From positions 147,089 through 211,088 of the forward strand of contig CAZNDZ010000002.1 of assembly GCA_964572155.1 (NCBI GenBank): DNA of 64,000 nucleotides, read 5' to 3'. Below, in pieces: positions 1 through 64,000 of the stretch; positions within the stretch are counted from its first letter, which is position 1; the number at the start of each line of letters is the position of its first letter. The stretch is from an uncultured Planctomycetales bacterium. Lineage in GTDB: Bacteria > Omnitrophota > Gorgyraeia > Zapsychrales > Fredricksoniimonadaceae. The notes under the pieces were generated by a model. It saw only the letters and a program-made list of their open reading frames with translations, searched no databases and was not told the origin of the DNA. The translations under genes were made by a program, and so were the position numbers.

Positions 1-3000
1 CCCAAATGTGCTGTCACGTCCGTGCCTTGTAAGGCAAAGTTTTTGTCTGCTTGAGTTTCTTTTACATATGTACCACCAACAACAACATTATCACCAATCC
101 CTTGAGCCACACGACCACCTTCAGATGCTTCAAGGATCTTATCTTGAATATAATATTCATAATCAGCAACAACATACACAGGATTACCGTCGGTTAAGGT
201 GCTCGTTATAATCGATTCAGCTTTAGCGATCATTGAAACGGGTTGCCAGAACAAGATCCGACCTTGCCCCTCGTCTAGCTCATAATCAGAACCTTGCTTC
301 ATTTCTTTGGACGACAAAACTAAACCAGTAATTTTATCGCGCACTTCTAAGCGAATTTTGTCTGTGCCCTGCACCACATCTTTATTCTTTAAGAAATACA
401 AGCTGCCGCCAGTACCTAAGAATTCATTGTGATTGGGGCGCTGCTGAACTTCCGCATGGAACAACACCACCTTGGTGCGGGCATCACCGTATGAATTATT
501 CGACAAACTTTGATAATCTAACTTTCCACCATAGTATGATCGGGTGAAATTAGCAAACTCTGTGTCTTTAAAATCAACCGCATAATTCCCCCAAACAGCT
601 TGTGATTTATCCCACTGGACCATCAAATACAACGGCCCCTGCGTATCTGTAGCATCATAATTGATCGATGATTGGTCGCCATAAACGGGATAAAATGTTG
701 CAGGATCTAACTTTCGATACAATTCTTTTTGTTGACGATCGGTATCAAAGGATGAGGTGACAAGATACTTCCCCTGAATCTTTCCTTTTAAATAATACGC
801 TGCTTTACCTTCATGCCAGAACTTATTGTGGAAGTTATCACTCGACTGGATAGGCTCCACATTGCCACGATTTAAGTTATACCCCGCCTTTGCATCACCG
901 AGACCAACAAACATAAAGTAATCATCCCCAACTTTCAAAGGTCGTGTATATCGCTCTAATCCGACGGGAGACGGCATGCTATTAGGTATTGGCGTAATCA
1001 TTGGTGACGGCACAAGATTCCCATCCATTACATCATTGGCACCACGAACATCACTTTCTTGATTCGCACCTTTTGGTCCAATGACTTCTAGATTATAATC
1101 ACCGTTAGGCAAGATAATTTCAACATTGCTTGGCTTATCCGTTGTGGTTATCCCTGCTTCTAACAATTCCTTAGGTGTTAAACCAAAATATTGCTCCATC
1201 GGCAATTCTGCAAATAAGACACCGTCTTTCAAAATACGGACTGCTTTAATGTCTTGGCCTTGGCGATTGATGCGAATGGTTTCACCAGCAACGATGATGC
1301 CGCGACGATCTAGATTATTAACGGCCCCCTGCACTTCAACCCATTTGCGATAACTTTCTGCTTGCTTCTTCTCCCATTCGATGGTTGATACCCGTTCTTT
1401 TTCTTTCTTATATTCTTCTTCTGTTTCAATGGTTTTAATCTGGATCGGTTTCTCGGTTGTGGTATCTCTTTGCCCTTCTTCATTGGTCACAGATAAAACA
1501 TAGGCATAGCGATGATCAACACGGATGATTCGCTCGTCATCACCTTTACCATTCCAAAGGATGGCATCATGGATATTGTATTTGGTTCCATCATAATGCT
1601 TAATCAATTTCCTTGTATCAGCATCGATGATTTCAAGCCGCCATTTATCAATAAATGGTGCATAATTTGTAAAGATCCTAAATTGTGCAGGCCTAAATAA
1701 TGCGGCATTGTTATATAAGGTGACGTTTTCCTTATCATCCTCAGGTGTAAATAGTGCAACGTTTAATCGCGGTGCAGGTTTATTCTTATCTTGATTTAAA
1801 GCGATCTTTTCATTAAAGAAAACAGCATCTTTGCCAACTATTTGTTTATTATCCATGTTAACGCCAAAATTAACTTTTGAAATTGAACCATTGGTCACAT
1901 CAACAACCACCGCTTTATCTGTGGTTAAGTATGCACCCGCTGGCAGGGTGCGTTCATCGATCCTTAACATATGACGCCCTGGCAAAACCCCCGGCCATGT
2001 GTACTTACCTTCGCGGTCCGTTGTTATCAACGTCCCGTCTTCTGTGGCAATCTGCACATTACCAACAGGCTTTTCAACAATCGTTGTACCTTCGGTTGGA
2101 TCATATTCTGGTGCATCTTGAATGCCGTTCTCATTTAAATCATAGAAAACTTTACCAATGATGGTACCTAAATCAAATAAGGGATCCATCACAACTTTGA
2201 CAGATTTGGTAGACGAATTTGAAATGACCAAGTTATTGGCATAACGTGCCTGTGCAACGTTTTCATAAGTTCCCGTCGATACACCTGCACCGACCACCAA
2301 TTGATATTTTAATGTCTTGGTAACCCCACCAGCAATGGTTCCAATAACGAAGTTCAATTGACGGTTCATGACAGGATCTGGAATGGCAACGCCATCTAAC
2401 AAGACTCTGTTATTCAAATATTTGAAACCTGGTGGTGGTCGGTCAACAAGAACAATATTATTAACCGTATCCGTGCTTGAAAGGTTTTGTATAGTAACGG
2501 TATATGTGATGACATCGCCAATGCGCACTTCTGTTTTATTGGCTGTCTTTTCAATACGTAACAAGAACTTGTTGATGTCAACGGGATGGTCAATTTGTAA
2601 AATAACGCTATTAACGGTAAAATTCTCACCCTTAGAACCAGTTGTAACGACTTTGCCTGGAGGAAACGTTGATAATGTCGACGGATAAATAAAATCTCCA
2701 TTAGAAGTAACCATGTAATAATCGGCATTGGCGGCTAAGAAACTATATTGCCCATCTGCTGCTGTTGTATAAGGATTGGTATCATTACAATCGATATCAC
2801 GCAACGTGGTGATATTACCGTTAATATCGCAAGAACTCTTTTCAGCCAACTGACCATCAGAAACCCGATACAAACTTACCACCGCATCTTGTATCGGATT
2901 ACCCGTCGTTGAATCAAAAACAACACCATATGGATCCGTTAAATATGCTGTTATCAGATCGCTGGAAACGCCATCAACAACAACAGATAAATAATTAGTG

Positions 3001-6000
3001 CCCTTCTTTAAGGCTGTTGTGATTGGAAACGCAAAATAGCCCAATGTATCGGTTGTCGACGAACCAATATTTGAAATTAGCAAGTTTCCGTCTGAATCAG
3101 ACCCCCAGACAGCAACCGACAAAGATGCTTTACCGTTTCCAACAAACATGGGCAAGTCTCCTCTTACCCGTTGATTATTGGTTGGAGATGTGATTTGAGG
3201 TACTTGATTCTTGGTTGGATTTGCCACAATCTCCAATGTATTGGCTGGACCAGGAACTTCTATGCTTGATGAATTTAAAATGTTTGGTTGAAGATAATTA
3301 TCATAACCAGAAGTGCTAATCCGCAACTTCAACCCAGCTGCGACCGATGTTGTATTATCGGTATCATTATCTTGACCGACGACAACGCGGTAATTACCAT
3401 CAGCATCTGATCTTGTTGTAGCAACATTGACCTCAACACCCGCTTCATTAAGACCCTTAATACGAATGTTGGTGTTTGAAGGCCCTGTACCGATGATAAC
3501 AGGCAGCTGACCAACCGTGCGTTGATCTGCTGGAACATTTAATGCCAAGCGAACAAATCGCCAATTGGTGTTATTCCCAGAGTCCGTACATTCCAAACAA
3601 ACAATCCGATTGGTTACCGCGATAGAATCTTCAACATCAATTTGACTGACTGTATTTTCTAAACCGGTTGTGGTTATGCTCCATGTTGAAGTTGGCGTTG
3701 AAGAACGTAAGGTTATAGGAGATCCCGATGCACCAACAAAATTAAATAGATTATTTACTGTTTGATTCGAAGCAGCTGTAAAAATAAATTGCTTATTCGC
3801 TGTTGTTGAATACCAATCATAAAACGTTGTATCACCAGTCATTGTCGCTGTTGTGGTTGTATCCATGGTGACACGACCGCTTGAATGTGTGAACGTACCA
3901 CCAGAATGCGTCCAACTCCCCGCAACCGTAAATGTTTTTCCTGTCGTTGGCGCAGTCAAAGTACCACTTGAAATCACAACCGTCCCATTGGCATCGATGT
4001 TACCATTCGTTGCTGTCAACGTACCACCATCAACTGTCAAGGTCCCTGCCGTTGTTAACGTATTAGTATTGGTGGAAATATTAAGCGATGAACTTGTCAC
4101 ATTAAGTGTGCCCGCTGTGGTTAAATTCCCATTAGTGATAAAGAGATCTTTTGTGCCATGCGTATCATTGATAACCAAGTTGAAATAATCCGTTGCACCA
4201 AAATCATGTAACGTAAAGGTATCCACCACACCATCGCCATTGCCTGTATAAACAAACGTTCCATGCGCAACATCCATGGTGCCATAACTCATTGTTTCAC
4301 TTCCAAATAACGAGACGGTGCCATTATTGGTTAATACACCACTGACGGTTATGTTCTTTCCATTGAGCGTCAGGGTTGAACTAGCATTAACTGTTAAAGT
4401 GGTTAATGAGGTGTTGGTTGATAATAAAGGTGCATTAGCCACATTGGTCACAATGGCTGTATCGTCGCTATTTGGCACAATACCTAAATCCCAGTTGGTT
4501 GCTAAATCCCAATCGGTAGATGTTGTACCAGTCCATGTGATTGTTGCCCCACCAAAAACCCAATTTGTATTATTACCTGAATTTACCGAACTGTTGCGTG
4601 CAATTAATGTTAAACCCGTTGCATTATTATCTTTAACATCCATGTAATTAATGGACTGTGTCCCTAAGGCCGATAAACTTAAATTTGCTTGAGAACTATT
4701 AACCGTACTTCGAAGACTTAATACTTGCCCAGTCGCACCTGAAAGCGTTATGTCATTGGTTATCGTTTGAGTTGTCCCTGCCGTTAATGTTAATGTGTCG
4801 GCAGCAGCAACAACCTTTCGCAATTGATAAAATGTTGATGAACCCGCCATGGTTTGGCTGGTACCGTCAAGGGTAACCTTACCGTTGGAATTGGTAAATG
4901 TGCCTCCTGAGTACGTCCAATTACCTGCTACAGTAAAACCAGTATTGGTTGTTGATGATGGGGCAATGAAGGTACCGCTAGAAATAAGCACAGCCCCGTT
5001 CGCGTCAATGGTTGAATTCGTCGTTGTTAATGTACCCCCATTTACTGTTAGCGTTCCGCCTAATGTGATTGAATTACTATTCGTCGAAGTATTAAGCGCA
5101 GAACTAGAAACTGTTAAATTATTGGTAAGATTGAGGTTGGCATTGGTAATAAAAAGATCTTTTGTCCCATGGGTATCATTGATGGTTAAACTATAATAAT
5201 CGGTCGCGCCAAAATCTTGAACTGTGATCGTGTCAACAACTCCGTCGCCATTACCCACATATGTAAATGTCCCATGAGCCGTATCCATCGCAACAAACGA
5301 CAATGTTTCTGTACCAAAGAGCGTGATATTACCATTATTTGTAAACGTTCCCGTCGAGGTTAAATTTTTTCCATTTAATGTTAAATTCGAGGAAGCATTG
5401 GTCGTTAAATTTACAACAGAAACATTGGTCGCAAGAACCGGTTGATTAGACACATTGGCAATCACCGCACTATCAAATGATGTCGGCACGATACCAAGAT
5501 CCCAGTTGGTATTAGTATCCCAGTCCGTCGATGTGGTACCTGTCCATGTCATGGTGGCGCCGCCAAATATCCAATTGGTATTATTACCCCCATTGACACC
5601 CCCAGCGCTTGCAACCAATGTGATGCCAGAGGCGGTATTGTCAGAAACGGTCATGTAACTTAACGCTTGGGTACCACCCGCTTGTAAATTTAAGTTCGCA
5701 ACCGACCCACCAACGGAACTAACAATGGTCAATACATTGCCCACAACACCATTCATGACCAAATTATTCGTAATAGTCTGCGTTGTTCCCGCGGTTAATG
5801 TCAAGGTCGCAGCGGCTGCAACGACTTTGCGTAATTGATAAAAGGTTGTAGATCCAACCATGGTTTGGTTGGTGCCATCTAAGGTGACCTTGCCGCTATT
5901 TGCTGTAAATGTACCACCAGAATGCGTCCAATCGCCAGCCACCGTAAAGGCCGTATTTGCTGTCGATGATGGCGCTGTCAACGTACCGGAAGAAATAACC

Positions 6001-7388
6001 ACCGCACCATTGGCATCAATGGTTGAATTGGTTGCGGTTAACGTACCGCCGTTAACTGTCAATGTGCCTGCAACTGTTACAGCATTGCTATTGGTCGACG
6101 TATTAAGCACTGCCGCTGTCACCGTTAAATCATGCGTTGTCGTCAAAGCACCATTGGTGATAAATGTATCTGGCGTGCCGTTGGTATCGTTGATGACCAA
6201 GTTATAATAATCGCTCGCACCAAAATCCCTAATCGTAATCGTTGTCCCTGTATTTGTACCATAATACGTAAATGTCCCTGGATTGACGGTATCTTGTGTA
6301 AAGTTTAATGTTTCATTTCCTTTTAATCTAACGTTACCACTATTAGTAAAAGTATTGGTAATGGTCATGTTGCGACCAGATAAATCCAACACCGAATTTG
6401 CCTGCAAGGTTAAATTGGCGATCGTCACATTGGTTGACAAAATGGGCGCATAGACAACTGTACCACCGACTGGTTGAATAGTTACCGAATCCCCTGGGGC
6501 AGGCACAACGCCGCCGCTCCAGTTAAATGGATCATCCCAATCGGTTGATGACACCCCATCCCATGTGAATGTCCCATTACCAAAAGACCAATTGGTATTA
6601 TTCCCTGCATTAGTTGAGGTTAGACCAGCAACCAAGGTCATGCCTGTTGCTTGATTATTATGCACGCTTAAATATCTCATGATTTGCGCGCCACCCGTTT
6701 GCAACTTTAATTTAGCTTGAGCATTTGCCCCAGATTTCTCAAGACTCAACAATTGACCAATCGCACCATTTAAGGTCAATAAATGTGTAACGGTTTGCTC
6801 GTCAGCCCCATCAGCAGAAAATGTCAACGTATCTGCCGTTGCTGTGATCTTCGTTAAATTATAAAAAGAAGTTATACCTGTGATGGTTTGATTGGTACCA
6901 TCTAGGGTGACCGTTGATGTGCCTGGGGTAAATGTTCCTGTATTGATCCAATCTTTACCCAACGTTAAATTGAGATTATTGCTTTGCAACGTTCCTGCAG
7001 ATTGCGTAAAGGTGTTATTAATATCCAACACATTGGTTGATAATGACAGTGTGCTTGCCCCATTGTGCGTTAAATTATAAAAAGCATTGGCCAAACCACC
7101 GGTATTTAAAATCTGTGTGCCCGATGTTCCATTAAAAGTTACCGTCCCAGTTCCCGAAGTAAACACCCCTGAGCTAATCCAATTTCCTGACGTGGTAATC
7201 GAACCTGTGGACGTTCGCAGTGTCCCACTATTATTCACATCACCAGAAACAATTAAAGCACATGAAGCAACGTCGAGGGTACAATTAGCGGGAATGGTGA
7301 TACCTGCTGCAAGCGCATTAGATGAAAAGAATATCCCAGAAAGGAATATGTATATATAGACTATTATACGAGATATAAAAAATGACAT
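1..7388 (-). CDS. Giant secreted surface adhesin, partial; the C-terminus lies beyond the window start. Only the N-terminal >2460 aa are present here. It has a signal peptide, an N/T-rich beta-helix-like region with three tandem repeats of about 335 aa, and SdrD-B/Cna-B-like and DUF11-like modules toward the C-terminal part.
   Basis: The ATG is the complement of 7386-7388, and a hand translation gives MSFFISRIIVYIYIFLSGIFFSSNALAAGITIPANCTLDV..., which reads as a signal peptide. I checked the frame by hand at 7020-7388, 4960, 3830-3960, 240-660 and 1-83 and found no stop. No other ORF over 115 aa exists in this 7.4 kb, and the ORF track omits the gene because it runs off the window edge. Hand translation of 2101-2160 gives GKVFYDLNENGIQD, an SdrD-B-like motif. 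The antisense shadow ORFs at 3853, 4849 and 5860 reveal a period of about 1 kb. Confidence 0.6.
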   Translation of the reverse strand, partial: MSFFISRIIVYIYIFLSGIFFSSNALAAGITIPANCTLDVASCALIVSGDVNNSGTLRTSTGSITTSGNWISSGVFTSGTGTVTFNGTSGTQILNTGGLANAFYNLTHNGASTLSLSTNVLDINNTFTQSAGTLQSNNLNLTLGKDWINTGTFTPGTSTVTLDGTNQTITGITSFYNLTKITATADTLTFSADGADEQTVTHLLTLNGAIGQLLSLEKSGANAQAKLKLQTGGAQIMRYLSVHNNQATGMTLVAGLTSTNAGNNTNWSFGNGTFTWDGVSSTDWDDPFNWSGGVVPAPGDSVTIQPVGGTVVYAPILSTNVTIANLTLQANSVLDLSGRNMTITNTFTNSGNVRLKGNETLNFTQDTVNPGTFTYYGTNTGTTITIRDFGASDYYNLVINDTNGTPDTFITNGALTTTHDLTVTAAVLNTSTNSNAVTVAGTLTVNGGTLTATNSTIDANGAVVISSGTLTAPSSTANTAFTVAGDWTHSGGTFTANSGKVTLDGTNQTMVGSTTFYQLRKVVAAAATLTLTAGTTQTITNNLVMNGVVGNVLTIVSSVGGSVANLNLQAGGTQALSYMTVSDNTASGITLVASAGGVNGGNNTNWIFGGATMTWTGTTSTDWDTNTNWDLGIVPTSFDSAVIANVSNQPVLATNVSVVNLTTNASSNLTLNGKNLTSTGTFTNNGNITLFGTETLSFVAMDTAHGTFTYVGNGDGVVDTITVQDFGATDYYSLTINDTHGTKDLFITNANLNLTNNLTVSSSALNTSTNSNSITLGGTLTVNGGTLTTTNSTIDANGAVLISSGTFIAPSSTTNTGFTVAGNWTYSGGTFTNSNGKVTLDGTSQTMAGSSTFYQLRKVVAAADTLTLTAGTTQTITNDITLSGATGQVLSLRSTVNSSQANLSLSALGTQSINYMDVKDNNATGLTLIARNSSVNSGNNTNWVFGGATITWTGTTSTDWDLATNWDLGIVPNSDDTAIVTNVANAPLLSTNTSLTTLTVNASSTLTLNGKNITVSGVLTNNGTVSLFGSETMSYGTMDVAHGTFVYTGNGDGVVDTFTLHDFGATDYFNLVINDTHGTKDLFITNGNLTTAGTLNVTSSSLNISTNTNTLTTAGTLTVDGGTLTATNGNIDANGTVVISSGTLTAPTTGKTFTVAGSWTHSGGTFTHSSGRVTMDTTTTATMTGDTTFYDWYSTTANKQFIFTAASNQTVNNLFNFVGASGSPITLRSSTPTSTWSITTTGLENTVSQIDVEDSIAVTNRIVCLECTDSGNNTNWRFVRLALNVPADQRTVGQLPVIIGTGPSNTNIRIKGLNEAGVEVNVATTRSDADGNYRVVVGQDNDTDNTTSVAAGLKLRISTSGYDNYLQPNILNSSSIEVPGPANTLEIVANPTKNQVPQITSPTNNQRVRGDLPMFVGNGKASLSVAVWGSDSDGNLLISNIGSSTTDTLGYFAFPITTALKKGTNYLSVVVDGVSSDLITAYLTDPYGVVFDSTTGNPIQDAVVSLYRVSDGQLAEKSSCDINGNITTLRDIDCNDTNPYTTAADGQYSFLAANADYYMVTSNGDFIYPSTLSTFPPGKVVTTGSKGENFTVNSVILQIDHPVDINKFLLRIEKTANKTEVRIGDVITYTVTIQNLSSTDTVNNIVLVDRPPPGFKYLNNRVLLDGVAIPDPVMNRQLNFVIGTIAGGVTKTLKYQLVVGAGVSTGTYENVAQARYANNLVISNSSTKSVKVVMDPLFDLGTIIGKVFYDLNENGIQDAPEYDPTEGTTIVEKPVGNVQIATEDGTLITTDREGKYTWPGVLPGRHMLRIDERTLPAGAYLTTDKAVVVDVTNGSISKVNFGVNMDNKQIVGKDAVFFNEKIALNQDKNKPAPRLNVALFTPEDDKENVTLYNNAALFRPAQFRIFTNYAPFIDKWRLEIIDADTRKLIKHYDGTKYNIHDAILWNGKGDDERIIRVDHRYAYVLSVTNEEGQRDTTTEKPIQIKTIETEEEYKKEKERVSTIEWEKKQAESYRKWVEVQGAVNNLDRRGIIVAGETIRINRQGQDIKAVRILKDGVLFAELPMEQYFGLTPKELLEAGITTTDKPSNVEIILPNGDYNLEVIGPKGANQESDVRGANDVMDGNLVPSPMITPIPNSMPSPVGLERYTRPLKVGDDYFMFVGLGDAKAGYNLNRGNVEPIQSSDNFHNKFWHEGKAAYYLKGKIQGKYLVTSSFDTDRQQKELYRKLDPATFYPVYGDQSSINYDATDTQGPLYLMVQWDKSQAVWGNYAVDFKDTEFANFTRSYYGGKLDYQSLSNNSYGDARTKVVLFHAEVQQRPNHNEFLGTGGSLYFLKNKDVVQGTDKIRLEVRDKITGLVLSSKEMKQGSDYELDEGQGRILFWQPVSMIAKAESIITSTLTDGNPVYVVADYEYYIQDKILEASEGGRVAQGIGDNVVVGGTYVKETQADKNFALQGTDVTAHL
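3850..6870 (-). repeat. Three tandem intragenic repeats of about 1.0 kb (about 335 aa each) inside the giant adhesin gene.
   Basis: Near-identical antisense shadow ORFs start at 3853, 4849 and 5860 (MVVSMVTRPLECVNVPPECVQLPATV / MVWLVPSRVTLPLELVNVPPEYVQLPATV / MVWLVPSKVTLPLFAVNVPPECVQSPATV), and again at 4318 and 5455. Sense translations at 3900 and 4960 give the same motif, TGFTVAGNWTYSGGTFTNS. Confidence 0.5.
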
Positions 7389-7472
7389 TATTTAGATATA
7401 TGTCTCTAAAGATAAATAAAATAATTTCGCGCGCGTACAAATACTATTTTATTTAATAAGGAGGGTAAAACA

Positions 7473-7535
7473 ATGAAAGAATGGATTATTTTTACTTCAT
7501 GTTTTTCTGCGGGCAGGCAATTTTACAAATTTTAA
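7473..7535 (+). CDS. Speculative 20-aa hydrophobic small ORF (MKEWIIFTSCFSAGRQFYKF) with a near-perfect Shine-Dalgarno sequence, convergent on and overlapping the 3' end of the RHH gene.
   Basis: AAGGAGG lies at 7458-7464, 8 nt upstream of the ATG at 7473, and the stop TAA is at 7533-7535. This is the strongest SD I could find in the window. Confidence 0.2.
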   Translation: MKEWIIFTSCFSAGRQFYKF

Positions 7536-7775
7536 AACCTTTGAATTCAAATCTTTTGTTTCACGCGTCAACAATATCAAACCGTCTATCCCTTTATCTT
7601 TACCAAGACCATGCGTTTTTGCCAAAACATCCAAACAATCATACTTTTCATTTTTATCTTTTAACTGCTTAATAGCCAAGCGAACCACTTCAGCAATGGA
7701 CATCTTATGCTTTCGCGCATAAGCAACCAGCCATTTCTTATCTTTCTCGTCTAATGATATAACCATTCGAACCAT
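7497..7775 (-). CDS. Ribbon-helix-helix (CopG/Arc/MetJ-like) DNA-binding protein with a C-terminal extension of about 45 aa.
   Basis: The translation (M)VRMVISLDEKDKKWLVAYARKHKMSIAEVVRLAIKQLK fits an RHH beta-strand plus two helices. The ORF track starts it at 7784 (MHHMVRM...). The ATG at 7775 has AAGGA 9 nt upstream and is the more likely start. Confidence 0.55.
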   Translation of the reverse strand: MVRMVISLDEKDKKWLVAYARKHKMSIAEVVRLAIKQLKDKNEKYDCLDVLAKTHGLGKDKGIDGLILLTRETKDLNSKVLKFVKLPARRKT

Positions 7776-7790
7776 ATGATGCATTCCTTA

Positions 7791-7820
7791 TGATATCATG
7801 ATATCACTAAAATGATATCA
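7791..7820. promoter_or_regulatory. Candidate operator: three copies of the 8-bp palindrome TGATATCA (two abutting at 7791-7806 forming a perfect 16-bp palindrome, a third at 7813-7820), immediately upstream of the RHH gene.
   Basis: Read directly from the sequence: ttaTGATATCATGATATCActaaaaTGATATCActta. RHH regulators typically bind repeated half-sites in their own promoters. Confidence 0.45.
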
Positions 7821-7821
7821 C

Positions 7822-8541
7822 TTACTGATTAATCTTTCCCCCACCAATCACCGCCCCACTAATAACACTCCCCGCCTTATACAAATCCATAACCTCCACC
7901 GCCGTCAAAGCGCGATTATACACTCTGATATCATCTAATAAACCATTAAAATAATACCCATCGGAACGTTTACCTATATAAAGCGTGCCATTTGCATTTC
8001 TAAACGATGTCACTCCAACACTTGTTGCAACAGATGTTCCATTAATATATATTTTTGCCCCAGCTACACTATCAATTGTTAACGTAAAGTGAAGCCACCT
8101 ATTTGTAGTTATCCCATAATTTGTTGGAAATATCGTTGAACCATTACGCCCATAATATGGCTCACTGTTTCCATTTGCGCTCATAGCAATCTCCCAATCC
8201 CCTCCTGTTCCAGAAGTTCTGGTCATGGCCATTCGATACCCTGAAATAGAACTTAAATACGCCCAATAAGAAACAGTAACATCGGAAGTTACCGTTAAAT
8301 TAGTACCTACATCAATAAAATCACTTGTTCCATTAAAACTTCGACACCCACCACGTTTACAATTTGAGACAATCGTTGTTCCGGTTGGCGTTCCTGTATT
8401 TGCGTAACCGCTCGAATCAGCTGCATTCCCACTCGCCTCATCAAACTTCCACCACCCAACCAACCCCGACTGGACATGCGCGTGGGAAATGGTTGGGGTA
8501 AATAACATAAATACGAAGCAAATATTTATAAGACGTTTCAT
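7822..8541 (-). CDS. Secreted LamG (laminin-G / concanavalin A-like lectin, Laminin_G_3-type) domain protein, 239 aa. First of three partner genes that follow giant fibre genes.
   Basis: A signal peptide is followed by GLVGWWKFDEASGNAADSSGYANTGT near the N-terminus, and the protein ends with YFNGLLDDIRVYNRALTAVEVMDLY. Both are classic LamG_3 motifs. The start ATG lies 5 nt after the stop of the upstream giant gene. Confidence 0.8.
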   Translation of the reverse strand: MKRLINICFVFMLFTPTISHAHVQSGLVGWWKFDEASGNAADSSGYANTGTPTGTTIVSNCKRGGCRSFNGTSDFIDVGTNLTVTSDVTVSYWAYLSSISGYRMAMTRTSGTGGDWEIAMSANGNSEPYYGRNGSTIFPTNYGITTNRWLHFTLTIDSVAGAKIYINGTSVATSVGVTSFRNANGTLYIGKRSDGYYFNGLLDDIRVYNRALTAVEVMDLYKAGSVISGAVIGGGKINQ

Positions 8542-8546
8542 ATTAA

Positions 8547-11500
8547 TTATGGTCCAAAGTTAAGAGATGCTGTACACCAATAATACGCTCCGTCGTAGTA
8601 ACACGTCACAATGTCGGTTGATCCTGCTGCGGCGGTGAATGTTGGCGCAGCGGCCCCGTTCCATTTTACACCTGAACCACCACTTAACGTCGGTGTCCAA
8701 CCACCTGTTCCATCCTGAACAACTTTTAATAATAAATTCGCTACCCCTGATGTTGGCGGTGTCATGGTTATCGTGTATGACGCGCTCATGGTTACTTTTT
8801 GTTTATTACCACGATTCCAATCTAAGGTAAATCCTGAGCCTTGAGTTCCATTGTCATATTCACTACCCATGGTGATCAAATTATTAACCTTCAAATTACT
8901 AAACGACGCCGCTGTCCCAACACCCACATTGCCATACACATTCAAATCTGAAGATGTCAATGACGTCGTCCCGATCCCAACATTACCCCGAACAACCAAC
9001 TTAGCATAATCCGCAGTCCATGTACCGATACCAACATTTCCACTAGCAACCACAAAAGCACCTTGTGGTGCGGTTGTACCAACACCAACATTACTTAATC
9101 CATAAAGAGGCGAATAAAATGCCGCACCTGAAGAATCAATATAATTTAAACTACCAACAAGCAACTCATCAGAATTAATCCTTCCTTTGACTTCCAGATT
9201 AACACTAGGCGCCCAGGTCCCAATCCCCACATTCCCATTGGTCACCACCAACCCACCCTGCGGCGTCGATGTCCCAATCCCAATCTTATCCGACCCCGTC
9301 GTATTATAAACCGTCCCCGTCCCCGTAGACCACCCCGAAGACCCACCCGAGATAGGTAAAGTCCCCGCCGCCATCCACGTCCCAATCCCCGTCGATCCCG
9401 AGACCAACACATAGCCTGCGCCAGGACTAGTCGACAACCTAAACCCATCCGTATCCAACCGTGTCGTTGCTGTCCACGTACCCAGCCCTACATTTCCAGT
9501 CGTGACGGCTAATTTTGCCTGTGGTGTTGTTGTCCCAATCCCAACATTACCTGATTGATCAATGCGCACACGCTCAGCTGTACCAGCAGAATCGGTCGTG
9601 TAGAAAAGCAACCCCCCATAAGATGGGGTCGTCACAACTGCTTTAATCCCCGCAATTTCTCCGTATGCTCCAGCACCAAAAGCCAATGCTACAGTGTCTC
9701 CAACAGTAGTGCTACTCCCTTGAAGATATAGCGCACCAGAATTTGCACTACCGGTTTGAGTCGTAAGAACTTTCATTGCAAAGTTTCCTGACAACTGTAA
9801 ATCACCTGAATTGATTGTTAAAGCAGGCGTAGACCCACCTTGACCATTGATCTGCAATTTCGATGTTGGCGCCCACGTCCCAATCCCAACGTTCCCATTA
9901 GTCACCACCAACCCATCCTGCGGCGTCGATGTCCCAATCCCAACCTTATCAGCCCCCGTCGTATTATAAACCGTCCCCGACCCCGTCGACCACCCCGAAG
10001 ACCCACCCGAAATAGGCAACGTCCCCGCCGCCATCCATGTCCCAATCCCCGTCGATCCAGACACCAACACATAACCAGATGATGGACTCGTCGACAATCT
10101 AAACCCATCCGTATCCAAACGCGTCGTTGCTCTCCACGTTCCAAGACCAACATTGCCACCTATAACTACTAACTTAGCTTGTGGAGTTGTGGTGCCAATA
10201 CCGACATTGCCGTTTGTGCCATTGCCCTGTAACGTTAAAATAGATTGTGGATTAACGTTGCCCACAGGCGCATATTCCAAACTTAATAAACCTAGATCAT
10301 CTGTTGTATCAACCACTTGAGTCATTCTCCAGGCGCCTTTTGTTGCATCATCCTTAACAAAAGCAGCTCCGTCATAACGAAGGTTTGTGAACCACGCGTA
10401 TTGATTACTTGCCGTTGTACCCAAATATGTTCCGAACGTATTTCCAGTCCTACTAAATATTTTAAGATATGAATTAGCACCAACAGCCGGAAGACTTACA
10501 AAAAGAGGATTATCTGGTGCCCACGTCCCAATCCCCACATTTCCATTAGTAACCACAAACCCACCCTGAGGTGTCGATGTACCAATCCCAACATTATTCG
10601 ATCCGGTCGTGTTATAAACCGTCCCCGTCCCCGTCGACCATCCTGAAGACGTTGTCACTGCCAACGTCGTCGATGGAACCCATGTACCAACACCCACAGC
10701 ATTAGCTTGTAAGACATAGCTTGTTGCCGCACCCGTTGTTAATTGAAAAGCTGTTGTCCGTATTGTTCCTGAAACATCAAGGGCTGTTCCTGGATTTGAC
10801 GTACCAACACCAACATTTCCTAAAAAGTAAGAATCCCCAGAACCACTCGCCGCAATATCCCCATTAATATCTAAAGCCTTCGTCGGCGCATACGTCCCAA
10901 TCCCCACATTCCCTTGCACGATCAACCCATTGCCCGTCCCACCATAATACCCCGCATAAGAAGACCCAATCCCTACCCCACCTGACACATCCAATTTATT
11001 CGTTGACAATGAAGTCCCCAACCCAACATTCCCCGTCGCCGTAACATTACTATTAACAATCCCCGAGAACGACCCGCCATTATTATATTGCAACTGCGAA
11101 GAAGACCCACCAGGCGTCCCACCACCAGACGTAGCCAACGTAGACGCCGCCATCCACGTCCCAATACCTGTCGATCCTGAAACTAAAACATAACCTGCAG
11201 CAGGTGACGTCGATAATCTAAACCCATCGGTATCCAACCGCGTCGTCGCTGTCCACGTACCCAACCCAACATTACCCATAACCGCAAGGCCTGTTTGTGG
11301 CGTGGTTGTACCGACACCAACATTACCTTCAATTATTATTCCTCCTAATGGAGCAGAACTTGAGACATATGGAGAGTATGCTACTGTACCCAACCCAATA
11401 TTACCCGACAATGACAGTGTAGACCCTGGGATAGTTGTACCTATACCAAGCTTACCCCCAGACGTTAATCGCATTTTTTCAGATTGACTAAACGCAACAC

Positions 11501-13907
11501 TGGGCATAAATACCCAATCCATATCTCCTGAATTGGTATAATTTGTGCGTTGCAAACGCAGCGAAGCATGAGAACCTGTTACCGTAGAAGCACTGATAGA
11601 AAACCCTATATCAACATTTGCACCTGCCGACGAACTTCCTCCATTGTGAATCATAAAGGCTGGATTATTTCCTCCAGCAACAGCGTCAGAGCGAATAACA
11701 ACTTTGCCTGCCGGTGTGACCCAAGTTCCAATGCCCAAATTCCCAGACATCACAACTAATGCACTAGCTGGTGCCACTGTCCCAATCCCAACATTACCAT
11801 TCCCATCAACAACAAAAGGACTTCCCGTTAACTTATTGATTTGAAACGAAGCCTGCGGCGCCCACGTCCCTATCCCCACATTCCCATTGGTCACCACCAA
11901 CCCACCCTGCGGCGTCGAAGTACCAATTCCCACATTATCTGACCCTGTCGTGTTATAAACCGTCCCCGTCCCCGTCGACCAACCAGATGCCCCCCCCGAT
12001 ACCGGCAAAGTCCCCGCCGCCATCCACGTCCCAATCCCCGTCGCATCTGAAACCATCACATAACCCGCAGCAGGATTCGTTGATAATCTAAACCCATCCG
12101 TATCCAATCTCGTCGAAGCTGTCCATGTTCCAAGGCCTACATTGCCCATAACCGCAAGGCCTGTTTGTGGCGCTACTGTGCCTATACCAACATTTCCTTG
12201 CACAACCATCCCACCCGTTGGCGCAGCATTAACGACATACGATGAATTAATCCCTGTTCCAACCCCAACACCACCTATCACAGTTAATTTACTCCCCGGC
12301 GTTATTGTACCAACACCAATATTTCCTGAAGCACCTTTAATTGTCATTGTCGGCGCTGTAATAGCAACAGCACCTCCCGGAGCGTTAAAAATATTTAAAT
12401 CATTTGAACCATCGGATTGACGAAGATTTTGTAACTTAACAGTACCATTATTGGTCGTACTACTCGTTAGTGTTGAGGTATTTAAAACAATACTTGAAGC
12501 GGTTAGCGTGCTTGTTGAAGCATTAGAAAAAATAGCACCAATAATTTCTCCACCGTTATTTACATTAACAGCCTGCAGTGCAGCTGCTGGAACAAATGTA
12601 CCTATACCTATATTCCCTCCCATAACAACGAGCTTATCGTCTGCCGTCCAAGTACCCAAACCAACATTACCCATAACGACCAAGCCTGTCTGTGGGGTTA
12701 GTGTGCCAACGCCTAGATTACCGCCATATACAACTAATTTTCCTCCAATACTCGTGGGAGTTCCAATTCCCACATTTCCTGCTGAATCAATTGTCATACG
12801 TTGCGCGCCGCTGAGTGTTGTATTATTTCCTGCTGTATAAAATTGAAGTTCGGTTGCTGCATTTAGCACAGAACTTCCACCACCATAACGATTGGTTGTG
12901 ACACTACTACTGCTCGTTCCAACAAAAATTGCCACATCTGATTGAGCATTGGTATAGTGCCGTTGTGTGATATATGCATTCTTATTGGTAGCATCAGCAG
13001 TAGCATCTGTTAAACGCAATTGCACCGTTGAAGGACCAACAATATCCAGTTTTGTATTAGGTCTTAGTGTACCTAATCCAACATTTCCATTCATGATAAC
13101 CAAAGCGCCCTGTGGAGTTGTTGTTCCCAAACCGACATTATCTGAACCTGTCGTATTATAGACCGTTCCCGAGCCTGTCGACCAACCTGTAGCCCCCGCA
13201 CCAATCGTAGCCGGTGCCATCCACGTCCCAATCCCCGTTGATCCTGAAACCAAAACATAACCTGCGGCAGGTGACGTTGACAATCTAAAACCATCTGTGT
13301 CTAATCTTGTCGACGCTGTCCATGTACCAAGCCCCACATTCCCTAAAACAGCAAGCGCAGTTTGTGGTGCTGTTGTTCCAATACCAACATTGGGAACCAT
13401 GATCGACAAGCCACCTATAGACGTAACTGTACCAATTGCAATATTCCCGGCACCCGCACCACTGCCATTAATAAATAAATTACCATTTGCTGATAGCCCA
13501 CTATCCAATCTTGCATTTCCAGCAGCATCAACCCACCAACGCGCAGAACCAGTAAGACCACTATTAACAAGACCAACACCACCAGCATTCGTATCTGTTG
13601 TCTGATTTACATTTAACTTACCTCTGACTGTACCATCATATGACCCTATGACCGCAGTCCCTAATACTTCCAAATTTTGACGGGGCGCCCATGTTCCAAT
13701 ACCAACATTGCCTTGAGTGACAACCAAACCACCTTGAGGCGTTGTTGTACCGATACCAATATTACCGCTAGTACCATTTACAAATAAGAATGACTGGGTA
13801 CTATTTTTTACATTGAAATCTTTTGCAGCTAAGGCAGGCGCCGCTAAAACGGCTATCGCGCAAAAGTTTATAAATAATATTCTTATATAAGAGGATATAA
13901 GTTTCAT
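8547..13907 (-). CDS. Giant secreted tail-fibre-like repeat protein (1786 aa), paralog family member with a type-A C-terminal tip (QDGTGG motif).
   Basis: The signal peptide MKLISSYIRILFINFCAIAVLAAPALA is followed by AKDFNVKNSTQSFLFVNGTSGNIGIGTTTPQGGLVV. It carries dozens of GNVGIGT.TPQ..L.V..GNVG.GTW repeats and four to five copies of the module TTRLDTDGFRLSTSPAAGYVLVSGSTGIGTWMAA...TVYNTTGSDNVGIGTSTPQGGLVVTNGNVGIGTWAP. Confidence 0.8.
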   Translation of the reverse strand: MKLISSYIRILFINFCAIAVLAAPALAAKDFNVKNSTQSFLFVNGTSGNIGIGTTTPQGGLVVTQGNVGIGTWAPRQNLEVLGTAVIGSYDGTVRGKLNVNQTTDTNAGGVGLVNSGLTGSARWWVDAAGNARLDSGLSANGNLFINGSGAGAGNIAIGTVTSIGGLSIMVPNVGIGTTAPQTALAVLGNVGLGTWTASTRLDTDGFRLSTSPAAGYVLVSGSTGIGTWMAPATIGAGATGWSTGSGTVYNTTGSDNVGLGTTTPQGALVIMNGNVGLGTLRPNTKLDIVGPSTVQLRLTDATADATNKNAYITQRHYTNAQSDVAIFVGTSSSSVTTNRYGGGSSVLNAATELQFYTAGNNTTLSGAQRMTIDSAGNVGIGTPTSIGGKLVVYGGNLGVGTLTPQTGLVVMGNVGLGTWTADDKLVVMGGNIGIGTFVPAAALQAVNVNNGGEIIGAIFSNASTSTLTASSIVLNTSTLTSSTTNNGTVKLQNLRQSDGSNDLNIFNAPGGAVAITAPTMTIKGASGNIGVGTITPGSKLTVIGGVGVGTGINSSYVVNAAPTGGMVVQGNVGIGTVAPQTGLAVMGNVGLGTWTASTRLDTDGFRLSTNPAAGYVMVSDATGIGTWMAAGTLPVSGGASGWSTGTGTVYNTTGSDNVGIGTSTPQGGLVVTNGNVGIGTWAPQASFQINKLTGSPFVVDGNGNVGIGTVAPASALVVMSGNLGIGTWVTPAGKVVIRSDAVAGGNNPAFMIHNGGSSSAGANVDIGFSISASTVTGSHASLRLQRTNYTNSGDMDWVFMPSVAFSQSEKMRLTSGGKLGIGTTIPGSTLSLSGNIGLGTVAYSPYVSSSAPLGGIIIEGNVGVGTTTPQTGLAVMGNVGLGTWTATTRLDTDGFRLSTSPAAGYVLVSGSTGIGTWMAASTLATSGGGTPGGSSSQLQYNNGGSFSGIVNSNVTATGNVGLGTSLSTNKLDVSGGVGIGSSYAGYYGGTGNGLIVQGNVGIGTYAPTKALDINGDIAASGSGDSYFLGNVGVGTSNPGTALDVSGTIRTTAFQLTTGAATSYVLQANAVGVGTWVPSTTLAVTTSSGWSTGTGTVYNTTGSNNVGIGTSTPQGGFVVTNGNVGIGTWAPDNPLFVSLPAVGANSYLKIFSRTGNTFGTYLGTTASNQYAWFTNLRYDGAAFVKDDATKGAWRMTQVVDTTDDLGLLSLEYAPVGNVNPQSILTLQGNGTNGNVGIGTTTPQAKLVVIGGNVGLGTWRATTRLDTDGFRLSTSPSSGYVLVSGSTGIGTWMAAGTLPISGGSSGWSTGSGTVYNTTGADKVGIGTSTPQDGLVVTNGNVGIGTWAPTSKLQINGQGGSTPALTINSGDLQLSGNFAMKVLTTQTGSANSGALYLQGSSTTVGDTVALAFGAGAYGEIAGIKAVVTTPSYGGLLFYTTDSAGTAERVRIDQSGNVGIGTTTPQAKLAVTTGNVGLGTWTATTRLDTDGFRLSTSPGAGYVLVSGSTGIGTWMAAGTLPISGGSSGWSTGTGTVYNTTGSDKIGIGTSTPQGGLVVTNGNVGIGTWAPSVNLEVKGRINSDELLVGSLNYIDSSGAAFYSPLYGLSNVGVGTTAPQGAFVVASGNVGIGTWTADYAKLVVRGNVGIGTTSLTSSDLNVYGNVGVGTAASFSNLKVNNLITMGSEYDNGTQGSGFTLDWNRGNKQKVTMSASYTITMTPPTSGVANLLLKVVQDGTGGWTPTLSGGSGVKWNGAAAPTFTAAAGSTDIVTCYYDGAYYWCTASLNFGP
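9210..9490 (-). repeat. Dispersed conserved module of about 290 bp (about 97 aa), GC-rich, copy 1 of at least 10 full copies across the fibre paralogs.
   Basis: Contains the core cccacgtcccaatccccacattcccattggtcaccaccaacccaccctgcggcgtcga...gtccccgccgccatccacgtcccaatccccgtcgatcc, with about 85-90% nucleotide identity to the other copies. Confidence 0.5.
9868..10160 (-). repeat. Dispersed module of about 290 bp, copy 2.
   Basis: Same core sequence. The antisense arginine-rich shadow ORF 9902..10159 nearly duplicates the one at 9242..9448. Confidence 0.5.
11860..12160 (-). repeat. Dispersed module of about 290 bp, copy 3.
   Basis: Same core sequence, read directly. Confidence 0.5.
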
Positions 13908-13908
13908 T

Positions 13909-13973
13909 AATAAAATATAAGTAATCTAGAAGATATAGTTCTTCTAGATTTTATATAACACTTATATTTTATT
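13909..13973. promoter_or_regulatory. Long nested imperfect palindrome between the 709 aa gene stop and the 1786 aa gene start. Likely a terminator hairpin for the upstream gene and/or a 5'UTR structure for the downstream one.
   Basis: aataaaatataagt (13909-22), atctagaag (13924-32), cttctagat (13941-49), acttatattttatt (13960-73). The outer 14-nt arms and the inner 9-nt arms are both reverse complements. It ends 1 nt from the start codon at 13907. Confidence 0.4.
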
Positions 13974-14032
13974 GGATTTGAGCTAAGAAACTAGAAAAGA
14001 ATAAGATTTTTTCACTCATTTTTCGCGCCATA

Positions 14033-16162
14033 TCACTGATTGCGCTTTTGTTCTTTCATCAAAGTTCTTAGAGCTTCAATTTCTTTTTGAAAATTTCTAC
14101 TATTTTCCTTTAACATATCAACCTGTTGCGTTAAAATATTAACCTTTTCTTTGATTTCATCACGACCCTCGTCGAAACCTTCCCACCAATGTGGATTAAC
14201 ATAGACCATAACTAAGTCGTATGGCTTGGTTGAAGCTTTCATCAATGGTTCAAGGGCCATACCAACCACACGCCCTGACTTCACAGCTTTTGCACCAATG
14301 CCCGCACGCGATGAACTTGTGATCATATCACCAATATGTATAGGGCCATTTTCAAGACTGACCTTAACAGGGATTCTTCCAGCCAAAGCAACCGCAGGTT
14401 TATTGGGCTGTAGTGTATATCCCTTGCCATTGATAATACCAACACTAGACCCCTCAATAACAATGGCTGGCTCCGTCGAGACAACACCAAAGAGGTAGTT
14501 ATTGTAAATATTTACGGCTTTCATGACCGTAACGGATGAACGCACATCGAGCATGACAACATCACCATTATCAACAGGCTCTGAAGATGGGATAAGTTCT
14601 GCTAAGTCAACACATGACGTTGTCCCTGTACTTGACGAACATCCACCAATCTGCAAACTATAATTTGCATTGGCCGTACCAATCCCCACATTACCCCCTT
14701 GCACAATCAACGCCGCTCGAGGAGAAAACGTTCCAATACCAACATTCCCATTAATAACCACTAATTTCGCTTGTGGCGTGTTTGTTCCAATACCAATATT
14801 ATTCTCGACAATAAGTCCCCCATTAGGAGCTGCCGTCAGAATAAAACTATTGTTACGATTAGTACCTATCGCAATACCACCACTTGTTACAACAAATTTA
14901 CTTAGTGGATAAACAGTACCTATCCCCACATTCCCACGATATGTCGCAGAAGAACTCACGCCAAGCAAAACATTACCAACAACCCCTGACCCTGAATTTG
15001 CTCCACCAACAATAAAAACATCTCCACCTTTTCCATTCCCGCTCGATGAGCTTCCACCGGAAATTGCTGCATTACCTGGATCGCCACCATTCTGAGCAGC
15101 GCCACCAGCAAGAGAAAGAGCGCCACCATGATTAGGCGAACCATTATTTCCACCACTACCACCAGAAATAGTAACTGGTCCTCCGTAAAGAGATGAACCG
15201 CTTCCTCCAGTCAACGTTAAACTTGAAGCCGTAACACTTCCACTCCCACTCATCGTAAATGACGATGCACCTAAACTGTTATAGGTTCCACTTGTTAACG
15301 TTATTGAACCACCTTGAGACACACTTGTAGAATTACCCCCAGAAATTGAAAAACTTCCTTGTGCAACTGATGCTGACGTAGACGTTCCAATTGTTAAACT
15401 GATACTTCCAGAACCAGCTCCGGCACTAGAACCAGATGTGATTGATATACTACCACCTGTTCCACTGGTAGACCCACCAACACCACCGGTTAAGGCAATA
15501 CCACCACCATTTCCACCATTAGAACCAGCACCCCCTGTCATGGATAGTCCACCACCGGAAGTATTTCCAGTTCCGGCGCCGCCTTTTAGAACCACCGCTG
15601 ATGTAACATTTGGTGCACCAAGAACCGAGAAAAATGATTGCGGAAAAATACTTCCTATACCCACATTTCCATTAGCGACAACAAATGCTCCAGCCGGAGC
15701 CCACGTCCCAATCCCAACATTCCCATTGGTCACCACAAATCCACCCTGCGGCGTCGATGTCCCAATCCCAATTCTATCAGCCCCAGTCGTGTTATAAACC
15801 GTCCCAGTACCCGTCGTCCACCCTGACGTCCCACCCGAAATAGGCAAAGTCCCCGCCGCCATCCACGTCCCAATCCCAGTCGAATCCGACACCATCACAT
15901 AACCCGCCGCTGGATTTGTTGATAACCTCAACCCATCCGTATCCAACCGCGTCGTCGCTGTCCAAGTCCCTAGACCAACATTCCCACCAATAACCGCTAA
16001 CTTAGCTTGCGGGGTTGAGGTGCCGATACCGAAGTTTCCACTGCTAGCCGTTGGAGCTGGACTATCGGTATCATTAAAGTTAATCCCCGACGACCAAGCA
16101 GACTGTAAACCCATAATGAGGACAATGGTTAAACATAGATAAAGTAAACGGGTTCGTATCAT
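14033..16162 (-). CDS. Secreted fibre-family protein (709 aa). It has the same N-terminal repeats and module, a central Gly/Ser-rich low-complexity region, and a distinct C-terminal globular domain followed by a coiled coil.
   Basis: Signal peptide, then GNFGIGTSTPQAKLAVIGGNVGLGTWTATTRLDTDGLRLSTNPAAGYVMVSDSTGIGTWMAAGTLPISGG. The middle is (G/S/T)n, e.g. GGAGTGNTSGGGLSMTGGAGSNGGNGGG. The C-terminus is ...GDVVMLDVRSS...GRIPVKVSLENGPIHIGDMITSSSRAGIGAKA...EIKEKVNILTQQVDMLKENSRNFQKEIEALRTLMKEQ. Confidence 0.75.
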   Translation of the reverse strand: MIRTRLLYLCLTIVLIMGLQSAWSSGINFNDTDSPAPTASSGNFGIGTSTPQAKLAVIGGNVGLGTWTATTRLDTDGLRLSTNPAAGYVMVSDSTGIGTWMAAGTLPISGGTSGWTTGTGTVYNTTGADRIGIGTSTPQGGFVVTNGNVGIGTWAPAGAFVVANGNVGIGSIFPQSFFSVLGAPNVTSAVVLKGGAGTGNTSGGGLSMTGGAGSNGGNGGGIALTGGVGGSTSGTGGSISITSGSSAGAGSGSISLTIGTSTSASVAQGSFSISGGNSTSVSQGGSITLTSGTYNSLGASSFTMSGSGSVTASSLTLTGGSGSSLYGGPVTISGGSGGNNGSPNHGGALSLAGGAAQNGGDPGNAAISGGSSSSGNGKGGDVFIVGGANSGSGVVGNVLLGVSSSATYRGNVGIGTVYPLSKFVVTSGGIAIGTNRNNSFILTAAPNGGLIVENNIGIGTNTPQAKLVVINGNVGIGTFSPRAALIVQGGNVGIGTANANYSLQIGGCSSSTGTTSCVDLAELIPSSEPVDNGDVVMLDVRSSVTVMKAVNIYNNYLFGVVSTEPAIVIEGSSVGIINGKGYTLQPNKPAVALAGRIPVKVSLENGPIHIGDMITSSSRAGIGAKAVKSGRVVGMALEPLMKASTKPYDLVMVYVNPHWWEGFDEGRDEIKEKVNILTQQVDMLKENSRNFQKEIEALRTLMKEQKRNQ
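15700..15990 (-). repeat. Dispersed module of about 290 bp, copy 4 (inside the 709 aa gene).
   Basis: Same core sequence, read directly. Confidence 0.5.
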
Positions 16163-16199
16163 AGCGCTCTCATAAATTTTTAATTAATCGTGACATTTT

Positions 16200-16988
16200 T
16201 TATTCCGTTATCTTCATATTACTTAATTTCACATTGCTCAACTTATTTGGCATTGATTTATATAATTGCAAAACATCCGCATCTGTTAGAGCTCTGCTGT
16301 AAATCCGAAGCTCATCAATGATCCCATTAAAATACGCATTATAGCCAGACGCAGTATATCTTCGCCCAATCGTAAGCGCGGTAGAATCATAGGCAATGGT
16401 GCCCCCCGCATACCCAGTAGTCCCTTCCAGAACACCATTTAAATATGTTTTTATATTCGCTCCATCATATGTTCCAGTAAAAAAATACCAACTGCCTGCT
16501 GATAAACTTGTTGTACTAACTGCAGCATTTAAGTAACTTTTTACATGAAAATATAAGAGATGCCCAGAGCTTTTATAAACAACATAGGCATCATCAGTTG
16601 CCGTATTGTTCGCTTTCCCCAAAACATACATTGAACTAGTAGAAGCCCCTCCACTAACAGTTGTTGTCGTCAACGCATTTAATTTAAACCAGAATGAAAC
16701 TGTAATATAAGATGGGGTGATGCTTGAGCTATTTGATATGCTTACATAATCATTTACCCCATCGAAATTCAATGCCCCCGGCCCAATTCTTCCAGCAACA
16801 TAAGTCGGACTACTATTACAAGTACCCGTATTAGCATTTCTCGTTGAATCAACCACCGTCGCACCTGCACATGCTCCAGAAGACGCCTCATTCATTCTCC
16901 ACCAAGCCACAAGCCCAGTACGAATGTCTGCCTGTACAGGATTTGCTAGAAATAAAAATAGGACTGTTAAAATAATTTTATGCATCAT
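16200..16988 (-). CDS. Secreted LamG-domain protein, second partner gene. Its start ATG overlaps the stop of the upstream fibre gene in the sequence TAATG.
   Basis: MMHKIILTVLFLFLANPVQADIRTGLVAWWRMNEASSG ... YFNGIIDELRIYSRALTDADVLQLY. The ORF track starts it at a TTG at 17003. The ATG at 16988-16986 shares its A with the TAA stop at 16990-16988. Confidence 0.75.
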   Translation of the reverse strand: MMHKIILTVLFLFLANPVQADIRTGLVAWWRMNEASSGACAGATVVDSTRNANTGTCNSSPTYVAGRIGPGALNFDGVNDYVSISNSSSITPSYITVSFWFKLNALTTTTVSGGASTSSMYVLGKANNTATDDAYVVYKSSGHLLYFHVKSYLNAAVSTTSLSAGSWYFFTGTYDGANIKTYLNGVLEGTTGYAGGTIAYDSTALTIGRRYTASGYNAYFNGIIDELRIYSRALTDADVLQLYKSMPNKLSNVKLSNMKITE

Positions 16989-19900
16989 TAAAACGTAAAC
17001 CAATTGGTCCCATTTGAATAAACTCTTAATACCCCATAGTTCGCCGAGATAGTGACCGACGACGCACCATCAATTGTCTCGCCACCTTCACCGTCCACCG
17101 TAATATTATTTGTCCCTGCACCACCGGACTCATCTTTAACAATCACAATACGACCAACCTTCGCATCCGCCGTTGCCAAATGCACCGTACGCACTGCCGA
17201 CGTATCTGTCACCGCAATGATCGTCTGACCTGCTGTTGTTGCCGTCGCTGCCGTTGTTGTACGATACACCGCCAATGATTGCTTTAACTGCATCCCCGAC
17301 GTAGCTGTCCACGTTCCGATACCAACATTGCCATTTACAATCGCTAAACCCGCCTGAGGTGTGGTGGTACCAAAACCTACATTCCCTGATGAAAAATATG
17401 AATCGCCTGATCCTGCCGCGATGATCCCACCATTTACTTCCAACGCTGCTGCAGGCGTTGTCAGACCAATCCCAACATTGGTACCCGTATCGTACACGAC
17501 TGAATTCGTTAATGATGTTGCACTTGCAGCACGAGGCATATAATTTGCACTCAACCCAGACACTCCACCTGAAGATGGCAAAGTCCCCGGAGCCATCCAC
17601 GTCCCAATCCCTGTCGATCCAGACACCAACACATAACCAGAAGCCGGACTCCTCGATAATCTAAACCCATCCGTATCTAATCTCGTCGCCGCTGTCCAAG
17701 TACCTAAACCAACATTACCCATCACAGTAAGCGCAGCCTGCGGTGAAGTTGTTCCTATACCCACATTATTTTGAATGATCATACCGCCTGAAGGCGCTGC
17801 AGTTGTTACAAAAGGAGAGTAACTCACAGTGCCTATACCAACACCACCTGCAGCTACCGCTAATTTATTTGATGCAGCTATTGTGCCAATACCAACATTG
17901 CCCGAACCAGTAATCACAAATGTTGCACCAGTATAATTTCCTGGAGTAGGATGCATCGCACCAACACCAAATGATCCATCATAACTAGTTTTTAACGATG
18001 CTGCTCCTCCTGCAGATCCATTTGCTGTAGGCAAATCTGCACCAGCAGCACCAGAAGCAAAAAATCTAAATTGACCTTCATTGCCATAAAAATAAAATAA
18101 ACCTGCTGCACCTGCAGCGCGATATTTCCAACTAGTACCATTGTAGTACGTATTCTCTGAGACCCATGCATTCCCCAAAGCATATGAATTAAATTCTAGC
18201 GATCCAGTCTTCATATTGGAATTCGTCGTATTAAACCCACCAACATCTAATTTCAAACTAGGCGCCCAAGTCCCAATCCCCACATTCCCATTGGTCACCA
18301 CAAGCCCACCCTGCGGTGTCGATGTCCCAATCCCAACATTGTCAGTCCCCGTCGTTGCATAAACCGTCCCCGACCCCGTTGACCATCCGGACGTCCCACC
18401 CGATATCGGCAAAGTCCCCGCAGCCATCCACGTCCCAATCCCTGTCGATCCCGAGACTAAAACATAACCTGCGGCTGGATTCGTTGATAATCGAAATTCA
18501 TTCGTATCTAACGCCGTAATAGGTGCAATTGTGTTGATACCAATGTTTCCACCAAAAACTACCAACTTCGCCTGTGATGTTGTTGTACCTATACCGACAT
18601 TCCCATTTGCGTCAATGCGCATGCGTTCAACCTCGCCAATGGTATCAACCGTTCCGAAAATCAGCGACCCATAGCTGGGCGTCGTTCTTACGCCAGCAAT
18701 ATAAGCAATCGTACCAACTGACGAAGCAAGATTAATCTTTACACTAGTTCCGACAGAGCCTCCAGTGTTTTCTAGATATAAGGCATTAAATGGCAACGCA
18801 TCAACAGATCCTTTAATCTGAACCGGATAAGGAGCACTACTCCCTTGAGATCCAGCTTCAACCATTAATGTTGGTTCTGTCGTAGCAAATCCCTTGATAT
18901 TAAGCTTTGCTGCCGGTACCCACGTCCCAATCCCCACATTCCCATTAGTCACCACAAAAGCACCCTGAGGCGTCGACGTGCCAATCCCTACTTTGTCATA
19001 CGTTCCAATCCCAACACCGGAGTTTGTAAACCACTGACTAGAACCACTACTCGACGTCGCCAACGTAGACGCCGCCATCCACGTCCCGATACCTGTCGAT
19101 CCAGATACTAAAACATAACCTGCGGCAGGATTTGTCGACAAGCGCAACCCATCCGTATCCAACCGCGTCGTCGCTGTCCAAGTACCCAAACCAACATTAC
19201 CCATAACAATCAATTTATCTTGAGGCGTGGTTGTTCCAATACCAACATTGTCTTGCACAATTAAACCACCGACAGGCGCAGCTGCACTTGTAAAGGCAGA
19301 ATTGAAACCTGTACCGATACCAACACCACCTGCTACAGATAGTTTTGATCCAGGGATTGTTGTACCAATACCAACACTTAAACTATCCCCTGTAATGCGT
19401 ATGGCTTCTGTACGAACAAAGGCCTTACTAGGCTCAATGATCATGTCGATATCGCCGGAAGTTGTTCTGTTCGTTCTTAATGCTTTTATTGCTGCATGCG
19501 CTGCATTTGCAGATCCATTGGCAACATAAAATCCTAAATCGGCATAACCACCACCTGTACTATTTTGAAGAACTAAAACTGGATTAACATTTGAAGTAGA
19601 AAAAATATTTGGAACAAGCGACGCCCATGTCCCAACACCAACATTACCCATCACAACTAAACCATTCCTTGGGACAGTATAATCTCCAACAGCTGTCGTA
19701 CCAATCCCCACACTACCCTTTACATCCAATAAATTATTTGTAACCCACGTCCCAATCCCCACATTCCCATTGGTCACTACTAATCCACCCTGTGGCGTCG
19801 TCGTACCAACACCAACATTACCACCAAGAACAGCTAATCTTGCAGTTGAAGAAACCATATCCGTACCAATACCAACATTTCCGGTGCTCTTTAGTACCAA

Positions 19901-20659
19901 ACTAGGAACAACAGCTCCATTGATTGAGAAGAATCCCATGTCTGCTGTTACGGTTGGTCGAATCATCAATGAACCATTTACACCCGTTGTATTTGTAATC
20001 TGATAAAACCATTCATTATTTTGGGATGCATGATTAATTCTCGCTAAAGAAAATATTGCTTGTCCTGAACCACCATCTTGCGTTACTTTAAAACCTTGTA
20101 CTGGAGATTTTACATCTAAAGCAAATGAAGGCGCATTTGTCCCAACCCCAACATTTCCTGTTGTAACGATCAACCCACCACCTGGCGCCCACGTCCCAAT
20201 CCCCACATTCCCATTAGTGACCACAAACCCACCCTGCGGCGTCGAAGTTCCAATCCCCACCTTATCCGCACCCGTCGTGTTATATACCGTCCCAGTCCCC
20301 GTCGACCAACCTGTAGGTGCTGCATTGATAGTCGATGGTGCCATCCACGTCCCAACACCTGTTGATCCAGACACCAAAACATAACCTGACGCTGGACCAG
20401 AAGACAATCTAAAACCATTTGTATCCAAAGCCGCACTTGGACTCCATGTGCCGATCCCAACATTTCCTTGCGTCACCACCAACCCACCCTGCGGCGTCGT
20501 GGTACCAATGCCGATATTACCACTCGCGCCATTGACATATAAAAATGATTGCGTGTCATTCTTAATATTAAAATCTTTAGCTGCAAACACATGCGATGAC
20601 AAGGCAGCGGCCATGGCAGTTAATAACATAATTCTTATGTAAGATAAAACCTTTCTCAT
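16988..20659 (-). CDS. Giant secreted tail-fibre-like repeat protein (1223 aa), paralog with a type-B C-terminal tip (...ETIDG...NWFTF).
   Basis: MRKVLSYIRIMLLTAMAAALSSHVFAAKDFNIKNDTQSFLYVNGASGNIGIGTTTPQGG, with three copies of the shared module. The C-terminus is RIVIVKDESGGAGTNNITVDGEGGETIDGASSVTISANYGVLRVYSNGTNWFTF. Confidence 0.8.
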   Translation of the reverse strand: MRKVLSYIRIMLLTAMAAALSSHVFAAKDFNIKNDTQSFLYVNGASGNIGIGTTTPQGGLVVTQGNVGIGTWSPSAALDTNGFRLSSGPASGYVLVSGSTGVGTWMAPSTINAAPTGWSTGTGTVYNTTGADKVGIGTSTPQGGFVVTNGNVGIGTWAPGGGLIVTTGNVGVGTNAPSFALDVKSPVQGFKVTQDGGSGQAIFSLARINHASQNNEWFYQITNTTGVNGSLMIRPTVTADMGFFSINGAVVPSLVLKSTGNVGIGTDMVSSTARLAVLGGNVGVGTTTPQGGLVVTNGNVGIGTWVTNNLLDVKGSVGIGTTAVGDYTVPRNGLVVMGNVGVGTWASLVPNIFSTSNVNPVLVLQNSTGGGYADLGFYVANGSANAAHAAIKALRTNRTTSGDIDMIIEPSKAFVRTEAIRITGDSLSVGIGTTIPGSKLSVAGGVGIGTGFNSAFTSAAAPVGGLIVQDNVGIGTTTPQDKLIVMGNVGLGTWTATTRLDTDGLRLSTNPAAGYVLVSGSTGIGTWMAASTLATSSSGSSQWFTNSGVGIGTYDKVGIGTSTPQGAFVVTNGNVGIGTWVPAAKLNIKGFATTEPTLMVEAGSQGSSAPYPVQIKGSVDALPFNALYLENTGGSVGTSVKINLASSVGTIAYIAGVRTTPSYGSLIFGTVDTIGEVERMRIDANGNVGIGTTTSQAKLVVFGGNIGINTIAPITALDTNEFRLSTNPAAGYVLVSGSTGIGTWMAAGTLPISGGTSGWSTGSGTVYATTGTDNVGIGTSTPQGGLVVTNGNVGIGTWAPSLKLDVGGFNTTNSNMKTGSLEFNSYALGNAWVSENTYYNGTSWKYRAAGAAGLFYFYGNEGQFRFFASGAAGADLPTANGSAGGAASLKTSYDGSFGVGAMHPTPGNYTGATFVITGSGNVGIGTIAASNKLAVAAGGVGIGTVSYSPFVTTAAPSGGMIIQNNVGIGTTSPQAALTVMGNVGLGTWTAATRLDTDGFRLSRSPASGYVLVSGSTGIGTWMAPGTLPSSGGVSGLSANYMPRAASATSLTNSVVYDTGTNVGIGLTTPAAALEVNGGIIAAGSGDSYFSSGNVGFGTTTPQAGLAIVNGNVGIGTWTATSGMQLKQSLAVYRTTTAATATTAGQTIIAVTDTSAVRTVHLATADAKVGRIVIVKDESGGAGTNNITVDGEGGETIDGASSVTISANYGVLRVYSNGTNWFTF
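18250..18520 (-). repeat. Dispersed module of about 290 bp, copy 5.
   Basis: Same core sequence, read directly. Confidence 0.5.
20190..20460 (-). repeat. Dispersed module of about 290 bp, copy 6.
   Basis: Same core sequence, read directly. Confidence 0.5.
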
Positions 20660-20756
20660 CTTAAATCTTGCATGCCTCTGTAATAATAATCTTGACGTGT
20701 TTATTATTTATTGATATATTATCAAATATTATTGCTTCTTTGTCATAGCTAAGGTC

Positions 20757-20830
20757 GCCCCGGTAGTTCAATTGGATAGAACACTCCACTAACGAAGGAA
20801 CGGTTGCGGGTTCGAATCTCGCCCGGGGCG
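20757..20830 (+). tRNA. tRNA-like element (74 nt, no encoded CCA), the only clear plus-strand gene. Its acceptor, D and T arms are canonical, but the anticodon stem is weak and the anticodon AAC is atypical for a bacterium. It may be a pseudo-tRNA or an unusual tRNA.
   Basis: The acceptor arms GCCCCGG and CCGGGGC pair 7/7. The D arm is GTTC-AATTGGATA-GAAC. The T arm is GCGGG-TTCGAAT-CTCGC. The discriminator is G. The anticodon arm CTCCA-CTAACGA-AGGAA has only 3 Watson-Crick pairs, and the loop reads C32 U33 A34 A35 C36 G37 A38. Confidence 0.4.
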
Positions 20831-20950
20831 CACTGATGGAGCACATCAAAGCAGTTAGTGGACTTTGATATGCCCCGCTCTTGACAAAGATATTTCTACG
20901 TGATATAAATAAATTATCGTTAGTGGAGTGCTTTGAGCTACTGGAGTTTA

Positions 20951-20984
20951 GGGCAAGGTGATTTTCATCTTGCCCTTTTTCTTT
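20951..20984 (+). terminator. Rho-independent terminator on the plus strand, about 120 nt downstream of the tRNA-like element.
   Basis: GGGCAAG-gtgattttcat-CTTGCCC followed by TTTTTCTTT. Confidence 0.5.
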
Positions 20985-21019
20985 GCCCCATATATAGTTT
21001 AAATCGATTCTCATCTCTA

Positions 21020-24000
21020 TTAATACCCCTTAGCAAAACCCACAACATACCACTTGTCAGCAACAACGTTATAGATAGCTGTTAGAAAATCTCTTTTACT
21101 TGCTGTTGTTGTTAACGTAACGGAAGAAATGTCTGAACCTAATTGGAATTTGGTATCTAGCGTAATCGTTCGACTACCCGTGCCATCTTGAATAATCTCC
21201 CATACAACACGCTGTCCGTCAGTTGGATTGGTTGGGTTAGAGAGTGTGAAATTTTGTGTTGTGGTTAAACGGAAATGATTCCCCAAGGAAGCATCGGTTG
21301 CAACTGATGCTGCATCGGTTAATGTTGTTACAATTTGCGAGAACCCACCCTTAAGAGATAACGTCGTCGGAGCCAACGCTGTTCCAATACCAACGTTCCC
21401 ACCCTTAACAATCAACGCACCATTCGCGGCAGTTACAGTACCAATACCAACATTCCCCATAACTGCAAGCCCTGTTTGTGGCGTTGCTGTTCCAATACCA
21501 ACATTACCCTGAATGATCATCCCGCCTAACGGTGGCGCTGTTGTTAAATATTCACCATTTGCCGACGTACCCAAACCAATATTACCAACAATACTAACCT
21601 TTGCCCCACCACTCGACATCCATGTGCCGATACCGACAGTGCCACCATTCATCACAGCAAGTTGGACAGTAGGCACGCTTGTGCCGATGCCTACATTTCC
21701 TCCATCAGCAAATCTCACAGCTTCATATACTGAACCACCTGACTTTAACGTATAAAAAACAAGGTCTGTGGAACTGGAACTAGTGTACATCCCTTGAATA
21801 CTAGCTGATGCGGCAGTAAGAGCAGCAACCCCAAAACCAAATGTTATCCCAGAACTTGAACTTGTGGTTGCATTGGTATTTCGCAAGAGAACGGTACGTG
21901 CACAACCTGCACAACCACCATGAATATAAGCCAATGGTGTTGTAGAGCCAGTATAAGGTGCATTAATATCCAACCATGCCTGAGGCGTCCATGTGTTTAT
22001 ACCCACATTGCCTGTTAAAATAGAAACCGCACCACCTTGCGTAAACGTTGTCCCGATCCCAATATTACCGACGGAGTCGATAACAAACGGTGATGTTGTT
22101 AGTGGATTGACTTGGAACATCGCTGCCGGCGCAAACGTACCAATACCCACATTGCCGTTCATGACAGTTAAAGCAGAACGATTTGTTGCAGAAGTTCCCA
22201 ACCCAACATTGCCACTACTTGGCAAATAAACATCATTCGTATTTGTCGTCGACCACCCCGAAGACCCACCCGAAATAGGCAACGTCCCCGCCGCCATCCA
22301 CGTCCCAATCCCCGTCGATCCTGAAACTAAAACATAACCTGCACTTGGATTTGTATTTAATTGAAGTCCAGTGGTGCGGGTGGTGCCTTGGATGTCTAGG
22401 GCTGTGCCTGGGGATAACGAACCAATACCTACATTACCTTCAACGATCATCCCACCCGATGGTGCAGTTGTACTTACATATGATGAATTAAATCCTGTTC
22501 CAATACCAACGCCCCTTACTACAGTCAACGCACTTTTGGGATCCACTGTACCTATACCAATATTTCCAGAAGCATTGATCCTCATCCATTCAGCTTGCGA
22601 TGATGAATTTGTAAACCTTAAACCTGTCTCATTCACATTACCTCTAATTTGTCCACCGTCAGATGAGGCATCATCATTATTGTATAATATTATAAACGGC
22701 TCAAAGAATCCACCGCCTGTTCTTTGAATCCTTAAGCCTGCTGAACCACCCTTAACATGAAATTGCGACGCTGGCGCCCACGTCCCAATCCCCACACTTC
22801 CATTGGTCACCACAAACCCACCCTGAGGTGTCGATGTCCCAATCCCAATGTTTCCTGAAGAAGTAATCCTCATTCTCTCACCACCGCCACCCACACCTGT
22901 ACTCAATGTTTTGAAATAAATATCCGTTGGTAAATTTGAACCATCTACAGTCCCATTAACCACTGTGCCTATTTCAGCACCTTCAATGACTGTACCTGAT
23001 CCAACCGCACCTTGAAACGAAAAACGTCCTACAAAATCACCGGTTTGAAGGGTTGTATTTGTCGACGCATCAGAACTTCTTGTGTGATAAAACGTCAGAT
23101 TTGCAGCGCCTGAATCATTTGTCGCCCTTGCAACAACTAAACCCCAATTACTTCCTGGATGCACTACATATGCTTTTCCTGCTAAAGAACTTGATAATGA
23201 AGTTGGATAACCAGACCCGGCAGGTTTAACCCCTAAGCTTCCATTAACATCAAAATCTAACTTGGGCGCCCACGTACCAACCCCCACATTCCCATTGGTC
23301 ACCACCAAAGCTCCTTGAGCTGTTGATGTGCCAACACCTACATTACCCGTCGCTAAAAGGGTTGACGTACGGATATTTCCAAGAACATCTAACAATGACC
23401 CCGGCGCTTGAGAACCAATACCAACATTACCAGTCGAAGCATTACCCTGCAAAGAAAGGATTGATACTGGCGTGACAACACCAACTGGTGAATATTGCAA
23501 ATCAAATCTACTTGCAGCATTTGTGGTATCTACAACCTGAGTCGCTCTCCAAGCGCCTTTAGTTGCATCATCCTTAACAAAAGCAGCGCCATCATAGCGC
23601 AGGTTCGTTAACCATGAGTATTGATTTGTTGCCGTCGTCCCCAAATACGTACTAAAAGTATTTCCTGCAGTATTAAATATACGCACATATGAATTACTAC
23701 CTATACCAGGAAGACTAATAAAAAGCGGATTATCCGGCGCCCACGTCCCAATCCCCACATTCCCATTCGTCACCACCAACCCACCCTGCGGCGTAGAGGT
23801 CCCAATCCCCACCTTATCCGCCCCCGTCGTGTTATAAACCGTACCCGTCCCCGTTGACCACCCCGACGTCCCACCCGAAATCGGCAAAGTCCCCGCCGCC
23901 ATCCACGTCCCAATCCCCGTTGATCCTGATACTAAAACATAACCAGCCGCAGGCGACGTCGATAATCTAAACCCATCGGTATCCAACCTCGTCGACGCTG

Positions 24001-25114
24001 TCCATGTACCTAGCCCAACATTTCCCATTGAAACAAACCCTGTTTGTGGCGTCGTCGTCCCTAAACCAACGTTGCCTTGCACAATCATCCCGCCTGTCGG
24101 CGCAGCCGTTGAAACATAGTTTGAATTAAAACCAGTTCCTATGCCAACACCACCTGCGACAGACAAGAGACTTGCTGGTTCAGTTGTGCCAATACCCACA
24201 TTACCAGCATTCTTCACAATAAATAAATCACCTAACACAGTACCGCTATTGATTGCAAAATTATCATCTGAAGTAGTCTTAAAAATCTCTAAATTAACAT
24301 TACTATGGACCGTATTCGATCCCCTAGACACAGCCACACTACCCTGATTATTTGTTGTAACAACTGTTAATGATGAGGCCCCTGCATTACAATCAAGACC
24401 TGCACTGGTTGAGGAATAACAGAAATCAAATTGATTGATATCACTATCATATAAAAGGCTAGCGTGGGATACTCCCGCATCATAAAACTTAATACCAATG
24501 ATGCCAGATGTAAATGTTTTGGAACTCCCCTTATCGCCGATCGACATATACGCTCCATTGACATCAAACGCAGAAGTCGTTGAAGTATAATTCGTGATAT
24601 TCGAGATAATTGCTGCATCACCAATAACGTACAAATTCCTAGAAGCCACCCACGTCCCAATCCCCACATTCCCATTCATTACACTTAACGCAGCTGCCGT
24701 AGTTATTGTTGTACCTAAACCCACATTTCCATTACTTGGCAAATAGACATCATTAGTGTTTGTCGTCGTCCACTGTGAAGATCCACCCGATATCGGCAAA
24801 GTCCCCGCCGCCATCCACGTCCCAATACCTGTTGTATCGGAAACTAAAACATGTCCTGCGCTTGGATTTGTATTTAATTGTAGGCCTGTGGTGCGGGTGG
24901 TGCCTTGGACGTCAAATACAGTGCCGGGCGTTAAGGATCCAATGCCAACATTTCCGCCGATGACAATCAACTTACCACCAAAGGCACTAAAGGTACCGAT
25001 ACCTAAATTCGACGAGGAACCTGTGTCTGACAATGGAAAATAAGATGCCTGCGCCATTTTTAACGCCGCCATCAACACCAAAACCACTATCCCAACAATC
25101 AATTTATTACGCAT
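21020..25114 (-). CDS. Giant secreted tail-fibre-like repeat protein (1364 aa), paralog with a type-A C-terminal tip (QDGTGS). It has no LamG partner.
   Basis: Signal peptide and the GNVGIGT repeats. It shares a module of about 150 aa with the 1786 aa protein (GIGTWAPDNPLF[IV]SLP..GSNSY..IF...GNTF.TYLGTTA.NQY.W.TNLRYDGAAFVKDDATKGAWR.TQVVDTT). The C-terminus RVVWEIIQDGTGSRTITLDTKFQLG matches VVQDGTGGWTPTLSGG in the 1786 aa protein. Confidence 0.8.
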   Translation of the reverse strand: MRNKLIVGIVVLVLMAALKMAQASYFPLSDTGSSSNLGIGTFSAFGGKLIVIGGNVGIGSLTPGTVFDVQGTTRTTGLQLNTNPSAGHVLVSDTTGIGTWMAAGTLPISGGSSQWTTTNTNDVYLPSNGNVGLGTTITTAAALSVMNGNVGIGTWVASRNLYVIGDAAIISNITNYTSTTSAFDVNGAYMSIGDKGSSKTFTSGIIGIKFYDAGVSHASLLYDSDINQFDFCYSSTSAGLDCNAGASSLTVVTTNNQGSVAVSRGSNTVHSNVNLEIFKTTSDDNFAINSGTVLGDLFIVKNAGNVGIGTTEPASLLSVAGGVGIGTGFNSNYVSTAAPTGGMIVQGNVGLGTTTPQTGFVSMGNVGLGTWTASTRLDTDGFRLSTSPAAGYVLVSGSTGIGTWMAAGTLPISGGTSGWSTGTGTVYNTTGADKVGIGTSTPQGGLVVTNGNVGIGTWAPDNPLFISLPGIGSNSYVRIFNTAGNTFSTYLGTTATNQYSWLTNLRYDGAAFVKDDATKGAWRATQVVDTTNAASRFDLQYSPVGVVTPVSILSLQGNASTGNVGIGSQAPGSLLDVLGNIRTSTLLATGNVGVGTSTAQGALVVTNGNVGVGTWAPKLDFDVNGSLGVKPAGSGYPTSLSSSLAGKAYVVHPGSNWGLVVARATNDSGAANLTFYHTRSSDASTNTTLQTGDFVGRFSFQGAVGSGTVIEGAEIGTVVNGTVDGSNLPTDIYFKTLSTGVGGGGERMRITSSGNIGIGTSTPQGGFVVTNGSVGIGTWAPASQFHVKGGSAGLRIQRTGGGFFEPFIILYNNDDASSDGGQIRGNVNETGLRFTNSSSQAEWMRINASGNIGIGTVDPKSALTVVRGVGIGTGFNSSYVSTTAPSGGMIVEGNVGIGSLSPGTALDIQGTTRTTGLQLNTNPSAGYVLVSGSTGIGTWMAAGTLPISGGSSGWSTTNTNDVYLPSSGNVGLGTSATNRSALTVMNGNVGIGTFAPAAMFQVNPLTTSPFVIDSVGNIGIGTTFTQGGAVSILTGNVGINTWTPQAWLDINAPYTGSTTPLAYIHGGCAGCARTVLLRNTNATTSSSSGITFGFGVAALTAASASIQGMYTSSSSTDLVFYTLKSGGSVYEAVRFADGGNVGIGTSVPTVQLAVMNGGTVGIGTWMSSGGAKVSIVGNIGLGTSANGEYLTTAPPLGGMIIQGNVGIGTATPQTGLAVMGNVGIGTVTAANGALIVKGGNVGIGTALAPTTLSLKGGFSQIVTTLTDAASVATDASLGNHFRLTTTQNFTLSNPTNPTDGQRVVWEIIQDGTGSRTITLDTKFQLGSDISSVTLTTTASKRDFLTAIYNVVADKWYVVGFAKGY
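23745..24010 (-). repeat. Dispersed module of about 290 bp, copy 7.
   Basis: Same core sequence, read directly. Confidence 0.5.
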
Positions 25115-25132
25115 AAATTCTTTCCTTAAATA

Positions 25133-25882
25133 TCAATTCATCCGATAATTCTCAATCTTCCCCGCCCCATTCATCTTAAACCGCGGCTCACCCGAATTAT
25201 AAATCGCCTTGATCTCCGTCTCAGTAAGCACCCGATTATAAAGCCGTACATCATCGATACTTCCACTAAAAAGCTGTGATGCTGCAGCACGCCGACCAAT
25301 AGCTTTTGCTCCACTGGAGTTTGAATACGTAAGACCTACATGGTTAGTTAGACTAACCGAAACTCCATTCACATAAATACTACTCGTTGCACCTGCTCCG
25401 TTCTTGATATACGCAATATGCGTCCAAACATTCTGTGTAAGCGTCCCACTTACTGACTCCACATCAACTTGACCAGTATATAAGCTTCCCACTCTTCCTG
25501 ATCCTGCACTAGCAGGACCTTGACCAACTTCAAACATAAATGCATTTACTGCATTTTCTTGTCCAAATACTGTATATCGCGTTGTTAATGAACCGCTAAA
25601 ATATATCCATGCTGTAAACGTAAATGTATTTCCAATAGCAATAAGTTGAGCTGGAAGTGCTATATAGTCATCTGATGCATCAAAGCTAATCCCGCCATTT
25701 CTCTTACCACTTACCCATGTCGGTCCATTTGTCAATGTACCTGTATTTCCTTGACCGCTCGAATCACTAGTAGTAACGCCACTCCCCTCATCCAACTTCC
25801 ACCACCCCACCAATCCATCCGTGACGTCGGCATGCGAAGAAGTGCTACACATTAAAATAAACACAAATAGTAAATACCTCAT
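25133..25882 (-). CDS. Secreted LamG-domain protein, third partner gene. Again a TAATG stop/start overlap with the upstream fibre gene.
   Basis: MRYLLFVFILMCSTSSHADVTDGLVGWWKLDEGSGVTTSDSSGQGNTGT ... LFSGSIDDVRLYNRVLTETEIKAIY. The ATG at 25882-25880 shares its A with the TAA at 25884-25882. The ORF track uses a TTG at 25897. Confidence 0.75.
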   Translation of the reverse strand: MRYLLFVFILMCSTSSHADVTDGLVGWWKLDEGSGVTTSDSSGQGNTGTLTNGPTWVSGKRNGGISFDASDDYIALPAQLIAIGNTFTFTAWIYFSGSLTTRYTVFGQENAVNAFMFEVGQGPASAGSGRVGSLYTGQVDVESVSGTLTQNVWTHIAYIKNGAGATSSIYVNGVSVSLTNHVGLTYSNSSGAKAIGRRAAASQLFSGSIDDVRLYNRVLTETEIKAIYNSGEPRFKMNGAGKIENYRMN

Positions 25883-28800
25883 TAAATCACCCACCAATTA
25901 CTCCCATCACAAACAATCGTATAAGCTTGATATTGTGTTGTTGTTGAAATGGTTGTTGCTCCGTCGATGGTTTCAGCGGCATTGCCGTCAATGATGACAG
26001 AGTTGCCAGATGAATCCGTTTTCTTAATGTAATAAACACGTCCTGAAACCCCGCTAGCTGCAGGCAATGTGATTGTGACTGAACCACCAGAAGCATCAAC
26101 TAAAATTACATAATCACCAGCACTGGCCGTATAATCCGCCGATTTGCTAACCACCTGCACACCCATAGACCCTTTGACTTGTAAATATGATTGAGCCGTC
26201 CATGTGGCGATACCAACATTACCATTAGTGATTGTAAATGCACCTTGAGGGGTATTGGTCCCAATACCAATATTCGTGCCGTTATCAAATATGCTTGAAT
26301 TACCAACCGCCGTTGTGGATGTTGCCTTTTGAATAAAATTGGCTGTCATGGACGAATATGATGGATACGTATTTGTATCAACAGACAATGTCCCGTCAGC
26401 CGACCCTGTTTTAACAAAACCATTGGATGTCAAATTTGTTAATTTAGGCGCATTAACACCCGTCGAGAATTTACCCGTTCCAACCACATCCAACGACTGC
26501 GTTGGATTTACACTTCCTATTCCCACATTGGTTGTAAAATACGTATCCCCCGTCCCATAAACATCCAACAAAGCCTGCGGCGCCCACGTCCCAATCCCCA
26601 CATTCCCATTGGTCACCACCAATCCACCCTGTGGAGTCGACGTCCCAATCCCCACATTATCAGACCCAGTTGTGTTATACACCGCCCCCGACCCCGTCGA
26701 CCAACCAGACGCCCCACCCGCCCCAATACTAGAAGGCGACATCCACGTCCCAATCCCCGTTGATCCAGAAACCAAAACATAACCTGCGGAAGGTGACGTT
26801 GACAATCTAAACCCATCCGTGTCCAACCTCGTCGTCGCTGTCCAAGTACCAAGACCAACATTACCCATCGACACAAATCCTGTTTGCGGAGTTGTCGTTC
26901 CCAAACCAACATTGCCTTCAACAATCATCCCCCCTAAGGGCGCTGCTTGGCTAACATACGATGAATTTATACCAGTACCAATCCCAACACCACCCGTAAC
27001 TGAAAGCAATGATCCGGGCAGTACTGTTCCAATACCCATATTCCCTACACTAGTAATACGCACTCTTTCAACAGTTGAGTCAACTGTACTGCTACCCGCT
27101 GAATTTGTATAAAAACTCAAATCTCCAACTGAATTACCACCCGTTCTTATAAAAACAATCTTTGAACCAAGCGTTATAGCATTGTTCGAAATATTAAAAC
27201 CTAATCCAGTAGCAACGCCGGTTGTCACAGAATTATTCATCAATCGTAACCCCAAATTCGAAACACCAGGAGTAATTGCGTTGTTGTTTAAAACAATATC
27301 CATTGAAGTTGACGGAGACCAAGTACCAACACCAACATTGCCACCTGCCTGCACATTAAATTTACGCGCCACATCAAACAAAGTAATTGCTGTCCAAGTC
27401 CCAATTCCCACATTCCCATTGGTCACCACAAACCCACCCTGCGGCGTCGACGTCCCAATCCCAACATTACCACCAATCACAGCTAATCTCGCAGTAGCAA
27501 ATGTCATATCTGTACCAATACCAATGTTACCCCCGTTATCGATACGCATACGTTCAAATGGAGCCGATGAACTTCCATCTGATGGATTTGTCCAAAATGT
27601 AATTCTCCCTTTTGGATAAGTATCATTCTCAAATCGGATCCAAGCAGAACCAGTCGTGTCAGAAGCATTTCCTAAAATATTGGCAGAAATTTTTCCTAAT
27701 GTTCCTGTATTAGTAACATCATTCGTAGCAAAATGAATTGAATTTTGTCCCAATAATGTCCTATTACCAGCAAGCACTCCACGAGCAGGACTACCTGCAA
27801 ATGATCCAACTCCATTTGTATCCATCGCGTAAGCAGGTACCCAAGTCCCAATACCCACATTTCCATTTGTAATGACCAACGAGCCTTGTGGCGTTGAAGT
27901 TCCTATGCCAACTTTATCATAGGTTCCAATACCTACACCAGCCGTTGTAAACCATTGACTCGAACCACTACTGGAAACCGGTAAAGTCCCCGCCGCCATC
28001 CAAGTACCAATCCCCGTCGAGTCAGAGACCATCACATACCCAGCAGCAGGTGACGTTGACAATCTAAACCCATCCGTGTCTAACCTCGTCGTCGCTGTCC
28101 AAGTACCAAGACCAACATTACCCATTGAAACAAAACCAGTTTGCGGTGTTGTCGTTCCTAAACCAACATTACCTTCAACGATCATTCCTCCCGATGGCGC
28201 TGCAGCTTGAACAAAGTTAGAGGCTGAAGTTGTTCCAACACCAATTGACAACCCTGAACTTCCTGCAATGGTCAGTGAACTCTTGGGATAAAAAGTACCT
28301 ATACCGACATTGCCAATAAAACCTGCTGAACCAAAATTTGCTGGCCTTGCAACATACATCCCGACTGAAGGATTCGTAGAATAACCAGAACCACCAACTA
28401 AGATCCCACCATTATTTGAATAATTTGTCGGATTAAAATACCCAGGATAATACGTGTGAAAGAAAAAGCTTGTAGCTCCAGCAAAAGCTACCCCAAAATA
28501 TGTATGTCTATTCTGATCAGAATTGATATAGGCTGCGAGGCTGTTATTGTCATGGTTAGCTCTAAACAAATACTGCGCACTACCAACAGCAGTTTTCTGA
28601 ATGGCTAATATATTCTCCGTTGTTGTTGTATTAATCCCAACATTACCAACGATGTATGTCGGACCCCGCACATCAAAAAAATCTCTAGGAGCCCACGTCC
28701 CAATCCCGACATTCCCATTAGTCACAACCAACCCGCCCTGCGGCGTCGAGGTGCCAATACCAACATTATCCGACCCTGTCGTGTTATATACCGTCCCAGT

Positions 28801-31614
28801 CCCCGTTGACCAACCTGTAGAACCCGCCCCGATGGTTCCCGGAGCCATCCACGTCCCTATACCTGTTGATCCTGAAACTAAAACATATCCAGACGCAGGA
28901 TTCGTCGATATCCTAAGACCAGTCGTATCTAGCGCCGCAATCGGTGCATATGTGCCAATACCAATATTGTTTTCAACAATTAACCCACCATTTGGTGAAA
29001 TATTTCTAATAAATGAAGAATTTAAATTTGTTCCAATACCAATCCCCCCTGCCACAACAAGCTTACTCAATGGATCTACTGTTCCAATACCAAGATTCCC
29101 ACCACTTGCGAGAAACATATTGCCGCCATTAAATGTGATGTCACCCGTTGTTCCTTGATCTCTAAATGCTAAAAATGGATTTGAAGAAGCGTCTATAAGT
29201 CTAAATTCTTGAGCGGCACTGTTATATGACTGCGCAAATAAAGAAGCTGTTCCAAAATAAATGAACTGATTATCTATTGCGGTCAATGTTCCTGTAAAAA
29301 AAATCCGATTAAACGCATCCCGTGTTGTATACCCTTTGAGTGTTGGTCCATATGTATTAGAAAGTGAATCAACTATAAGACCTGTTCGATACCCACCCGA
29401 ACTAGCCCCTTCAACAACCAATGGCCCCTGTGGCGCAAATGTACCTAAACCAACATTCCCACCCATCACAATCAATTTTCCACCCGCCGTTACCCAAGTC
29501 CCAACACCAACATTACCTTGCACAATCATCCCACCTGTCGGCGCAGAAGTTGATACATACGTTGAATTCAATCCAGTTCCAATACCCACTCCACCAGCGA
29601 CTGATAATTTACTTACAGGGTATGTTGTTCCAACACCAACATTACCATTATCAAAAATAGTTGAGTCACCAACAGCACTTGTCGATGTGGCTTTTTGAAT
29701 AAAATTAGTTGTCATCGATGAATAGGATGGATAGGTATTTGTATCAACAGATAATGTCCCGTCCCCTGAACCTGTTTTTACAAAACCATTGGATGTTAAA
29801 TTTGTGATTTTAGGGGCGTTAACACCTGTAGTAAATTTACCCGTACCAACAACATCTAACGATTGTGTTGGTGAAGCACTACCAATACCCACATTGGTTG
29901 TAAATGTACTATCTCCCGAACCTTTAACATCAAGCAAAGCCTGAGGCGCCCACGTCCCAATTCCCACATTGCCATTCGTCACCACCAATCCACCCTGTGG
30001 AGTCGACGTCCCAATCCCCACATTATCAGACCCAGTTGTGTTATACACCGCCCCCGACCCCGTCGACCAACCAGACGCCCCACCCGCCCCAATACTAGAA
30101 GGCGACATCCACGTCCCAATACCCGTCGATCCAGAAACTAAAACATAACCAGCAGCTGGTGAAGTCGACAATCTAAACCCATCCGTATCCAATCGTGTTG
30201 TCGCTGTCCATGTCCCTAAACCAACATTTCCTAAAACAGCCAATGCAGCTTGTGGTGTTGTGGTACCAATACCAACGTTTCCTTCGACAATCATTCCGCC
30301 ATTAGGCGGTACTGCTGTTATAAATGTACCGCCAGCAACAGTACCGATCCCAATGTTGCCAACTATCCCTAATCTAGCACTCGGTGCAATCGTGCCAATA
30401 CCTACATTGCCATTCACCAATCGCATATGAGAGGTTCCCAATCCAAAATTACCAAATCCTAAATCAATATAATCACCGTTCCCCGATGACGTTGATGAAT
30501 TTAATTTCAAAAAGGCATTCTGGTTACTCGCACCATTTATGGTTAATCCCGAATTTACTGTAGACGTGCCATTTTGAATGAGGGCTGATGCCCCAGAAGC
30601 GTACAAGAGGAAAGAAGAATTATTAAGCGTTGCACTCGTAAAACCATTGATAGATGTAATAGCGCCCGTGGCACTAACTTGAAAACCAGTGCCTCCGTTT
30701 CCACCCCCAACTTGGAAAACATTCTGCGCCAAAAGAGTTCCAATTCCAACATTACCACCCATCACCGTCAATGCACTTTGAGGTATCGTCGTGCCGATAC
30801 CAACATTCCCACCTGTTACAATTAACCTTCCTGATGATGCATCCGTCGTACCAACCCCCACATTATCCGTCGACGTCGTCAAATGCACCATGGTGCCATC
30901 GTCGGTAAATCCACCACCACTGGCCGCAGCTGGAAGATTTGTTAATAACGCACCATCACCTGAAAATGCCATCGCTCGAACTGCGCCATTAACATCTAAT
31001 GCCGTACCCGGTGCCAATGTTCCAACGCCAATATTACCTTGAACAATCATCCCACCAGCTGGAGCTGTTGTTGTGACAAATGCTGAACTCGCCGTGCCAA
31101 TACCTACTGATCCATTTACTGCTAATTGATTATTAGTTGTAATTGTACCAATACCAACATTCCCGCCAACGTTTACGATAATACCATTACTATTAAAATC
31201 ACTAAGAGTCATGGCAGACGTTGTAGACCATCCCCTAATTTGTGCGCCTCCTGCGACGCTCGACATTACAGCCCCATTTACCACCGCAATTTGAGTACCA
31301 TAAATCGCACCATTCACTTTTAAAGGAACTTCAGGAGATCTAGTACCGATACCAACATTGCCTCCTAAAACAATTACTTTTCCACCCGTGGTAACCCACG
31401 TACCAATCCCAACATTTCCGTTCGTTACCACAAATCCACCTTGTGGCGTCGTCGTACCAAAACCAATATTGCCGCTAGCTCCGCTAACATACAGGAAAGA
31501 CTGTGTGTCGTTTTTAATATTAAAGTCTTTAGCTAACGCATAGGAAGAAAACATAGCGCTGCCGCAGAGGATGACGACGAGGATTCTTATGGCTGAAATG
31601 AAGGTTTTTTTCAT
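25882..31614 (-). CDS. Giant secreted tail-fibre-like repeat protein (1910 aa), paralog with a type-B C-terminal tip (...ETIDG...SNWWVI).
   Basis: MKKTFISAIRILVVILCGSAMFSSYALAKDFNIKNDTQSFLYVSGASGNIGFGTTTPQGGFVV, with three copies of the shared module. The C-terminus GRVYYIKKTDSSGNSVIIDGNAAETIDGATTISTTTQYQAYTIVCDGSNWWVI aligns with the tip of the 1223 aa protein. Confidence 0.8.
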   Translation of the reverse strand: MKKTFISAIRILVVILCGSAMFSSYALAKDFNIKNDTQSFLYVSGASGNIGFGTTTPQGGFVVTNGNVGIGTWVTTGGKVIVLGGNVGIGTRSPEVPLKVNGAIYGTQIAVVNGAVMSSVAGGAQIRGWSTTSAMTLSDFNSNGIIVNVGGNVGIGTITTNNQLAVNGSVGIGTASSAFVTTTAPAGGMIVQGNIGVGTLAPGTALDVNGAVRAMAFSGDGALLTNLPAAASGGGFTDDGTMVHLTTSTDNVGVGTTDASSGRLIVTGGNVGIGTTIPQSALTVMGGNVGIGTLLAQNVFQVGGGNGGTGFQVSATGAITSINGFTSATLNNSSFLLYASGASALIQNGTSTVNSGLTINGASNQNAFLKLNSSTSSGNGDYIDLGFGNFGLGTSHMRLVNGNVGIGTIAPSARLGIVGNIGIGTVAGGTFITAVPPNGGMIVEGNVGIGTTTPQAALAVLGNVGLGTWTATTRLDTDGFRLSTSPAAGYVLVSGSTGIGTWMSPSSIGAGGASGWSTGSGAVYNTTGSDNVGIGTSTPQGGLVVTNGNVGIGTWAPQALLDVKGSGDSTFTTNVGIGSASPTQSLDVVGTGKFTTGVNAPKITNLTSNGFVKTGSGDGTLSVDTNTYPSYSSMTTNFIQKATSTSAVGDSTIFDNGNVGVGTTYPVSKLSVAGGVGIGTGLNSTYVSTSAPTGGMIVQGNVGVGTWVTAGGKLIVMGGNVGLGTFAPQGPLVVEGASSGGYRTGLIVDSLSNTYGPTLKGYTTRDAFNRIFFTGTLTAIDNQFIYFGTASLFAQSYNSAAQEFRLIDASSNPFLAFRDQGTTGDITFNGGNMFLASGGNLGIGTVDPLSKLVVAGGIGIGTNLNSSFIRNISPNGGLIVENNIGIGTYAPIAALDTTGLRISTNPASGYVLVSGSTGIGTWMAPGTIGAGSTGWSTGTGTVYNTTGSDNVGIGTSTPQGGLVVTNGNVGIGTWAPRDFFDVRGPTYIVGNVGINTTTTENILAIQKTAVGSAQYLFRANHDNNSLAAYINSDQNRHTYFGVAFAGATSFFFHTYYPGYFNPTNYSNNGGILVGGSGYSTNPSVGMYVARPANFGSAGFIGNVGIGTFYPKSSLTIAGSSGLSIGVGTTSASNFVQAAAPSGGMIVEGNVGLGTTTPQTGFVSMGNVGLGTWTATTRLDTDGFRLSTSPAAGYVMVSDSTGIGTWMAAGTLPVSSSGSSQWFTTAGVGIGTYDKVGIGTSTPQGSLVITNGNVGIGTWVPAYAMDTNGVGSFAGSPARGVLAGNRTLLGQNSIHFATNDVTNTGTLGKISANILGNASDTTGSAWIRFENDTYPKGRITFWTNPSDGSSSAPFERMRIDNGGNIGIGTDMTFATARLAVIGGNVGIGTSTPQGGFVVTNGNVGIGTWTAITLFDVARKFNVQAGGNVGVGTWSPSTSMDIVLNNNAITPGVSNLGLRLMNNSVTTGVATGLGFNISNNAITLGSKIVFIRTGGNSVGDLSFYTNSAGSSTVDSTVERVRITSVGNMGIGTVLPGSLLSVTGGVGIGTGINSSYVSQAAPLGGMIVEGNVGLGTTTPQTGFVSMGNVGLGTWTATTRLDTDGFRLSTSPSAGYVLVSGSTGIGTWMSPSSIGAGGASGWSTGSGAVYNTTGSDNVGIGTSTPQGGLVVTNGNVGIGTWAPQALLDVYGTGDTYFTTNVGIGSVNPTQSLDVVGTGKFSTGVNAPKLTNLTSNGFVKTGSADGTLSVDTNTYPSYSSMTANFIQKATSTTAVGNSSIFDNGTNIGIGTNTPQGAFTITNGNVGIATWTAQSYLQVKGSMGVQVVSKSADYTASAGDYVILVDASGGSVTITLPAASGVSGRVYYIKKTDSSGNSVIIDGNAAETIDGATTISTTTQYQAYTIVCDGSNWWVI
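26585..26880 (-). repeat. Dispersed module of about 290 bp, copy 8.
   Basis: Same core sequence, read directly. Confidence 0.5.
28690..28950 (-). repeat. Dispersed module of about 290 bp, copy 9.
   Basis: Same core sequence, read directly. Confidence 0.5.
29945..30240 (-). repeat. Dispersed module of about 290 bp, copy 10.
   Basis: Same core sequence, read directly. Confidence 0.5.
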
Positions 31615-31739
31615 CTAAACTGTTGAAATATATACACTTCTCTATAAAAATTTAAATACTATCTCAACTTATATTCTATATATATAGGGATTGGTTACAA
31701 CAAAAGAGTGAAAAATTTACTGCGGATTTTTAACTTTTT

Positions 31740-34700
31740 TTACTGCAAATTAATCTCGACGTTGCCGCTGATACGAGCGTCACCTAAGACATCAAAATTC
31801 TTGCCAGGCCATGCAGAACCGATACCCACATTGCCCCCACCATTAACGATTAAGTTACCACCATCGGAACTCCAAGTTCCAATACCTACATTACCACTTG
31901 TTACAGCAAACGCCCCTTGTGGTGTTGATGTGCCGATACCAACATTGGTACCATCAAAAGCGAAACTATTCTCATTACCAGCAAAAGAACCAGAATTATT
32001 ATATTGCACCGCTTTATTGCTTCCAGCTGGAGAAGTGACAATTGGCAATGTGCTTGCTGGCATCCATGTACCAATCCCGGTTGAACCTGTAACCAAAACA
32101 TACCCTGCACTAGGACTGGTTGTTAATTGTAACCCTGTCATGCTCACTGTTCCCATAACATCCAATGCTTGTGCAGGTGCCCATGTGCCAATACCAACGT
32201 TCCCATTGGTCACCACCAACGAGCCTTGCGCCGTAGTTGTACCCACGCCAATATTTCCTGTAAATGTATTGACAGATGTGCCTGATTGGGTGTAGGCCCC
32301 TGTTGCCGTGATTGCCCCCGTCGATACCGCTGTTGCTTTGACTGTACCAATGACATCTAACTTTTGCGTGGCGTCGGTTGTGCCGATACCTAAATTATTT
32401 CCATTGAATGAAAGCTTTGTCTCATCACCCAATGTACTTAACCCATCACCATATTGCACCGCATTGAGTCCACCTGCAGGGAATGCCATGACACCCGTGA
32501 TCAATGCTCCATCACCAACGAATGCGGTTGCACGCACTGTGCCTTGCACATCAACCTTTGTACCAGGGGTTACTGAACCCACACCAACATTACCACCCGT
32601 AAATAATGCCGATGCTGTTGCATTGCTAAAGGTTGGCAAGCCTGTAACATTGGTTGGACCAGATAGTGTATTTGTCGACGATCCTGTTTGTGTATAGCCA
32701 CCAGTTGTTGAAATCGCATTGGCTTTGACTGTTCCAAATACATCCAACGCTTGTGCCGGTGCCCATGTGCCAATACCAACATTACCATTAGTGACAACTA
32801 AAGAAGCTTGAGGCGTTGATGTACCTAAACCAACATTACCTGTAAATGTATTATCAGAAACACCACTTTGTGTGTATGCACCGGATGTTGTAAACGCTGT
32901 TGATTTGACCGTTCCAACAACATCTAATTTTGCCGTACCTTCTGTTGTACCGATACCAACATTATTTCCATCAAATGAGAATTTGCTTTCATCACCTAAG
33001 GTCAATGTGCCATTGGTATATTGCACGGCATTGAGTCCACCAGCAGGAACTGCTGTAACACCACTAATACCCGCACCATTACCAAAGAATGATGTAGCTC
33101 TAACAGCACCTACAACATCAACTGCAGCTCCAGGCCAAGCAGTGCCAACACCAACATTTCCACCACCCTTGACAATCAAATTACCACCGTCCGCCGTCCA
33201 TGTACCAATACCAACATTACCATTATTCACAACAAACGATGCTTGCGCAGTTGTTGTACCTAAACCTACATTACCCGTCAATGTATTTACAGCGCTACCA
33301 CTTTGAGTGTATCCACCGGTTGTAGTAATTGCGCTGGTCGCTGTTATAGCACCAGAACTATTAACTGCAAAAGTGCCACCTGCGATTGTAAGTGTTGATG
33401 ATTTTACCGCACCATTAACATCTAAAGCTTGCTCCGGCGCCCATGTGCCGATACCAACATTGCCACTCGTTACTGTAAAGGCACCTTGCGGCGTTGTTGT
33501 GCCAACCCCAACATTACCGCCGGTAAATAACGCTGATGTCGTTGCATTGCTAAACGTCGCAACACCGCTCACATTGGTTGTACCTGTGATCGTGTTGGTT
33601 GATGATCCGCTTTGTGTGTATCCACCCGTCGTGGTTATCGCATTAGCCTTGACCGTACCTAAAACATCTAAGGCTTGAGTCGCAGCCCATGTGCCGATAC
33701 CTACATTACCATTAGTGACGACTAACGCAGATTGCGGTGTCGCTGTACCAACACCAACATTACCACCCAAGACAACCAATCGGCCCAACGCATCAGTTGT
33801 ACCGATACCTAAATTATTTCCATTAAATGATAATTTTGTTTCATCACCCAAGGTGCTTAACCCATCACCGTATTGCACGGCATTTAAACCACCGGCTGGA
33901 AACGCCATGACACCCGTGATCAATGCACCATCACCAACGAATGCGGTTGCACGCACCGTGCCTTGCACATCAACCTTTGTACCAGGAGTTACTGAACCAA
34001 CACCAACATTACCACCAGTAAATAATGCTGATGCGGTTGCATTGCTAAATGTTGCTAAACCACTAACATTCGTTGCACCTGTAATCGTGTTGGTTGATGA
34101 TCCACTTTGAGTGTATCCACCAGTAGTTGTAATCGCATTCGCTTTAACTGTTCCTAATACATCTAACGCTTGCGCCGGTGCCCATGTTCCGATACCAACA
34201 TTACCACTCGTTACTGTAAAGGCACCTTGCGGCGTTGTTGTGCCAACCCCAACATTACCGCCGGTAAATAACGCTGATGTCGTTGCATTGCTAAACGTCG
34301 CAACACCGCTCACATTGGTTGTACCTGTGATCGTATTGGTTGATGATCCGCTTTGTGTGTATCCACCCGTCGTGGTAAACGCATTTGATTTCACTGTACC
34401 TAATACATCTAACGCTTGTGTTGCATCCCATGTGCCGATACCAACATTACCGTTTGTAACAGCAAGCGCTGATTGCGGCGTTGTTGTACCAATACCCACA
34501 TTGCCACCAACGACAACTAACTTACCTCCCGCATCCGTTGTGCCTATACCTAGATTGTTTCCATTAAATGATAATTTTGTTTCATCACCCAAAGTACTTA
34601 AACCATCGCCATATTGCACAGCATTAAGTCCACCGGCTGGGAACGCCATGACACCCGTGATCAATGCACCATCACCGATAAAGCTTGTTGCTCTGACAGT

Positions 34701-37700
34701 TCCTTGAACATCCACCTTTGTTCCCGGCGTTACAGAACCAACACCAACGTTACCACCTGTAAACAATGCCGACGCTGTGGCATTGCTAAACGTTGCTAAA
34801 CCACTAACATTCGTTGCACCTGTAATTGTATTTGTTGAAGAACCACTTTGCGTATATCCACCCGTTGTTGTGATCGCATTCGCTTTAACTGTTCCTAATA
34901 CATCTAACGCTTGCGCCGGTGCCCATGTTCCGATACCCACATTGCCATTTGTAATGGCTAAAGCACCTTGTGGCGTATCTGTCCCAAGACCCACATTACT
35001 ATTAAAGGAAGAAAGACCTGAGAATGTATTTGCAGATGCGCCGCTTTGTGTGTAACCACCGGTTGTTGTTATAGAAGCAACAGCCGTGATCGCGCCAGAA
35101 CCATTGACTGCAAACGTTCCACCTGCTGTTGATAATGCATTTGATTTAACAGTTCCATTAACATCCAAGGCTTGCGCAGCAGCCCAAGTACCAATACCCA
35201 CATTGCCATTGGTTACAGCAAGCGCTGATTGTGGCGTACTTGTTCCTACTCCTATATTACCCGTTAAAACAACCATGTTGCCTGAATGCACATCTAATGC
35301 TGCAACCGCATTGGTTGTATTGATACCAACATTTGTTCCGTTAAATGAAAATTTAGCTTCATCACCCAAGGTGGTTAAACCATCGCCGTACTGAATGGCA
35401 TTCTGTCCACCAGCCGGAAAAGCTGTAACACCTGTGATCAATGCGCCATCACCAACAAAAGCTGTAGCACTTACCGTACCCCTTACTTCTAATGCTTGTT
35501 GTGGTGACCATGTACCAATACCAACATTCCCACTTAAGACAGCTAATCGACCTTGTGGCGTTGTTGTACCAATACCAACGTTATTACTATAAGAAGAGAC
35601 ACCTGTAAACGTGTTTGCAGATGAACCGCTTTGCGTATAACCACCTGTTGTTGTGATCGCACTTGTTGCTGTAAGCGTGGTTGCACGAACTGTGCCATTG
35701 ACATCTAAGGCTTGCGCTGGTGCCCATGTACCAATACCCACATTACCACTCGTTACAGTAAAGGCACCTTGAGGCGTTGTTGTGCCAACCCCAACATTAC
35801 CGCCGGTAAATAACGCTGATGTCGTTGCATTGCTAAACGTCGCAACACCGCTCACATTGGTTGTACCTGTGATCGTGTTGGTTGATGATCCGCTTTGTGT
35901 GTATCCACCCGTCGTGGTTATCGCATTAGCCTTGACCGTACCTAAAACATCTAATGCTTGTGTTGCATCCCATGTGCCGATACCAACATTACCATTGGTT
36001 ACAGCAAGTGCTGATTGCGGCGTTGTTGTACCAACACCCACATTGCCACCGACGACAACTAACCTACCCCTTGCATCTGTTGTTCCAATGCCTAAATTAT
36101 TTCCATTGAATGAAAGCTTTGTCTCATCACCCAATGTGCTTAACCCATCGCCATATTGCACCGCATTGAGTCCACCTGCAGGGAATGCCATGACACCCGT
36201 GATCAATGCACCATCACCAACGAATGCGGTTGCACGCACCGTGCCTTGCACATCAACCTTTGTACCAGGAGTTACTGAACCAACACCAACATTACCACCA
36301 GTAAATAATGCTGATGCGGTTGCATTGCTAAACGTTGCTAAACCACTAACATTCGTTGCACCTGTGATTGTATTTGTTGAAGAACCGCTTTGTGTATATC
36401 CACCCGTAGTTGTGATCGCATTGGCTTTGACTGTTCCTAATACATCTAACGCTTGTGCCGGTGCCCATGTTCCGATACCAACATTACCACTCGTTACTGT
36501 AAAGGCACCTTGCGGCGTTGTTGTGCCAACCCCAACATTACCGCCGGTAAATAAGGCTGATGCTGTGGCGTTGCTAAACGTCGCAACACCGCTCACATTG
36601 GTTGTACCTGTGATCGTGTTGGTTGATGATCCGCTTTGTGTGTATCCACCCGTCGTGGTAAACGCATTTGATTTCACTGTACCTAATACATCTAACGCTT
36701 GTGTTGCATCCCATGTGCCGATACCAACATTGCCGTTTGTAACAGCAAGTGCTGATTGCGGTGTACTTGTACCAACACCAACATTACCTGCTAAAACAAC
36801 CAAGCTTCCTGAATGCACATCTAACGCAGCAACACCGTTGGTTGTATTGATACCAACATTCGTTCCATTAAATGACAACTTTGTTTCATCACCCAAGGTT
36901 GTTGAGGCATTACCATACTGAATCGCATTTGCGCCACCAGCAGGAAAAGCTGTTACACCGGTAATACCAGCACCGTTACCAACAAAGCTCGTTGCATTAA
37001 CCGTTCCCACAACTTGCAACGCTGATTGAGGTGCCCATGTACCAACACCCACGTTACCATTGGTAACTGTAAACGCACCTTGTGGTGTAACGCTACCAAC
37101 ACCAACGTTACCACCGGTAAACAAAGCAGAATTTGTTGCGTTACTAAAGGTGGCAACACCACTAACATTTGTAGCACCAGTAATCGTATTGGTTGATGCA
37201 CCACTTTGCGTATAACCACCCGTCGTTGTAAAGGCATTTGACTTAACGGTACCAATAACATCTAACGCTTGAGACGGAGCCCATGTGCCAATACCCACAT
37301 TACCACTGGTCACTGTGAATGCACCTTGTGGCGTCGATGTGCCAACCCCAACATTATCACCATATGATGTAACACCCGTAAAGACGTTTGGCGAAACACC
37401 ACTTTGTGTATAACCACCCAATGTATTGAAACCCGTCGTAGAACGCACTGTTCCGACGACATCCAATGCTTGAGAAGGATTCATCACGCCAACACCAACA
37501 TTACCATTCATAACAGCCATACCACCTTGAGGCGTTGTCCATGTACCGATACCGACAGGACCAAGGATAGCTAACTTTGTTTGTGGTGTGGTTGTACCAA
37601 CACCAAAATTACCACTGACATTAAAATCACCATTTTGTGTTAATGTGCCGTTGACCGTTAAATTATCTAATGCCGCATCACCCAACCAAACGCTTCCGTC

Positions 37701-39428
37701 GACTTCGAAATTGCCACCCACATACAAATCACCATTTCCCGACGCATTATTAAAGACACCATTACCAACGCGCACACCATCACCTTGAACTTCAAAGGCC
37801 AACCGTGGTGCCCATGTGCCGATACCAACATTACCCGTGGTGATGGTTAAAGCACCTTGTGGCGTTGTTGAACCAATACCAACATTACCGCCAGTAAATA
37901 ATGCCGCATTTGTCGCATTGCTAAATGTGGCAACACCGCTGACATTGGTTGCACCTGTTAACGTATTGACCGACGATCCACTTTGTGTATACCCACCCAA
38001 TGTTTCAACACCTGTTGTTGATCGAACGGTTCCCGTAACATCTAAAGCGCGGGAAGGATACATGGTACCAACACCAACATTGCCACCCATGACAGCTAAT
38101 TGACCTTGTGGGGTTGTCCATGTTCCAATGCCAACTGGACCCAAAACCGCTAACTTTGTTTGCGCAGTGGTTGTCCCGATACCAAAATTACCAGTGATGC
38201 TTGAATCCCCTGACTGGATAAATGTTCCAGTTACCGTAAAGTTATCTGCCGCTGCATCACCCAACCAAACATTACCGTCGACTTCCATATTCCCAGAAAC
38301 ATACAAATCACCACTGCCTGAAGCGTTATCAAATGTGCCATTACCGACACGCACACCATTTCCTTGAACATCTAAAACCATGCGCGGAGCCCATGTGCCT
38401 AATCCTACATTTCCAGAAGTAACAACCATAGCACCCTGAGGGGTCGTCGTACCAACACCAACATTACCGGCGCTATTGATGGTCACCAAATCGCCATCTC
38501 CTGCAACTGTCGATGACAATTTTAATAATGGATTAGTTGCATTCTTAAGCACTTCGATCGAGGCGCGTGCCGCTGTTGTGCCAACACCTAAATTACCACC
38601 CGCTGTTCCTACAAAAGCACTGTTATGAATCTCAATGGTGTCAAAATCCGTTAAACCTGTTTGAGAGAAATGACCCGTTACTGTTAAATTATCCGTCGTG
38701 GCATCACCTAACCAAACACTGCCATCAACTTCTAAGTTTCTAGCAACATACAAATCACCGTCAGTAGAAATATTATTAGCCGTCCCAGAACCAACGCGCA
38801 CTGGACCACCGCGCACTTCAAACATCCCTTGTGGCGCCCACGTGCCAACACCAACATTGCCATTTAAAACAACCAATTGACCTTGCGGTGTTGTTGTGCC
38901 CACGCCGATATTGCCAGTTAAATTTAATAATAAATCAGATGAGCGTAATGTTAATTGTTGCATCGTGCTGCCCGCATCATTAACAGATTGCAACGCCATG
39001 CCATTGCTTGATAAAAAATCTGTACCAGGACGAACACGTAAATTTTGATCAACACCCGTATTGATATGCAACTTACTTGACGCACCAACGGTACCAATAC
39101 CGATGTTCCCTGCAGCAGTGACCGCTAAATAATCACCAGGTGTTGCAGCTGTTGATGAAACCATAACAGGCGTTACAGTTCCTGATTTGATAATTTCTAA
39201 TGTGCTTTGTGGCGTTGTTGTGTTGATACCAACATTACCATTTGATAGAACACGCATGCGCGCAGCGTTTGTTGAATCTTGCACAACCAAACCGCTAGAG
39301 CCATCAGCTGTATCTAAAACAGCTTGAATGTCGGCGGCAAAAACGTATGACGAAATAAATAAAGCAAATACGAAGAGGAGTGACGTAGAGAGGAAAATTT
39401 TTATATTATATATATGTGGTCGGGGCAT
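31740..39428 (-). CDS. Giant secreted repeat protein (about 2562 aa), a divergent fibre-family member. It has about eight near-identical tandem super-repeats of about 270 aa, each made of three sub-units of about 82 aa (TGGYTQSGSSTNTITGATNVSG[VL]ATFSNATASALFTGGNVGVG..TPQGAFTVT.GNVGIGTWAP). An N-terminal region has the motif GDLYV.GN.EVDG.VWLGDA..DN.TVTG repeated three times.
   Basis: The ORF track gives a TTG start at 39431 and the adjacent ATG is at 39428. The signal peptide reads IKIFLSTSLLFVFALFISSYVFA. Antisense shadow ORFs at 33307, 34111 and inside 35782..36921 are nearly identical (MYPPVVVIA.ALTVP.TSNACAGAHVPIPTLPLVTVKAPCGVVVPTPTLPPVNNADVVALLNVATPLTLVVPVIVLVDDPLCVYPPVVV), which means the tandem copies are near-identical at the nucleotide level. 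Confidence 0.8.
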   Translation of the reverse strand: MPRPHIYNIKIFLSTSLLFVFALFISSYVFAADIQAVLDTADGSSGLVVQDSTNAARMRVLSNGNVGINTTTPQSTLEIIKSGTVTPVMVSSTAATPGDYLAVTAAGNIGIGTVGASSKLHINTGVDQNLRVRPGTDFLSSNGMALQSVNDAGSTMQQLTLRSSDLLLNLTGNIGVGTTTPQGQLVVLNGNVGVGTWAPQGMFEVRGGPVRVGSGTANNISTDGDLYVARNLEVDGSVWLGDATTDNLTVTGHFSQTGLTDFDTIEIHNSAFVGTAGGNLGVGTTAARASIEVLKNATNPLLKLSSTVAGDGDLVTINSAGNVGVGTTTPQGAMVVTSGNVGLGTWAPRMVLDVQGNGVRVGNGTFDNASGSGDLYVSGNMEVDGNVWLGDAAADNFTVTGTFIQSGDSSITGNFGIGTTTAQTKLAVLGPVGIGTWTTPQGQLAVMGGNVGVGTMYPSRALDVTGTVRSTTGVETLGGYTQSGSSVNTLTGATNVSGVATFSNATNAALFTGGNVGIGSTTPQGALTITTGNVGIGTWAPRLAFEVQGDGVRVGNGVFNNASGNGDLYVGGNFEVDGSVWLGDAALDNLTVNGTLTQNGDFNVSGNFGVGTTTPQTKLAILGPVGIGTWTTPQGGMAVMNGNVGVGVMNPSQALDVVGTVRSTTGFNTLGGYTQSGVSPNVFTGVTSYGDNVGVGTSTPQGAFTVTSGNVGIGTWAPSQALDVIGTVKSNAFTTTGGYTQSGASTNTITGATNVSGVATFSNATNSALFTGGNVGVGSVTPQGAFTVTNGNVGVGTWAPQSALQVVGTVNATSFVGNGAGITGVTAFPAGGANAIQYGNASTTLGDETKLSFNGTNVGINTTNGVAALDVHSGSLVVLAGNVGVGTSTPQSALAVTNGNVGIGTWDATQALDVLGTVKSNAFTTTGGYTQSGSSTNTITGTTNVSGVATFSNATASALFTGGNVGVGTTTPQGAFTVTSGNVGIGTWAPAQALDVLGTVKANAITTTGGYTQSGSSTNTITGATNVSGLATFSNATASALFTGGNVGVGSVTPGTKVDVQGTVRATAFVGDGALITGVMAFPAGGLNAVQYGDGLSTLGDETKLSFNGNNLGIGTTDARGRLVVVGGNVGVGTTTPQSALAVTNGNVGIGTWDATQALDVLGTVKANAITTTGGYTQSGSSTNTITGTTNVSGVATFSNATTSALFTGGNVGVGTTTPQGAFTVTSGNVGIGTWAPAQALDVNGTVRATTLTATSAITTTGGYTQSGSSANTFTGVSSYSNNVGIGTTTPQGRLAVLSGNVGIGTWSPQQALEVRGTVSATAFVGDGALITGVTAFPAGGQNAIQYGDGLTTLGDEAKFSFNGTNVGINTTNAVAALDVHSGNMVVLTGNIGVGTSTPQSALAVTNGNVGIGTWAAAQALDVNGTVKSNALSTAGGTFAVNGSGAITAVASITTTGGYTQSGASANTFSGLSSFNSNVGLGTDTPQGALAITNGNVGIGTWAPAQALDVLGTVKANAITTTGGYTQSGSSTNTITGATNVSGLATFSNATASALFTGGNVGVGSVTPGTKVDVQGTVRATSFIGDGALITGVMAFPAGGLNAVQYGDGLSTLGDETKLSFNGNNLGIGTTDAGGKLVVVGGNVGIGTTTPQSALAVTNGNVGIGTWDATQALDVLGTVKSNAFTTTGGYTQSGSSTNTITGTTNVSGVATFSNATTSALFTGGNVGVGTTTPQGAFTVTSGNVGIGTWAPAQALDVLGTVKANAITTTGGYTQSGSSTNTITGATNVSGLATFSNATASALFTGGNVGVGSVTPGTKVDVQGTVRATAFVGDGALITGVMAFPAGGLNAVQYGDGLSTLGDETKLSFNGNNLGIGTTDALGRLVVLGGNVGVGTATPQSALVVTNGNVGIGTWAATQALDVLGTVKANAITTTGGYTQSGSSTNTITGTTNVSGVATFSNATTSALFTGGNVGVGTTTPQGAFTVTSGNVGIGTWAPEQALDVNGAVKSSTLTIAGGTFAVNSSGAITATSAITTTGGYTQSGSAVNTLTGNVGLGTTTAQASFVVNNGNVGIGTWTADGGNLIVKGGGNVGVGTAWPGAAVDVVGAVRATSFFGNGAGISGVTAVPAGGLNAVQYTNGTLTLGDESKFSFDGNNVGIGTTEGTAKLDVVGTVKSTAFTTSGAYTQSGVSDNTFTGNVGLGTSTPQASLVVTNGNVGIGTWAPAQALDVFGTVKANAISTTGGYTQTGSSTNTLSGPTNVTGLPTFSNATASALFTGGNVGVGSVTPGTKVDVQGTVRATAFVGDGALITGVMAFPAGGLNAVQYGDGLSTLGDETKLSFNGNNLGIGTTDATQKLDVIGTVKATAVSTGAITATGAYTQSGTSVNTFTGNIGVGTTTAQGSLVVTNGNVGIGTWAPAQALDVMGTVSMTGLQLTTSPSAGYVLVTGSTGIGTWMPASTLPIVTSPAGSNKAVQYNNSGSFAGNENSFAFDGTNVGIGTSTPQGAFAVTSGNVGIGTWSSDGGNLIVNGGGNVGIGSAWPGKNFDVLGDARISGNVEINLQ
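32300..37400 (-). repeat. Intragenic tandem array: about 6-8 near-identical units of about 810 bp, with an internal sub-period of about 250 bp.
   Basis: The protein motif GTVRAT[AS]F[VI]GDGALITGVMAFPAGGLNAVQYGDGLSTLGDETKLSFNGNNLGIGTTDA recurs about every 270 aa, and the plus-strand shadow ORFs are identical. Confidence 0.55.
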
Positions 39429-39454
39429 CAATTAAGATGAAAGTTATTTATATA

Positions 39455-39478
39455 TATGAATTTATGAACAAATTCATA
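39455..39478. promoter_or_regulatory. Inverted repeat TATGAATTT-n6-AAATTCATA upstream of the 2563 aa gene start and downstream of mrdA. Candidate operator or terminator hairpin.
   Basis: Read directly from the sequence. It has 9-bp arms and lies 24-47 nt upstream of the ATG at 39428. Confidence 0.3.
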
Positions 39479-39521
39479 TTAACAAATGTAATGTTGTTCT
39501 CAACTGATATTTGAATTATTT

Positions 39522-41234
39522 TTAGATAAGATTGAGGTCTTGCAAGTACTGCAGGAAGGTGTTGGAAATGGCCACGGCATTGGCTGAAGAACCACCATGT
39601 TCCAAGAAAACACAGAAGGCTAAATTATTTTTTTCAGACCTCAAAAACCCCGCAAACCAGGCATGGTGCGGTTGATTGCGAGCCGCTTGAGCCGTTCCTG
39701 TCTTCGCCCAAATATCCACATTTCTAATCCCAGACAATAAATGCCCCGTACCTTCTGCATCTTCAACAACCATGCGCATCCCTTTTTTGATTTCAGCCCA
39801 TGTGTTATCACGCAACCGGATCTTAGGACGTTTAGATAAATCTAATGGCGGCAATGTGCCAGATGCCAATGCCTTGATCACATGCGGTTTTAAGATAATG
39901 CCATTGTTTGCAACAGTCGCCATCATCATCGTTACTTGTAGTGGCGTTGCCAATGTATCGCCTTGACCTATGGATAAATTAAGTGTATTGCCAGTATACC
40001 AACCTTCTTTCTTTTGATTAGGCATTACAATTTTTCCGCGTGTTTCAAAAGGCAAGTCAATGCCCGTCAAACGACTAAAACCAAATGCCTTGGCATATTC
40101 ACCAATCACCGACGGACTAATCAATTGACCAATGCGATAGAAATACACGTTGCAAGAATGCGCAATGGCTTGATACAAATTTTCTTTACCATGAACATGG
40201 GCACAACCAAACTTCGCTTGACCCAACATATAAAACCCCGGACACTCATATGTTGTATTAACTGAAATTTTATTACGTTCAATGGCAGCTAAAGCGACAG
40301 GGATTTTAAAAACAGAACCAGGTGGAAATTGACCTGATACAGCACGATTGAGCATAGGCGCACTACTATTTTTTATATATCCTTCAATGCGATCTTTTAA
40401 ATCTCGTGATACAAAAACATTAGGATCATAATCAGGCGCGTTAACCAACGATAATATTTCACCGTTATTTAAATCCATCAAGACAATGCTACCACGATTC
40501 CCCTTTAACAATTCTGATGCCCGCGATTGTAAACGTTGATCGATGGTTAATTGAATATCTTGACCTTTAATCGATTCTTTCGTCGATAACAAGCGCACTT
40601 GTTGGCCACGGCTGTTGACTTCAATTTGCTTCCCCCCCGCAATACCTTGCAAATAACTTTCATATGTCCGCTCTACCCCCGACTTTCCCACCTTCGTCAA
40701 CGACGTATAACCATAATCAGAAAACACCGTCGCTTCAATCGGGTCAATCTTGCCAACATAACCTAAAACATGCGCGCCTATTTCATGAAAAGGATAAAAA
40801 CGTTCATAATGGGGACTAACTTCTAAACCAGGGTAAGAAAAAATATTCTCTTCAATATAAATCAACGTCTTTCGATCAATGTCTTCAGCGATCACAACCG
40901 GCTCAAAAGGTGTAACCTTTTTTCTTAAATACATTTTCTTTAAAGCCGCCGGGTCTTTCTTTAACGTCTCCCCCAAAAAATTAAATAAAGCTGTCACATC
41001 GTCGATATCCTGAGGAATAACCGTCACATTAAATGATAAATGATTATCCGCGATCACCACCCCATTTCGATCATAAATAATTCCTCGTGGCGCGTTGCTT
41101 GGGACAATACGAATCCTATTGCTCACACTTTGATCGTGATAAAAATCTCCACGGATAATTTGCATATAGGCCAATGCTAAAATGATCAGCCCCAACAAAA
41201 ACAAAAATGTATTTTGGATAACATTTAAACGCAT
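39522..41234 (-). CDS. mrdA: Penicillin-binding protein 2 (peptidoglycan D,D-transpeptidase MrdA).
   Basis: N-terminal TM helix, then SxxK (GSVFK), SxN (HSCNVYF) and KTG (AKTGTA) motifs, in a PBP2-like domain order. Confidence 0.8.
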   Translation of the reverse strand: MRLNVIQNTFLFLLGLIILALAYMQIIRGDFYHDQSVSNRIRIVPSNAPRGIIYDRNGVVIADNHLSFNVTVIPQDIDDVTALFNFLGETLKKDPAALKKMYLRKKVTPFEPVVIAEDIDRKTLIYIEENIFSYPGLEVSPHYERFYPFHEIGAHVLGYVGKIDPIEATVFSDYGYTSLTKVGKSGVERTYESYLQGIAGGKQIEVNSRGQQVRLLSTKESIKGQDIQLTIDQRLQSRASELLKGNRGSIVLMDLNNGEILSLVNAPDYDPNVFVSRDLKDRIEGYIKNSSAPMLNRAVSGQFPPGSVFKIPVALAAIERNKISVNTTYECPGFYMLGQAKFGCAHVHGKENLYQAIAHSCNVYFYRIGQLISPSVIGEYAKAFGFSRLTGIDLPFETRGKIVMPNQKKEGWYTGNTLNLSIGQGDTLATPLQVTMMMATVANNGIILKPHVIKALASGTLPPLDLSKRPKIRLRDNTWAEIKKGMRMVVEDAEGTGHLLSGIRNVDIWAKTGTAQAARNQPHHAWFAGFLRSEKNNLAFCVFLEHGGSSANAVAISNTFLQYLQDLNLI

Positions 41235-41241
41235 AAATTTT

Positions 41242-41727
41242 TCACAATTTTAAACGCTGGGTCAACGCTTTAAGTTGAGCGAAAACAAAGGTCGCAATGG
41301 CCATGGTCAAAACAAGGGGTGGAATCAATATATACATCATTGCTTCATCCAAACGCACCTGCATGAAACGCAGATGTAACAATAATTCCATCACAAAGAT
41401 AGCAATCAAAACAAAAAATGTAACAACAACACGAGAAAATCTTGAGCCCGGTTGATAGAGATTCCGTCGGATAAAGGTTGTTAGATAGGCAGCACTTATA
41501 AAAACTAAAACATACGTACACGACGGCTCAATATCAAATGCACCTTTCAGCATCCCCGCAATAAATGCCGCCCATAAACTATGCCTAATCCCCCAATATA
41601 AATTACAAAAAATAATTACCAAAACCAAGAACTCTGGTTTACCCCAAGACCCAAAAGCATTGAAGGAAACAAATTCCAGAAGAAAAGCAATGTAAACAAA
41701 TATGGTTATAATGAAATATCGTTTCAT
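41242..41727 (-). CDS. Small polytopic membrane protein, MreD-like (rod-shape determining), directly upstream of mrdA.
   Basis: 161 aa, about 5 hydrophobic helices, sitting in the position usual for mreD relative to mrdA. No mreC is present, so the assignment is tentative. Confidence 0.4.
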   Translation of the reverse strand: MKRYFIITIFVYIAFLLEFVSFNAFGSWGKPEFLVLVIIFCNLYWGIRHSLWAAFIAGMLKGAFDIEPSCTYVLVFISAAYLTTFIRRNLYQPGSRFSRVVVTFFVLIAIFVMELLLHLRFMQVRLDEAMMYILIPPLVLTMAIATFVFAQLKALTQRLKL

Positions 41728-42116
41728 AGGAACGCCAACATGCGCGCTTCCATCTTTCGCATGTGTGCAATATCTGCAGTAGTCTTATCTTTATATCCCG
41801 CTAAATGGAGCAAACCGTGCACAACATACAACAGGATTTCATCAGACAAACCTTGTCCATACTGTTTCGCAAACGATTGAGCCATCGCAGGACAAATCAC
41901 AATATCCCCTTGATCAAAGGTGATCACATCGGTCACATAATCATGATTAAGATATTTCTTATTGATGGTGCGCATGCGTGTTGCACCAACAAAGACTATA
42001 TTAATGGCAGGATGTTTTAATTTTAATGACCTATGACATTTCTTAACCAACGTCACGATGCGTGATTTCGGGATAGAAAACTTGCGTTGAAAATTAATAA
42101 CGTCTATGTCCGGCAT
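41724..42116 (-). CDS. ybeY: YbeY rRNA maturation endoribonuclease.
   Basis: HGLLHLAGYKDK matches the YbeY H..LHL.GYDH region (the third His position reads K here). It sits in the conserved phoH-HD-ybeY neighbourhood. Confidence 0.7.
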   Translation of the reverse strand: MPDIDVINFQRKFSIPKSRIVTLVKKCHRSLKLKHPAINIVFVGATRMRTINKKYLNHDYVTDVITFDQGDIVICPAMAQSFAKQYGQGLSDEILLYVVHGLLHLAGYKDKTTADIAHMRKMEARMLAFL

Positions 42117-43453
42117 TATTTTTTTGTTTGAGGATAGGCAACACGGTTATGGTACATGGCGCTTAATAGGCGTGTGAAGGTGATCGCAATCGTATTGATC
42201 TCGCGCAATGTCAAATTACATTCATCTAATTGCCCGTCGATGAACTTGTTATTAATAACCTTACGCACCATGTCTTCAACCTGATGCGGCGCATGATCGG
42301 AAAGAGAACGCGTGGCCCCTTCTGCAGAATCGGCTAACATCACAATGGCCGTCTCTTTATTTTGGGGCTTAGGCCCTGGATAACGATATTCATTTTCATC
42401 CAATTCTTGCCCGCCGCTTTCTGCGATGGCTTTCTGATAAAAGAAATGCATGAGACTTGTGCCATGATGCTGCGGAATAAACTCAACAATCTTAGGGCTC
42501 AGACGGAATTCTTGCGCTAATTCCAAACCTTCTTTAACATGATTTAAGATCACCAAACGCGACATCGAGGGTTCAAGATGGTCGTGCTTATTGCCTGTCT
42601 GAATCTGATTCTCCGTAAAATATTGGGGCTTAGATATTTTTCCAATGTCATGAAAATATGCCCCCACACGAACCAACAACGCATTTGCTCCTATTGCATC
42701 AGCCGCTGCTTCAGCCAAATTGCTAACAATCATGCTGTGATGATATGTTCCTGGCGCTTCTGTTAACATGCGCTTTAATAACGGGTGCGAAGAATCTGAG
42801 AGTTCAAGCAATGTAAAATTAGAAACTTCTCCATAAAGCGACTCAAACATTTTTAGCGTCGACATCACAATGATGCCCGATAATATGCCATTGATGGCAA
42901 ACGGCTTTAATACCGTCAAGGCAACTGTCAAATCCATACTAGGATTAATCAGAATAAACAGCGCGGCTTGAATGATCGCGACCCATAGCCCTGCACGTAA
43001 CACGACGCTGCGGGTGCGCGCATTTTTTAAAGCAAAAACGCCCGCCATTGAACCCATAAAAAATATCAACATTTCTGTCAAACTAAAATCCATCATCAAA
43101 CCACTAATGGCACACGACATAAATGCCATCAAGAACGCTAACTGTATTTCTCCAAATAATAAAATGGTCAACATTGGAATACAGGCAACCGCTAAATAAA
43201 AATGCGATAACATGGGATATGCTTTTAAAACATGCACACCAAACATCAGCAAAACCAACAGAAAGATTAGATGCAGAAATAAACGCACATTGGCTTTTTT
43301 AGATAGAAAAAGATAAACACCGAAGAGAAAAACTAGGAAAGGAATGATCAAGGAAATGCCTGTAAAATAACAGAACACAACCAAGGCGCCTAAGGTCACG
43401 CCCATCATGACAAATTGATCAAGAGAAATCGGCAAAATCGCTTTTAAGTTCAT
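42116..43453 (-). CDS. Membrane-anchored HD/HDIG phosphohydrolase (7TM-HD family, PgpH-like).
   Basis: Multiple N-terminal TM helices, then FHDIGKISKPQYF (HDIG motif). It lies between phoH and ybeY. Confidence 0.7.
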   Translation of the reverse strand: MNLKAILPISLDQFVMMGVTLGALVVFCYFTGISLIIPFLVFLFGVYLFLSKKANVRLFLHLIFLLVLLMFGVHVLKAYPMLSHFYLAVACIPMLTILLFGEIQLAFLMAFMSCAISGLMMDFSLTEMLIFFMGSMAGVFALKNARTRSVVLRAGLWVAIIQAALFILINPSMDLTVALTVLKPFAINGILSGIIVMSTLKMFESLYGEVSNFTLLELSDSSHPLLKRMLTEAPGTYHHSMIVSNLAEAAADAIGANALLVRVGAYFHDIGKISKPQYFTENQIQTGNKHDHLEPSMSRLVILNHVKEGLELAQEFRLSPKIVEFIPQHHGTSLMHFFYQKAIAESGGQELDENEYRYPGPKPQNKETAIVMLADSAEGATRSLSDHAPHQVEDMVRKVINNKFIDGQLDECNLTLREINTIAITFTRLLSAMYHNRVAYPQTKK

Positions 43454-43469
43454 GGTCGATCAAGTCGCT

Positions 43470-44420
43470 TTACGCGGGCTTATGATTAGAATATGCTTCG
43501 ATGATCTTCTGTACTAAATCATGCCGCACGGTATCTTCACTGGTCAAATAAATGAACTTGATGTCAGGCACATGACCTAACACCCGATGTGCTTCAGCTA
43601 AGCCATTGGTTGTGCTATTGGGCAAATCACTTTGAGTGACGTCGCCAATAACAACAACCTTTGAATCAAAACCCATACGTGTTAAAAACATTTTCATTTG
43701 ATCGGGACGACTATTCTGCGCTTCATCTAAAATAACGAAAGCTTCGTTAAGCGTACGACCACGCATGAATGCAAGCGGTGCGATTTCAATAATACCCTGT
43801 TCGCTAAACTGCTCCACCTTTTCAGGCTCCATCATGTCATAGAGAGCATCATATAATGGGCGCAAATACGGTAAAACTTTTTCCGTCGCATCCCCCGGTA
43901 AAAACCCTAAATTTTCACCTGCTTCAACAGCCGGTCGGGTCAAAATGATACGACGCACCAAACCTTTTTTAAGCGCATTGACCGCCATGGCAATCGCCAA
44001 ATATGTTTTACCAGTACCGGCAGGGCCAATGCAAAAACACATGTCATGATTCTTGATTGCTTCTATATACTCAATTTGACCTTTGGTCTTAGGGGTAACT
44101 AAACCACCTTTAACTGAAACTTCAATCTTTTCCTTGGCCAAACGTTTGAAATCAATTTCTTTGTCTTTATCAACGAGACGCAAGGCATAAACAATATCTG
44201 CCTTCTTAACATCCTTGCCCTTTTCAACAATGGTCATCAAGTAATGAAATAGTTCATTAGCACGATGCACTTGGGGATCACTACCGACGATCTTAATACC
44301 ATCTTCCGCGCGCATGATGCGCACACCCAACTCTTTTTCAATGATCTTAATATTCTCGTCATATCGACCAAATAACGCTTGAATCCCACGGTTATTATCT
44401 AATTGATAACGAAATTCCAT
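43470..44420 (-). CDS. phoH: PhoH-like ATPase (YbeZ).
   Basis: Walker A GPAGTGKTYLAIAMAV and a PhoH-family C-terminal region. Confidence 0.8.
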   Translation of the reverse strand: MEFRYQLDNNRGIQALFGRYDENIKIIEKELGVRIMRAEDGIKIVGSDPQVHRANELFHYLMTIVEKGKDVKKADIVYALRLVDKDKEIDFKRLAKEKIEVSVKGGLVTPKTKGQIEYIEAIKNHDMCFCIGPAGTGKTYLAIAMAVNALKKGLVRRIILTRPAVEAGENLGFLPGDATEKVLPYLRPLYDALYDMMEPEKVEQFSEQGIIEIAPLAFMRGRTLNEAFVILDEAQNSRPDQMKMFLTRMGFDSKVVVIGDVTQSDLPNSTTNGLAEAHRVLGHVPDIKFIYLTSEDTVRHDLVQKIIEAYSNHKPA

Positions 44421-44421
44421 A

Positions 44422-44997
44422 TTACTTTGCCGCTTCCACCGCTGGGATCACAATGACTGTGCCTGGGCGAACAACGTTAGGGTTCTTTAACTTTTCTTTA
44501 TTGGCTTCGTAAATCTTGATCCATTTACCATATGAACCATAGAACTTCTTAGCAATCTTTTGCAATGTATCATCTTTCAAAACAGTATATGTTTGTTCAG
44601 TCGCTGGACCAACTTCTTCTACTTTAGCAGCCGCTGTTTCTGCAACTGGCTCATCTTCAATCTTTGGAATCACAATGCGTTGAGGCTCTTCTTGTTGTTG
44701 TTCAACAGCTGCCGCAGGAGCCTGAGCAACTTCTTGTTGTGGAGCACTCTTAATTTCCTCTTCAACTTTTTTAACTTCCCCTTCTGGGATTGGCTTAGTT
44801 AATTCTAAGACATAAACTTTTCTTGTCTTACGTGCAGGCTCTTGGTATTGACCTTTTCCGCCGACATAACCCGCATTACCTGACTTGTTTTCAATATCAA
44901 CTCGATTGGTTGTCATGACATAAGATTGCGCCTTCATCCCGCCGCAACCAGCTGCCGTAACAACTAAGATTAATAATAAAAATGTATTCTTCAACAT
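44422..44997 (-). CDS. LysM-domain lipoprotein.
   Basis: Lipobox-like LLILVVTAAGCGG, and a C-terminal LysM (YTVLKDDTLQKIAKKFYGSYGKWIKIYEANK...PGTVIVIP). Confidence 0.6.
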   Translation of the reverse strand: MLKNTFLLLILVVTAAGCGGMKAQSYVMTTNRVDIENKSGNAGYVGGKGQYQEPARKTRKVYVLELTKPIPEGEVKKVEEEIKSAPQQEVAQAPAAAVEQQQEEPQRIVIPKIEDEPVAETAAAKVEEVGPATEQTYTVLKDDTLQKIAKKFYGSYGKWIKIYEANKEKLKNPNVVRPGTVIVIPAVEAAK

Positions 44998-45007
44998 AAG
45001 ACCTCCG

Positions 45008-46396
45008 TTAATTTATTGTTACAATGCCTAATTCTTTCAACTGTTTTTTATCAACAAGGGATGGAGCTTCCGTCATTAAACATGTGCCCTTTTGTGTTTT
45101 AGGAAACGCGATACAATCCCGAATGCTTTCATTGCCGGTTAAAATGGTGATGATGCGGTCAATCCCATAAGCCACACCCGCATGCGGTGGCGCGCCATAT
45201 TCAAACGCTTGTAATAAGAAACCAAATCTAGATTGCGCTTCTTCTGGCGGAAGCCCTATGATATCAAAAATCTTTTGCTGCAATTCACGACGGTGAATAC
45301 GCACCGAACCTGAACCAATTTCATTACCATTTAAAACTAAATCATAACAACGGCCGCGTACTTTTTCATAGGCGCCACTTTCTAAATGTGGAATATCTTG
45401 AGGATTAACACCGGTAAATGGATGATGCTCACTGTCCCAACGCTTTTCATCAGCGTTATATTTCAATAATGGGAAATCAACCACCCATAAAAATGCAAAC
45501 TCTTTCGCATTGCTCTTATCCTGACGGATATCAGGCTTATCGCTATTATATTTCGCCATCGCCTCAGCATGTGTTAAGCGTGGGAATGGGATTGGTAAAT
45601 CAACATTTAATACGACTTTAAAAATGTATTGATATAAACGTTCGGTTAATGCATAAATAAATTCTTCATCCACAAAGGACATTTCCATATCCAGTTGGGT
45701 AAATTCTGGTTGACGATCCGCACGCAAATCTTCGTCGCGGAAACATTTAACAATTTGATAATAACGATCCATCCCTGAAACCATAAGGATTTGCTTAAAT
45801 AATTGTGGCGATTGTGGCAACGCATAAAATGACCCAGGGGTCAAACGGGACGGCACTAAGAAGTCGCGCGCACCTTCAGGTGTGGACTTGGTTAATACCG
45901 GCGTTTCAATTTCAGTAAATTTCTCGTTATTTAAAAACGAACGGATAGCTTGGCAAACTTTATGACGCAACACCAAGGCTTCTCTTACCTTACTGCGACG
46001 AATATCTAAATAGCGGTAGGTCAAACGGATATCTTCACCCGCTTCAATATGATCATCAATTTCAAAAACTGGCACTTTGGAAGGATTTAAAATTTCAAGT
46101 TCTTTGGCTAATAACTCAACATCACCCGTCGTAGAATCTGCATTCACATTTTTTGGTGGGCGAACACTCACAGAACCTTTGATTTTAACGACAAATTCTG
46201 GGCCTAATTTTTGTGCGAGCGTATGTGCATCCGGACTAACAGATGGAACAAAAACCACTTGGGTAATCCCATAGCGGTCACGCAAATCGATGAAAATCAA
46301 TTTACCCAAATCACGACGGCGATGAACCCAGCCACATAAAACAACTTCTTGATCTTTAAATGTCTTGTTTAATTCCCCACACGTATGCGTTCTCAT
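45008..46396 (-). CDS. aspS: Aspartate--tRNA ligase, a short form (462 aa) apparently lacking the bacterial GAD insertion domain.
   Basis: GWVHRRRDLGKLIFIDLRDRYG (anticodon-binding OB), FRDEDLRADRQPEFTQLDMEMSF (motif 2), GIDRIITILTGNESIRDCIAFPK (motif 3). Confidence 0.75.
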   Translation of the reverse strand: MRTHTCGELNKTFKDQEVVLCGWVHRRRDLGKLIFIDLRDRYGITQVVFVPSVSPDAHTLAQKLGPEFVVKIKGSVSVRPPKNVNADSTTGDVELLAKELEILNPSKVPVFEIDDHIEAGEDIRLTYRYLDIRRSKVREALVLRHKVCQAIRSFLNNEKFTEIETPVLTKSTPEGARDFLVPSRLTPGSFYALPQSPQLFKQILMVSGMDRYYQIVKCFRDEDLRADRQPEFTQLDMEMSFVDEEFIYALTERLYQYIFKVVLNVDLPIPFPRLTHAEAMAKYNSDKPDIRQDKSNAKEFAFLWVVDFPLLKYNADEKRWDSEHHPFTGVNPQDIPHLESGAYEKVRGRCYDLVLNGNEIGSGSVRIHRRELQQKIFDIIGLPPEEAQSRFGFLLQAFEYGAPPHAGVAYGIDRIITILTGNESIRDCIAFPKTQKGTCLMTEAPSLVDKKQLKELGIVTIN

Positions 46397-47652
46397 GCCA
46401 AAACCTTTCTAACGACCTCGCTTAAAGCAACCACCTCTTGGGTGGATGTTTGCATATTTTTTAAAGTGACCGTATTGCTCTTGATTTCATTTTCTCCAAG
46501 AATCAAAACAAAACGCGCATTTAATTTATTAGCACGATTCATTTGTGACTTCAAAGAACCCCCATTATAGCTTAAATCTGCAGAAATACCAGCGTGACGT
46601 AACACATCAAGCAAGGCAAAAGCTTGGGGCATATTGGGCTGATCCATGGCAATGACAAAAGCATCTAAACCTCGTGTTGACGCCTCACTTGCCCCCTTAG
46701 ACAATAATATACGCTCCATGCCTAAGGCAAATCCAATGGCACCAAAATCTGTTTTAGCATCGCCACCTAATTCATGCACCAAACCACTATACCGTCCACC
46801 CGCACCGATCGCATCTTGACTACCTAAACCACCGGCGGTGATTTCAAAAACCGTATGTGTATAATAATCAAGCCCTCGCACCAAATGCGGGGCAACATGA
46901 AATTCAATTTTCAAATCGGTTAATGTTTTTTGAACTGCTTTGAAATAATCTTGGGATGCTTGCGATAAGGGCAAATCTTTAACAAGCGTTGCCACCAATT
47001 TGCGACAACCTTCGACCTTGCAATCCAAAACACGAAACACATTGCGTTCAAAGCGCGCCTGACAATCTGGGCATAATTCAGCAGTATGCTTGGCAAATTC
47101 ACCACGCAACCAGTTTGAAATACGTTCTTTATCTTCTTTGGATCCTAATGAATTAATTTTTAAGCGAGGCTCTTTGACGCCAAAATCTTTGAGCATATGC
47201 ATGGCCAAACATAAAATTTCCGCATCTAAATAAGGCGATGCACTATTTGGCCCTATCGCTTCCACCCCAATTTGGTGGAATTGGCGCAATCGCCCTTTTT
47301 GTGGACGCTCGCCGCGAAACATAGGACCAATGTAATATAATTTTGAGAGGGCTTCTTTTTTATCTAGATTATTTTCAACGTAAGAACGCACGACCGCCGC
47401 CGTTCCTTCAGGGCGCAGGGCATAATGTTCATCACCTTGAGGGGCTAACAATAATAATTGTTTATTAACAACGTCGCTAGTTTGACCTAACGAACGCTTA
47501 AATAAACCGCTGTCTTCATAGATGGGGGTGCGAATTTCACAATAACCGTAAACGTGTAGAATGCGTCGGGCTTGAGATTCTAAAGTTTGCCAAGAAGAAA
47601 CGTCGTCTGCGATATCAGCTGTACCGCGCGGGGTTGCAAATTTGTTACTCAT
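46393..47652 (-). CDS. hisS: Histidine--tRNA ligase.
   Basis: GGRYSGLVHELGG and class IIa motifs. It overlaps aspS by 4 nt. Confidence 0.8.
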   Translation of the reverse strand: MSNKFATPRGTADIADDVSSWQTLESQARRILHVYGYCEIRTPIYEDSGLFKRSLGQTSDVVNKQLLLLAPQGDEHYALRPEGTAAVVRSYVENNLDKKEALSKLYYIGPMFRGERPQKGRLRQFHQIGVEAIGPNSASPYLDAEILCLAMHMLKDFGVKEPRLKINSLGSKEDKERISNWLRGEFAKHTAELCPDCQARFERNVFRVLDCKVEGCRKLVATLVKDLPLSQASQDYFKAVQKTLTDLKIEFHVAPHLVRGLDYYTHTVFEITAGGLGSQDAIGAGGRYSGLVHELGGDAKTDFGAIGFALGMERILLSKGASEASTRGLDAFVIAMDQPNMPQAFALLDVLRHAGISADLSYNGGSLKSQMNRANKLNARFVLILGENEIKSNTVTLKNMQTSTQEVVALSEVVRKVLA

Positions 47653-47921
47653 TTAACCTTGTGTTTCATCTCCAAACCAGATTTGAAAATAACCACTTTA
47701 CGAGGAGGCACAGGCACGCTTTCGCCGGTGCGGGGGTTACGACCAAAACGGGCGCGGCGTTCTTTGATCTTAAAGACACCAAAGTTACGCAATTCAACTT
47801 TTTCACCACGCATTAACGCTTCTACAATGACATCAAAGGTACGTTGCACGATCTTCTTGACATCAACCTGTTTAATACCCGTCGAGTCCGTAATCTTCAA
47901 CACAATATCTTTTTTAGTCAT
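47649..47921 (-). CDS. HU/IHF-family nucleoid-associated DNA-binding protein.
   Basis: RNFGVFKIKERRARFGRNPRTGESVPVPPRKVVIFKSG, the HU/IHF arm motif. Confidence 0.8.
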   Translation of the reverse strand: MTKKDIVLKITDSTGIKQVDVKKIVQRTFDVIVEALMRGEKVELRNFGVFKIKERRARFGRNPRTGESVPVPPRKVVIFKSGLEMKHKVK

Positions 47922-48023
47922 GCCGCTCTCCTAATATTTAACCCTTTAACGAAATTTACGTAACTATATTACAAACAATGACTTAGGATGTCAACTTTTT
48001 CTTCAGAAAAGCGTTATAAAAAT

Positions 48024-51000
48024 TTATAACACCAATTTGCAACGCTCTTTTCCAACTAAACTCTTAAGCTCCTCCATGAACACTTCCGATGGTGTCACAA
48101 AAAGTTCACGACCCACCATAACTTGAACTTTCTTATAATTGTTCGTATCAAGTTGTAGGTATACAGGCACTTTCCCAGGGAACATGGCTAAGCTAGCTTT
48201 TAATTGTTCGAATTCTACGTCTGTCTTGTTACACATATCAATATGCACCGCGGTGATCAAACCGTAAACTTCGTCGATGCCTGCCATTTCTTCAGCGATC
48301 ATCTTAGGCTCACCGTCTCTAAAGTTAACCTTGCCTTTAACAACGACCACCGCCGCATCTTTTAAATACGCAGATATCTTTTGATAGGCGGATGGAAAAA
48401 TAACCAACTCCATGTCACCTTCCATGTCCTCTAAACCAACGATGGCCATGCGTTCGTTGGTTTTTTTGGTCGTCGTGATTTTGATGGCTTTAATCAAAGC
48501 AATCAAACGCACCGCCGCACCATCGCGAGCGCCCTTGATCGTTGCCGTATTAAAATTAGTAAACTCTTTAATCTCCTCTTGATATCGTTCGAGCGGATGG
48601 CCACTTAAATAATAACCCAATAAGGTTTTTTCATTGGCGAGCAATTGAGCTTGCGGCCATTCAGGAATATCAGGCAGTGTTTCATTTTCTTTACCAAAGC
48701 CTTCTGCTTCATTGCCAAAAAAAGAGAATTGCCCAACCATGACTTCTTGTTGTTTCTTTGTGCCTGTATCAAACGCTTGGTCTAGCACGGCCATCAAACG
48801 CGCACGGCCTTCCTTAAAGCTATCCATGGAACCAGACTTAATCAAACTTTCAACGACTTTACGATTGTTCAAACGCAAATCTACCCGACGACAAAAATCA
48901 AAGATAGATTTAAATTTGCCATGCGCTTGCCGTTCTTTCACAATGGTCTCAATGGCAAGCCCGCCGATATTCTTAACCGCCAGTAAACCATATCGAATTT
49001 CTGAGGGACTGGTGACTGTAAACTGCGCATAACTTTCATTCACATCAGGCGGCATCACCGTAATGCCCATGGGTTTACATTCACCGACGTAATCAACCAC
49101 TTTGTCAGTATTATCACGTTCCGAGGTTAATAAGGCGCACATAAATTCTGTTGGATAATTGGCTTTTAAATACGCTGTGCGATAGGTGATCATCGCATAC
49201 GCCGCTGAGTGACTGCGATTAAACCCATAGCCGGCAAAGTAATCGATCAAATCAAAAAGTTTGTTGGCTTCATCGGCACTGATCTTGGTTTTCTTATCGC
49301 AACCATCAACGAAATAACTACGCATCTTGGCCATTTCTTCAGGTATTTTCTTACCCATGGCCTTGCGCAAATCATCAGCCTGCGCCATATCAAAACCCGC
49401 TAACGTCGAGGCAATTTGCATGACCTGCTCTTGATAGAGAATGATTCCGTAGGTGGTCTTTAAAACATCTTCGAGATTTGGATGCGGGTATACCACCTTC
49501 TTCTCACCACGCTTATTCTTGATAAAATCATCGAGCATCCCGCTACCCATAGGCCCAGGGCGATACAAAGCTAAAATAGCAATTAGATCTTCGAATTCAG
49601 AGGGCTTCATCTTCTTTAAAAGATCACGCATGCCCCCACTTTCCAGTTGAAACACACCCAAGGCATTGGCTTGCCCCAACATCTCAAATGTTTTCTTATC
49701 ATCTAAGGGGATCGTATCAATATTGATATCAATGCCGCGATGTTTCTTAATGAGCTTGATGGCATCGACGATAACGGTCAACGTGCGCAGCCCCAAGAAA
49801 TCCATCTTAAGCAAACCAATCTTGGAAATACCGTCCATGTCAAAGGCTGTGGTGATTTGCCCGTCAGAGCTTTTAAACAACGGCACATATTCCGTTAATG
49901 GCTTATCAGAGATCACAACCCCAGCCGCATGGATTGAGGCATGACGGTTTAGCCCTTCTAAAACCTGCGCGGTTTCCAATAATTGACGTGCGGCATTATC
50001 GGTATCACTGAGTTCTTTTAATTGAGGCTCAACTTCCAAAGATTTTTTTAATGTGATGCCAAGGTCATTGGGGATTAATTTAGCAATGCGATCCACATCC
50101 GCATACGCCATGCCCATGGCCCGACCCACGTCGCGCACTGCCGCTTTTGCTTGCATGGATCCAAAGGTGATGATTTGAGCGACATTGCTTGAGCCGTATT
50201 TTTTAGTCACATAATCTATAACCTCTCCCCGACGCTCATAACAGAAATCAATATCAATATCCGGCATGCTCCGACGTCCAGGATTAAGGAAACGCTCGAA
50301 TAGTAAACCATACTTAATCGGATCAAGATCCGTAATGCCAAGCAAATAACTAACCAAGCTCCCTGCCGCTGAACCACGCCCAGGACCTACAGGAATACCT
50401 TTGCTCTTGGCATAATGAATAAAATCCCAGACAATTAGAAAATAGCTAACAAAGCCCATATCTTCGATCGTCGTCATTTCATGCAATAAACGTTTTTCTA
50501 GCTCAGGGGTTGTGGCACCATAACGCGCAATTAAACCTTCTTGACACAATTGTTTTAAATAATCATTGGGTGTTAAACCTTTGGGCGCTGTATATACAGG
50601 CAAATGATATTGGCTAAAATCAATTTTTACATTGCACTGCTCAGCCACCGTTAACGTATTGGCCAAAGCCTCTGGCAAATGCACAAAAGCCGCGCCCATT
50701 TCAATTTGAGATTTAAAATAAAATTGATCCGTGCCAAACTTCATATGATTGGCATCCTGCATGGTCGCCTGCGTTTGAACACACAACAGAATTTCATGAG
50801 CGGTTGACTGTTGATGCTCAACGTAATGCACGTCGTTGGTGGCAATTAAAGGCAAATCTAAACGCTTGGCAATATCTACCAATTGCACATTGATATGCTT
50901 TTGTTCTTTAAGCCCATGATCCATCACTTCAATGTAATATTGACCTCGAGGAAAAATTTGCTTGTACTCATCAGCAACCCGCAATGCCGCTTCAAAGTTC

Positions 51001-51452
51001 CCACGCAATAAATGCGAACACACCTCTCCTTTAAGACACCCTGAAGTACCAATCAAACCCGCCGCATGTGACGCTAAAATTTCTTTATCAATGCGTGGTT
51101 TATAATAAAACCCTTCGATATAGGCGGCGGAAACCAATTTCATCAAATTTCCATAGCCTGTATTATCTGCGGCCAATAACGTTAAATGGCAAATTTGCTT
51201 TTGATCGGTATTCTTTTCGTGACGACTTCCGGGAGTAATATAGGTTTCACAACCAATAATGGGCTTGATATTATTTTTCTTACAGGCTTGATAGAAATCG
51301 ATAGCGCCAAACATGTTGCCATGATCGGTCATGGCCAACGCCGTCATGTTCATGGACGCAGCTTTTTTAACCAATTCATTAATACGGCAGGCGCCGTCTA
51401 GGAGCGAATATTGGGTATGGACGTGAAGATGGACGAATTCGGTTGAACTCAT
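48024..51452 (-). CDS. dnaE: DNA polymerase III alpha subunit.
   Basis: The PHP domain begins at the N-terminus (FVHLHVHTQYSLLDGA), and the length and motifs are typical. The ORF track starts at a TTG at 51458, but the ATG at 51452 gives the canonical N-terminus. Confidence 0.85.
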   Translation of the reverse strand: MSSTEFVHLHVHTQYSLLDGACRINELVKKAASMNMTALAMTDHGNMFGAIDFYQACKKNNIKPIIGCETYITPGSRHEKNTDQKQICHLTLLAADNTGYGNLMKLVSAAYIEGFYYKPRIDKEILASHAAGLIGTSGCLKGEVCSHLLRGNFEAALRVADEYKQIFPRGQYYIEVMDHGLKEQKHINVQLVDIAKRLDLPLIATNDVHYVEHQQSTAHEILLCVQTQATMQDANHMKFGTDQFYFKSQIEMGAAFVHLPEALANTLTVAEQCNVKIDFSQYHLPVYTAPKGLTPNDYLKQLCQEGLIARYGATTPELEKRLLHEMTTIEDMGFVSYFLIVWDFIHYAKSKGIPVGPGRGSAAGSLVSYLLGITDLDPIKYGLLFERFLNPGRRSMPDIDIDFCYERRGEVIDYVTKKYGSSNVAQIITFGSMQAKAAVRDVGRAMGMAYADVDRIAKLIPNDLGITLKKSLEVEPQLKELSDTDNAARQLLETAQVLEGLNRHASIHAAGVVISDKPLTEYVPLFKSSDGQITTAFDMDGISKIGLLKMDFLGLRTLTVIVDAIKLIKKHRGIDINIDTIPLDDKKTFEMLGQANALGVFQLESGGMRDLLKKMKPSEFEDLIAILALYRPGPMGSGMLDDFIKNKRGEKKVVYPHPNLEDVLKTTYGIILYQEQVMQIASTLAGFDMAQADDLRKAMGKKIPEEMAKMRSYFVDGCDKKTKISADEANKLFDLIDYFAGYGFNRSHSAAYAMITYRTAYLKANYPTEFMCALLTSERDNTDKVVDYVGECKPMGITVMPPDVNESYAQFTVTSPSEIRYGLLAVKNIGGLAIETIVKERQAHGKFKSIFDFCRRVDLRLNNRKVVESLIKSGSMDSFKEGRARLMAVLDQAFDTGTKKQQEVMVGQFSFFGNEAEGFGKENETLPDIPEWPQAQLLANEKTLLGYYLSGHPLERYQEEIKEFTNFNTATIKGARDGAAVRLIALIKAIKITTTKKTNERMAIVGLEDMEGDMELVIFPSAYQKISAYLKDAAVVVVKGKVNFRDGEPKMIAEEMAGIDEVYGLITAVHIDMCNKTDVEFEQLKASLAMFPGKVPVYLQLDTNNYKKVQVMVGRELFVTPSEVFMEELKSLVGKERCKLVL

Positions 51453-51529
51453 GATCAAATAAAAAGGCCTTAAGGGTTAAAGAATAAACACTACTTTAAC
51501 ACTTAAGGCCTTGAAGAATCAACGATTAA

Positions 51530-53233
51530 TTATTCCCATTCTATCGTCGCTGGTGGTTTTGATGAGATATCATACACCACGCGGTTAACACCTTTTACTT
51601 CATTGATGATGCGGTTTGAAATGCGTCCCAAAACTTCTGGCGGGATGATCGCCCAATCTGCGGTCATGCCATCAGTACTGGTGACGGCACGTACGGCAAT
51701 GACATTTTCATAGGTGCGCTGATCGCCCATGACACCAACGGTCTTGATTGGCAACAACACGGCAAAAGCTTGCCAGATGTCATTGTAAAGATTTGCTTTC
51801 TTGATTTCATCCATGACGCGCTCATCTGCTTCACGTAAGATTTCCAAACGTTCTTTGGTGACTTCACCAATAACACGGATCGCCAGACCTGGGCCTGGGA
51901 ATGGTTGACGCTTGAGCACACCTTCTGGCATTTGTAAAACTTTACCAATCAAACGCACTTCATCTTTAAATAATTCACGCAATGGTTCAACCAATTTAAA
52001 CTTCATGTCTTTTGGTAAACCACCGACATTATGATGGCTCTTGATAACAGCCGTTGGCCCGCCATGTGCCGCGACAGATTCAATCACGTCGGGATACAAT
52101 GTACCTTGACCTAAGAATTCAACACCCTTGATGCGCTTTGCGCCATCTTGGAAAACCTTGATGAATTCATCGCCGATCGCTTTACGTTTTTCTTCAGGGT
52201 CTGTGACGCCTTTTAAACGTTCCAAGAAACGTTTTTCAGCATCTACGACGTGTAAATTCATTTTAAAATGTCCCTTGAAGGTACGGACAACGGCCGCAGC
52301 TTCATTAGAACGTAACAATCCATTATCAACAAACACGCAATACAATTTACTGCCAATGGCTTTCTGCAATAACACAGCCGCCACCGCAGAATCCACACCA
52401 CCACTTAAACCTAAAACAACCTTCTTACCACCAACTAATTCCTTAATCTGATTTACAGAAGCGGTGATAAAACGATCCATGGTCCAGCGTGGTAAACACC
52501 CGCAAATGGTGTATGCAAAGTTTTGTAACACTTGCAGGCCGCGTTGCGTATGAATAACTTCTGGATGGAATTGAACACCAAAAATTTTCTTATTGCGATT
52601 CGCAATCGCTGCGTTAGCCGCATTTAAGGTGTGTGCAATCTTGATAAAACCTGGAGGAACAGCAGCTATTTCATCGCCGTGACTCATCCAGCAGGTTAAG
52701 TTAGTTGAAAGATTTGTAAACAAATCTTTATTGCTATCGATAAACAATTCAGCCTTACCATATTCACGGTCTTTCGCTTTACCAACTTTACCGCCGAACA
52801 TATGGGTGATGACTTGCATCCCATAACAAATACCTAAAATCGGTATGCCTAATTTGTAAATTTCTGGATTTGGTAATGGCGCATTCTTTTCGAATACACT
52901 TTGTGGTCCACCTGAGAAAATGATCCCCTTTGGATAGATCTCTTTGATCTTTTCCATTGAGATATCATAAGGAACGATTTGACTGAAAACCTTGCTCTCG
53001 CGAATGCGGCGTGCAATCAATTGTGTATATTGTGAACCAAAATCTAAGATCAAGATAACATCACGATTGCGTTGCTTTCTAACCTCCATCGGGATAATCT
53101 TGGCTTGAGAACGCAACTTGATCGGCTTCATCAACCCATGCATGGATTTCTTTTTAGCCTTCTTAAATGGTTCTCTTGTCGAGATTGGTTTCTTAACAGC
53201 TTTACCTGTTTTCTTAACGGCTTTTTTCGCCAT
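51530..53233 (-). CDS. guaA: GMP synthase (glutamine-hydrolysing) with an N-terminal Lys/Ala-rich basic extension of about 50 aa.
   Basis: [24 protein letters not shown], and the ATP pyrophosphatase SGGVDSAV. A strong SD (AAGGAG) sits 7 nt before the first ATG, so the extension [29 protein letters not shown] is likely real. Confidence 0.85.
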
Positions 53234-53244
53234 TCGTTAACTCC

Positions 53245-54414
53245 TTATTTACCCATACCGACGCGTTGGCCGATTTGGAAGACTTTGCCTTCGGTTTGAA
53301 TAGACGGTGCTAAGATGATTTCAACATCTTGCATTTCTTTAATATTGCTAGCGCCAAGTGACCCCATCGAAGTCTTAAGAGCACCAACTAAATTTTGTGA
53401 ACCGTCATCCACCTTGGCAGGTCCCATTAAAATTTCTTTTAAGGTGCCGCTTGTTCCAACCCTAACCCGTGTCCCACGTGGCAAGTTCGCATGTGAGGTC
53501 GCCATGCCCCAATGATATCCACGACCTGGTGCTTCTTCTGCCTTTGCAAAAGCAGAACCCACCATGACCGCGTCTGAACCTGCTGCAAATGCCTTACAAA
53601 TCTCGCCGCCGATGCGCATACCCCCGTCAGTAATAATTGGAATATACTTGCCCTTACGTTTGAAATAATAGTCGCGTGCTGCAGCGCAATCGACTGTGGC
53701 CGTGATTTGTGGCACCCCTAAGCCCAGCACCCCGCGCGATGTACACGCGGCACCAGGACCAATACCAACTAAAACTGCAGAAGCACCAATTTCCATAAGC
53801 TCTAATGTCACATCATAGGAAACAGTATTTCCGACGATGATAGGAATTTTGGCGTTCTTACAAAATTTTTCAATATCCATGATTTTATATTCAGAAGAAA
53901 CGTGACGCACCGTCGCAACAGTTGATTGCACGATAAAAATATCAGCACCTGCGGCAACAGCGATTTTGGAAAATTGTTCTGCGTTTTGTGGGATACAGCT
54001 GACCACAGCAGGAACTTTTGCTTTCTTAATTTCTTCGATGCGTTTGGCAATGAGCTTTTCTTTGACAGGAAATTTCTTAGCATCATACAAACTTTGAACA
54101 AGCTTAGTTGCTTCTTCAGGAGACGCGTTGGCGATTTGATCTAAGATGTCGGAAGGATTATCATAACGGGTTTGAATGCCATCTAAATTAAGAACGGCAA
54201 TACCGCCCAATTTACCCATGGCGATAGCAAAGTTAACATCTACGACCCCATCCATAGAAGCGGCTAATATCGGCACATCAAATTTATGCTTTCCAATGCG
54301 AACACTGGTATCGACTTCATTGGGATTGACCGTACGATCACCTGGAACTAGCGCAACTTCATCAAATCCGTAACAACGTCTGGCACGTCTGTTTATCCCG
54401 ATCCAATCAGCCAT
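53245..54414 (-). CDS. IMP dehydrogenase / GMP reductase family protein (CBS-less, guaB-like).
   Basis: TIM-barrel IMPDH motifs with the catalytic Cys in GIGPGAACTSRGVLGLGVPQ. It is 389 aa with no CBS pair, and lies adjacent to guaA. Confidence 0.7.
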   Translation of the reverse strand: MADWIGINRRARRCYGFDEVALVPGDRTVNPNEVDTSVRIGKHKFDVPILAASMDGVVDVNFAIAMGKLGGIAVLNLDGIQTRYDNPSDILDQIANASPEEATKLVQSLYDAKKFPVKEKLIAKRIEEIKKAKVPAVVSCIPQNAEQFSKIAVAAGADIFIVQSTVATVRHVSSEYKIMDIEKFCKNAKIPIIVGNTVSYDVTLELMEIGASAVLVGIGPGAACTSRGVLGLGVPQITATVDCAAARDYYFKRKGKYIPIITDGGMRIGGEICKAFAAGSDAVMVGSAFAKAEEAPGRGYHWGMATSHANLPRGTRVRVGTSGTLKEILMGPAKVDDGSQNLVGALKTSMGSLGASNIKEMQDVEIILAPSIQTEGKVFQIGQRVGMGK

Positions 54415-54552
54415 TTTCTATAACCTCCGTAGTTTCAAAAAGATACAAACTAATTAAAATCTTGGAAATTTAGGTGTAGAATAAATTTGAAGCGCAATTA
54501 TACAGCGGAATAGCGAAAATGTCAATCCTTTTAAAAAAGCGACAGTCACCTT

Positions 54553-57500
54553 TTACCGGATCACTTGCTGCAGATTTTCAATAGGAACGATGTTGATAAT
54601 TTTACCTTGTAACCCCGAAAGCCCTTGCAACACTCGCTCTAAAGCCCCATCAACCATATCAACAGCCTCAAAATACCCTTCTTTATTAATAAAGATCCTT
54701 TTACTTAAGTCAATACCACCTTTTAACATGGCCGAGTCACTGGTTGAAACAACTTGCAATGCTTTCATTAATTCATCCTTCAATTGCTCCATAAAACGAT
54801 TCGAACGTTTATATTTTGCTAACTCCGAAACTCTTTCATCTCGGATTTCATCAAATTTACTTGCCACCATAACTTGAGCAGATTGACCAGTAAATAGTTT
54901 TAGAAGATATGACCTAAAATGACCATTTTGATGATGCCCTAAAAATGCATCATACCCATACATTTCCTCTAACCTTGATGCTTCCTCAATAAATCCAACT
55001 AACCCTTTTTGGGGCGCTTGAAAATCCCCTTGACCAACAACAGAAAATCTAAAACTACGATTATCTTGATCCCTATCATCAAACAAAACAGCCCGCACAT
55101 CTGCTCCACCTTGTTTAACAACGCTAGCGATGATATTATTAATATCCTTCTGATCTTTAAGATTATTATTCTCTTGGCGTTCTATTTCTTTATCGTAGGC
55201 CTCTAGATTTGCTGCCGATGTATTTAAATAATGCATGATACGTATAAGCCGAGGAGACAACGCGGCTTGCTTATAAAATTCATTATGCCCTTGATCTTCT
55301 TCCCATAAATTAATAATGGGTTGAAATACTGTATTCCACCAGGAAGAATCTGTATCTTCCTCAGGTACAAATGTTTGACCAGGAACCAAGCCACCCGTCA
55401 CAATATTCCCTTCATTTGTTCCTGCTTGGAGGCTTCCATTAGAAAATGGATCTTCTTCTGTAAACTCATTAGCCCCCGTACCTTTTATAGAAGGCATTAC
55501 TTTTACATTCGTAGCACCAAGAAGCGCCACTTTTTGATCTGCTGTAAATTTGTCCACAAAATAAAACTTTCCAGGATATTTGGTTGGATTTTCTTTCTTT
55601 AGGCGCCAAATTTCTTCTTCCACACCCATAAAATGTTCCCTTGAAGCATCACTCACTTTTCCTTGATAATTATTCATTAAAACAAGATTAACCCCACGTT
55701 TCACCATTCTCTCAATATTATCAAACACAAAAGCAGTCCGAGCCCCATCCTTCTCAGGAACACCTCTCCTAGCATTACCAATCATTAAAGCATCCATGTC
55801 AATCTCAATGAGCCTATTACTAGCTGATCTAACCCCAATGCTATTAAAATATTTTCTTGTTTCTATTTTTGTTCTTGCAATCTGATGACCTGTTGGCCGA
55901 TCAACATCACCTTTTGGAAATAAGATTCTAAACTCATTTCTAAATATTTTTCCCATCTCTTCTGGATCAGCCCCATTGGATAAAGCCGTCAAACTAGCAC
56001 GAGGATCATACGGATTCACATTATCTCGGTGCATATCACTGACAGCACCTCCAACATCCGCCAAATTAACGCCCGCGCTTGTGTGATCCATTTTTCCAAC
56101 CCGTCTAAATACATTTAAAAACTTTGGTTTAATCCCCATCATATGTTTAGCAAAAACTTCCAATCCCCAATCAATCGCATTATCTCCACGGTTAGCATAC
56201 GTATGCGTAGTATAAGCAAAGAATGTGTTCTTGATCGCTTGATTTGTACTAAAATCATCCCTGCTCATAATCTTGGCCTGCAAAGGAGCAAATTGACCGT
56301 CATTGCTATGAATGATCGATGGTTTCCAATTTTCTTTTTGCGTTGACATACGTTGTTGCTCTAAATATTCATGTAAGATGGATGTGGCTGTTACAATGAA
56401 AGCCATGGATCGTTGTTTACTAATAGGATTATGAACGGGATCATCATAATTATATAACATCTTGGTAAAATATGAGCTACCGTCAGGCAACTCATCTTTA
56501 AACAAATACACTGGAACCCCATTTTGATCTAAGCCCTTTGCTACAACGATTTTTACAGTAACTTTATCATTTGCTTCTGTTTCTAAACCCGAGACAGAAG
56601 TACCCGACTCTATCCCTATTTTAACATCTCTAAACGTAACAAAATTCTCATCAATATCTGTTAAACCCATTTCATGATAATCTAATTTTGTCGGATTTCC
56701 CTTAATATCCAAAATATCTCGACGATATTGATACCAAGGTTCTATAAAACTAACTTGAGCTCCTAAAGATTTCATACCTTTACCTAAAAACTTCATCACA
56801 GGCCCCAAGCCACCTGCCCAGTGGTGAATTTCAGCAGCTGTTAAATAAACCATACGCCCTTCTAGATGTGGTGCCTGTTGTTTGAGCCAAAGTTTTGAAT
56901 TAAACCTATTATTCATAAGCAAAATAGCATCTAAAAGCCGTGGCCTACGCTTTATTTCATTAGGGCTATACTCATCTTCTATTGCTTGAATAATTTGTTG
57001 CTCTTGCTTTCTTGTCATCAGTACAATTGCTTTTAAAACTGGCCAAGAAGATTGCACAGGATATAGCACAGACTCCTGTACTTGTTTAGCATAGTCGCTG
57101 ATTAAAACCCTCCATTTATCTTGCACCAAATCACCCTTTACAAATAAATTCTCAAGCCTTCGCTTAATTTCAAATGGAAATGATAAATCATTCCACTTAG
57201 CATAGCTTATTGGCTCATATTCTTTTTGAATCTCCTGTGCCATGGCCATATCCACAGCAACAACATAATGTTCTCTGGGTTCTTCGGTGGCTGATGCCAT
57301 TACTAATGAAACATTTTGTCGACGGATATGTTGATTAGAAAATCCGCCAGAAAAATATTTTCTAGGGATTGGCGTTTTAGATAAATGGTCGGTTTCTTCT
57401 TTAATAAAATTAAACACGCCTTTTTTATAAGCTTGCAAATATTGTTGATAGATAACCTCTTTGTTTTTAGGGTCATTGGAATCAATGCCCGCGACTTTAC

Positions 57501-58359
57501 TCTGACTTGCATAAACCTTATTAATCACCGACTGCTTAAACACATCCTGATACCATTGCGCTAAGGTTAAAGCATACGATATTTGTCGCAATTGAGCAAA
57601 ATTCTTACCTTCATTGACTTCAACTTCTAAGGCCGGAATAATCACTTCTCGCATGACTTGCTTAGACAATGCACTCAACTTTTGTTGCTCAACTACGGAT
57701 GCGTCTTTCTTTGCAAATGCTTTCTGAGTTTGATAATCATCATCCAGCATCACTTTTAAATGCATGTTTGTAACATAAACAGTATTTTGCTTCTCAATCA
57801 CGGCGGCATCTTGGGGAACAATCCATACCTTATTAAAGGTATCCACGGGGATCTGGGTAACGCCAAACTTTTCGTAAGCTTGTGCATAAACCCTTTGCCA
57901 AAACTCTTTGCCTAATCCTTTTTCTGGATACATCAACGACGAAGCAATTTGTTTTAACATGTAATCTTCAACCAATAAATCCCGGCCTAATTCTGTTTTG
58001 GCTAAGGCATCGGGAATTATACGGTCTTTCTCTATAGGTGATAGATTAACCCATAAATCTTTCTCAGGAACTGCCAGCGCCGCTAGGAAATAATTCACCG
58101 ACCGTTGTGCCATGGCCTTTTGTTCCATAGCATCAAAGCGTTCTTCACCATTATCTAGGATAAAATCAAAGCGCATGGGATTCTCTGGGTGAACAACCAA
58201 ACCTCGCAATAAGGCTGGACGAAAAGAAGGTGATAATGACACCAAGCTCCCCGCCTCTGGCAGGCCCAAGGCAGATTGTGCGAAACAATTAGAATATGGA
58301 GTGATACAAGTAAATGAGAAGGAAAGAACTAAAATGAAATAAATTGCTTTTTTAAACAT
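54553..58359 (-). CDS. Large secreted multidomain protein (1268 aa). The N-terminal 480 aa have no recognisable domain. The central region resembles alpha-glucan phosphorylase (GT35), but the PLP-binding lysine position is not conserved.
   Basis: The signal peptide MFKKAIYFILVLSFSFTCITPYSNCFA is followed by AGGLGPVMKFLGKGMKSLGAQVSF (compare GGLG..AGD.LKSASDLG), YTTHTYANRGDNAID (compare FTTHTP), and SIKGTGANEF...NGSLQAGTNEGNIV (compare EASGTSNMKF.LNG.LTIGT.DGANVE, with E in place of the Lys). Confidence 0.55.
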   Translation of the reverse strand: MFKKAIYFILVLSFSFTCITPYSNCFAQSALGLPEAGSLVSLSPSFRPALLRGLVVHPENPMRFDFILDNGEERFDAMEQKAMAQRSVNYFLAALAVPEKDLWVNLSPIEKDRIIPDALAKTELGRDLLVEDYMLKQIASSLMYPEKGLGKEFWQRVYAQAYEKFGVTQIPVDTFNKVWIVPQDAAVIEKQNTVYVTNMHLKVMLDDDYQTQKAFAKKDASVVEQQKLSALSKQVMREVIIPALEVEVNEGKNFAQLRQISYALTLAQWYQDVFKQSVINKVYASQSKVAGIDSNDPKNKEVIYQQYLQAYKKGVFNFIKEETDHLSKTPIPRKYFSGGFSNQHIRRQNVSLVMASATEEPREHYVVAVDMAMAQEIQKEYEPISYAKWNDLSFPFEIKRRLENLFVKGDLVQDKWRVLISDYAKQVQESVLYPVQSSWPVLKAIVLMTRKQEQQIIQAIEDEYSPNEIKRRPRLLDAILLMNNRFNSKLWLKQQAPHLEGRMVYLTAAEIHHWAGGLGPVMKFLGKGMKSLGAQVSFIEPWYQYRRDILDIKGNPTKLDYHEMGLTDIDENFVTFRDVKIGIESGTSVSGLETEANDKVTVKIVVAKGLDQNGVPVYLFKDELPDGSSYFTKMLYNYDDPVHNPISKQRSMAFIVTATSILHEYLEQQRMSTQKENWKPSIIHSNDGQFAPLQAKIMSRDDFSTNQAIKNTFFAYTTHTYANRGDNAIDWGLEVFAKHMMGIKPKFLNVFRRVGKMDHTSAGVNLADVGGAVSDMHRDNVNPYDPRASLTALSNGADPEEMGKIFRNEFRILFPKGDVDRPTGHQIARTKIETRKYFNSIGVRSASNRLIEIDMDALMIGNARRGVPEKDGARTAFVFDNIERMVKRGVNLVLMNNYQGKVSDASREHFMGVEEEIWRLKKENPTKYPGKFYFVDKFTADQKVALLGATNVKVMPSIKGTGANEFTEEDPFSNGSLQAGTNEGNIVTGGLVPGQTFVPEEDTDSSWWNTVFQPIINLWEEDQGHNEFYKQAALSPRLIRIMHYLNTSAANLEAYDKEIERQENNNLKDQKDINNIIASVVKQGGADVRAVLFDDRDQDNRSFRFSVVGQGDFQAPQKGLVGFIEEASRLEEMYGYDAFLGHHQNGHFRSYLLKLFTGQSAQVMVASKFDEIRDERVSELAKYKRSNRFMEQLKDELMKALQVVSTSDSAMLKGGIDLSKRIFINKEGYFEAVDMVDGALERVLQGLSGLQGKIINIVPIENLQQVIR

Positions 58360-58412
58360 GATTTTACCAAGATTTAAATATTTTTAGCGTAGAATAGTTC
58401 AATTATAACATC

Positions 58413-59447
58413 TTAATTCGAAGATAACAAATTATCCTGCACCATAAGTTTTAGGCATTGCACCCACATCGAGGAGACATTAAGACTTTCAACCAGCTGC
58501 CATTTTTGGCCGCCAAGTGCTTTAAACTGATGAGCATACTCTTCCCCTATCTCAACCGTTGTTTCCAAACAATCCGCAACGAACGCAGGAGAAAAAACTA
58601 AAACCTTTTTAATGTTTTTCTTAACCAACCCATTAATGACTTCATCTGTATAAGGCTTAACCCAAGGGTCTTTGCCTAAGCGTGATTGAAAACACAATGT
58701 GTATTGATCTTTAGAGATGCCAAGTTCTTTAGCTAACAAACGCGTGGTCTGAAAACATTGAGCGCGATAACAGTATTGATTCTTGCTATGATACGTTTCA
58801 CAACAGTCCCCCAAACGGCAATAACCACTGCACGAACCTTTTAATATCTGACGCTCTGGCAGACCATGATAACTAAACAAAATATGATCATACTTTTCTT
58901 GAGCCATATATTTCTTGCCCAACTCAACAAAAGCTTTAATAAATAATGGATGTTCTAAGAACTGACTTATCACCGTTAACGAAGGAATGATTTCCCAATG
59001 CTTTATCTCATCCATTAACTTTTCATGCGTAGATCCCGTCGAGGCACTGGCATATTGGGGATATAAAGGGATGACAATTAATTGCTTAAAACCTTTATCT
59101 TTAAATTGATTTAAAGCCTCATGCATGGATGGGTTTTGATAACGCATGCCTAAGACAACGTGATAATCTGACCCCAAAGCAGTTTGCAATAATGCGGTTA
59201 AATCTTCACCATAGAATTTAAGTGGCGATCCCCGCTCTGTCCAAAGCTTCTTATACCCTGCAGCAGATTGAGGCGCACGAAATGGAGCGATGATTAAATT
59301 GATCAACAACCAACGTTGCCAAAATGGGATATCAATAACCCGGCCATCCATCAAGAATTCACGTAAATATTTACGCACATCCTTGACCTGATAACTATCA
59401 GGGGTACCCAGATTCAGAAGTAAGACGCCAATGCGAGGTTTTGACAT
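58413..59447 (-). CDS. hemH: Ferrochelatase.
   Basis: IGVLLLNLGTPDS, about 340 aa, with typical ferrochelatase motifs. Confidence 0.8.
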   Translation of the reverse strand: MSKPRIGVLLLNLGTPDSYQVKDVRKYLREFLMDGRVIDIPFWQRWLLINLIIAPFRAPQSAAGYKKLWTERGSPLKFYGEDLTALLQTALGSDYHVVLGMRYQNPSMHEALNQFKDKGFKQLIVIPLYPQYASASTGSTHEKLMDEIKHWEIIPSLTVISQFLEHPLFIKAFVELGKKYMAQEKYDHILFSYHGLPERQILKGSCSGYCRLGDCCETYHSKNQYCYRAQCFQTTRLLAKELGISKDQYTLCFQSRLGKDPWVKPYTDEVINGLVKKNIKKVLVFSPAFVADCLETTVEIGEEYAHQFKALGGQKWQLVESLNVSSMWVQCLKLMVQDNLLSSN

Positions 59448-59532
59448 AGAAAAATTTTACACAACACAAACACCGGGGGTAGACCCGGTGTTTGGTTGTT
59501 CATTTGTAAGGAGAACAACTCCTGTTTATGTA

Positions 59533-59811
59533 CTACTTATCAAGTGGGAACGTTGCAATATCTAAAGCCCCACCAACAGCCTTCTTCATCATGTAGAAGG
59601 TACCTTTTAAGATACCACCTGGCAATGATAAAGGTAAGAAACTGTCAGCTTTGGCTTCAGCCATTGCATGGTCCTTAATTTCTAACGGGGATGTAACCAC
59701 CGTTGAAACCCCACCCTTAAGCTTTTCCACTGCGGCTGGCCAAGCAAAAGATGGTGTCGTAAAGACCACTAAAATTGCTGCAACGAGTAATAATGAGAGC
59801 GTGTTTTTCAT
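59533..59811 (-). CDS. Small secreted protein, unknown function (about 92 aa after the likely start MKNTLSLLL...).
   Basis: Signal peptide MKNTLSLLLVAAILVVFTTPSFA. The upstream in-frame ATG at 59850 is less likely to be the real start. Confidence 0.4.
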   Translation of the reverse strand: MKNTLSLLLVAAILVVFTTPSFAWPAAVEKLKGGVSTVVTSPLEIKDHAMAEAKADSFLPLSLPGGILKGTFYMMKKAVGGALDIATFPLDK

Positions 59812-59923
59812 ATGCTCCTCCTTTTTAAACGCAGGCATAGATGCTTGCATCTAATTAGAGTATGCCACTCAACACTATGAAAAACAAGGATTTACAACCC
59901 AAACCAGAAAACGTTTCCCTCGC

Positions 59924-60997
59924 TTACCACTCTAAAGCGCCACCTGTTTGATACTCGGTAACGCGGGTTTCAAAGAAATTTTTCTCTTTTTTAAGATCAA
60001 TAACCTCAGACATCCATGGGAATGGGTTGCTGGCGTTATAAACACGTGGCAAACGGAGCTTTTCTAAGCGTCGGTCTGCAATGTACTGGATATATTCACT
60101 CAATAAAGGCACATTTAAGCCTAAAACGCCCCTTGGCAAACAATCTTGGGCATAATTGATTTCTAATTGAACAGCCTTCTTAATACGTTCAACCAAGTGG
60201 TTGGCAAACTCGGTGGTCCAGCAATATGGGTTTTCATCAATGATCGAATTGATCAGCTGAATCCCAAAATTCATGTGTATACTCTCGTCACGCAAAATAT
60301 ACTGGATTTGTTCACATGTGCCAGGCATACGGTTTTGACGACCAAACGACAACATGGTCACAAATCCGCTGTAAAAGAAAATCCCTTCGGTCACAACATA
60401 AAAAGCTACCAAGTTATCTATGAACTTTTGCAAACCTTCCTTGGTCGACAAATCAACATTCTCATCTAAGATGCCACTGGTGCAGCTCATAGAGAATTCA
60501 TCTTTTTCATAAATGGATTGATTCTCACGGTACATGTTGAAAATTTCTGATTCATCCAAGGATAAAGATTCAACTGTATATTGAAATGTATGGACGTGAA
60601 TGGCTTCTTCGAATGCTTGGCGCAATAAATACTGACGGCATTCTGGATTATCAACTAGTTTATAAATTGATAAAACAATGTTGTTACCTACCAAGGTTTC
60701 TGCTGTTGAGAAGAAACCCAAGTTTCGTTTGATGACATGACGTTCATCTGGCGTGAAGAAGTTTGGATTCTTCCATTGTTCAATATCGCGTTGCATGGAA
60801 ACTTCCGTTGGCATCCAGTGATTGGCGCACGCATCTAAATAATAATGCCATGCCCATTTATATTTAATAGGAACTAATTGATTCACGTCGGTGGTGCGAT
60901 TATTTAAAATAATGCGCTTGCTATCCGCAGAGACGCGCTCTTTGGACATGCTAATCCCACCAACACATTCTTGTTTTTTATCTTTTAACTCACTCAT
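59924..60997 (-). CDS. nrdB: Ribonucleoside-diphosphate reductase beta subunit (class I).
   Basis: [11 protein letters not shown] and [12 protein letters not shown] ferritin-like di-iron motifs, with a GGGGG-type SD upstream. Confidence 0.8.
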
Positions 60998-61010
60998 ACT
61001 AACCCCCTAC

Positions 61011-63986
61011 TTATTGACAAGACTCACAATCTTGCACTGGTTCTGCGCTTAACTTCGCTGCTGGCGCATCGTCGATCACACGACCGCGCTCATCACGCTG
61101 ACGTTGACCAACCACGTTGTCATATTTTCCAATATCCAAAGTACTTTTCTCAATGCGGGTCGCACCCATAGAGCGCAAATAATAGGTTGTCTTTAAACCT
61201 TTTTCCCACGCATACATATACATATCACTAATTTTTTTACCCGACGGTTTGGCTTGATAGACGTTTAATGATTCGCCCATATCAATCCATTTTTGTCGAC
61301 GGCTACCTGCATCTAAAATCCATTCATATTCAATTTCAAATGCGGTGGCATATTTTGCCTTCAAGGACGCAGGAATGCGCTTGATCTCTTGAACAGATCC
61401 ATCGAAATATTTAAGATCATCAATCATTTCTTGATCCCAAATATTAAGCTTCTTTAAATCTTCAACCAAGTATTCATTGATAACGGTAAATTCACCGGAA
61501 AGATTGCTCTTAACAAACACATTCTTATACATAGGCTCGATCGATTGGGTGACACCTGTGATATTTCCAATCGTCGCTGTTGGCGCGATTGCCATGATCA
61601 AGCTGTTACGCAGGCCATGTTGTTTGATCGCCGCACGCACAGGCGCCCAATCCATCGACGCAGATTTATCCATATCTAAGAAACCACCGCGTTCTTCTTC
61701 AAGCAAGGCAATTGTGTCGATGGGCAATAAACCACGATCCCATTTAGAACCCTTGAATGTCGAATATTGACCACGTTCTTTAGCTAAATCAACCGATGCT
61801 AAAATGGCATAATATGAGATGGCTTCCATGCTAACATCCGCAAAATCAACCGCTTCTTTTGATGCATAGCTAACATTGATATTATATAACGCATCTTGGA
61901 AACCCATCAACCCTAAGCCTACGGGACGATGACGTTGATTCGCATTTTTAGCTTCAATAACAGGATAGTAATTAATATCGATAACATTGTCGAGCATGCG
62001 AACTGCGGTTGCGACTGTTTCTTTTAACTTCTTATGATCAATCCCAACAGCATCAACGTGCGCGGCCAAATTCACCGAACCTAAATTACAAACTGCTGTT
62101 TCATCGCTAGATGTATTGAGCAAGATTTCTGTACATAAGTTGGAACTATGCACCACACCGACGTGATCTTGAGGAGAACGCACATTGGAAGGATCTTTCC
62201 ATGTCAACCAAGGATGGCCAGTTTCAAAAACCATGGAGAGCATCTTGCGCCATAATTGAACCGCAGAAATAACTCTGAAATTCTTAATCTTACCTTCTCT
62301 GGCTTTTTGTTCATATTCTTCATAACGTTTCTCAAAAGCACGACCATAAATATGATGCAAATCTGGTGCTTCAGATGGCGTAAACAATGTCCAATCCGCA
62401 TTGGCCTTAACCCTTTTCATAAATAAATCAGGGATCCAGCTAGCGGTGTGCATGTCATGTGTACGACGGCGATCATCACCTGTATTCTTACGCAATTCTA
62501 AAAATTCTTCGATATCCAAATGCCAAACTTCCAAATATGCACACATGGCGCCTTGGCGTTTGCCACCTTGGTTAACGGCGAGAGCTGTATCATTGGCAAC
62601 TTTCAAAAAGGGAATTACACCTTGGCTCTTACCATTGGTGCCCTTGATGCGACTGCCCATGGCGCGAACGCTGGTCCAATCATTTCCAAGACCACCACTC
62701 CACTTAGACAACATGGCATCGTCTTGGATGCACTTAAAGATATGTTGCAAATCATCTTCAATGGTTGTTAAGAAACATGACGATAATTGTGGATGACGGG
62801 TTCCAGAATTAAACAGCGTCGGTGTTGAAGACATGAAACGGAAGGTTGAAAGAACATTGTAAAACTCAATGGCCTTCTTATTCTTTTGAGCCCCTTCATT
62901 AACACATAAGCCCATGGCCACACGCATCCAGAAAATTTGTGGCAATTCGATACGACGATCTTCCCAATGAATAAAATAACGGTCATACAATGTTTGCAAG
63001 CCCATATAACGGAAAATAAAATCGCGTTCTGGAACAATGGCTTGGCCTAAAGCTTTTAGATCAAATTGCTTTAATTGTGGGTCGAGCAATTCTAATTCAA
63101 CCGCTTTGTTAACGTACGCAGTTAAATACCCTGGATACTCAACGCGCATGCGATCAAAAGAAACTTCATAACCTAAAGCTTCTTGATATTCCATGAGCAA
63201 TAGCAAACGTGATGCCACATAACCATAATTAGGTTCTTTTTCAATAAAAGAACGGGCAGACATGATATTGGCTAATGCCAATTGACGCTCGGTCATGCCA
63301 TTAAAATAATTTTTCACCGCTTCTTTAAAGATAACATCAACGGAAACATCCGAAACACCTTTGCAGCATGATTCAAAATTAAAACGAATTTCATCTAAAT
63401 CAATGGGGCGATCGCCCTTAACAGTCTTTATGACTAAATTCTTAGCCCATTCAAAAGATTCTGCCGGGACAACGGTTTGAGCCTTTACCCGACGAGATTT
63501 AGCGCGTTCTTCACGGTAAATAATATAACGCTTGGCCACCTCATGATACCCAGCGGACATAATGACCTTCTCAACCACATCTTGAATTTCTTCAATATTA
63601 ACAGCCTTACCTTCTGGCCATTTGGTGCGGACATCAATAATAACTTTTTCTGAAAGCTCATGTGATTTCTCAATCAAGATTTCATTATAAACACCTTTGT
63701 TGTGGGCAATCAATGCCTTGGCAATGGCTAAGGTGATTTTTTCTTGCTTGAAAGAGACAACTTTACCGTCACGCTTGATGATGGAATACAATTCAAACAA
63801 TTGACGACGTGCTGCATGATGACGACGGTAGGAAGCATAACGCTCGCCGCATTCTTTAAAACCATTTTCATACAATTGACGAATAACTTCGTCTTGAATT
63901 TCTTCAACGGTTAAGAATGGTTTTTCAACCGCACGTTCTTTGATCACCTCTACAACGCATTGGGTCACGCGCTCTGCATCTTTCAT
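61011..63986 (-). CDS. nrdA: Ribonucleoside-diphosphate reductase alpha subunit (class I, ATP-cone). The N-terminus may extend beyond the annotated start.
   Basis: VIKRDGKVVSFKQEKITLAI (ATP cone), SSNLCTEILL active site, CESCQ C-terminus. A partial cone-like sequence of about 70 aa precedes the ATP cone. Confidence 0.85.
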   Translation of the reverse strand: MKDAERVTQCVVEVIKERAVEKPFLTVEEIQDEVIRQLYENGFKECGERYASYRRHHAARRQLFELYSIIKRDGKVVSFKQEKITLAIAKALIAHNKGVYNEILIEKSHELSEKVIIDVRTKWPEGKAVNIEEIQDVVEKVIMSAGYHEVAKRYIIYREERAKSRRVKAQTVVPAESFEWAKNLVIKTVKGDRPIDLDEIRFNFESCCKGVSDVSVDVIFKEAVKNYFNGMTERQLALANIMSARSFIEKEPNYGYVASRLLLLMEYQEALGYEVSFDRMRVEYPGYLTAYVNKAVELELLDPQLKQFDLKALGQAIVPERDFIFRYMGLQTLYDRYFIHWEDRRIELPQIFWMRVAMGLCVNEGAQKNKKAIEFYNVLSTFRFMSSTPTLFNSGTRHPQLSSCFLTTIEDDLQHIFKCIQDDAMLSKWSGGLGNDWTSVRAMGSRIKGTNGKSQGVIPFLKVANDTALAVNQGGKRQGAMCAYLEVWHLDIEEFLELRKNTGDDRRRTHDMHTASWIPDLFMKRVKANADWTLFTPSEAPDLHHIYGRAFEKRYEEYEQKAREGKIKNFRVISAVQLWRKMLSMVFETGHPWLTWKDPSNVRSPQDHVGVVHSSNLCTEILLNTSSDETAVCNLGSVNLAAHVDAVGIDHKKLKETVATAVRMLDNVIDINYYPVIEAKNANQRHRPVGLGLMGFQDALYNINVSYASKEAVDFADVSMEAISYYAILASVDLAKERGQYSTFKGSKWDRGLLPIDTIALLEEERGGFLDMDKSASMDWAPVRAAIKQHGLRNSLIMAIAPTATIGNITGVTQSIEPMYKNVFVKSNLSGEFTVINEYLVEDLKKLNIWDQEMIDDLKYFDGSVQEIKRIPASLKAKYATAFEIEYEWILDAGSRRQKWIDMGESLNVYQAKPSGKKISDMYMYAWEKGLKTTYYLRSMGATRIEKSTLDIGKYDNVVGQRQRDERGRVIDDAPAAKLSAEPVQDCESCQ

Positions 63987-64000
63987 GTATTCTGTAGGCA

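Follow-up and report, generated by a model that had tools for sequence, protein, structure and literature searches.

Probable occasional exchange between copies of a module in tail-fibre-like genes of an Omnitrophota bacterium

Phage tail-fibre genes (T-even gp37/gp38, P2/Mu-type) evolve as mosaics through recombination at conserved motifs. Cassette antigenic variation is known from Neisseria pilE/pilS, with its G4 initiator, and from Borrelia vlsE and Treponema tprK. Concerted evolution accompanied by GC3 enrichment, which is attributed to GC-biased gene conversion, is found in mammalian histones, Hsp70 and recombining bacterial core genes. The Omnitrophota are uncultured nanobacteria, most of them dependent on a host, and we know of no described mechanism for their host recognition.

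The fibres of Bdellovibrio bacteriovorus form the MAT (mosaic adhesive trimer) superfamily (Caulton et al. 2024, PMC10769870; PDB 8ond, Bd2133), and a keyword search of that paper gave no match for a 96-aa module with a codon signature. Giant repeat proteins of the Omnitrophota are described, in the available parts of two preprints, as very long, probably extracellular and implicated in host interaction (West-Roberts et al. 2023, bioRxiv 10.1101/2023.11.21.568195; preprint 10.64898/2026.06.07.730766). The classes in these parts are HEAT/TPR 'Archaeovorins', dockerin/TSP3 and multi-enzyme proteins; GNVGIGT fibre proteins are absent from them, and neither preprint contains 'gene conversion', 'concerted', 'recombination' or 'tail fib'. 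According to the available part of the second (10.64898/2026.06.07.730766), the repeats have for the most part lost their similarity at the nucleotide level.

The window, the whole 64 kb stretch of DNA analysed here, belongs to an Omnitrophota genome (W) that was compared with the genomes CAZFNI01, JABDCU01 and OTE78. Its module-bearing genes g1-g5, together with g6, all lie on the minus strand, each as a long, intact ORF that begins with a signal-like sequence at the N-terminus (Table 1). Pfam and NCBIfam scans gave no match for any of these six large proteins. Tail-fiber families in PHROG are matched by g4 (phrog_9942, 1e-28) and g1 (phrog_18345, 5e-21, and phrog_9942), and g4 weakly matches the beta-helix region of Bd2133 in PDB 8ond through an ERMRI..GN.G.GT motif (E 1.4e-4). 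The g4 tip has homologues of PF26209 (Phage_phiTE_241_C), and its AlphaFold2 model (pLDDT 90) gives as best Foldseek matches 6o38 (a phage fibre), the Pa223 spike and CBA120 TSP4, with probabilities of 0.96-1.00 and a TM of about 0.5. The AlphaFold2 monomer of the pre-module element plus module was kept out of the fold search because its pLDDT was 57. Attachment to host or prey cells is the likely function of these fibre-like proteins. The g2 protein is also found exactly in NCBI GCA_013565695.1 (contig JACCDT010082146.1). An Rfam scan returned nothing but one tRNA, and 7.4 kb at the window start that seemed free of ORFs is really a giant ORF running off the window edge.

The module is 96 aa long (282-288 nt) and recurs on the minus strand of g1-g5 from 9207 to 30228. 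The first-pass annotation had described a module repeated in five genes with at least 10 full and about 6 partial copies, and this is borne out, as is the consensus given for it. The full copies, 13 in all (phmmer 122-175 bits), are spread as four in g1, one in g2, three in g3, one in g4 and four in g5; six partial or variant copies, one of them in g6, bring the total to 19 within six ORFs. The 70-mer quoted as an example of the repeat also recurs, with three sites at ≤3 mismatches where 0 are expected by chance. No match to a profile of the module was found among PDB sequences, and a literature search on the motif NVGIGT found no paper.

Table 1. Genes, module copies and related sequence features, with positions in the window
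Feature	Position	Strand	Description	Evidence
g1	8547..13907	-	1786-aa secreted GNVGIGT-repeat protein; modules: 4 full, 2 partial	ORF, translation
g2	14033..16162	-	709 aa; 1 full module, Gly/Ser-rich middle, C-terminal domain ending in coiled coil	
g3	16988..20659	-	1223 aa; modules: 3 full, 1 partial; also 1 isolated 3' unit	
g4	21020..25114	-	1364 aa; modules: 1 full, 2 variant; phage-like tip domain	
g5	25882..31614	-	1910 aa; 4 full modules, 1 isolated 3' unit	
g6	31740..39431	-	2563 aa, g1-g5 superfamily; one degenerate module; large internal repeats of its own	
LamG-type lectin gene	25133..25882	-	begins at g5 stop codon	PF13385 1.6e-26
LamG-type lectin gene	16200..16988	-	begins at g3 stop codon	PF13385 1.6e-28
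LamG-type lectin gene	7822..8541	-	5 nt downstream of g1	PF13385 3.8e-26
Full copy g1_190	13059..13340	-	most diverged full copy, GC3 0.36	phmmer 141 bits
Full copy g1_589	11856..12143	-	core group, 83-86% nt identity to other core copies	171.5 bits
Full copy g1_1252	9867..10154	-	core group, 89% nt identity to g1_1472	168 bits
Full copy g1_1472	9207..9494	-	core group, highest GC3 (0.65)	175 bits
Full copy g2_61	15695..15982	-	core group	166 bits
Full copy g3_66	20183..20464	-	5' part diverged (73-77% nt); 3' part 86-92% to other copies	
Full copy g3_488	18914..19198	-	alternative middle segment SSSGSSQWF..GVGIGTY, common only to g3_488 and g5_1166	
Full copy g3_705	18260..18547	-		145 bits
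Full copy g4_365	23735..24022	-	core group	174 bits
Full copy g5_463	29944..30228	-	92% nt identity to g5_1585	154 bits
Full copy g5_883	28687..28968	-		134 bits
Full copy g5_1166	27835..28119	-	mosaic copy	
Full copy g5_1585	26578..26862	-		152.5 bits
Partial copy g1_879	11013..11273	-	5' two-thirds canonical, 3' end unrelated	80 bits, alignment
Partial copy g1_1031	10515..10817	-	5' half variant with background codon usage; 3' half canonical, G-rich	
Partial copy g3_982	17408..17716	-	only 5' half, canonical	
Variant copy g4_63	24647..24898	-	DVQGTTRTTGLQL type	
Variant copy g4_902	22127..22381	-	54-nt exact patch in common with g1_1252	
Degenerate variant in g6	31869..32141	-	GC3 0.27	63 bits
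Isolated 3' unit GVGTTTPQGGLVVTNGNVGIGTW	19742..19831	-	G-rich codons, G4 motif	
Further isolated 3' units	22772-22909 and 27391-27480		similar	
143-nt exact tract	26612..26754	-	identical to 29978..30120 (-)	
Canonical G4 motif GGGAATGTGGGGATTGGGACGTGGG	23740..23764	-	encodes NGNVGIGTW	
Other 11 G4 motifs	starts at 9212, 9872, 11861, 15700, 18265, 18919, 19744, 20188, 24649, 26583, 28692			

The full copies differ considerably from each other. Over all 78 pairs the mean nucleotide identity is 76% (62-92%) and the third-position identity 54% (33-80%), with a median dS of 0.89 and a minimum of 0.31. An identity of 85-90%, third positions included, had been claimed for the module; it describes the core group of g1_589, g1_1252, g1_1472, g2_61 and g4_365 (83-89%) and the pair g5_463/g5_1585 (92%), and does not extend to the whole set. 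Since the full copies are far from near-identical, any homogenisation would be slow or patchy. Identity at four-fold sites between the copies in W is 0.50, against 0.37 expected from shared composition alone, and in the 3' third of the module, which holds the quoted example, it is 0.52 against 0.45. Corrected for composition, the four-fold excess is +0.23 in alignment columns 1-41, +0.10 in columns 42-68 and +0.07 in columns 69-96. A neighbouring paralogous element, the pre-module, has a comparable excess of +0.12. Synonymous divergence resembling that of other paralogous regions had been named as evidence against recombination, and the outcome here is mixed, with +0.07 to +0.23 in the module against +0.12. 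Much of the third-position likeness between copies is due to their shared bias toward G-ending codons. The high nucleotide identity is a product of strong protein conservation, some common ancestry and a synonymous codon bias specific to the module.

Evidence for recombination between the copies comes from several sources. Sawyer-type permutation of polymorphic sites, which also reacts to regional rate variation, gave an SSCF z of 13.7 when every site was used and 7.1 when the test was restricted to third positions, with p < 0.05 in 24 of the 78 pairs. The PHI test gave p = 0.0005 for all informative sites and was marginal at third positions (0.07). In the module alignment the nearest neighbour of a copy changes segment by segment. 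For example, g1_190 and g5_1585 share 91% identity over columns 1-41 and 64% over columns 69-96. The 5' part of g5_1166 is 89% identical to g5_1585, and its middle has 76% identity to g3_488, where the median against the other copies is 51%. At least four alternative middle segments are joined to common 5' and 3' segments. The 143-nt exact tract lies in an internal duplication of g5 (26250-26934 versus 29618-30300) that is 84% identical. A 54-nt exact patch is common to canonical g1_1252 (9984-10037) and variant g4_902 (22247-22300), and the interior of g4_902 has no other run of G-ending codons.

The best explanation, which we regard as probable, is that the module is a conserved structural unit of about 96 aa in chromosomal, secreted, phage-tail-fibre-like proteins of the Omnitrophota, and that its copies evolve non-independently through occasional gene conversion between genes. 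Such non-reciprocal recombination would transfer stretches of sequence, from tens of nucleotides up to about 150 nt, from a copy in one gene to a copy in another. The transfer of patches would account for three features shown here: the mosaic copies, the alternative middle segments set between common 5' and 3' segments, and the genome-specific versions of the module in related genomes. Exchange would be rare: in a typical pair of copies, roughly every second four-fold site differs. The recombination between paralogs proposed in the first-pass annotation is therefore retained on the strength of the permutation and PHI tests, the neighbour switching, the 143-nt tract and the genome-specific versions, as a slow or patchy process.

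The relatives all come from Omnitrophota MAGs, some of them under the label 'uncultured Planctomycetales'. A metagenome scan for close relatives found none, the best full-length match being 56% identical in amino acids, and a protein word search found one fragment at 73%. Each genome has its own diagnostic residues, TRLDTDGFRLSTSPAAGYVLVSGS in W, ASLETTGLRLIGNGAAAGSVLVSSS in CAZFNI01 and KLDVQGTVRSTGLAVSGQGAAPGYVLTATDS in JABDCU01, and among these three genomes 39 of 40 copies have their nearest neighbour within their own genome. Four-fold identity of the module is 0.50 within W versus 0.37 between W and CAZFNI01. Some contexts, such as a g2-like flank, are common to several genomes, and the modules in them are genome-specific. 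The flank of the W copy at 26578 is 97% identical in amino acids to that of CAZFNI01 L003_7037, and the adjoining modules are 74% identical. A homologue in OTE78 is collinear with g4 and has a canonical module in the slot that holds a variant module in g4. Positional orthology between the genomes is fuzzy because the gene architectures differ. Flank B is likewise more alike within a genome at synonymous sites (0.60 in W) than between genomes (0.33), so lineage-specific duplication could explain part of the by-genome pattern.

It is possible, though in our judgement unlikely, that the copies exchange nothing and that the pattern arose by duplication and domain shuffling (birth and death), purifying selection and a codon preference specific to the module. 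The median dS, the by-genome grouping of flank B and the similar excess in the neighbouring paralogous element are all consistent with this. The same is true of the unlike gene architectures of W and CAZFNI01, which turnover predicts, and of the fact that composition alone accounts for a four-fold identity of 0.37-0.45 out of the 0.50-0.56 observed. Duplication without exchange nevertheless leaves unexplained the 143-nt tract within an 84% duplication, the 54-nt patch in a variant copy, and the segment-wise neighbour switching with its significant runs and PHI tests. It also requires about 15 genome-specific residues to be common to modules whose contexts are found in both genomes.

The module had been described as visibly more GC-rich than its flanks. 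The contrast is real and sharply bounded, the boundary falling inside one repeated peptide motif, and its nature is a bias toward G-ending codons with C-ending codons depleted. Compared with the rest of the same genes, the module has a GC of 0.55 (versus 0.44) and a GC3 of 0.52 (versus 0.31), uses GGG (56 versus 21%), ACG (56 versus 29%) and GCG (58 versus 25%) more often, and has fewer C-ending codons. At four-fold sites in the window, G stands at 0.47 in the module versus 0.20 in the rest, and C at 0.06 versus 0.12. The peptide GNVGIGT has 77% G-ending four-fold codons at the module 3' end versus 9-27% elsewhere. In related loci the module has a four-fold GC above its surroundings in 40 of 41 (mean +0.14, Wilcoxon p = 8e-11), with G and C both higher on average (+0.065 and +0.071), unlike in the window. 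The synonymous bias toward GC-ending codons is a property of the module across the phylum.

The leading candidate cause of this bias is GC-biased heteroduplex repair during exchange between copies, which we hold tentatively and with slightly less than even confidence, with selection on the DNA as the alternative. Several results speak against biased gene conversion. In W only G is raised and C is lowered. The GC excess does not scale with within-genome synonymous similarity (28 loci, Spearman rho 0.05), and the repeats of g6, which are more alike than the module copies (four-fold identity 0.70), have a GC at background (0.32). Derived variants show no W-to-S (AT-to-GC) excess: they number 5 W-to-S and 14 S-to-W, with mean frequencies of 0.22 and 0.24, an underpowered comparison (n=19) with a distant outgroup. 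RNA structure was rejected as a source of synonymous constraint (minimum-free-energy z-score +0.51, RNAalifold covariation term 0.06).

The 12 canonical G4 motifs are all in module 3' ends on the coding strand; the + strand and the remainder of the 64 kb have none, and the density of G-runs across g1-g5 is 2-3 times background. As a conserved feature the G4 motif was rejected, since it occurs in just 3 of 22 CAZFNI01 modules; the third positions of JABDCU01 modules are C-rich, not G-rich. We consider it quite unlikely that the module is a built-in recombination cassette whose synonymous sites are held GC-rich across the phylum since they promote homologous exchange, with G-runs on the non-template strand having G4 or Chi-like potential in the W lineage. 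If this were true, host-dependent Omnitrophota could bring the tips and host-recognition segments of their fibres into new combinations.

Still less probable is a programmed, pilin-type system, in which the G-rich, G4-forming module initiates frequent cassette-like shuffling of fibre segments. The strand-restricted G4 motifs, the G-run density and the variable middle segment framed by conserved segments would suit such a system, and the first-pass annotation had proposed antigenic-variation-like shuffling. Nothing was found in favour of that proposal. Silent or truncated cassettes are absent, every copy being in an intact ORF with a signal peptide, and no recombinase was found among the ORFs scanned against Pfam. 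The G4 motif is scarce in CAZFNI01 and third positions are C-rich in JABDCU01. Three assemblies are identical across 2.4-16 kb, bar one contig tail, and the copies are 8-38% different, so their turnover must be slow. A diversity-generating retroelement was also rejected, because no reverse transcriptase was found among the Pfam-scanned ORFs and the differences between copies span all bases and are not adenine-specific.

Artefacts of metagenome assembly or polishing across the repeats are a similarly improbable source of the mosaics and identical tracts as a whole. Public contigs do break at modules, and a Logan contig from a second run (L128) departs from the window only at a copy switch, where an exact 39-mer present in both links the g2 module with that of g3_488. 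Given this switch, and since the window is itself a metagenome assembly, part of the mosaic could be an artefact. The window is, however, 100% identical to an NCBI contig over 16.4 kb and to Logan contig L129 over 2.4 kb. The same NCBI contig, from an independent short-read assembly, stops at 26738 after covering 127 nt of the 143-nt tract, which fits an exact repeat present in the reads. An assembly switch exchanges flanks and does not make internal patches, and the codon bias and by-genome signatures are independent of assembly. A comparison of copy content between strains, as had been suggested, yielded assemblies that were identical or chimeric, and no strain-level variant was seen. Horizontal acquisition of a GC-rich module that has not yet ameliorated, for example from higher-GC phage fibre genes, fits the homology to phage tail fibres and the sharp compositional boundary, but is very unlikely given a GC excess at 40 of 41 loci across many genomes of differing background GC, genome-specific module sequences, and copies that are old (dS about 0.9) and G-rich nonetheless.

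Gene conversion between the module copies, our preferred reading, would belong to a kind of gene-family evolution that is already known, with the Omnitrophota as a new group for it. The locus offers a putative family of surface proteins that resemble tail fibres and can be compared with the MAT fibres; recombination of their shaft module between paralogues could plausibly produce new fibre combinations. The synonymous GC enrichment seen throughout the phylum, with its sharp boundary, provides a clean natural test of biased gene conversion versus selection at the DNA level, and this bears on codon usage in bacterial repeat families. As a practical warning, the modules break short-read assemblies and can yield chimeric contigs.

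Among the known systems, cassette antigenic variation resembles this locus in having conserved segments that frame variable ones, G4-forming motifs on one strand and non-reciprocal exchange. It differs in that the copies here are highly diverged, lack an expression site with silent cassettes, carry their G4 motifs inside coding repeats where they are not conserved in relatives, and show no population variation among the assembled contigs compared. GC3-enriched families likewise have copies more alike within than between genomes and a repeated unit with synonymous GC above its flanks, as in the 40 of 41 loci; unlike in those attributed to GC-biased conversion, G is up and C is down here, the excess does not scale with similarity, and the g6 repeats, which are more alike, are unenriched. 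The giant proteins in the available parts of West-Roberts et al. are from the same phylum as g1-g6, which are likewise very long, repeat-rich and probably extracellular. In phage fibre mosaics, as here, conserved blocks part variable, specificity-bearing segments and serve as crossover points, a small gene directly follows the fibre gene (three of g1-g6), and the tip fold resembles 6o38. Here the exchange appears to take place among paralogues of one bacterial chromosome, and the downstream genes are LamG lectins and not known fibre chaperones. MAT fibres belong to another phylum and are trimers on the cell surface, while trimerisation and surface display of g1-g6 are putative, and the S74 chaperone domain, which belongs to the S74 subfamily only, was not found here (no Peptidase_S74 match in the Pfam scan of any of the proteins). 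Like MAT fibres, g1-g6 are predicted from sequence to be chromosomal, multi-paralogue, phage-tail-fibre-like fibres of a host- or prey-dependent bacterium, with a repetitive shaft and diverse C-terminal tips.

Gene conversion and concerted evolution are supported for the 96-aa module (282-288 nt) of g1-g5, five of the six giant GNVGIGT-repeat genes in the window, as slow and patchy processes. A phmmer scan with the consensus of the first-pass annotation recovers 13 full copies, scoring 122-175 bits, and six partial or variant ones, among them a degenerate copy in g6; at least three isolated 3' units of the module also occur. The scan agrees with that annotation on how many copies and genes there are, how long the module is and what its consensus reads. 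Its nucleotide identity of 85-90% applies only to a group of five copies, at 83-89%, and to a single pair, at 92%, and is overstated for the set: the 13 full copies have a mean pairwise identity of 76% (62-92%), a third-position identity of 54%, and a median NG86 dS of 0.89 (minimum 0.31). Identity drops beyond the module edges, to 43-57% upstream and 34-39% downstream.

Features of the window discussed in the text
Feature	Position	Strand	Description
Giant protein gene	3-7388	minus	N-terminal 2462+ aa, signal peptide and DUF11 domain; unrelated to g1-g6; runs past the window edge; appeared ORF-free in the ORF list
LamG-type lectin gene (PF13385)	7822-8541		adjoins g1
g1	8547-13907	minus	secreted-looking GNVGIGT-type repeat protein
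Module copies	9207-30228	minus	span of the copies in g1-g5
Region shared with JACCDT010082146.1	10375-26738		16.4 kb
g2	14033-16162	minus	secreted-looking GNVGIGT-type repeat protein
g2 C-terminus	14033-14700	minus	domain CVDLAELIP...GDVVMLD..., then coiled coil
Shared exact 39-mer	15929 and 19145		switch point of contig L128
LamG-type lectin gene (PF13385)	16200-16988		adjoins g3
g3	16988-20659	minus	secreted-looking GNVGIGT-type repeat protein
117-aa ORF of the NCBI record	20661-21014	minus	overlaps tRNA-Val(aac); probably spurious
tRNA-Val(aac)	20757-20831	plus	between g4 and g3, on the opposite strand
g4	21020-25114	minus	secreted-looking GNVGIGT-type repeat protein
g4 tip	21023-21352	minus	last 110 residues
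g4 variant modules	22127-22381, 24647-24898	minus	C-ending codon runs
LamG-type lectin gene (PF13385)	25133-25882		adjoins g5
g5	25882-31614	minus	secreted-looking GNVGIGT-type repeat protein
Exact tract in g5 duplication	26612-26754 = 29978-30120		143 nt
g6	31740-39431	minus	secreted-looking GNVGIGT-type repeat protein
g6 internal repeats	33412-35060, 35695-37418	minus	82% nt, 90% aa identity

The GC3 of the modules is 0.52, whereas the remainder of g1-g5 has 0.31 and the housekeeping genes range over 0.31-0.44. Only G-ending codons (GGG, ACG, GCG, TCG, GTG) are raised, while C-ending codons are lowered, and the bias sets in some seven codons after the module start and continues to its end. 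A matched control, in which the encoding of one peptide, GN[VI]G[IVL]GT, is compared across locations, is decisive: G-ending codons make up 77% of four-fold codons in the 13 motifs at the module 3' end, compared with 20% at the 5' edge (11 motifs), 27% elsewhere in g1-g5 (68 motifs) and 9% in g6 (37 motifs). Because of this shared bias, unrelated copies are already expected to match at 37-45% of four-fold sites. The observed four-fold identity between copies is 0.50 overall, and by segment (alignment columns 1-41, 42-68 and 69-96) it is 0.56, 0.55 and 0.52, against 0.33, 0.45 and 0.45 expected; the neighbouring paralogous pre-module element has 0.42 observed and 0.30 expected. Much of the apparent third-position conservation is therefore shared codon bias and not recent common ancestry. 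The 12 canonical G4 motifs (GGGAATGTGGGGATTGGGACGTGGG), all on the coding strand with none elsewhere in the window, are a by-product of the bias. The two g4 variant modules write the segment DVQGTTRTTG in runs of C-ending codons, resembling in this the modules of the related genome JABDCU01; the canonical modules of the window favour G-ending codons instead. Both types are GC3-rich, by different bases.

Exchange between copies is supported by a Sawyer-type permutation of polymorphic sites (SSCF z = 13.7 with all sites, z = 7.1 when restricted to third positions), in which 24 of 78 pairs are significant on their own. In the PHI test, p is 0.0005 when every informative site is used and 0.07 on third positions. 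The nearest neighbour of a copy differs from segment to segment along the module, and at least four alternative versions of the middle segment are joined to common 5' and 3' segments. A 54-nt exact patch is common to the variant copy g4_902 and the canonical copy g1_1252 (named by gene and residue), and it forms the sole G-ending codon run in the interior of g4_902. Two g5 copies sit within a duplication that is 690 nt long and 84% identical overall, with the 143-nt exact tract inside it. An independent NCBI contig ends 127 nt into this tract, as expected of a k-mer assembler at a true exact repeat. A Logan contig from SRR10036063 (L128) runs through g2 as far as its module and, from the shared 39-mer onwards (contig tail, starting near position 2314), carries the g3_488 module instead. 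An assembly chimera is the likeliest reading; a real recombinant is less probable.

Related Omnitrophota genomes carry at least 22 modules (CAZFNI01), 8 (JABDCU01) and 1 (OTE78, on a short contig). Each of three genomes has its own module version: TRLDTDGFRLSTSPAAGYVLVSGS in the window's genome, ASLETTGLRLIGNGAAAGSVLVSSS in CAZFNI01 and KLDVQGTVRSTGLAVSGQGAAPGYVLTATDS in JABDCU01. Of 40 copies, 39 have their nearest neighbour in their own genome, and this also holds with third positions only. Several flanking contexts are nevertheless common to the window's genome and CAZFNI01. The domain after the g5 module at 26578 has 97% protein identity to that after CAZFNI01 module L003_7037, with 74% between the adjoining modules and 79-99% between the g5 module and others of its genome. 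In OTE78, a homologue that is collinear with g4 along that protein's C-terminal third has a canonical module in the slot of a g4 variant module. Genome-specific modules in shared contexts are the pattern that concerted evolution would produce. At its synonymous sites, the flank after the 26578 module clusters by genome as well (0.60 within the window's genome, 0.33 between genomes), and the gene architectures of the two genomes differ; lineage-specific duplication therefore contributes too.

The GC enrichment extends across the phylum. The module profile yielded 41 non-redundant Omnitrophota loci, drawn from both genomes and metagenomes, which were scored for four-fold GC. In 40 of them the module exceeds the remainder of its ORFs, by +0.14 on average over the loci (Wilcoxon p = 8e-11). 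G and C are both raised on average, and C dominates in many genomes. Such an excess is a prediction of GC-biased gene conversion, but three further predictions failed or gave no clear outcome. The size of the excess is uncorrelated with how alike copies within a genome are at synonymous sites (rho 0.05), and derived AT-to-GC variants have no frequency excess (n = 19). The g6 internal repeats are closer to each other than modules are (four-fold identity 0.70, with perfectly matching stretches as long as 182 nt), yet their four-fold GC is at background (0.32). RNA structure is excluded as the cause of the codon bias. The G4 motif is not conserved in relatives. GC-biased gene conversion is the leading candidate cause of this phylum-wide synonymous-site signature at the module, with selection acting at the DNA level as the alternative.

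The minus strand carries all large genes of the window. The right half holds housekeeping genes (PBP2, MreD, PhoH, AspRS, HisRS, DnaE, GuaA, GuaB, ferrochelatase and ribonucleotide reductase), so this is a bacterial chromosome and not a phage. JACCDT010082146.1 (GCA_013565695.1) matches its region at 100% identity, and the same proteins occur in Logan assemblies of SRR10036058 and SRR10036063 and in a 420 kb contig. Related loci in the species-representative genome collection are all from Omnitrophota MAGs, some labelled 'uncultured Planctomycetales'. PBP2 is 77% identical to its CAZFNI01 counterpart, where the PBP2-then-g6 gene order is kept.

No Pfam or NCBIfam model matches the g1-g6 proteins. 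Against PHROG, g4 and g1 match the tail-fiber families phrog_9942 (1e-28) and phrog_18345 (5e-21). A weak match (E 1.4e-4) links g4 to Bd2133, from the 'mosaic adhesive trimer' fibre family of Bdellovibrio (PMC10769870); it falls in the beta-helix region of Bd2133. Homologues of the g4 tip number more than 1100, reach 79% identity and are flagged PF26209 (Phage_phiTE_241_C) in precomputed tables; many stand alone at 110-250 aa, one of them from Saccharimonadales. The AlphaFold2 model of the tip (pLDDT 90) is most like the phage tail fibre 6o38, the spike of a phage capsid and CBA120 TSP4. The g2 C-terminal domain has no sequence match in Pfam or PDB. It shares 54% identity with an ORF of 378 aa that stands by itself in CAZFNI01 (L019), indicating gene fusion or fission between relatives. 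The gene cluster appears to encode tail-fibre-like adhesins, a function that we infer.

Antigenic-variation-like switching, also proposed earlier, finds no support: there are no silent cassettes, no recombinase among the ORFs scanned against Pfam, and no genuine sequence variation in the available assemblies. The module family is sizeable, since its profile matches 1765 representative proteins out of 1.84 billion at E <= 1e-3, and, as far as literature searches show, undescribed. The LamG genes start at or 1 nt inside the stop codons of g5 and g3 and 5 nt after that of g1, and their proteins may bind the fibre tips. This pairing resembles that of a phage fibre gene followed by a chaperone or adhesin gene, and the modules are a new example, from a little-known phylum, of a well-known evolutionary mode of surface-protein families.

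Follow-up and report, generated by a model that had tools for sequence, protein, structure and literature searches.

Tight fibre-LamG gene junctions in an Omnitrophota chromosome are ordinary operon packing and probably couple translation

In T4 (gp37/gp38) and lambda (Stf/Tfa), a small gene lies directly downstream of the fibre gene, often overlapping it, and products of the gp38/Tfa type act on, or sit at, the fibre tip. Among prokaryotic gene pairs, distances of -4 and -1 nt were found to be by far the commonest in 1,695 genomes (PMC10666635), with the -1 overlap ranking as the second commonest gene spacing across 49 phyla (Huber et al. 2019, PMC6728339; 2023, PMC10666635). Termination-reinitiation couples co-directional genes at distances from -8 to about +10 nt (PMC10666635, PMC6728339), and in E. 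coli and Haloferax strong coupling was observed in every native pair tested and was lost at a distance of ~20 nt (PMC10666635). Overlapping pairs are enriched for subunits of heteromeric complexes (30 to 45% versus 6 to 7%), while 55 to 70% of them encode no complex (PMC10666635). Long mosaic fibres have been described in Bdellovibrio bacteriovorus, where the mosaic adhesive trimer (MAT) fibres are secreted paralogs of roughly 1,000 residues at least (Caulton et al. 2024, PMC10769870).

The window, that is, the whole 64,000-nt stretch of DNA that was analysed, is bacterial chromosome encoding NrdA, DnaE, AspS, PhoH, YbeY, MreD, PBP2, and GuaA, and its relatives are Omnitrophota MAGs. It contains a cluster of six paralogous fibre-family genes on the minus strand, of which the first encodes a 2,563-aa repeat protein of the fibre superfamily (31740..39431), followed by F1910 (25882..31614), F1364 (21020..25114), F1223 (16988..20659), the 709-aa fibre-family protein F709 (14033..16162), and F1786 (8547..13907). 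The fibres have signal peptides and a common AAKDFNIKN... N-terminus, and an 85-aa conserved module occurs 17 times, with four copies in F1223, which also has a Sec signal peptide and GNVGIGT-type repeats. The tips fall into two types and some others: F1223 and F1910 (ending ...CDGSNWWVI) carry the type-I C-terminal domain, F1786 and F1364 have the type-II domain in common, and F709 has a differing C-terminus. In a Pfam search no family matched any of the fibres, and PDB sequence searches with the type-I profile, the type-II sequence, the F709 C-terminus, and the module returned nothing significant, the F709 C-terminus having no PDB match. A LamG gene was found directly downstream of three of the six genes, behind both of the unrelated tip types. 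As F1364 is not followed by one, the pairing is not obligatory even inside the cluster, and the gene for the 2,563-aa protein likewise has no LamG gene downstream.

The LamG genes, also on the minus strand, encode proteins of 262 aa (partner 1, 16200..16988, ending 37 nt ahead of F709), 249 aa (partner 2, 25133..25882), and 239 aa (partner 3, 7822..8541). Each consists of a signal peptide (MMHKIILTVLFLFLANPVQA, MRYLLFVFILMCSTSSHA, and MKRLINICFVFMLFTPTISHA, respectively) followed by a Laminin_G_3 domain, with Pfam E values of 1.5e-28, 1.5e-26, and 3.8e-26, respectively. The three PF13385 scores (92.5, 100.3, and 93.8 bits) all exceed the gathering cut-off of 27.6, confirming the original designation of the downstream genes as LamG. 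Relatives in the PDB include the S-layer domain protein 4qvs, which was the closest solved structure (E 5e-22), and the lectin-like domain of tetanus toxin Hc. In a search for LamG orthologues, the best match found anywhere was 31 to 39% identical. The LamG (concanavalin-like lectin) fold is a common carbohydrate-binding module. PHROG matches of the three proteins were to LamG-containing virion/structural or unknown proteins, with none to tail fibre assembly families. Unlike the small downstream products of T4 and lambda, the window LamG proteins show no similarity to the Tfa or gp38 families and carry signal peptides.

The junctions themselves were read from the sequence. At junction 1 (16990-16986, minus strand), the TAA stop of the 1,223-aa fibre (16990-16988) shares one nucleotide with the ATG start of the 262-aa LamG protein (16988-16986), and a second in-frame ATG (16985-16983) follows directly after the first. 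At junction 2 (25884-25880, minus strand), the TAA of the 1,910-aa fibre and the ATG of the 249-aa LamG protein likewise overlap in TAATG, and the 1-nt overlap at both junctions was also present in an independent gene call. At the third junction (8539..8549, minus strand), the TAA of the 1,786-aa fibre (8549-8547) and the ATG of the 239-aa LamG protein (8541-8539) are separated by the 5-nt spacer TTAAT. The fibre-LamG distances are therefore -1, -1, and +5 nt. At both overlap junctions, a TTG (17001..17003 and 25895..25897, minus strand) precedes the LamG ATG by 15 nt; it is contained in the AAT-TGG (Asn-Trp) codons of the fibre endings ...GTNWFTF and ...GSNWWVI. In all of these particulars, namely the two TAATG coordinates, the TTG codons and their origin, and the 5-nt spacer of the third pair, the original prediction was correct.

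It had further held that the two overlap junctions were independent and that their identical geometry was a signal, and neither view was borne out. F1223 and F1910 have homologous C-termini, 38% identical over 139 aa, so that junctions 1 and 2, which both follow paralogous type-I tip domains, are not independent; the three LamG genes are themselves paralogs and so are not independent events either. Approximately 100 phage homologues of the type-I tip domain end in ...DG(S/T)NW-x-x-x-stop. Because this domain family ends in N-W-x-x-x-stop and AAT-TGG contains TTG, the TTG recurs at both junctions; AAT makes up 85% of the Asn codons here, and three of the four possible bases preceding a TGG codon make a start-like NTG. 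Judged from the sequences, the shared geometry is a by-product of the family-wide C-terminus and has no signal value of its own. The phage proteins with the gp9/gp10-type domain have the same ...DGSNW-x-x-x-stop ending, and -1 or -4 overlaps often follow their genes: of the junctions downstream of phage type-I homologues, 10 are -1, 8 are -4, and 24 fall at +9 to +12. The downstream partner in these phages varies, comprising tailspikes, small ORFs, and seldom LamG.

The label "fibre" was a fair one, as the upstream genes end in phage-tail-type domains. The type-I domain matched the PHROG 20556 baseplate protein (E 8e-16), and viral contigs encode at least 182 relatives with identities of up to 64%, with tape-measure protein and tailspike-type genes among their neighbours and with PF07880 present in some homologues. 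An AlphaFold2 monomer model of the type-I tip of F1910 (pLDDT 89) was searched with Foldseek, which returned 7RFV/7REJ (CBA120 TSP4-N), 5IV5 (T4 baseplate), 4DNY, and 6O38, with E values of 5e-5 to 2e-3 for TSP4-N and the T4 baseplate and TM-scores of 0.52 to 0.61, normalised to the query. The same structures make up the published neighbour set of XD1 (PMC8825819), and the predicted fold of the type-I tip is thus like that of T4 gp9/gp10 XD1. This match to XD1 weakened the idea that LamG docks onto the tip as onto a platform of the gp10 XD2/XD3 type. The domain is also carried by small phage tail-module proteins. The setting differs from that in phages: the XD1-like domain here forms the C-terminus of proteins of 1,200 to 1,900 residues with Sec signals, and the fibre genes lie between chromosomal housekeeping genes rather than in a virion module.

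As stop/start overlaps, the TAATG junctions are ordinary bacterial operon packing and nothing new. Of 26 same-strand junctions in the window, three are -1 overlaps and two further ones are ATGA overlaps, and a control TAATG (42114..42118, minus strand) lies between the housekeeping genes for an HDIG-domain protein and YbeY. TG follows 15% of all TAA triplets on the minus strand, and the overlaps are no more than the chance expectation for tightly linked operon genes. The linkage itself is tight: all three LamG genes lie -1 to +5 nt from a fibre gene, unlike LamG relatives in metagenomes, of which 1 of 38, by heuristic start and ORF calls, lies -8 to +10 nt from any upstream ORF. Since the LamG genes sit so closely behind fibre genes, unlike their relatives, co-expression of the pairs is likely and coupling by termination-reinitiation probable.

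We therefore favour, with a probability of roughly 0.65, operon-internal stop/start junctions at which LamG is co-transcribed and most likely translated largely by termination-reinitiation. On this reading each LamG gene would begin with the ATG that overlaps the fibre stop or, in the third pair, 5 nt past that stop, it would be co-transcribed with its fibre gene, and ribosomes that had just terminated on the fibre ORF would supply most of its translation. No terminator-like site was found at the three junctions, and the two overlap junctions have no intergenic space. No strong Shine-Dalgarno sequence precedes any of the three LamG starts, which fits a reliance on upstream translation; many window genes, fibres included, also lack one, however, so its absence is not diagnostic of coupling. 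A promoter scan was uninformative, giving 32 matches versus 42 in shuffled sequence. All three junctions lie within the -8 to about +10 nt range of termination-reinitiation-coupled pairs, and they have the same geometry as the pairs of Huber et al., with the downstream start region inside the upstream CDS. Unlike subunits of cytoplasmic complexes, the fibre and LamG products each have a Sec signal peptide and would be secreted independently.

The pairing was not conserved in relatives, an outcome that the original prediction had named as counting against it. In the nearest available relative, none of the three fibre orthologues has LamG behind it; the genes that follow encode TPR membrane proteins or the next fibre. 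No LamG ORF was found in eight fibre-bearing loci of other genomes. Conversely, neither the fibre module nor a tip domain was found on the same strand at 80 metagenome and 58 viral LamG loci. In the relative, fibre A leads straight into fibre B, which suggests an insertion of F709 and the LamG genes in one lineage or their loss from it. Members of the 90% clusters, considered as strain variants, were set aside as the same DNA with other start calls. When the tip domain and the module were used as protein queries, only hits of <190 aa came back, which were unusable for surveying long fibres; many of these short hits were phage genes, and at least the ones on two inspected nanopore contigs were fragments of broken genes. 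On the viral contigs IMGVR_UViG_3300030104_003910 (L122) and 3300025127_000035 (L131), a type-I-domain tail protein is joined by TAATG to a Laminin_G_3 protein of 247 to 251 aa (Pfam E 5e-14 and 7e-11), which looks like an independent instance. The two viral LamG proteins differ from those of the window in having no signal peptide and are only 23 to 26% identical to them, and the Trp stands six residues ahead of the stop rather than four, so that the 15-nt TTG geometry is absent.

The same junctions could be explained in other ways. Were the LamG starts mis-assigned and located at TTG or GTG codons (17003, 25897, or 25894, with 13- to 16-nt overlaps) or at a downstream ATG, the TAATG would be irrelevant. 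Both TTG codons do sit in the LamG frame and the ORF listing extends both LamG ORFs to them, while the public start calls differ, with P0177 placing the start of partner 2 at the GTG at 25894, 12 nt upstream, and P0180 starting the third paralog at an internal ATG. Against this, the TTG codons are accounted for by the conserved fibre Asn-Trp codons and were judged to be a by-product of these rather than starts, and the extensions would prepend MVYVL or MVGDL, uncharged or acidic, to an already complete signal peptide. For the third paralog, no upstream alternative in-frame NTG start was found, and the internal ATG would drop the positively charged n-region. With the ATG starts, the three paralogs share matching n-h-c signal peptides of 18 to 21 residues ending in A/H-x-A, and Met1 lies 23 to 26 residues ahead of the conserved GLVGWW motif, with all three N-termini aligning; mis-assignment is thus very improbable. 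Programmed -1 frameshifting or readthrough to a fibre-LamG fusion protein would agree with a LamG frame that is -1 relative to the fibre and open for 27 codons upstream at 16988. At the two remaining junctions, however, that frame is open for just 5 to 6 codons; in addition, neither TAATG stop is preceded by an X XXY YYZ slippery heptamer, no stable downstream structure was predicted, and the cleavable signal peptide of each LamG protein would be senseless inside a fusion; this explanation was rejected as next to impossible. A neutral origin of the overlap, in which an inserted cassette came to abut the fibre stop and LamG initiates independently on an A/U-rich unstructured start, is compatible with the frequency of TG after TAA, with the insertion or loss suggested by the relative's synteny, and with the many window genes, most of them, that have no Shine-Dalgarno sequence yet must self-initiate. 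No significant RNA structure masking the LamG starts was found either (z-scores of +0.43, +1.03, and -1.38; ybeY control, +0.70). It nevertheless appears quite unlikely, because the native pairs of the same geometry tested in E. coli and Haloferax were all strongly coupled and terminating ribosomes that never reinitiate at -1 would be unusual.

A further possibility, which extends the fixed stoichiometry of the original prediction, is that fibre and LamG assemble into a single heteromeric surface fibre, LamG being the distal lectin and the overlap serving to fix the ratio of the two. The enrichment of overlapping pairs for complex subunits points in this direction, as do the position of all three LamG genes directly against a fibre gene, which LamG relatives elsewhere do not share, the independent pairing on L122 and L131, and the carbohydrate-binding LamG fold with its closest structure in an S-layer domain protein. 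It is opposed by the fibre orthologues of the nearest relative and the eight loci from other genomes, all without LamG, by the three further fibre-family genes of the cluster that lack LamG downstream, and by the occurrence of LamG behind two unrelated tip types. The XD1 of T4 gp9/gp10 and TSP4, moreover, is not known as a partner-docking domain (PMC8825819), separate signal peptides on both proteins make cytoplasmic co-translational assembly unlikely, and the majority of overlapping pairs encode no complex. Fixed-stoichiometry assembly of this kind therefore seems rather unlikely. What the analysis shows is the junction sequence, the homologies, the tight linkage, and the absence from relatives; the coupling mechanism and a physical association of fibre with LamG are inferences.

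Among described fibre systems, the MAT fibres resemble the window fibres in that the N-terminus and shaft are conserved while the tip domains, some of them phage-like, have been exchanged, and Omnitrophota have been proposed to be host-dependent or predatory, like Bdellovibrio. The sole match to MAT proteins was marginal (module profile versus Bd2133, 8OND, E 0.065), the S74 chaperone terminus present in most MAT members was not detected in the window fibres by Pfam search, and no separately encoded LamG companion has been described for MAT fibres (PMC10769870). The LamG proteins might be exported lectin tip subunits of phage-derived fibres, serving host recognition by an Omnitrophota episymbiont or predator, with the coupled cassettes representing lineage-specific diversification of specificity; we regard this as speculative and unlikely. 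Rare phages that pair a type-I tip domain with a LamG gene offer a parallel to such lectin tips. The setting is an uncultured, probably host-dependent Omnitrophota bacterium with six mosaic secreted fibres and phage-baseplate-type tips. Should fibre and LamG turn out to form physical complexes, the pairs would be candidate host-recognition adhesins in a phylum without cultured genetics.

Apart from one tRNA, the genes of the window are all on the minus strand, and the upstream half encodes NrdA, GuaA, DnaE, a HisS-like protein, AspS, PhoH, an HDIG protein, YbeY, MreD, and PBP2; the window is not a phage. The closest genomes sharing its fibre module are Omnitrophota MAGs, one labeled "uncultured Planctomycetales." AspS (45008-46396, minus) is only 462 aa long and aligned with the 590-aa bacterial model in two segments, so that it seems to lack the usual insertion domain. 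Six paralogous genes for large proteins run from 39431 down to 7822 (2,563, 1,910, 1,364, 1,223, 709, and 1,786 aa; named below by length, e.g., F1910). Their products start with Sec-type signal peptides and contain GNVGIGT-type repeats, with 17 copies of an ∼85-aa module over the six genes (nucleotide repeats 60 to 96% identical); a Pfam search of all six proteins matched no family. Three of the six, F1223, F1910, and F1786, are followed by a gene whose product, 239 to 262 aa long, combines a Laminin_G_3 (LamG) domain (Pfam E values of 1e-26 to 1e-28) with a signal peptide of its own, these three paralogs being merely 31 to 37% identical to one another, while three fibre genes have no LamG partner.

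Modular repetition was extensive inside and among the six fibre genes (7800-39500). Repeats inside the 2,563-aa gene start 246, 495, and 741 nt apart and reach 96% identity, and a stretch of at least 300 nt is duplicated inside F1910 (26279-26578 versus 29645-29944, 80% identical), suggesting ongoing recombination or gene conversion. The sole plus-strand gene, a tRNA-Val with the unusual anticodon AAC (20757-20831; ARAGORN; Rfam tRNA, 53.9 bits), sits within a 360-nt gap separating two fibre genes and is followed by a strong terminator-like hairpin (20950-20976); a 117-aa ORF of public gene calls (20661-21014) was rejected as its opposite-strand shadow. Beyond the cluster, a 95-aa gene (7497-7784) with a weak NCBIfam match to ribbon-helix-helix/RelB-like proteins has no evident toxin partner downstream, and the perfect 16-nt palindrome directly upstream of it (TGATATCATGATATCA, 7791-7806, minus) looks like a putative autoregulatory operator. 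A giant ORF of at least 2,463 aa (3-7391, minus), cut by the left window end, has a signal-peptide-like N terminus and one DUF11 repeat and shows no kinship to the fibre family.

The original prediction placed a TAATG stop/start overlap at two fibre-LamG junctions, and both were present in the minus-strand sequence. F1223 (20659-16988, minus; 1,223 aa) ends in AAT TGG TTT ACG TTT TAA, and within TAATG at 16990-16986 the A of the fibre stop opens the LamG sequence ATG ATG CAT AAA. F1910 (31614-25882, minus; 1,910 aa) ends in AAT TGG TGG GTG ATT TAA, with TAATG at 25884-25880. The predicted 5-nt spacer of the third pair was likewise found on the minus strand, as TTAAT between the F1786 TAA (8549-8547) and the LamG ATG (8541-8539).

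The ATG of TAATG is likely the LamG start, judged from the protein sequences: it gives matching signal peptides in the three LamG proteins (MMHKIILTVLFLFLANPVQA, MRYLLFVFILMCSTSSHA, and MKRLINICFVFMLFTPTISHA, followed by D, D, and H, respectively), and a conserved GLVGWW motif lies 23 to 26 residues after Met1. The third paralog has no alternative start upstream, and the gene call on an independent assembly (L001) has the same overlapping starts. However, other public annotations of the same DNA use a GTG 12 nt upstream (P0177) or an internal ATG (P0180), so the assignment falls short of proven; such differing calls (25133-25897 and 7822-8541) make spurious "variants" in 90% clusters. The L001 locus comes from a highly fragmented assembly (GCA_013565695.1, contig JACCDT010082146.1, contig numbers above 82,000), and Logan assemblies of SRR10036058 and SRR10036063 contain the locus as well; the sequenced sample may have been a eukaryote or a community, with the bacterium as a passenger.

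The two overlaps had been counted as independent cases, but the C-terminal domains of F1223 and F1910 are homologous (type I; 38% identity over 139 aa). The pair F1786 and F1364 has another C-terminal domain in common (type II). Type I is widespread as a domain of phage tail modules: it matches PHROG 20556 "baseplate protein" (E value of 8e-16), and viral contigs contain at least 182 relatives with identities of up to 64%, whose neighbors include tape-measure and tailspike-type genes. The structures matched by the AlphaFold2 model of type I (pLDDT 89), namely, the CBA120 TSP4 N-terminal region, the T4 baseplate, StcE, and CpaA, are the set that defines the gp9/gp10 XD1 fold (PMC8825819). In about 100 phage members, the C terminus reads DG(S/T)NW-x-x-x-stop, so that Trp at the fourth position from the end is characteristic of the family. 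As TGG is the only Trp codon, a preceding A, T, or G makes an NTG, and 85% of Asn codons in the window are AAT. The TTG found in the LamG frame 15 nt before both ATGs (17003-17001 and 25897-25895, minus) does arise from AAT-TGG, as proposed, but is an expected by-product of the conserved protein end and the AAT preference rather than a separate signal; in an orthologue from the MAG CAZFNI01, Gln-Trp (CAA-TGG) at the same position gives ATG instead.

Nor is the TAATG geometry itself beyond chance. Among 26 same-strand junctions in the window, three were -1 overlaps, two were ATGA overlaps, and four more had spacings of 1 to 10 nt; one of the three -1 overlaps is a TAATG that joins the HDIG protein gene to ybeY (42118-42114). 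In 2.66 million gene pairs drawn from 1,695 species, -4 is the commonest distance and -1 the second, by far (PMC10666635), and behind about 100 phage genes with a type I tip, distances of -1 and -4 were counted 10 and 8 times, respectively. What does modestly exceed chance is how closely the LamG genes adjoin fibre genes, with LamG relatives lying -8 to +10 nt from the upstream ORF in 1 of 38 evaluable metagenome cases (heuristic calls) versus 3/3 in the window, where the three genes are paralogs and hence not independent.

On the best-supported reading, a single transcript would cover each fibre-LamG pair, and most ribosomes translating the LamG ORF would be those that terminate at the fibre stop; mechanistically, the junctions would belong with the overlapping gene pairs whose translational coupling is well described. 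Junctions of this geometry showed strong coupling in all pairs tested in E. coli and Haloferax, with coupling lost at ∼20 nt (PMC10666635). The LamG starts had no strong Shine-Dalgarno sequence, with a weak GGUGGGUG before one of them deriving from the fibre's WWV codons, and no RNA structure sequestering them was found. Together with the junction geometry, this makes co-expression of fibre and LamG likely.

Conservation of the junctions did not extend to relatives. CAZFNI01 contains orthologues of all three LamG-linked fibres (C-terminal identities of 75% for F1910 on L006, and 58% for F1223 and 68% for F1786 with fibres A and B on L008), none with a LamG gene behind it. The stop of the F1910 orthologue overlaps (ATATGATGG) the gene of a polytopic TPR protein of 546 aa. 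The F1786 orthologue comes next behind the F1223 orthologue, 16 nt away, and another TPR protein is encoded 23 nt behind the F1786 orthologue. Such polytopic membrane proteins of ∼550 to 620 aa with C-terminal TPR repeats lie behind fibre genes at L006 17428-19083 and L008 6439-8295 and 11935-13590; they could be fibre-modifying or export factors, and the window showed no equivalent. A six-frame HMM scan of both strands of eight fibre-bearing loci of other genomes (L005-L010, L234, and L235) detected many fibre modules and no LamG ORF, and no fibre module or tip domain lay upstream of LamG relatives in 80 metagenome and 58 viral loci. The sole parallel was in two related IMG/VR viral contigs (L122 and L131), where a type-I-domain protein is joined through TAATG to a Laminin_G_3 protein that is 23 to 26% identical to the window LamGs and has no signal peptide. 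In these contigs, five to six paralogous tail-fibre-like genes form an array, all with a type-I (gp9/gp10 XD1-like) end and with one or two LamG genes interspersed; the arrays are a phage counterpart of the chromosomal fibre cluster.

The overlap was also taken to imply a fixed stoichiometry of fibre and LamG. Since 30 to 45% of such overlapping pairs encode complexes (PMC10666635), a fixed ratio within a physical complex is possible, but it is unsupported here: the two proteins are exported separately, the tips that precede LamG are of two unrelated types, the tip has the XD1 fold and not that of the XD2/XD3 docking modules, and relatives do not show the pairing. The observation itself is confirmed and its interpretation partly supported. 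In architecture the window fibres are similar to the MAT fibres of Bdellovibrio (PMC10769870), both being families of secreted, mosaic paralogs whose tips, partly phage-like, have been swapped. Sequence similarity is marginal (E value of 0.065), and the S74 terminus is absent from the window fibres. A text search of two Omnitrophota giant-gene papers found no mention of fibre-LamG pairs. The fibre-LamG junction is ordinary, and the fibre cluster is its mildly interesting context.
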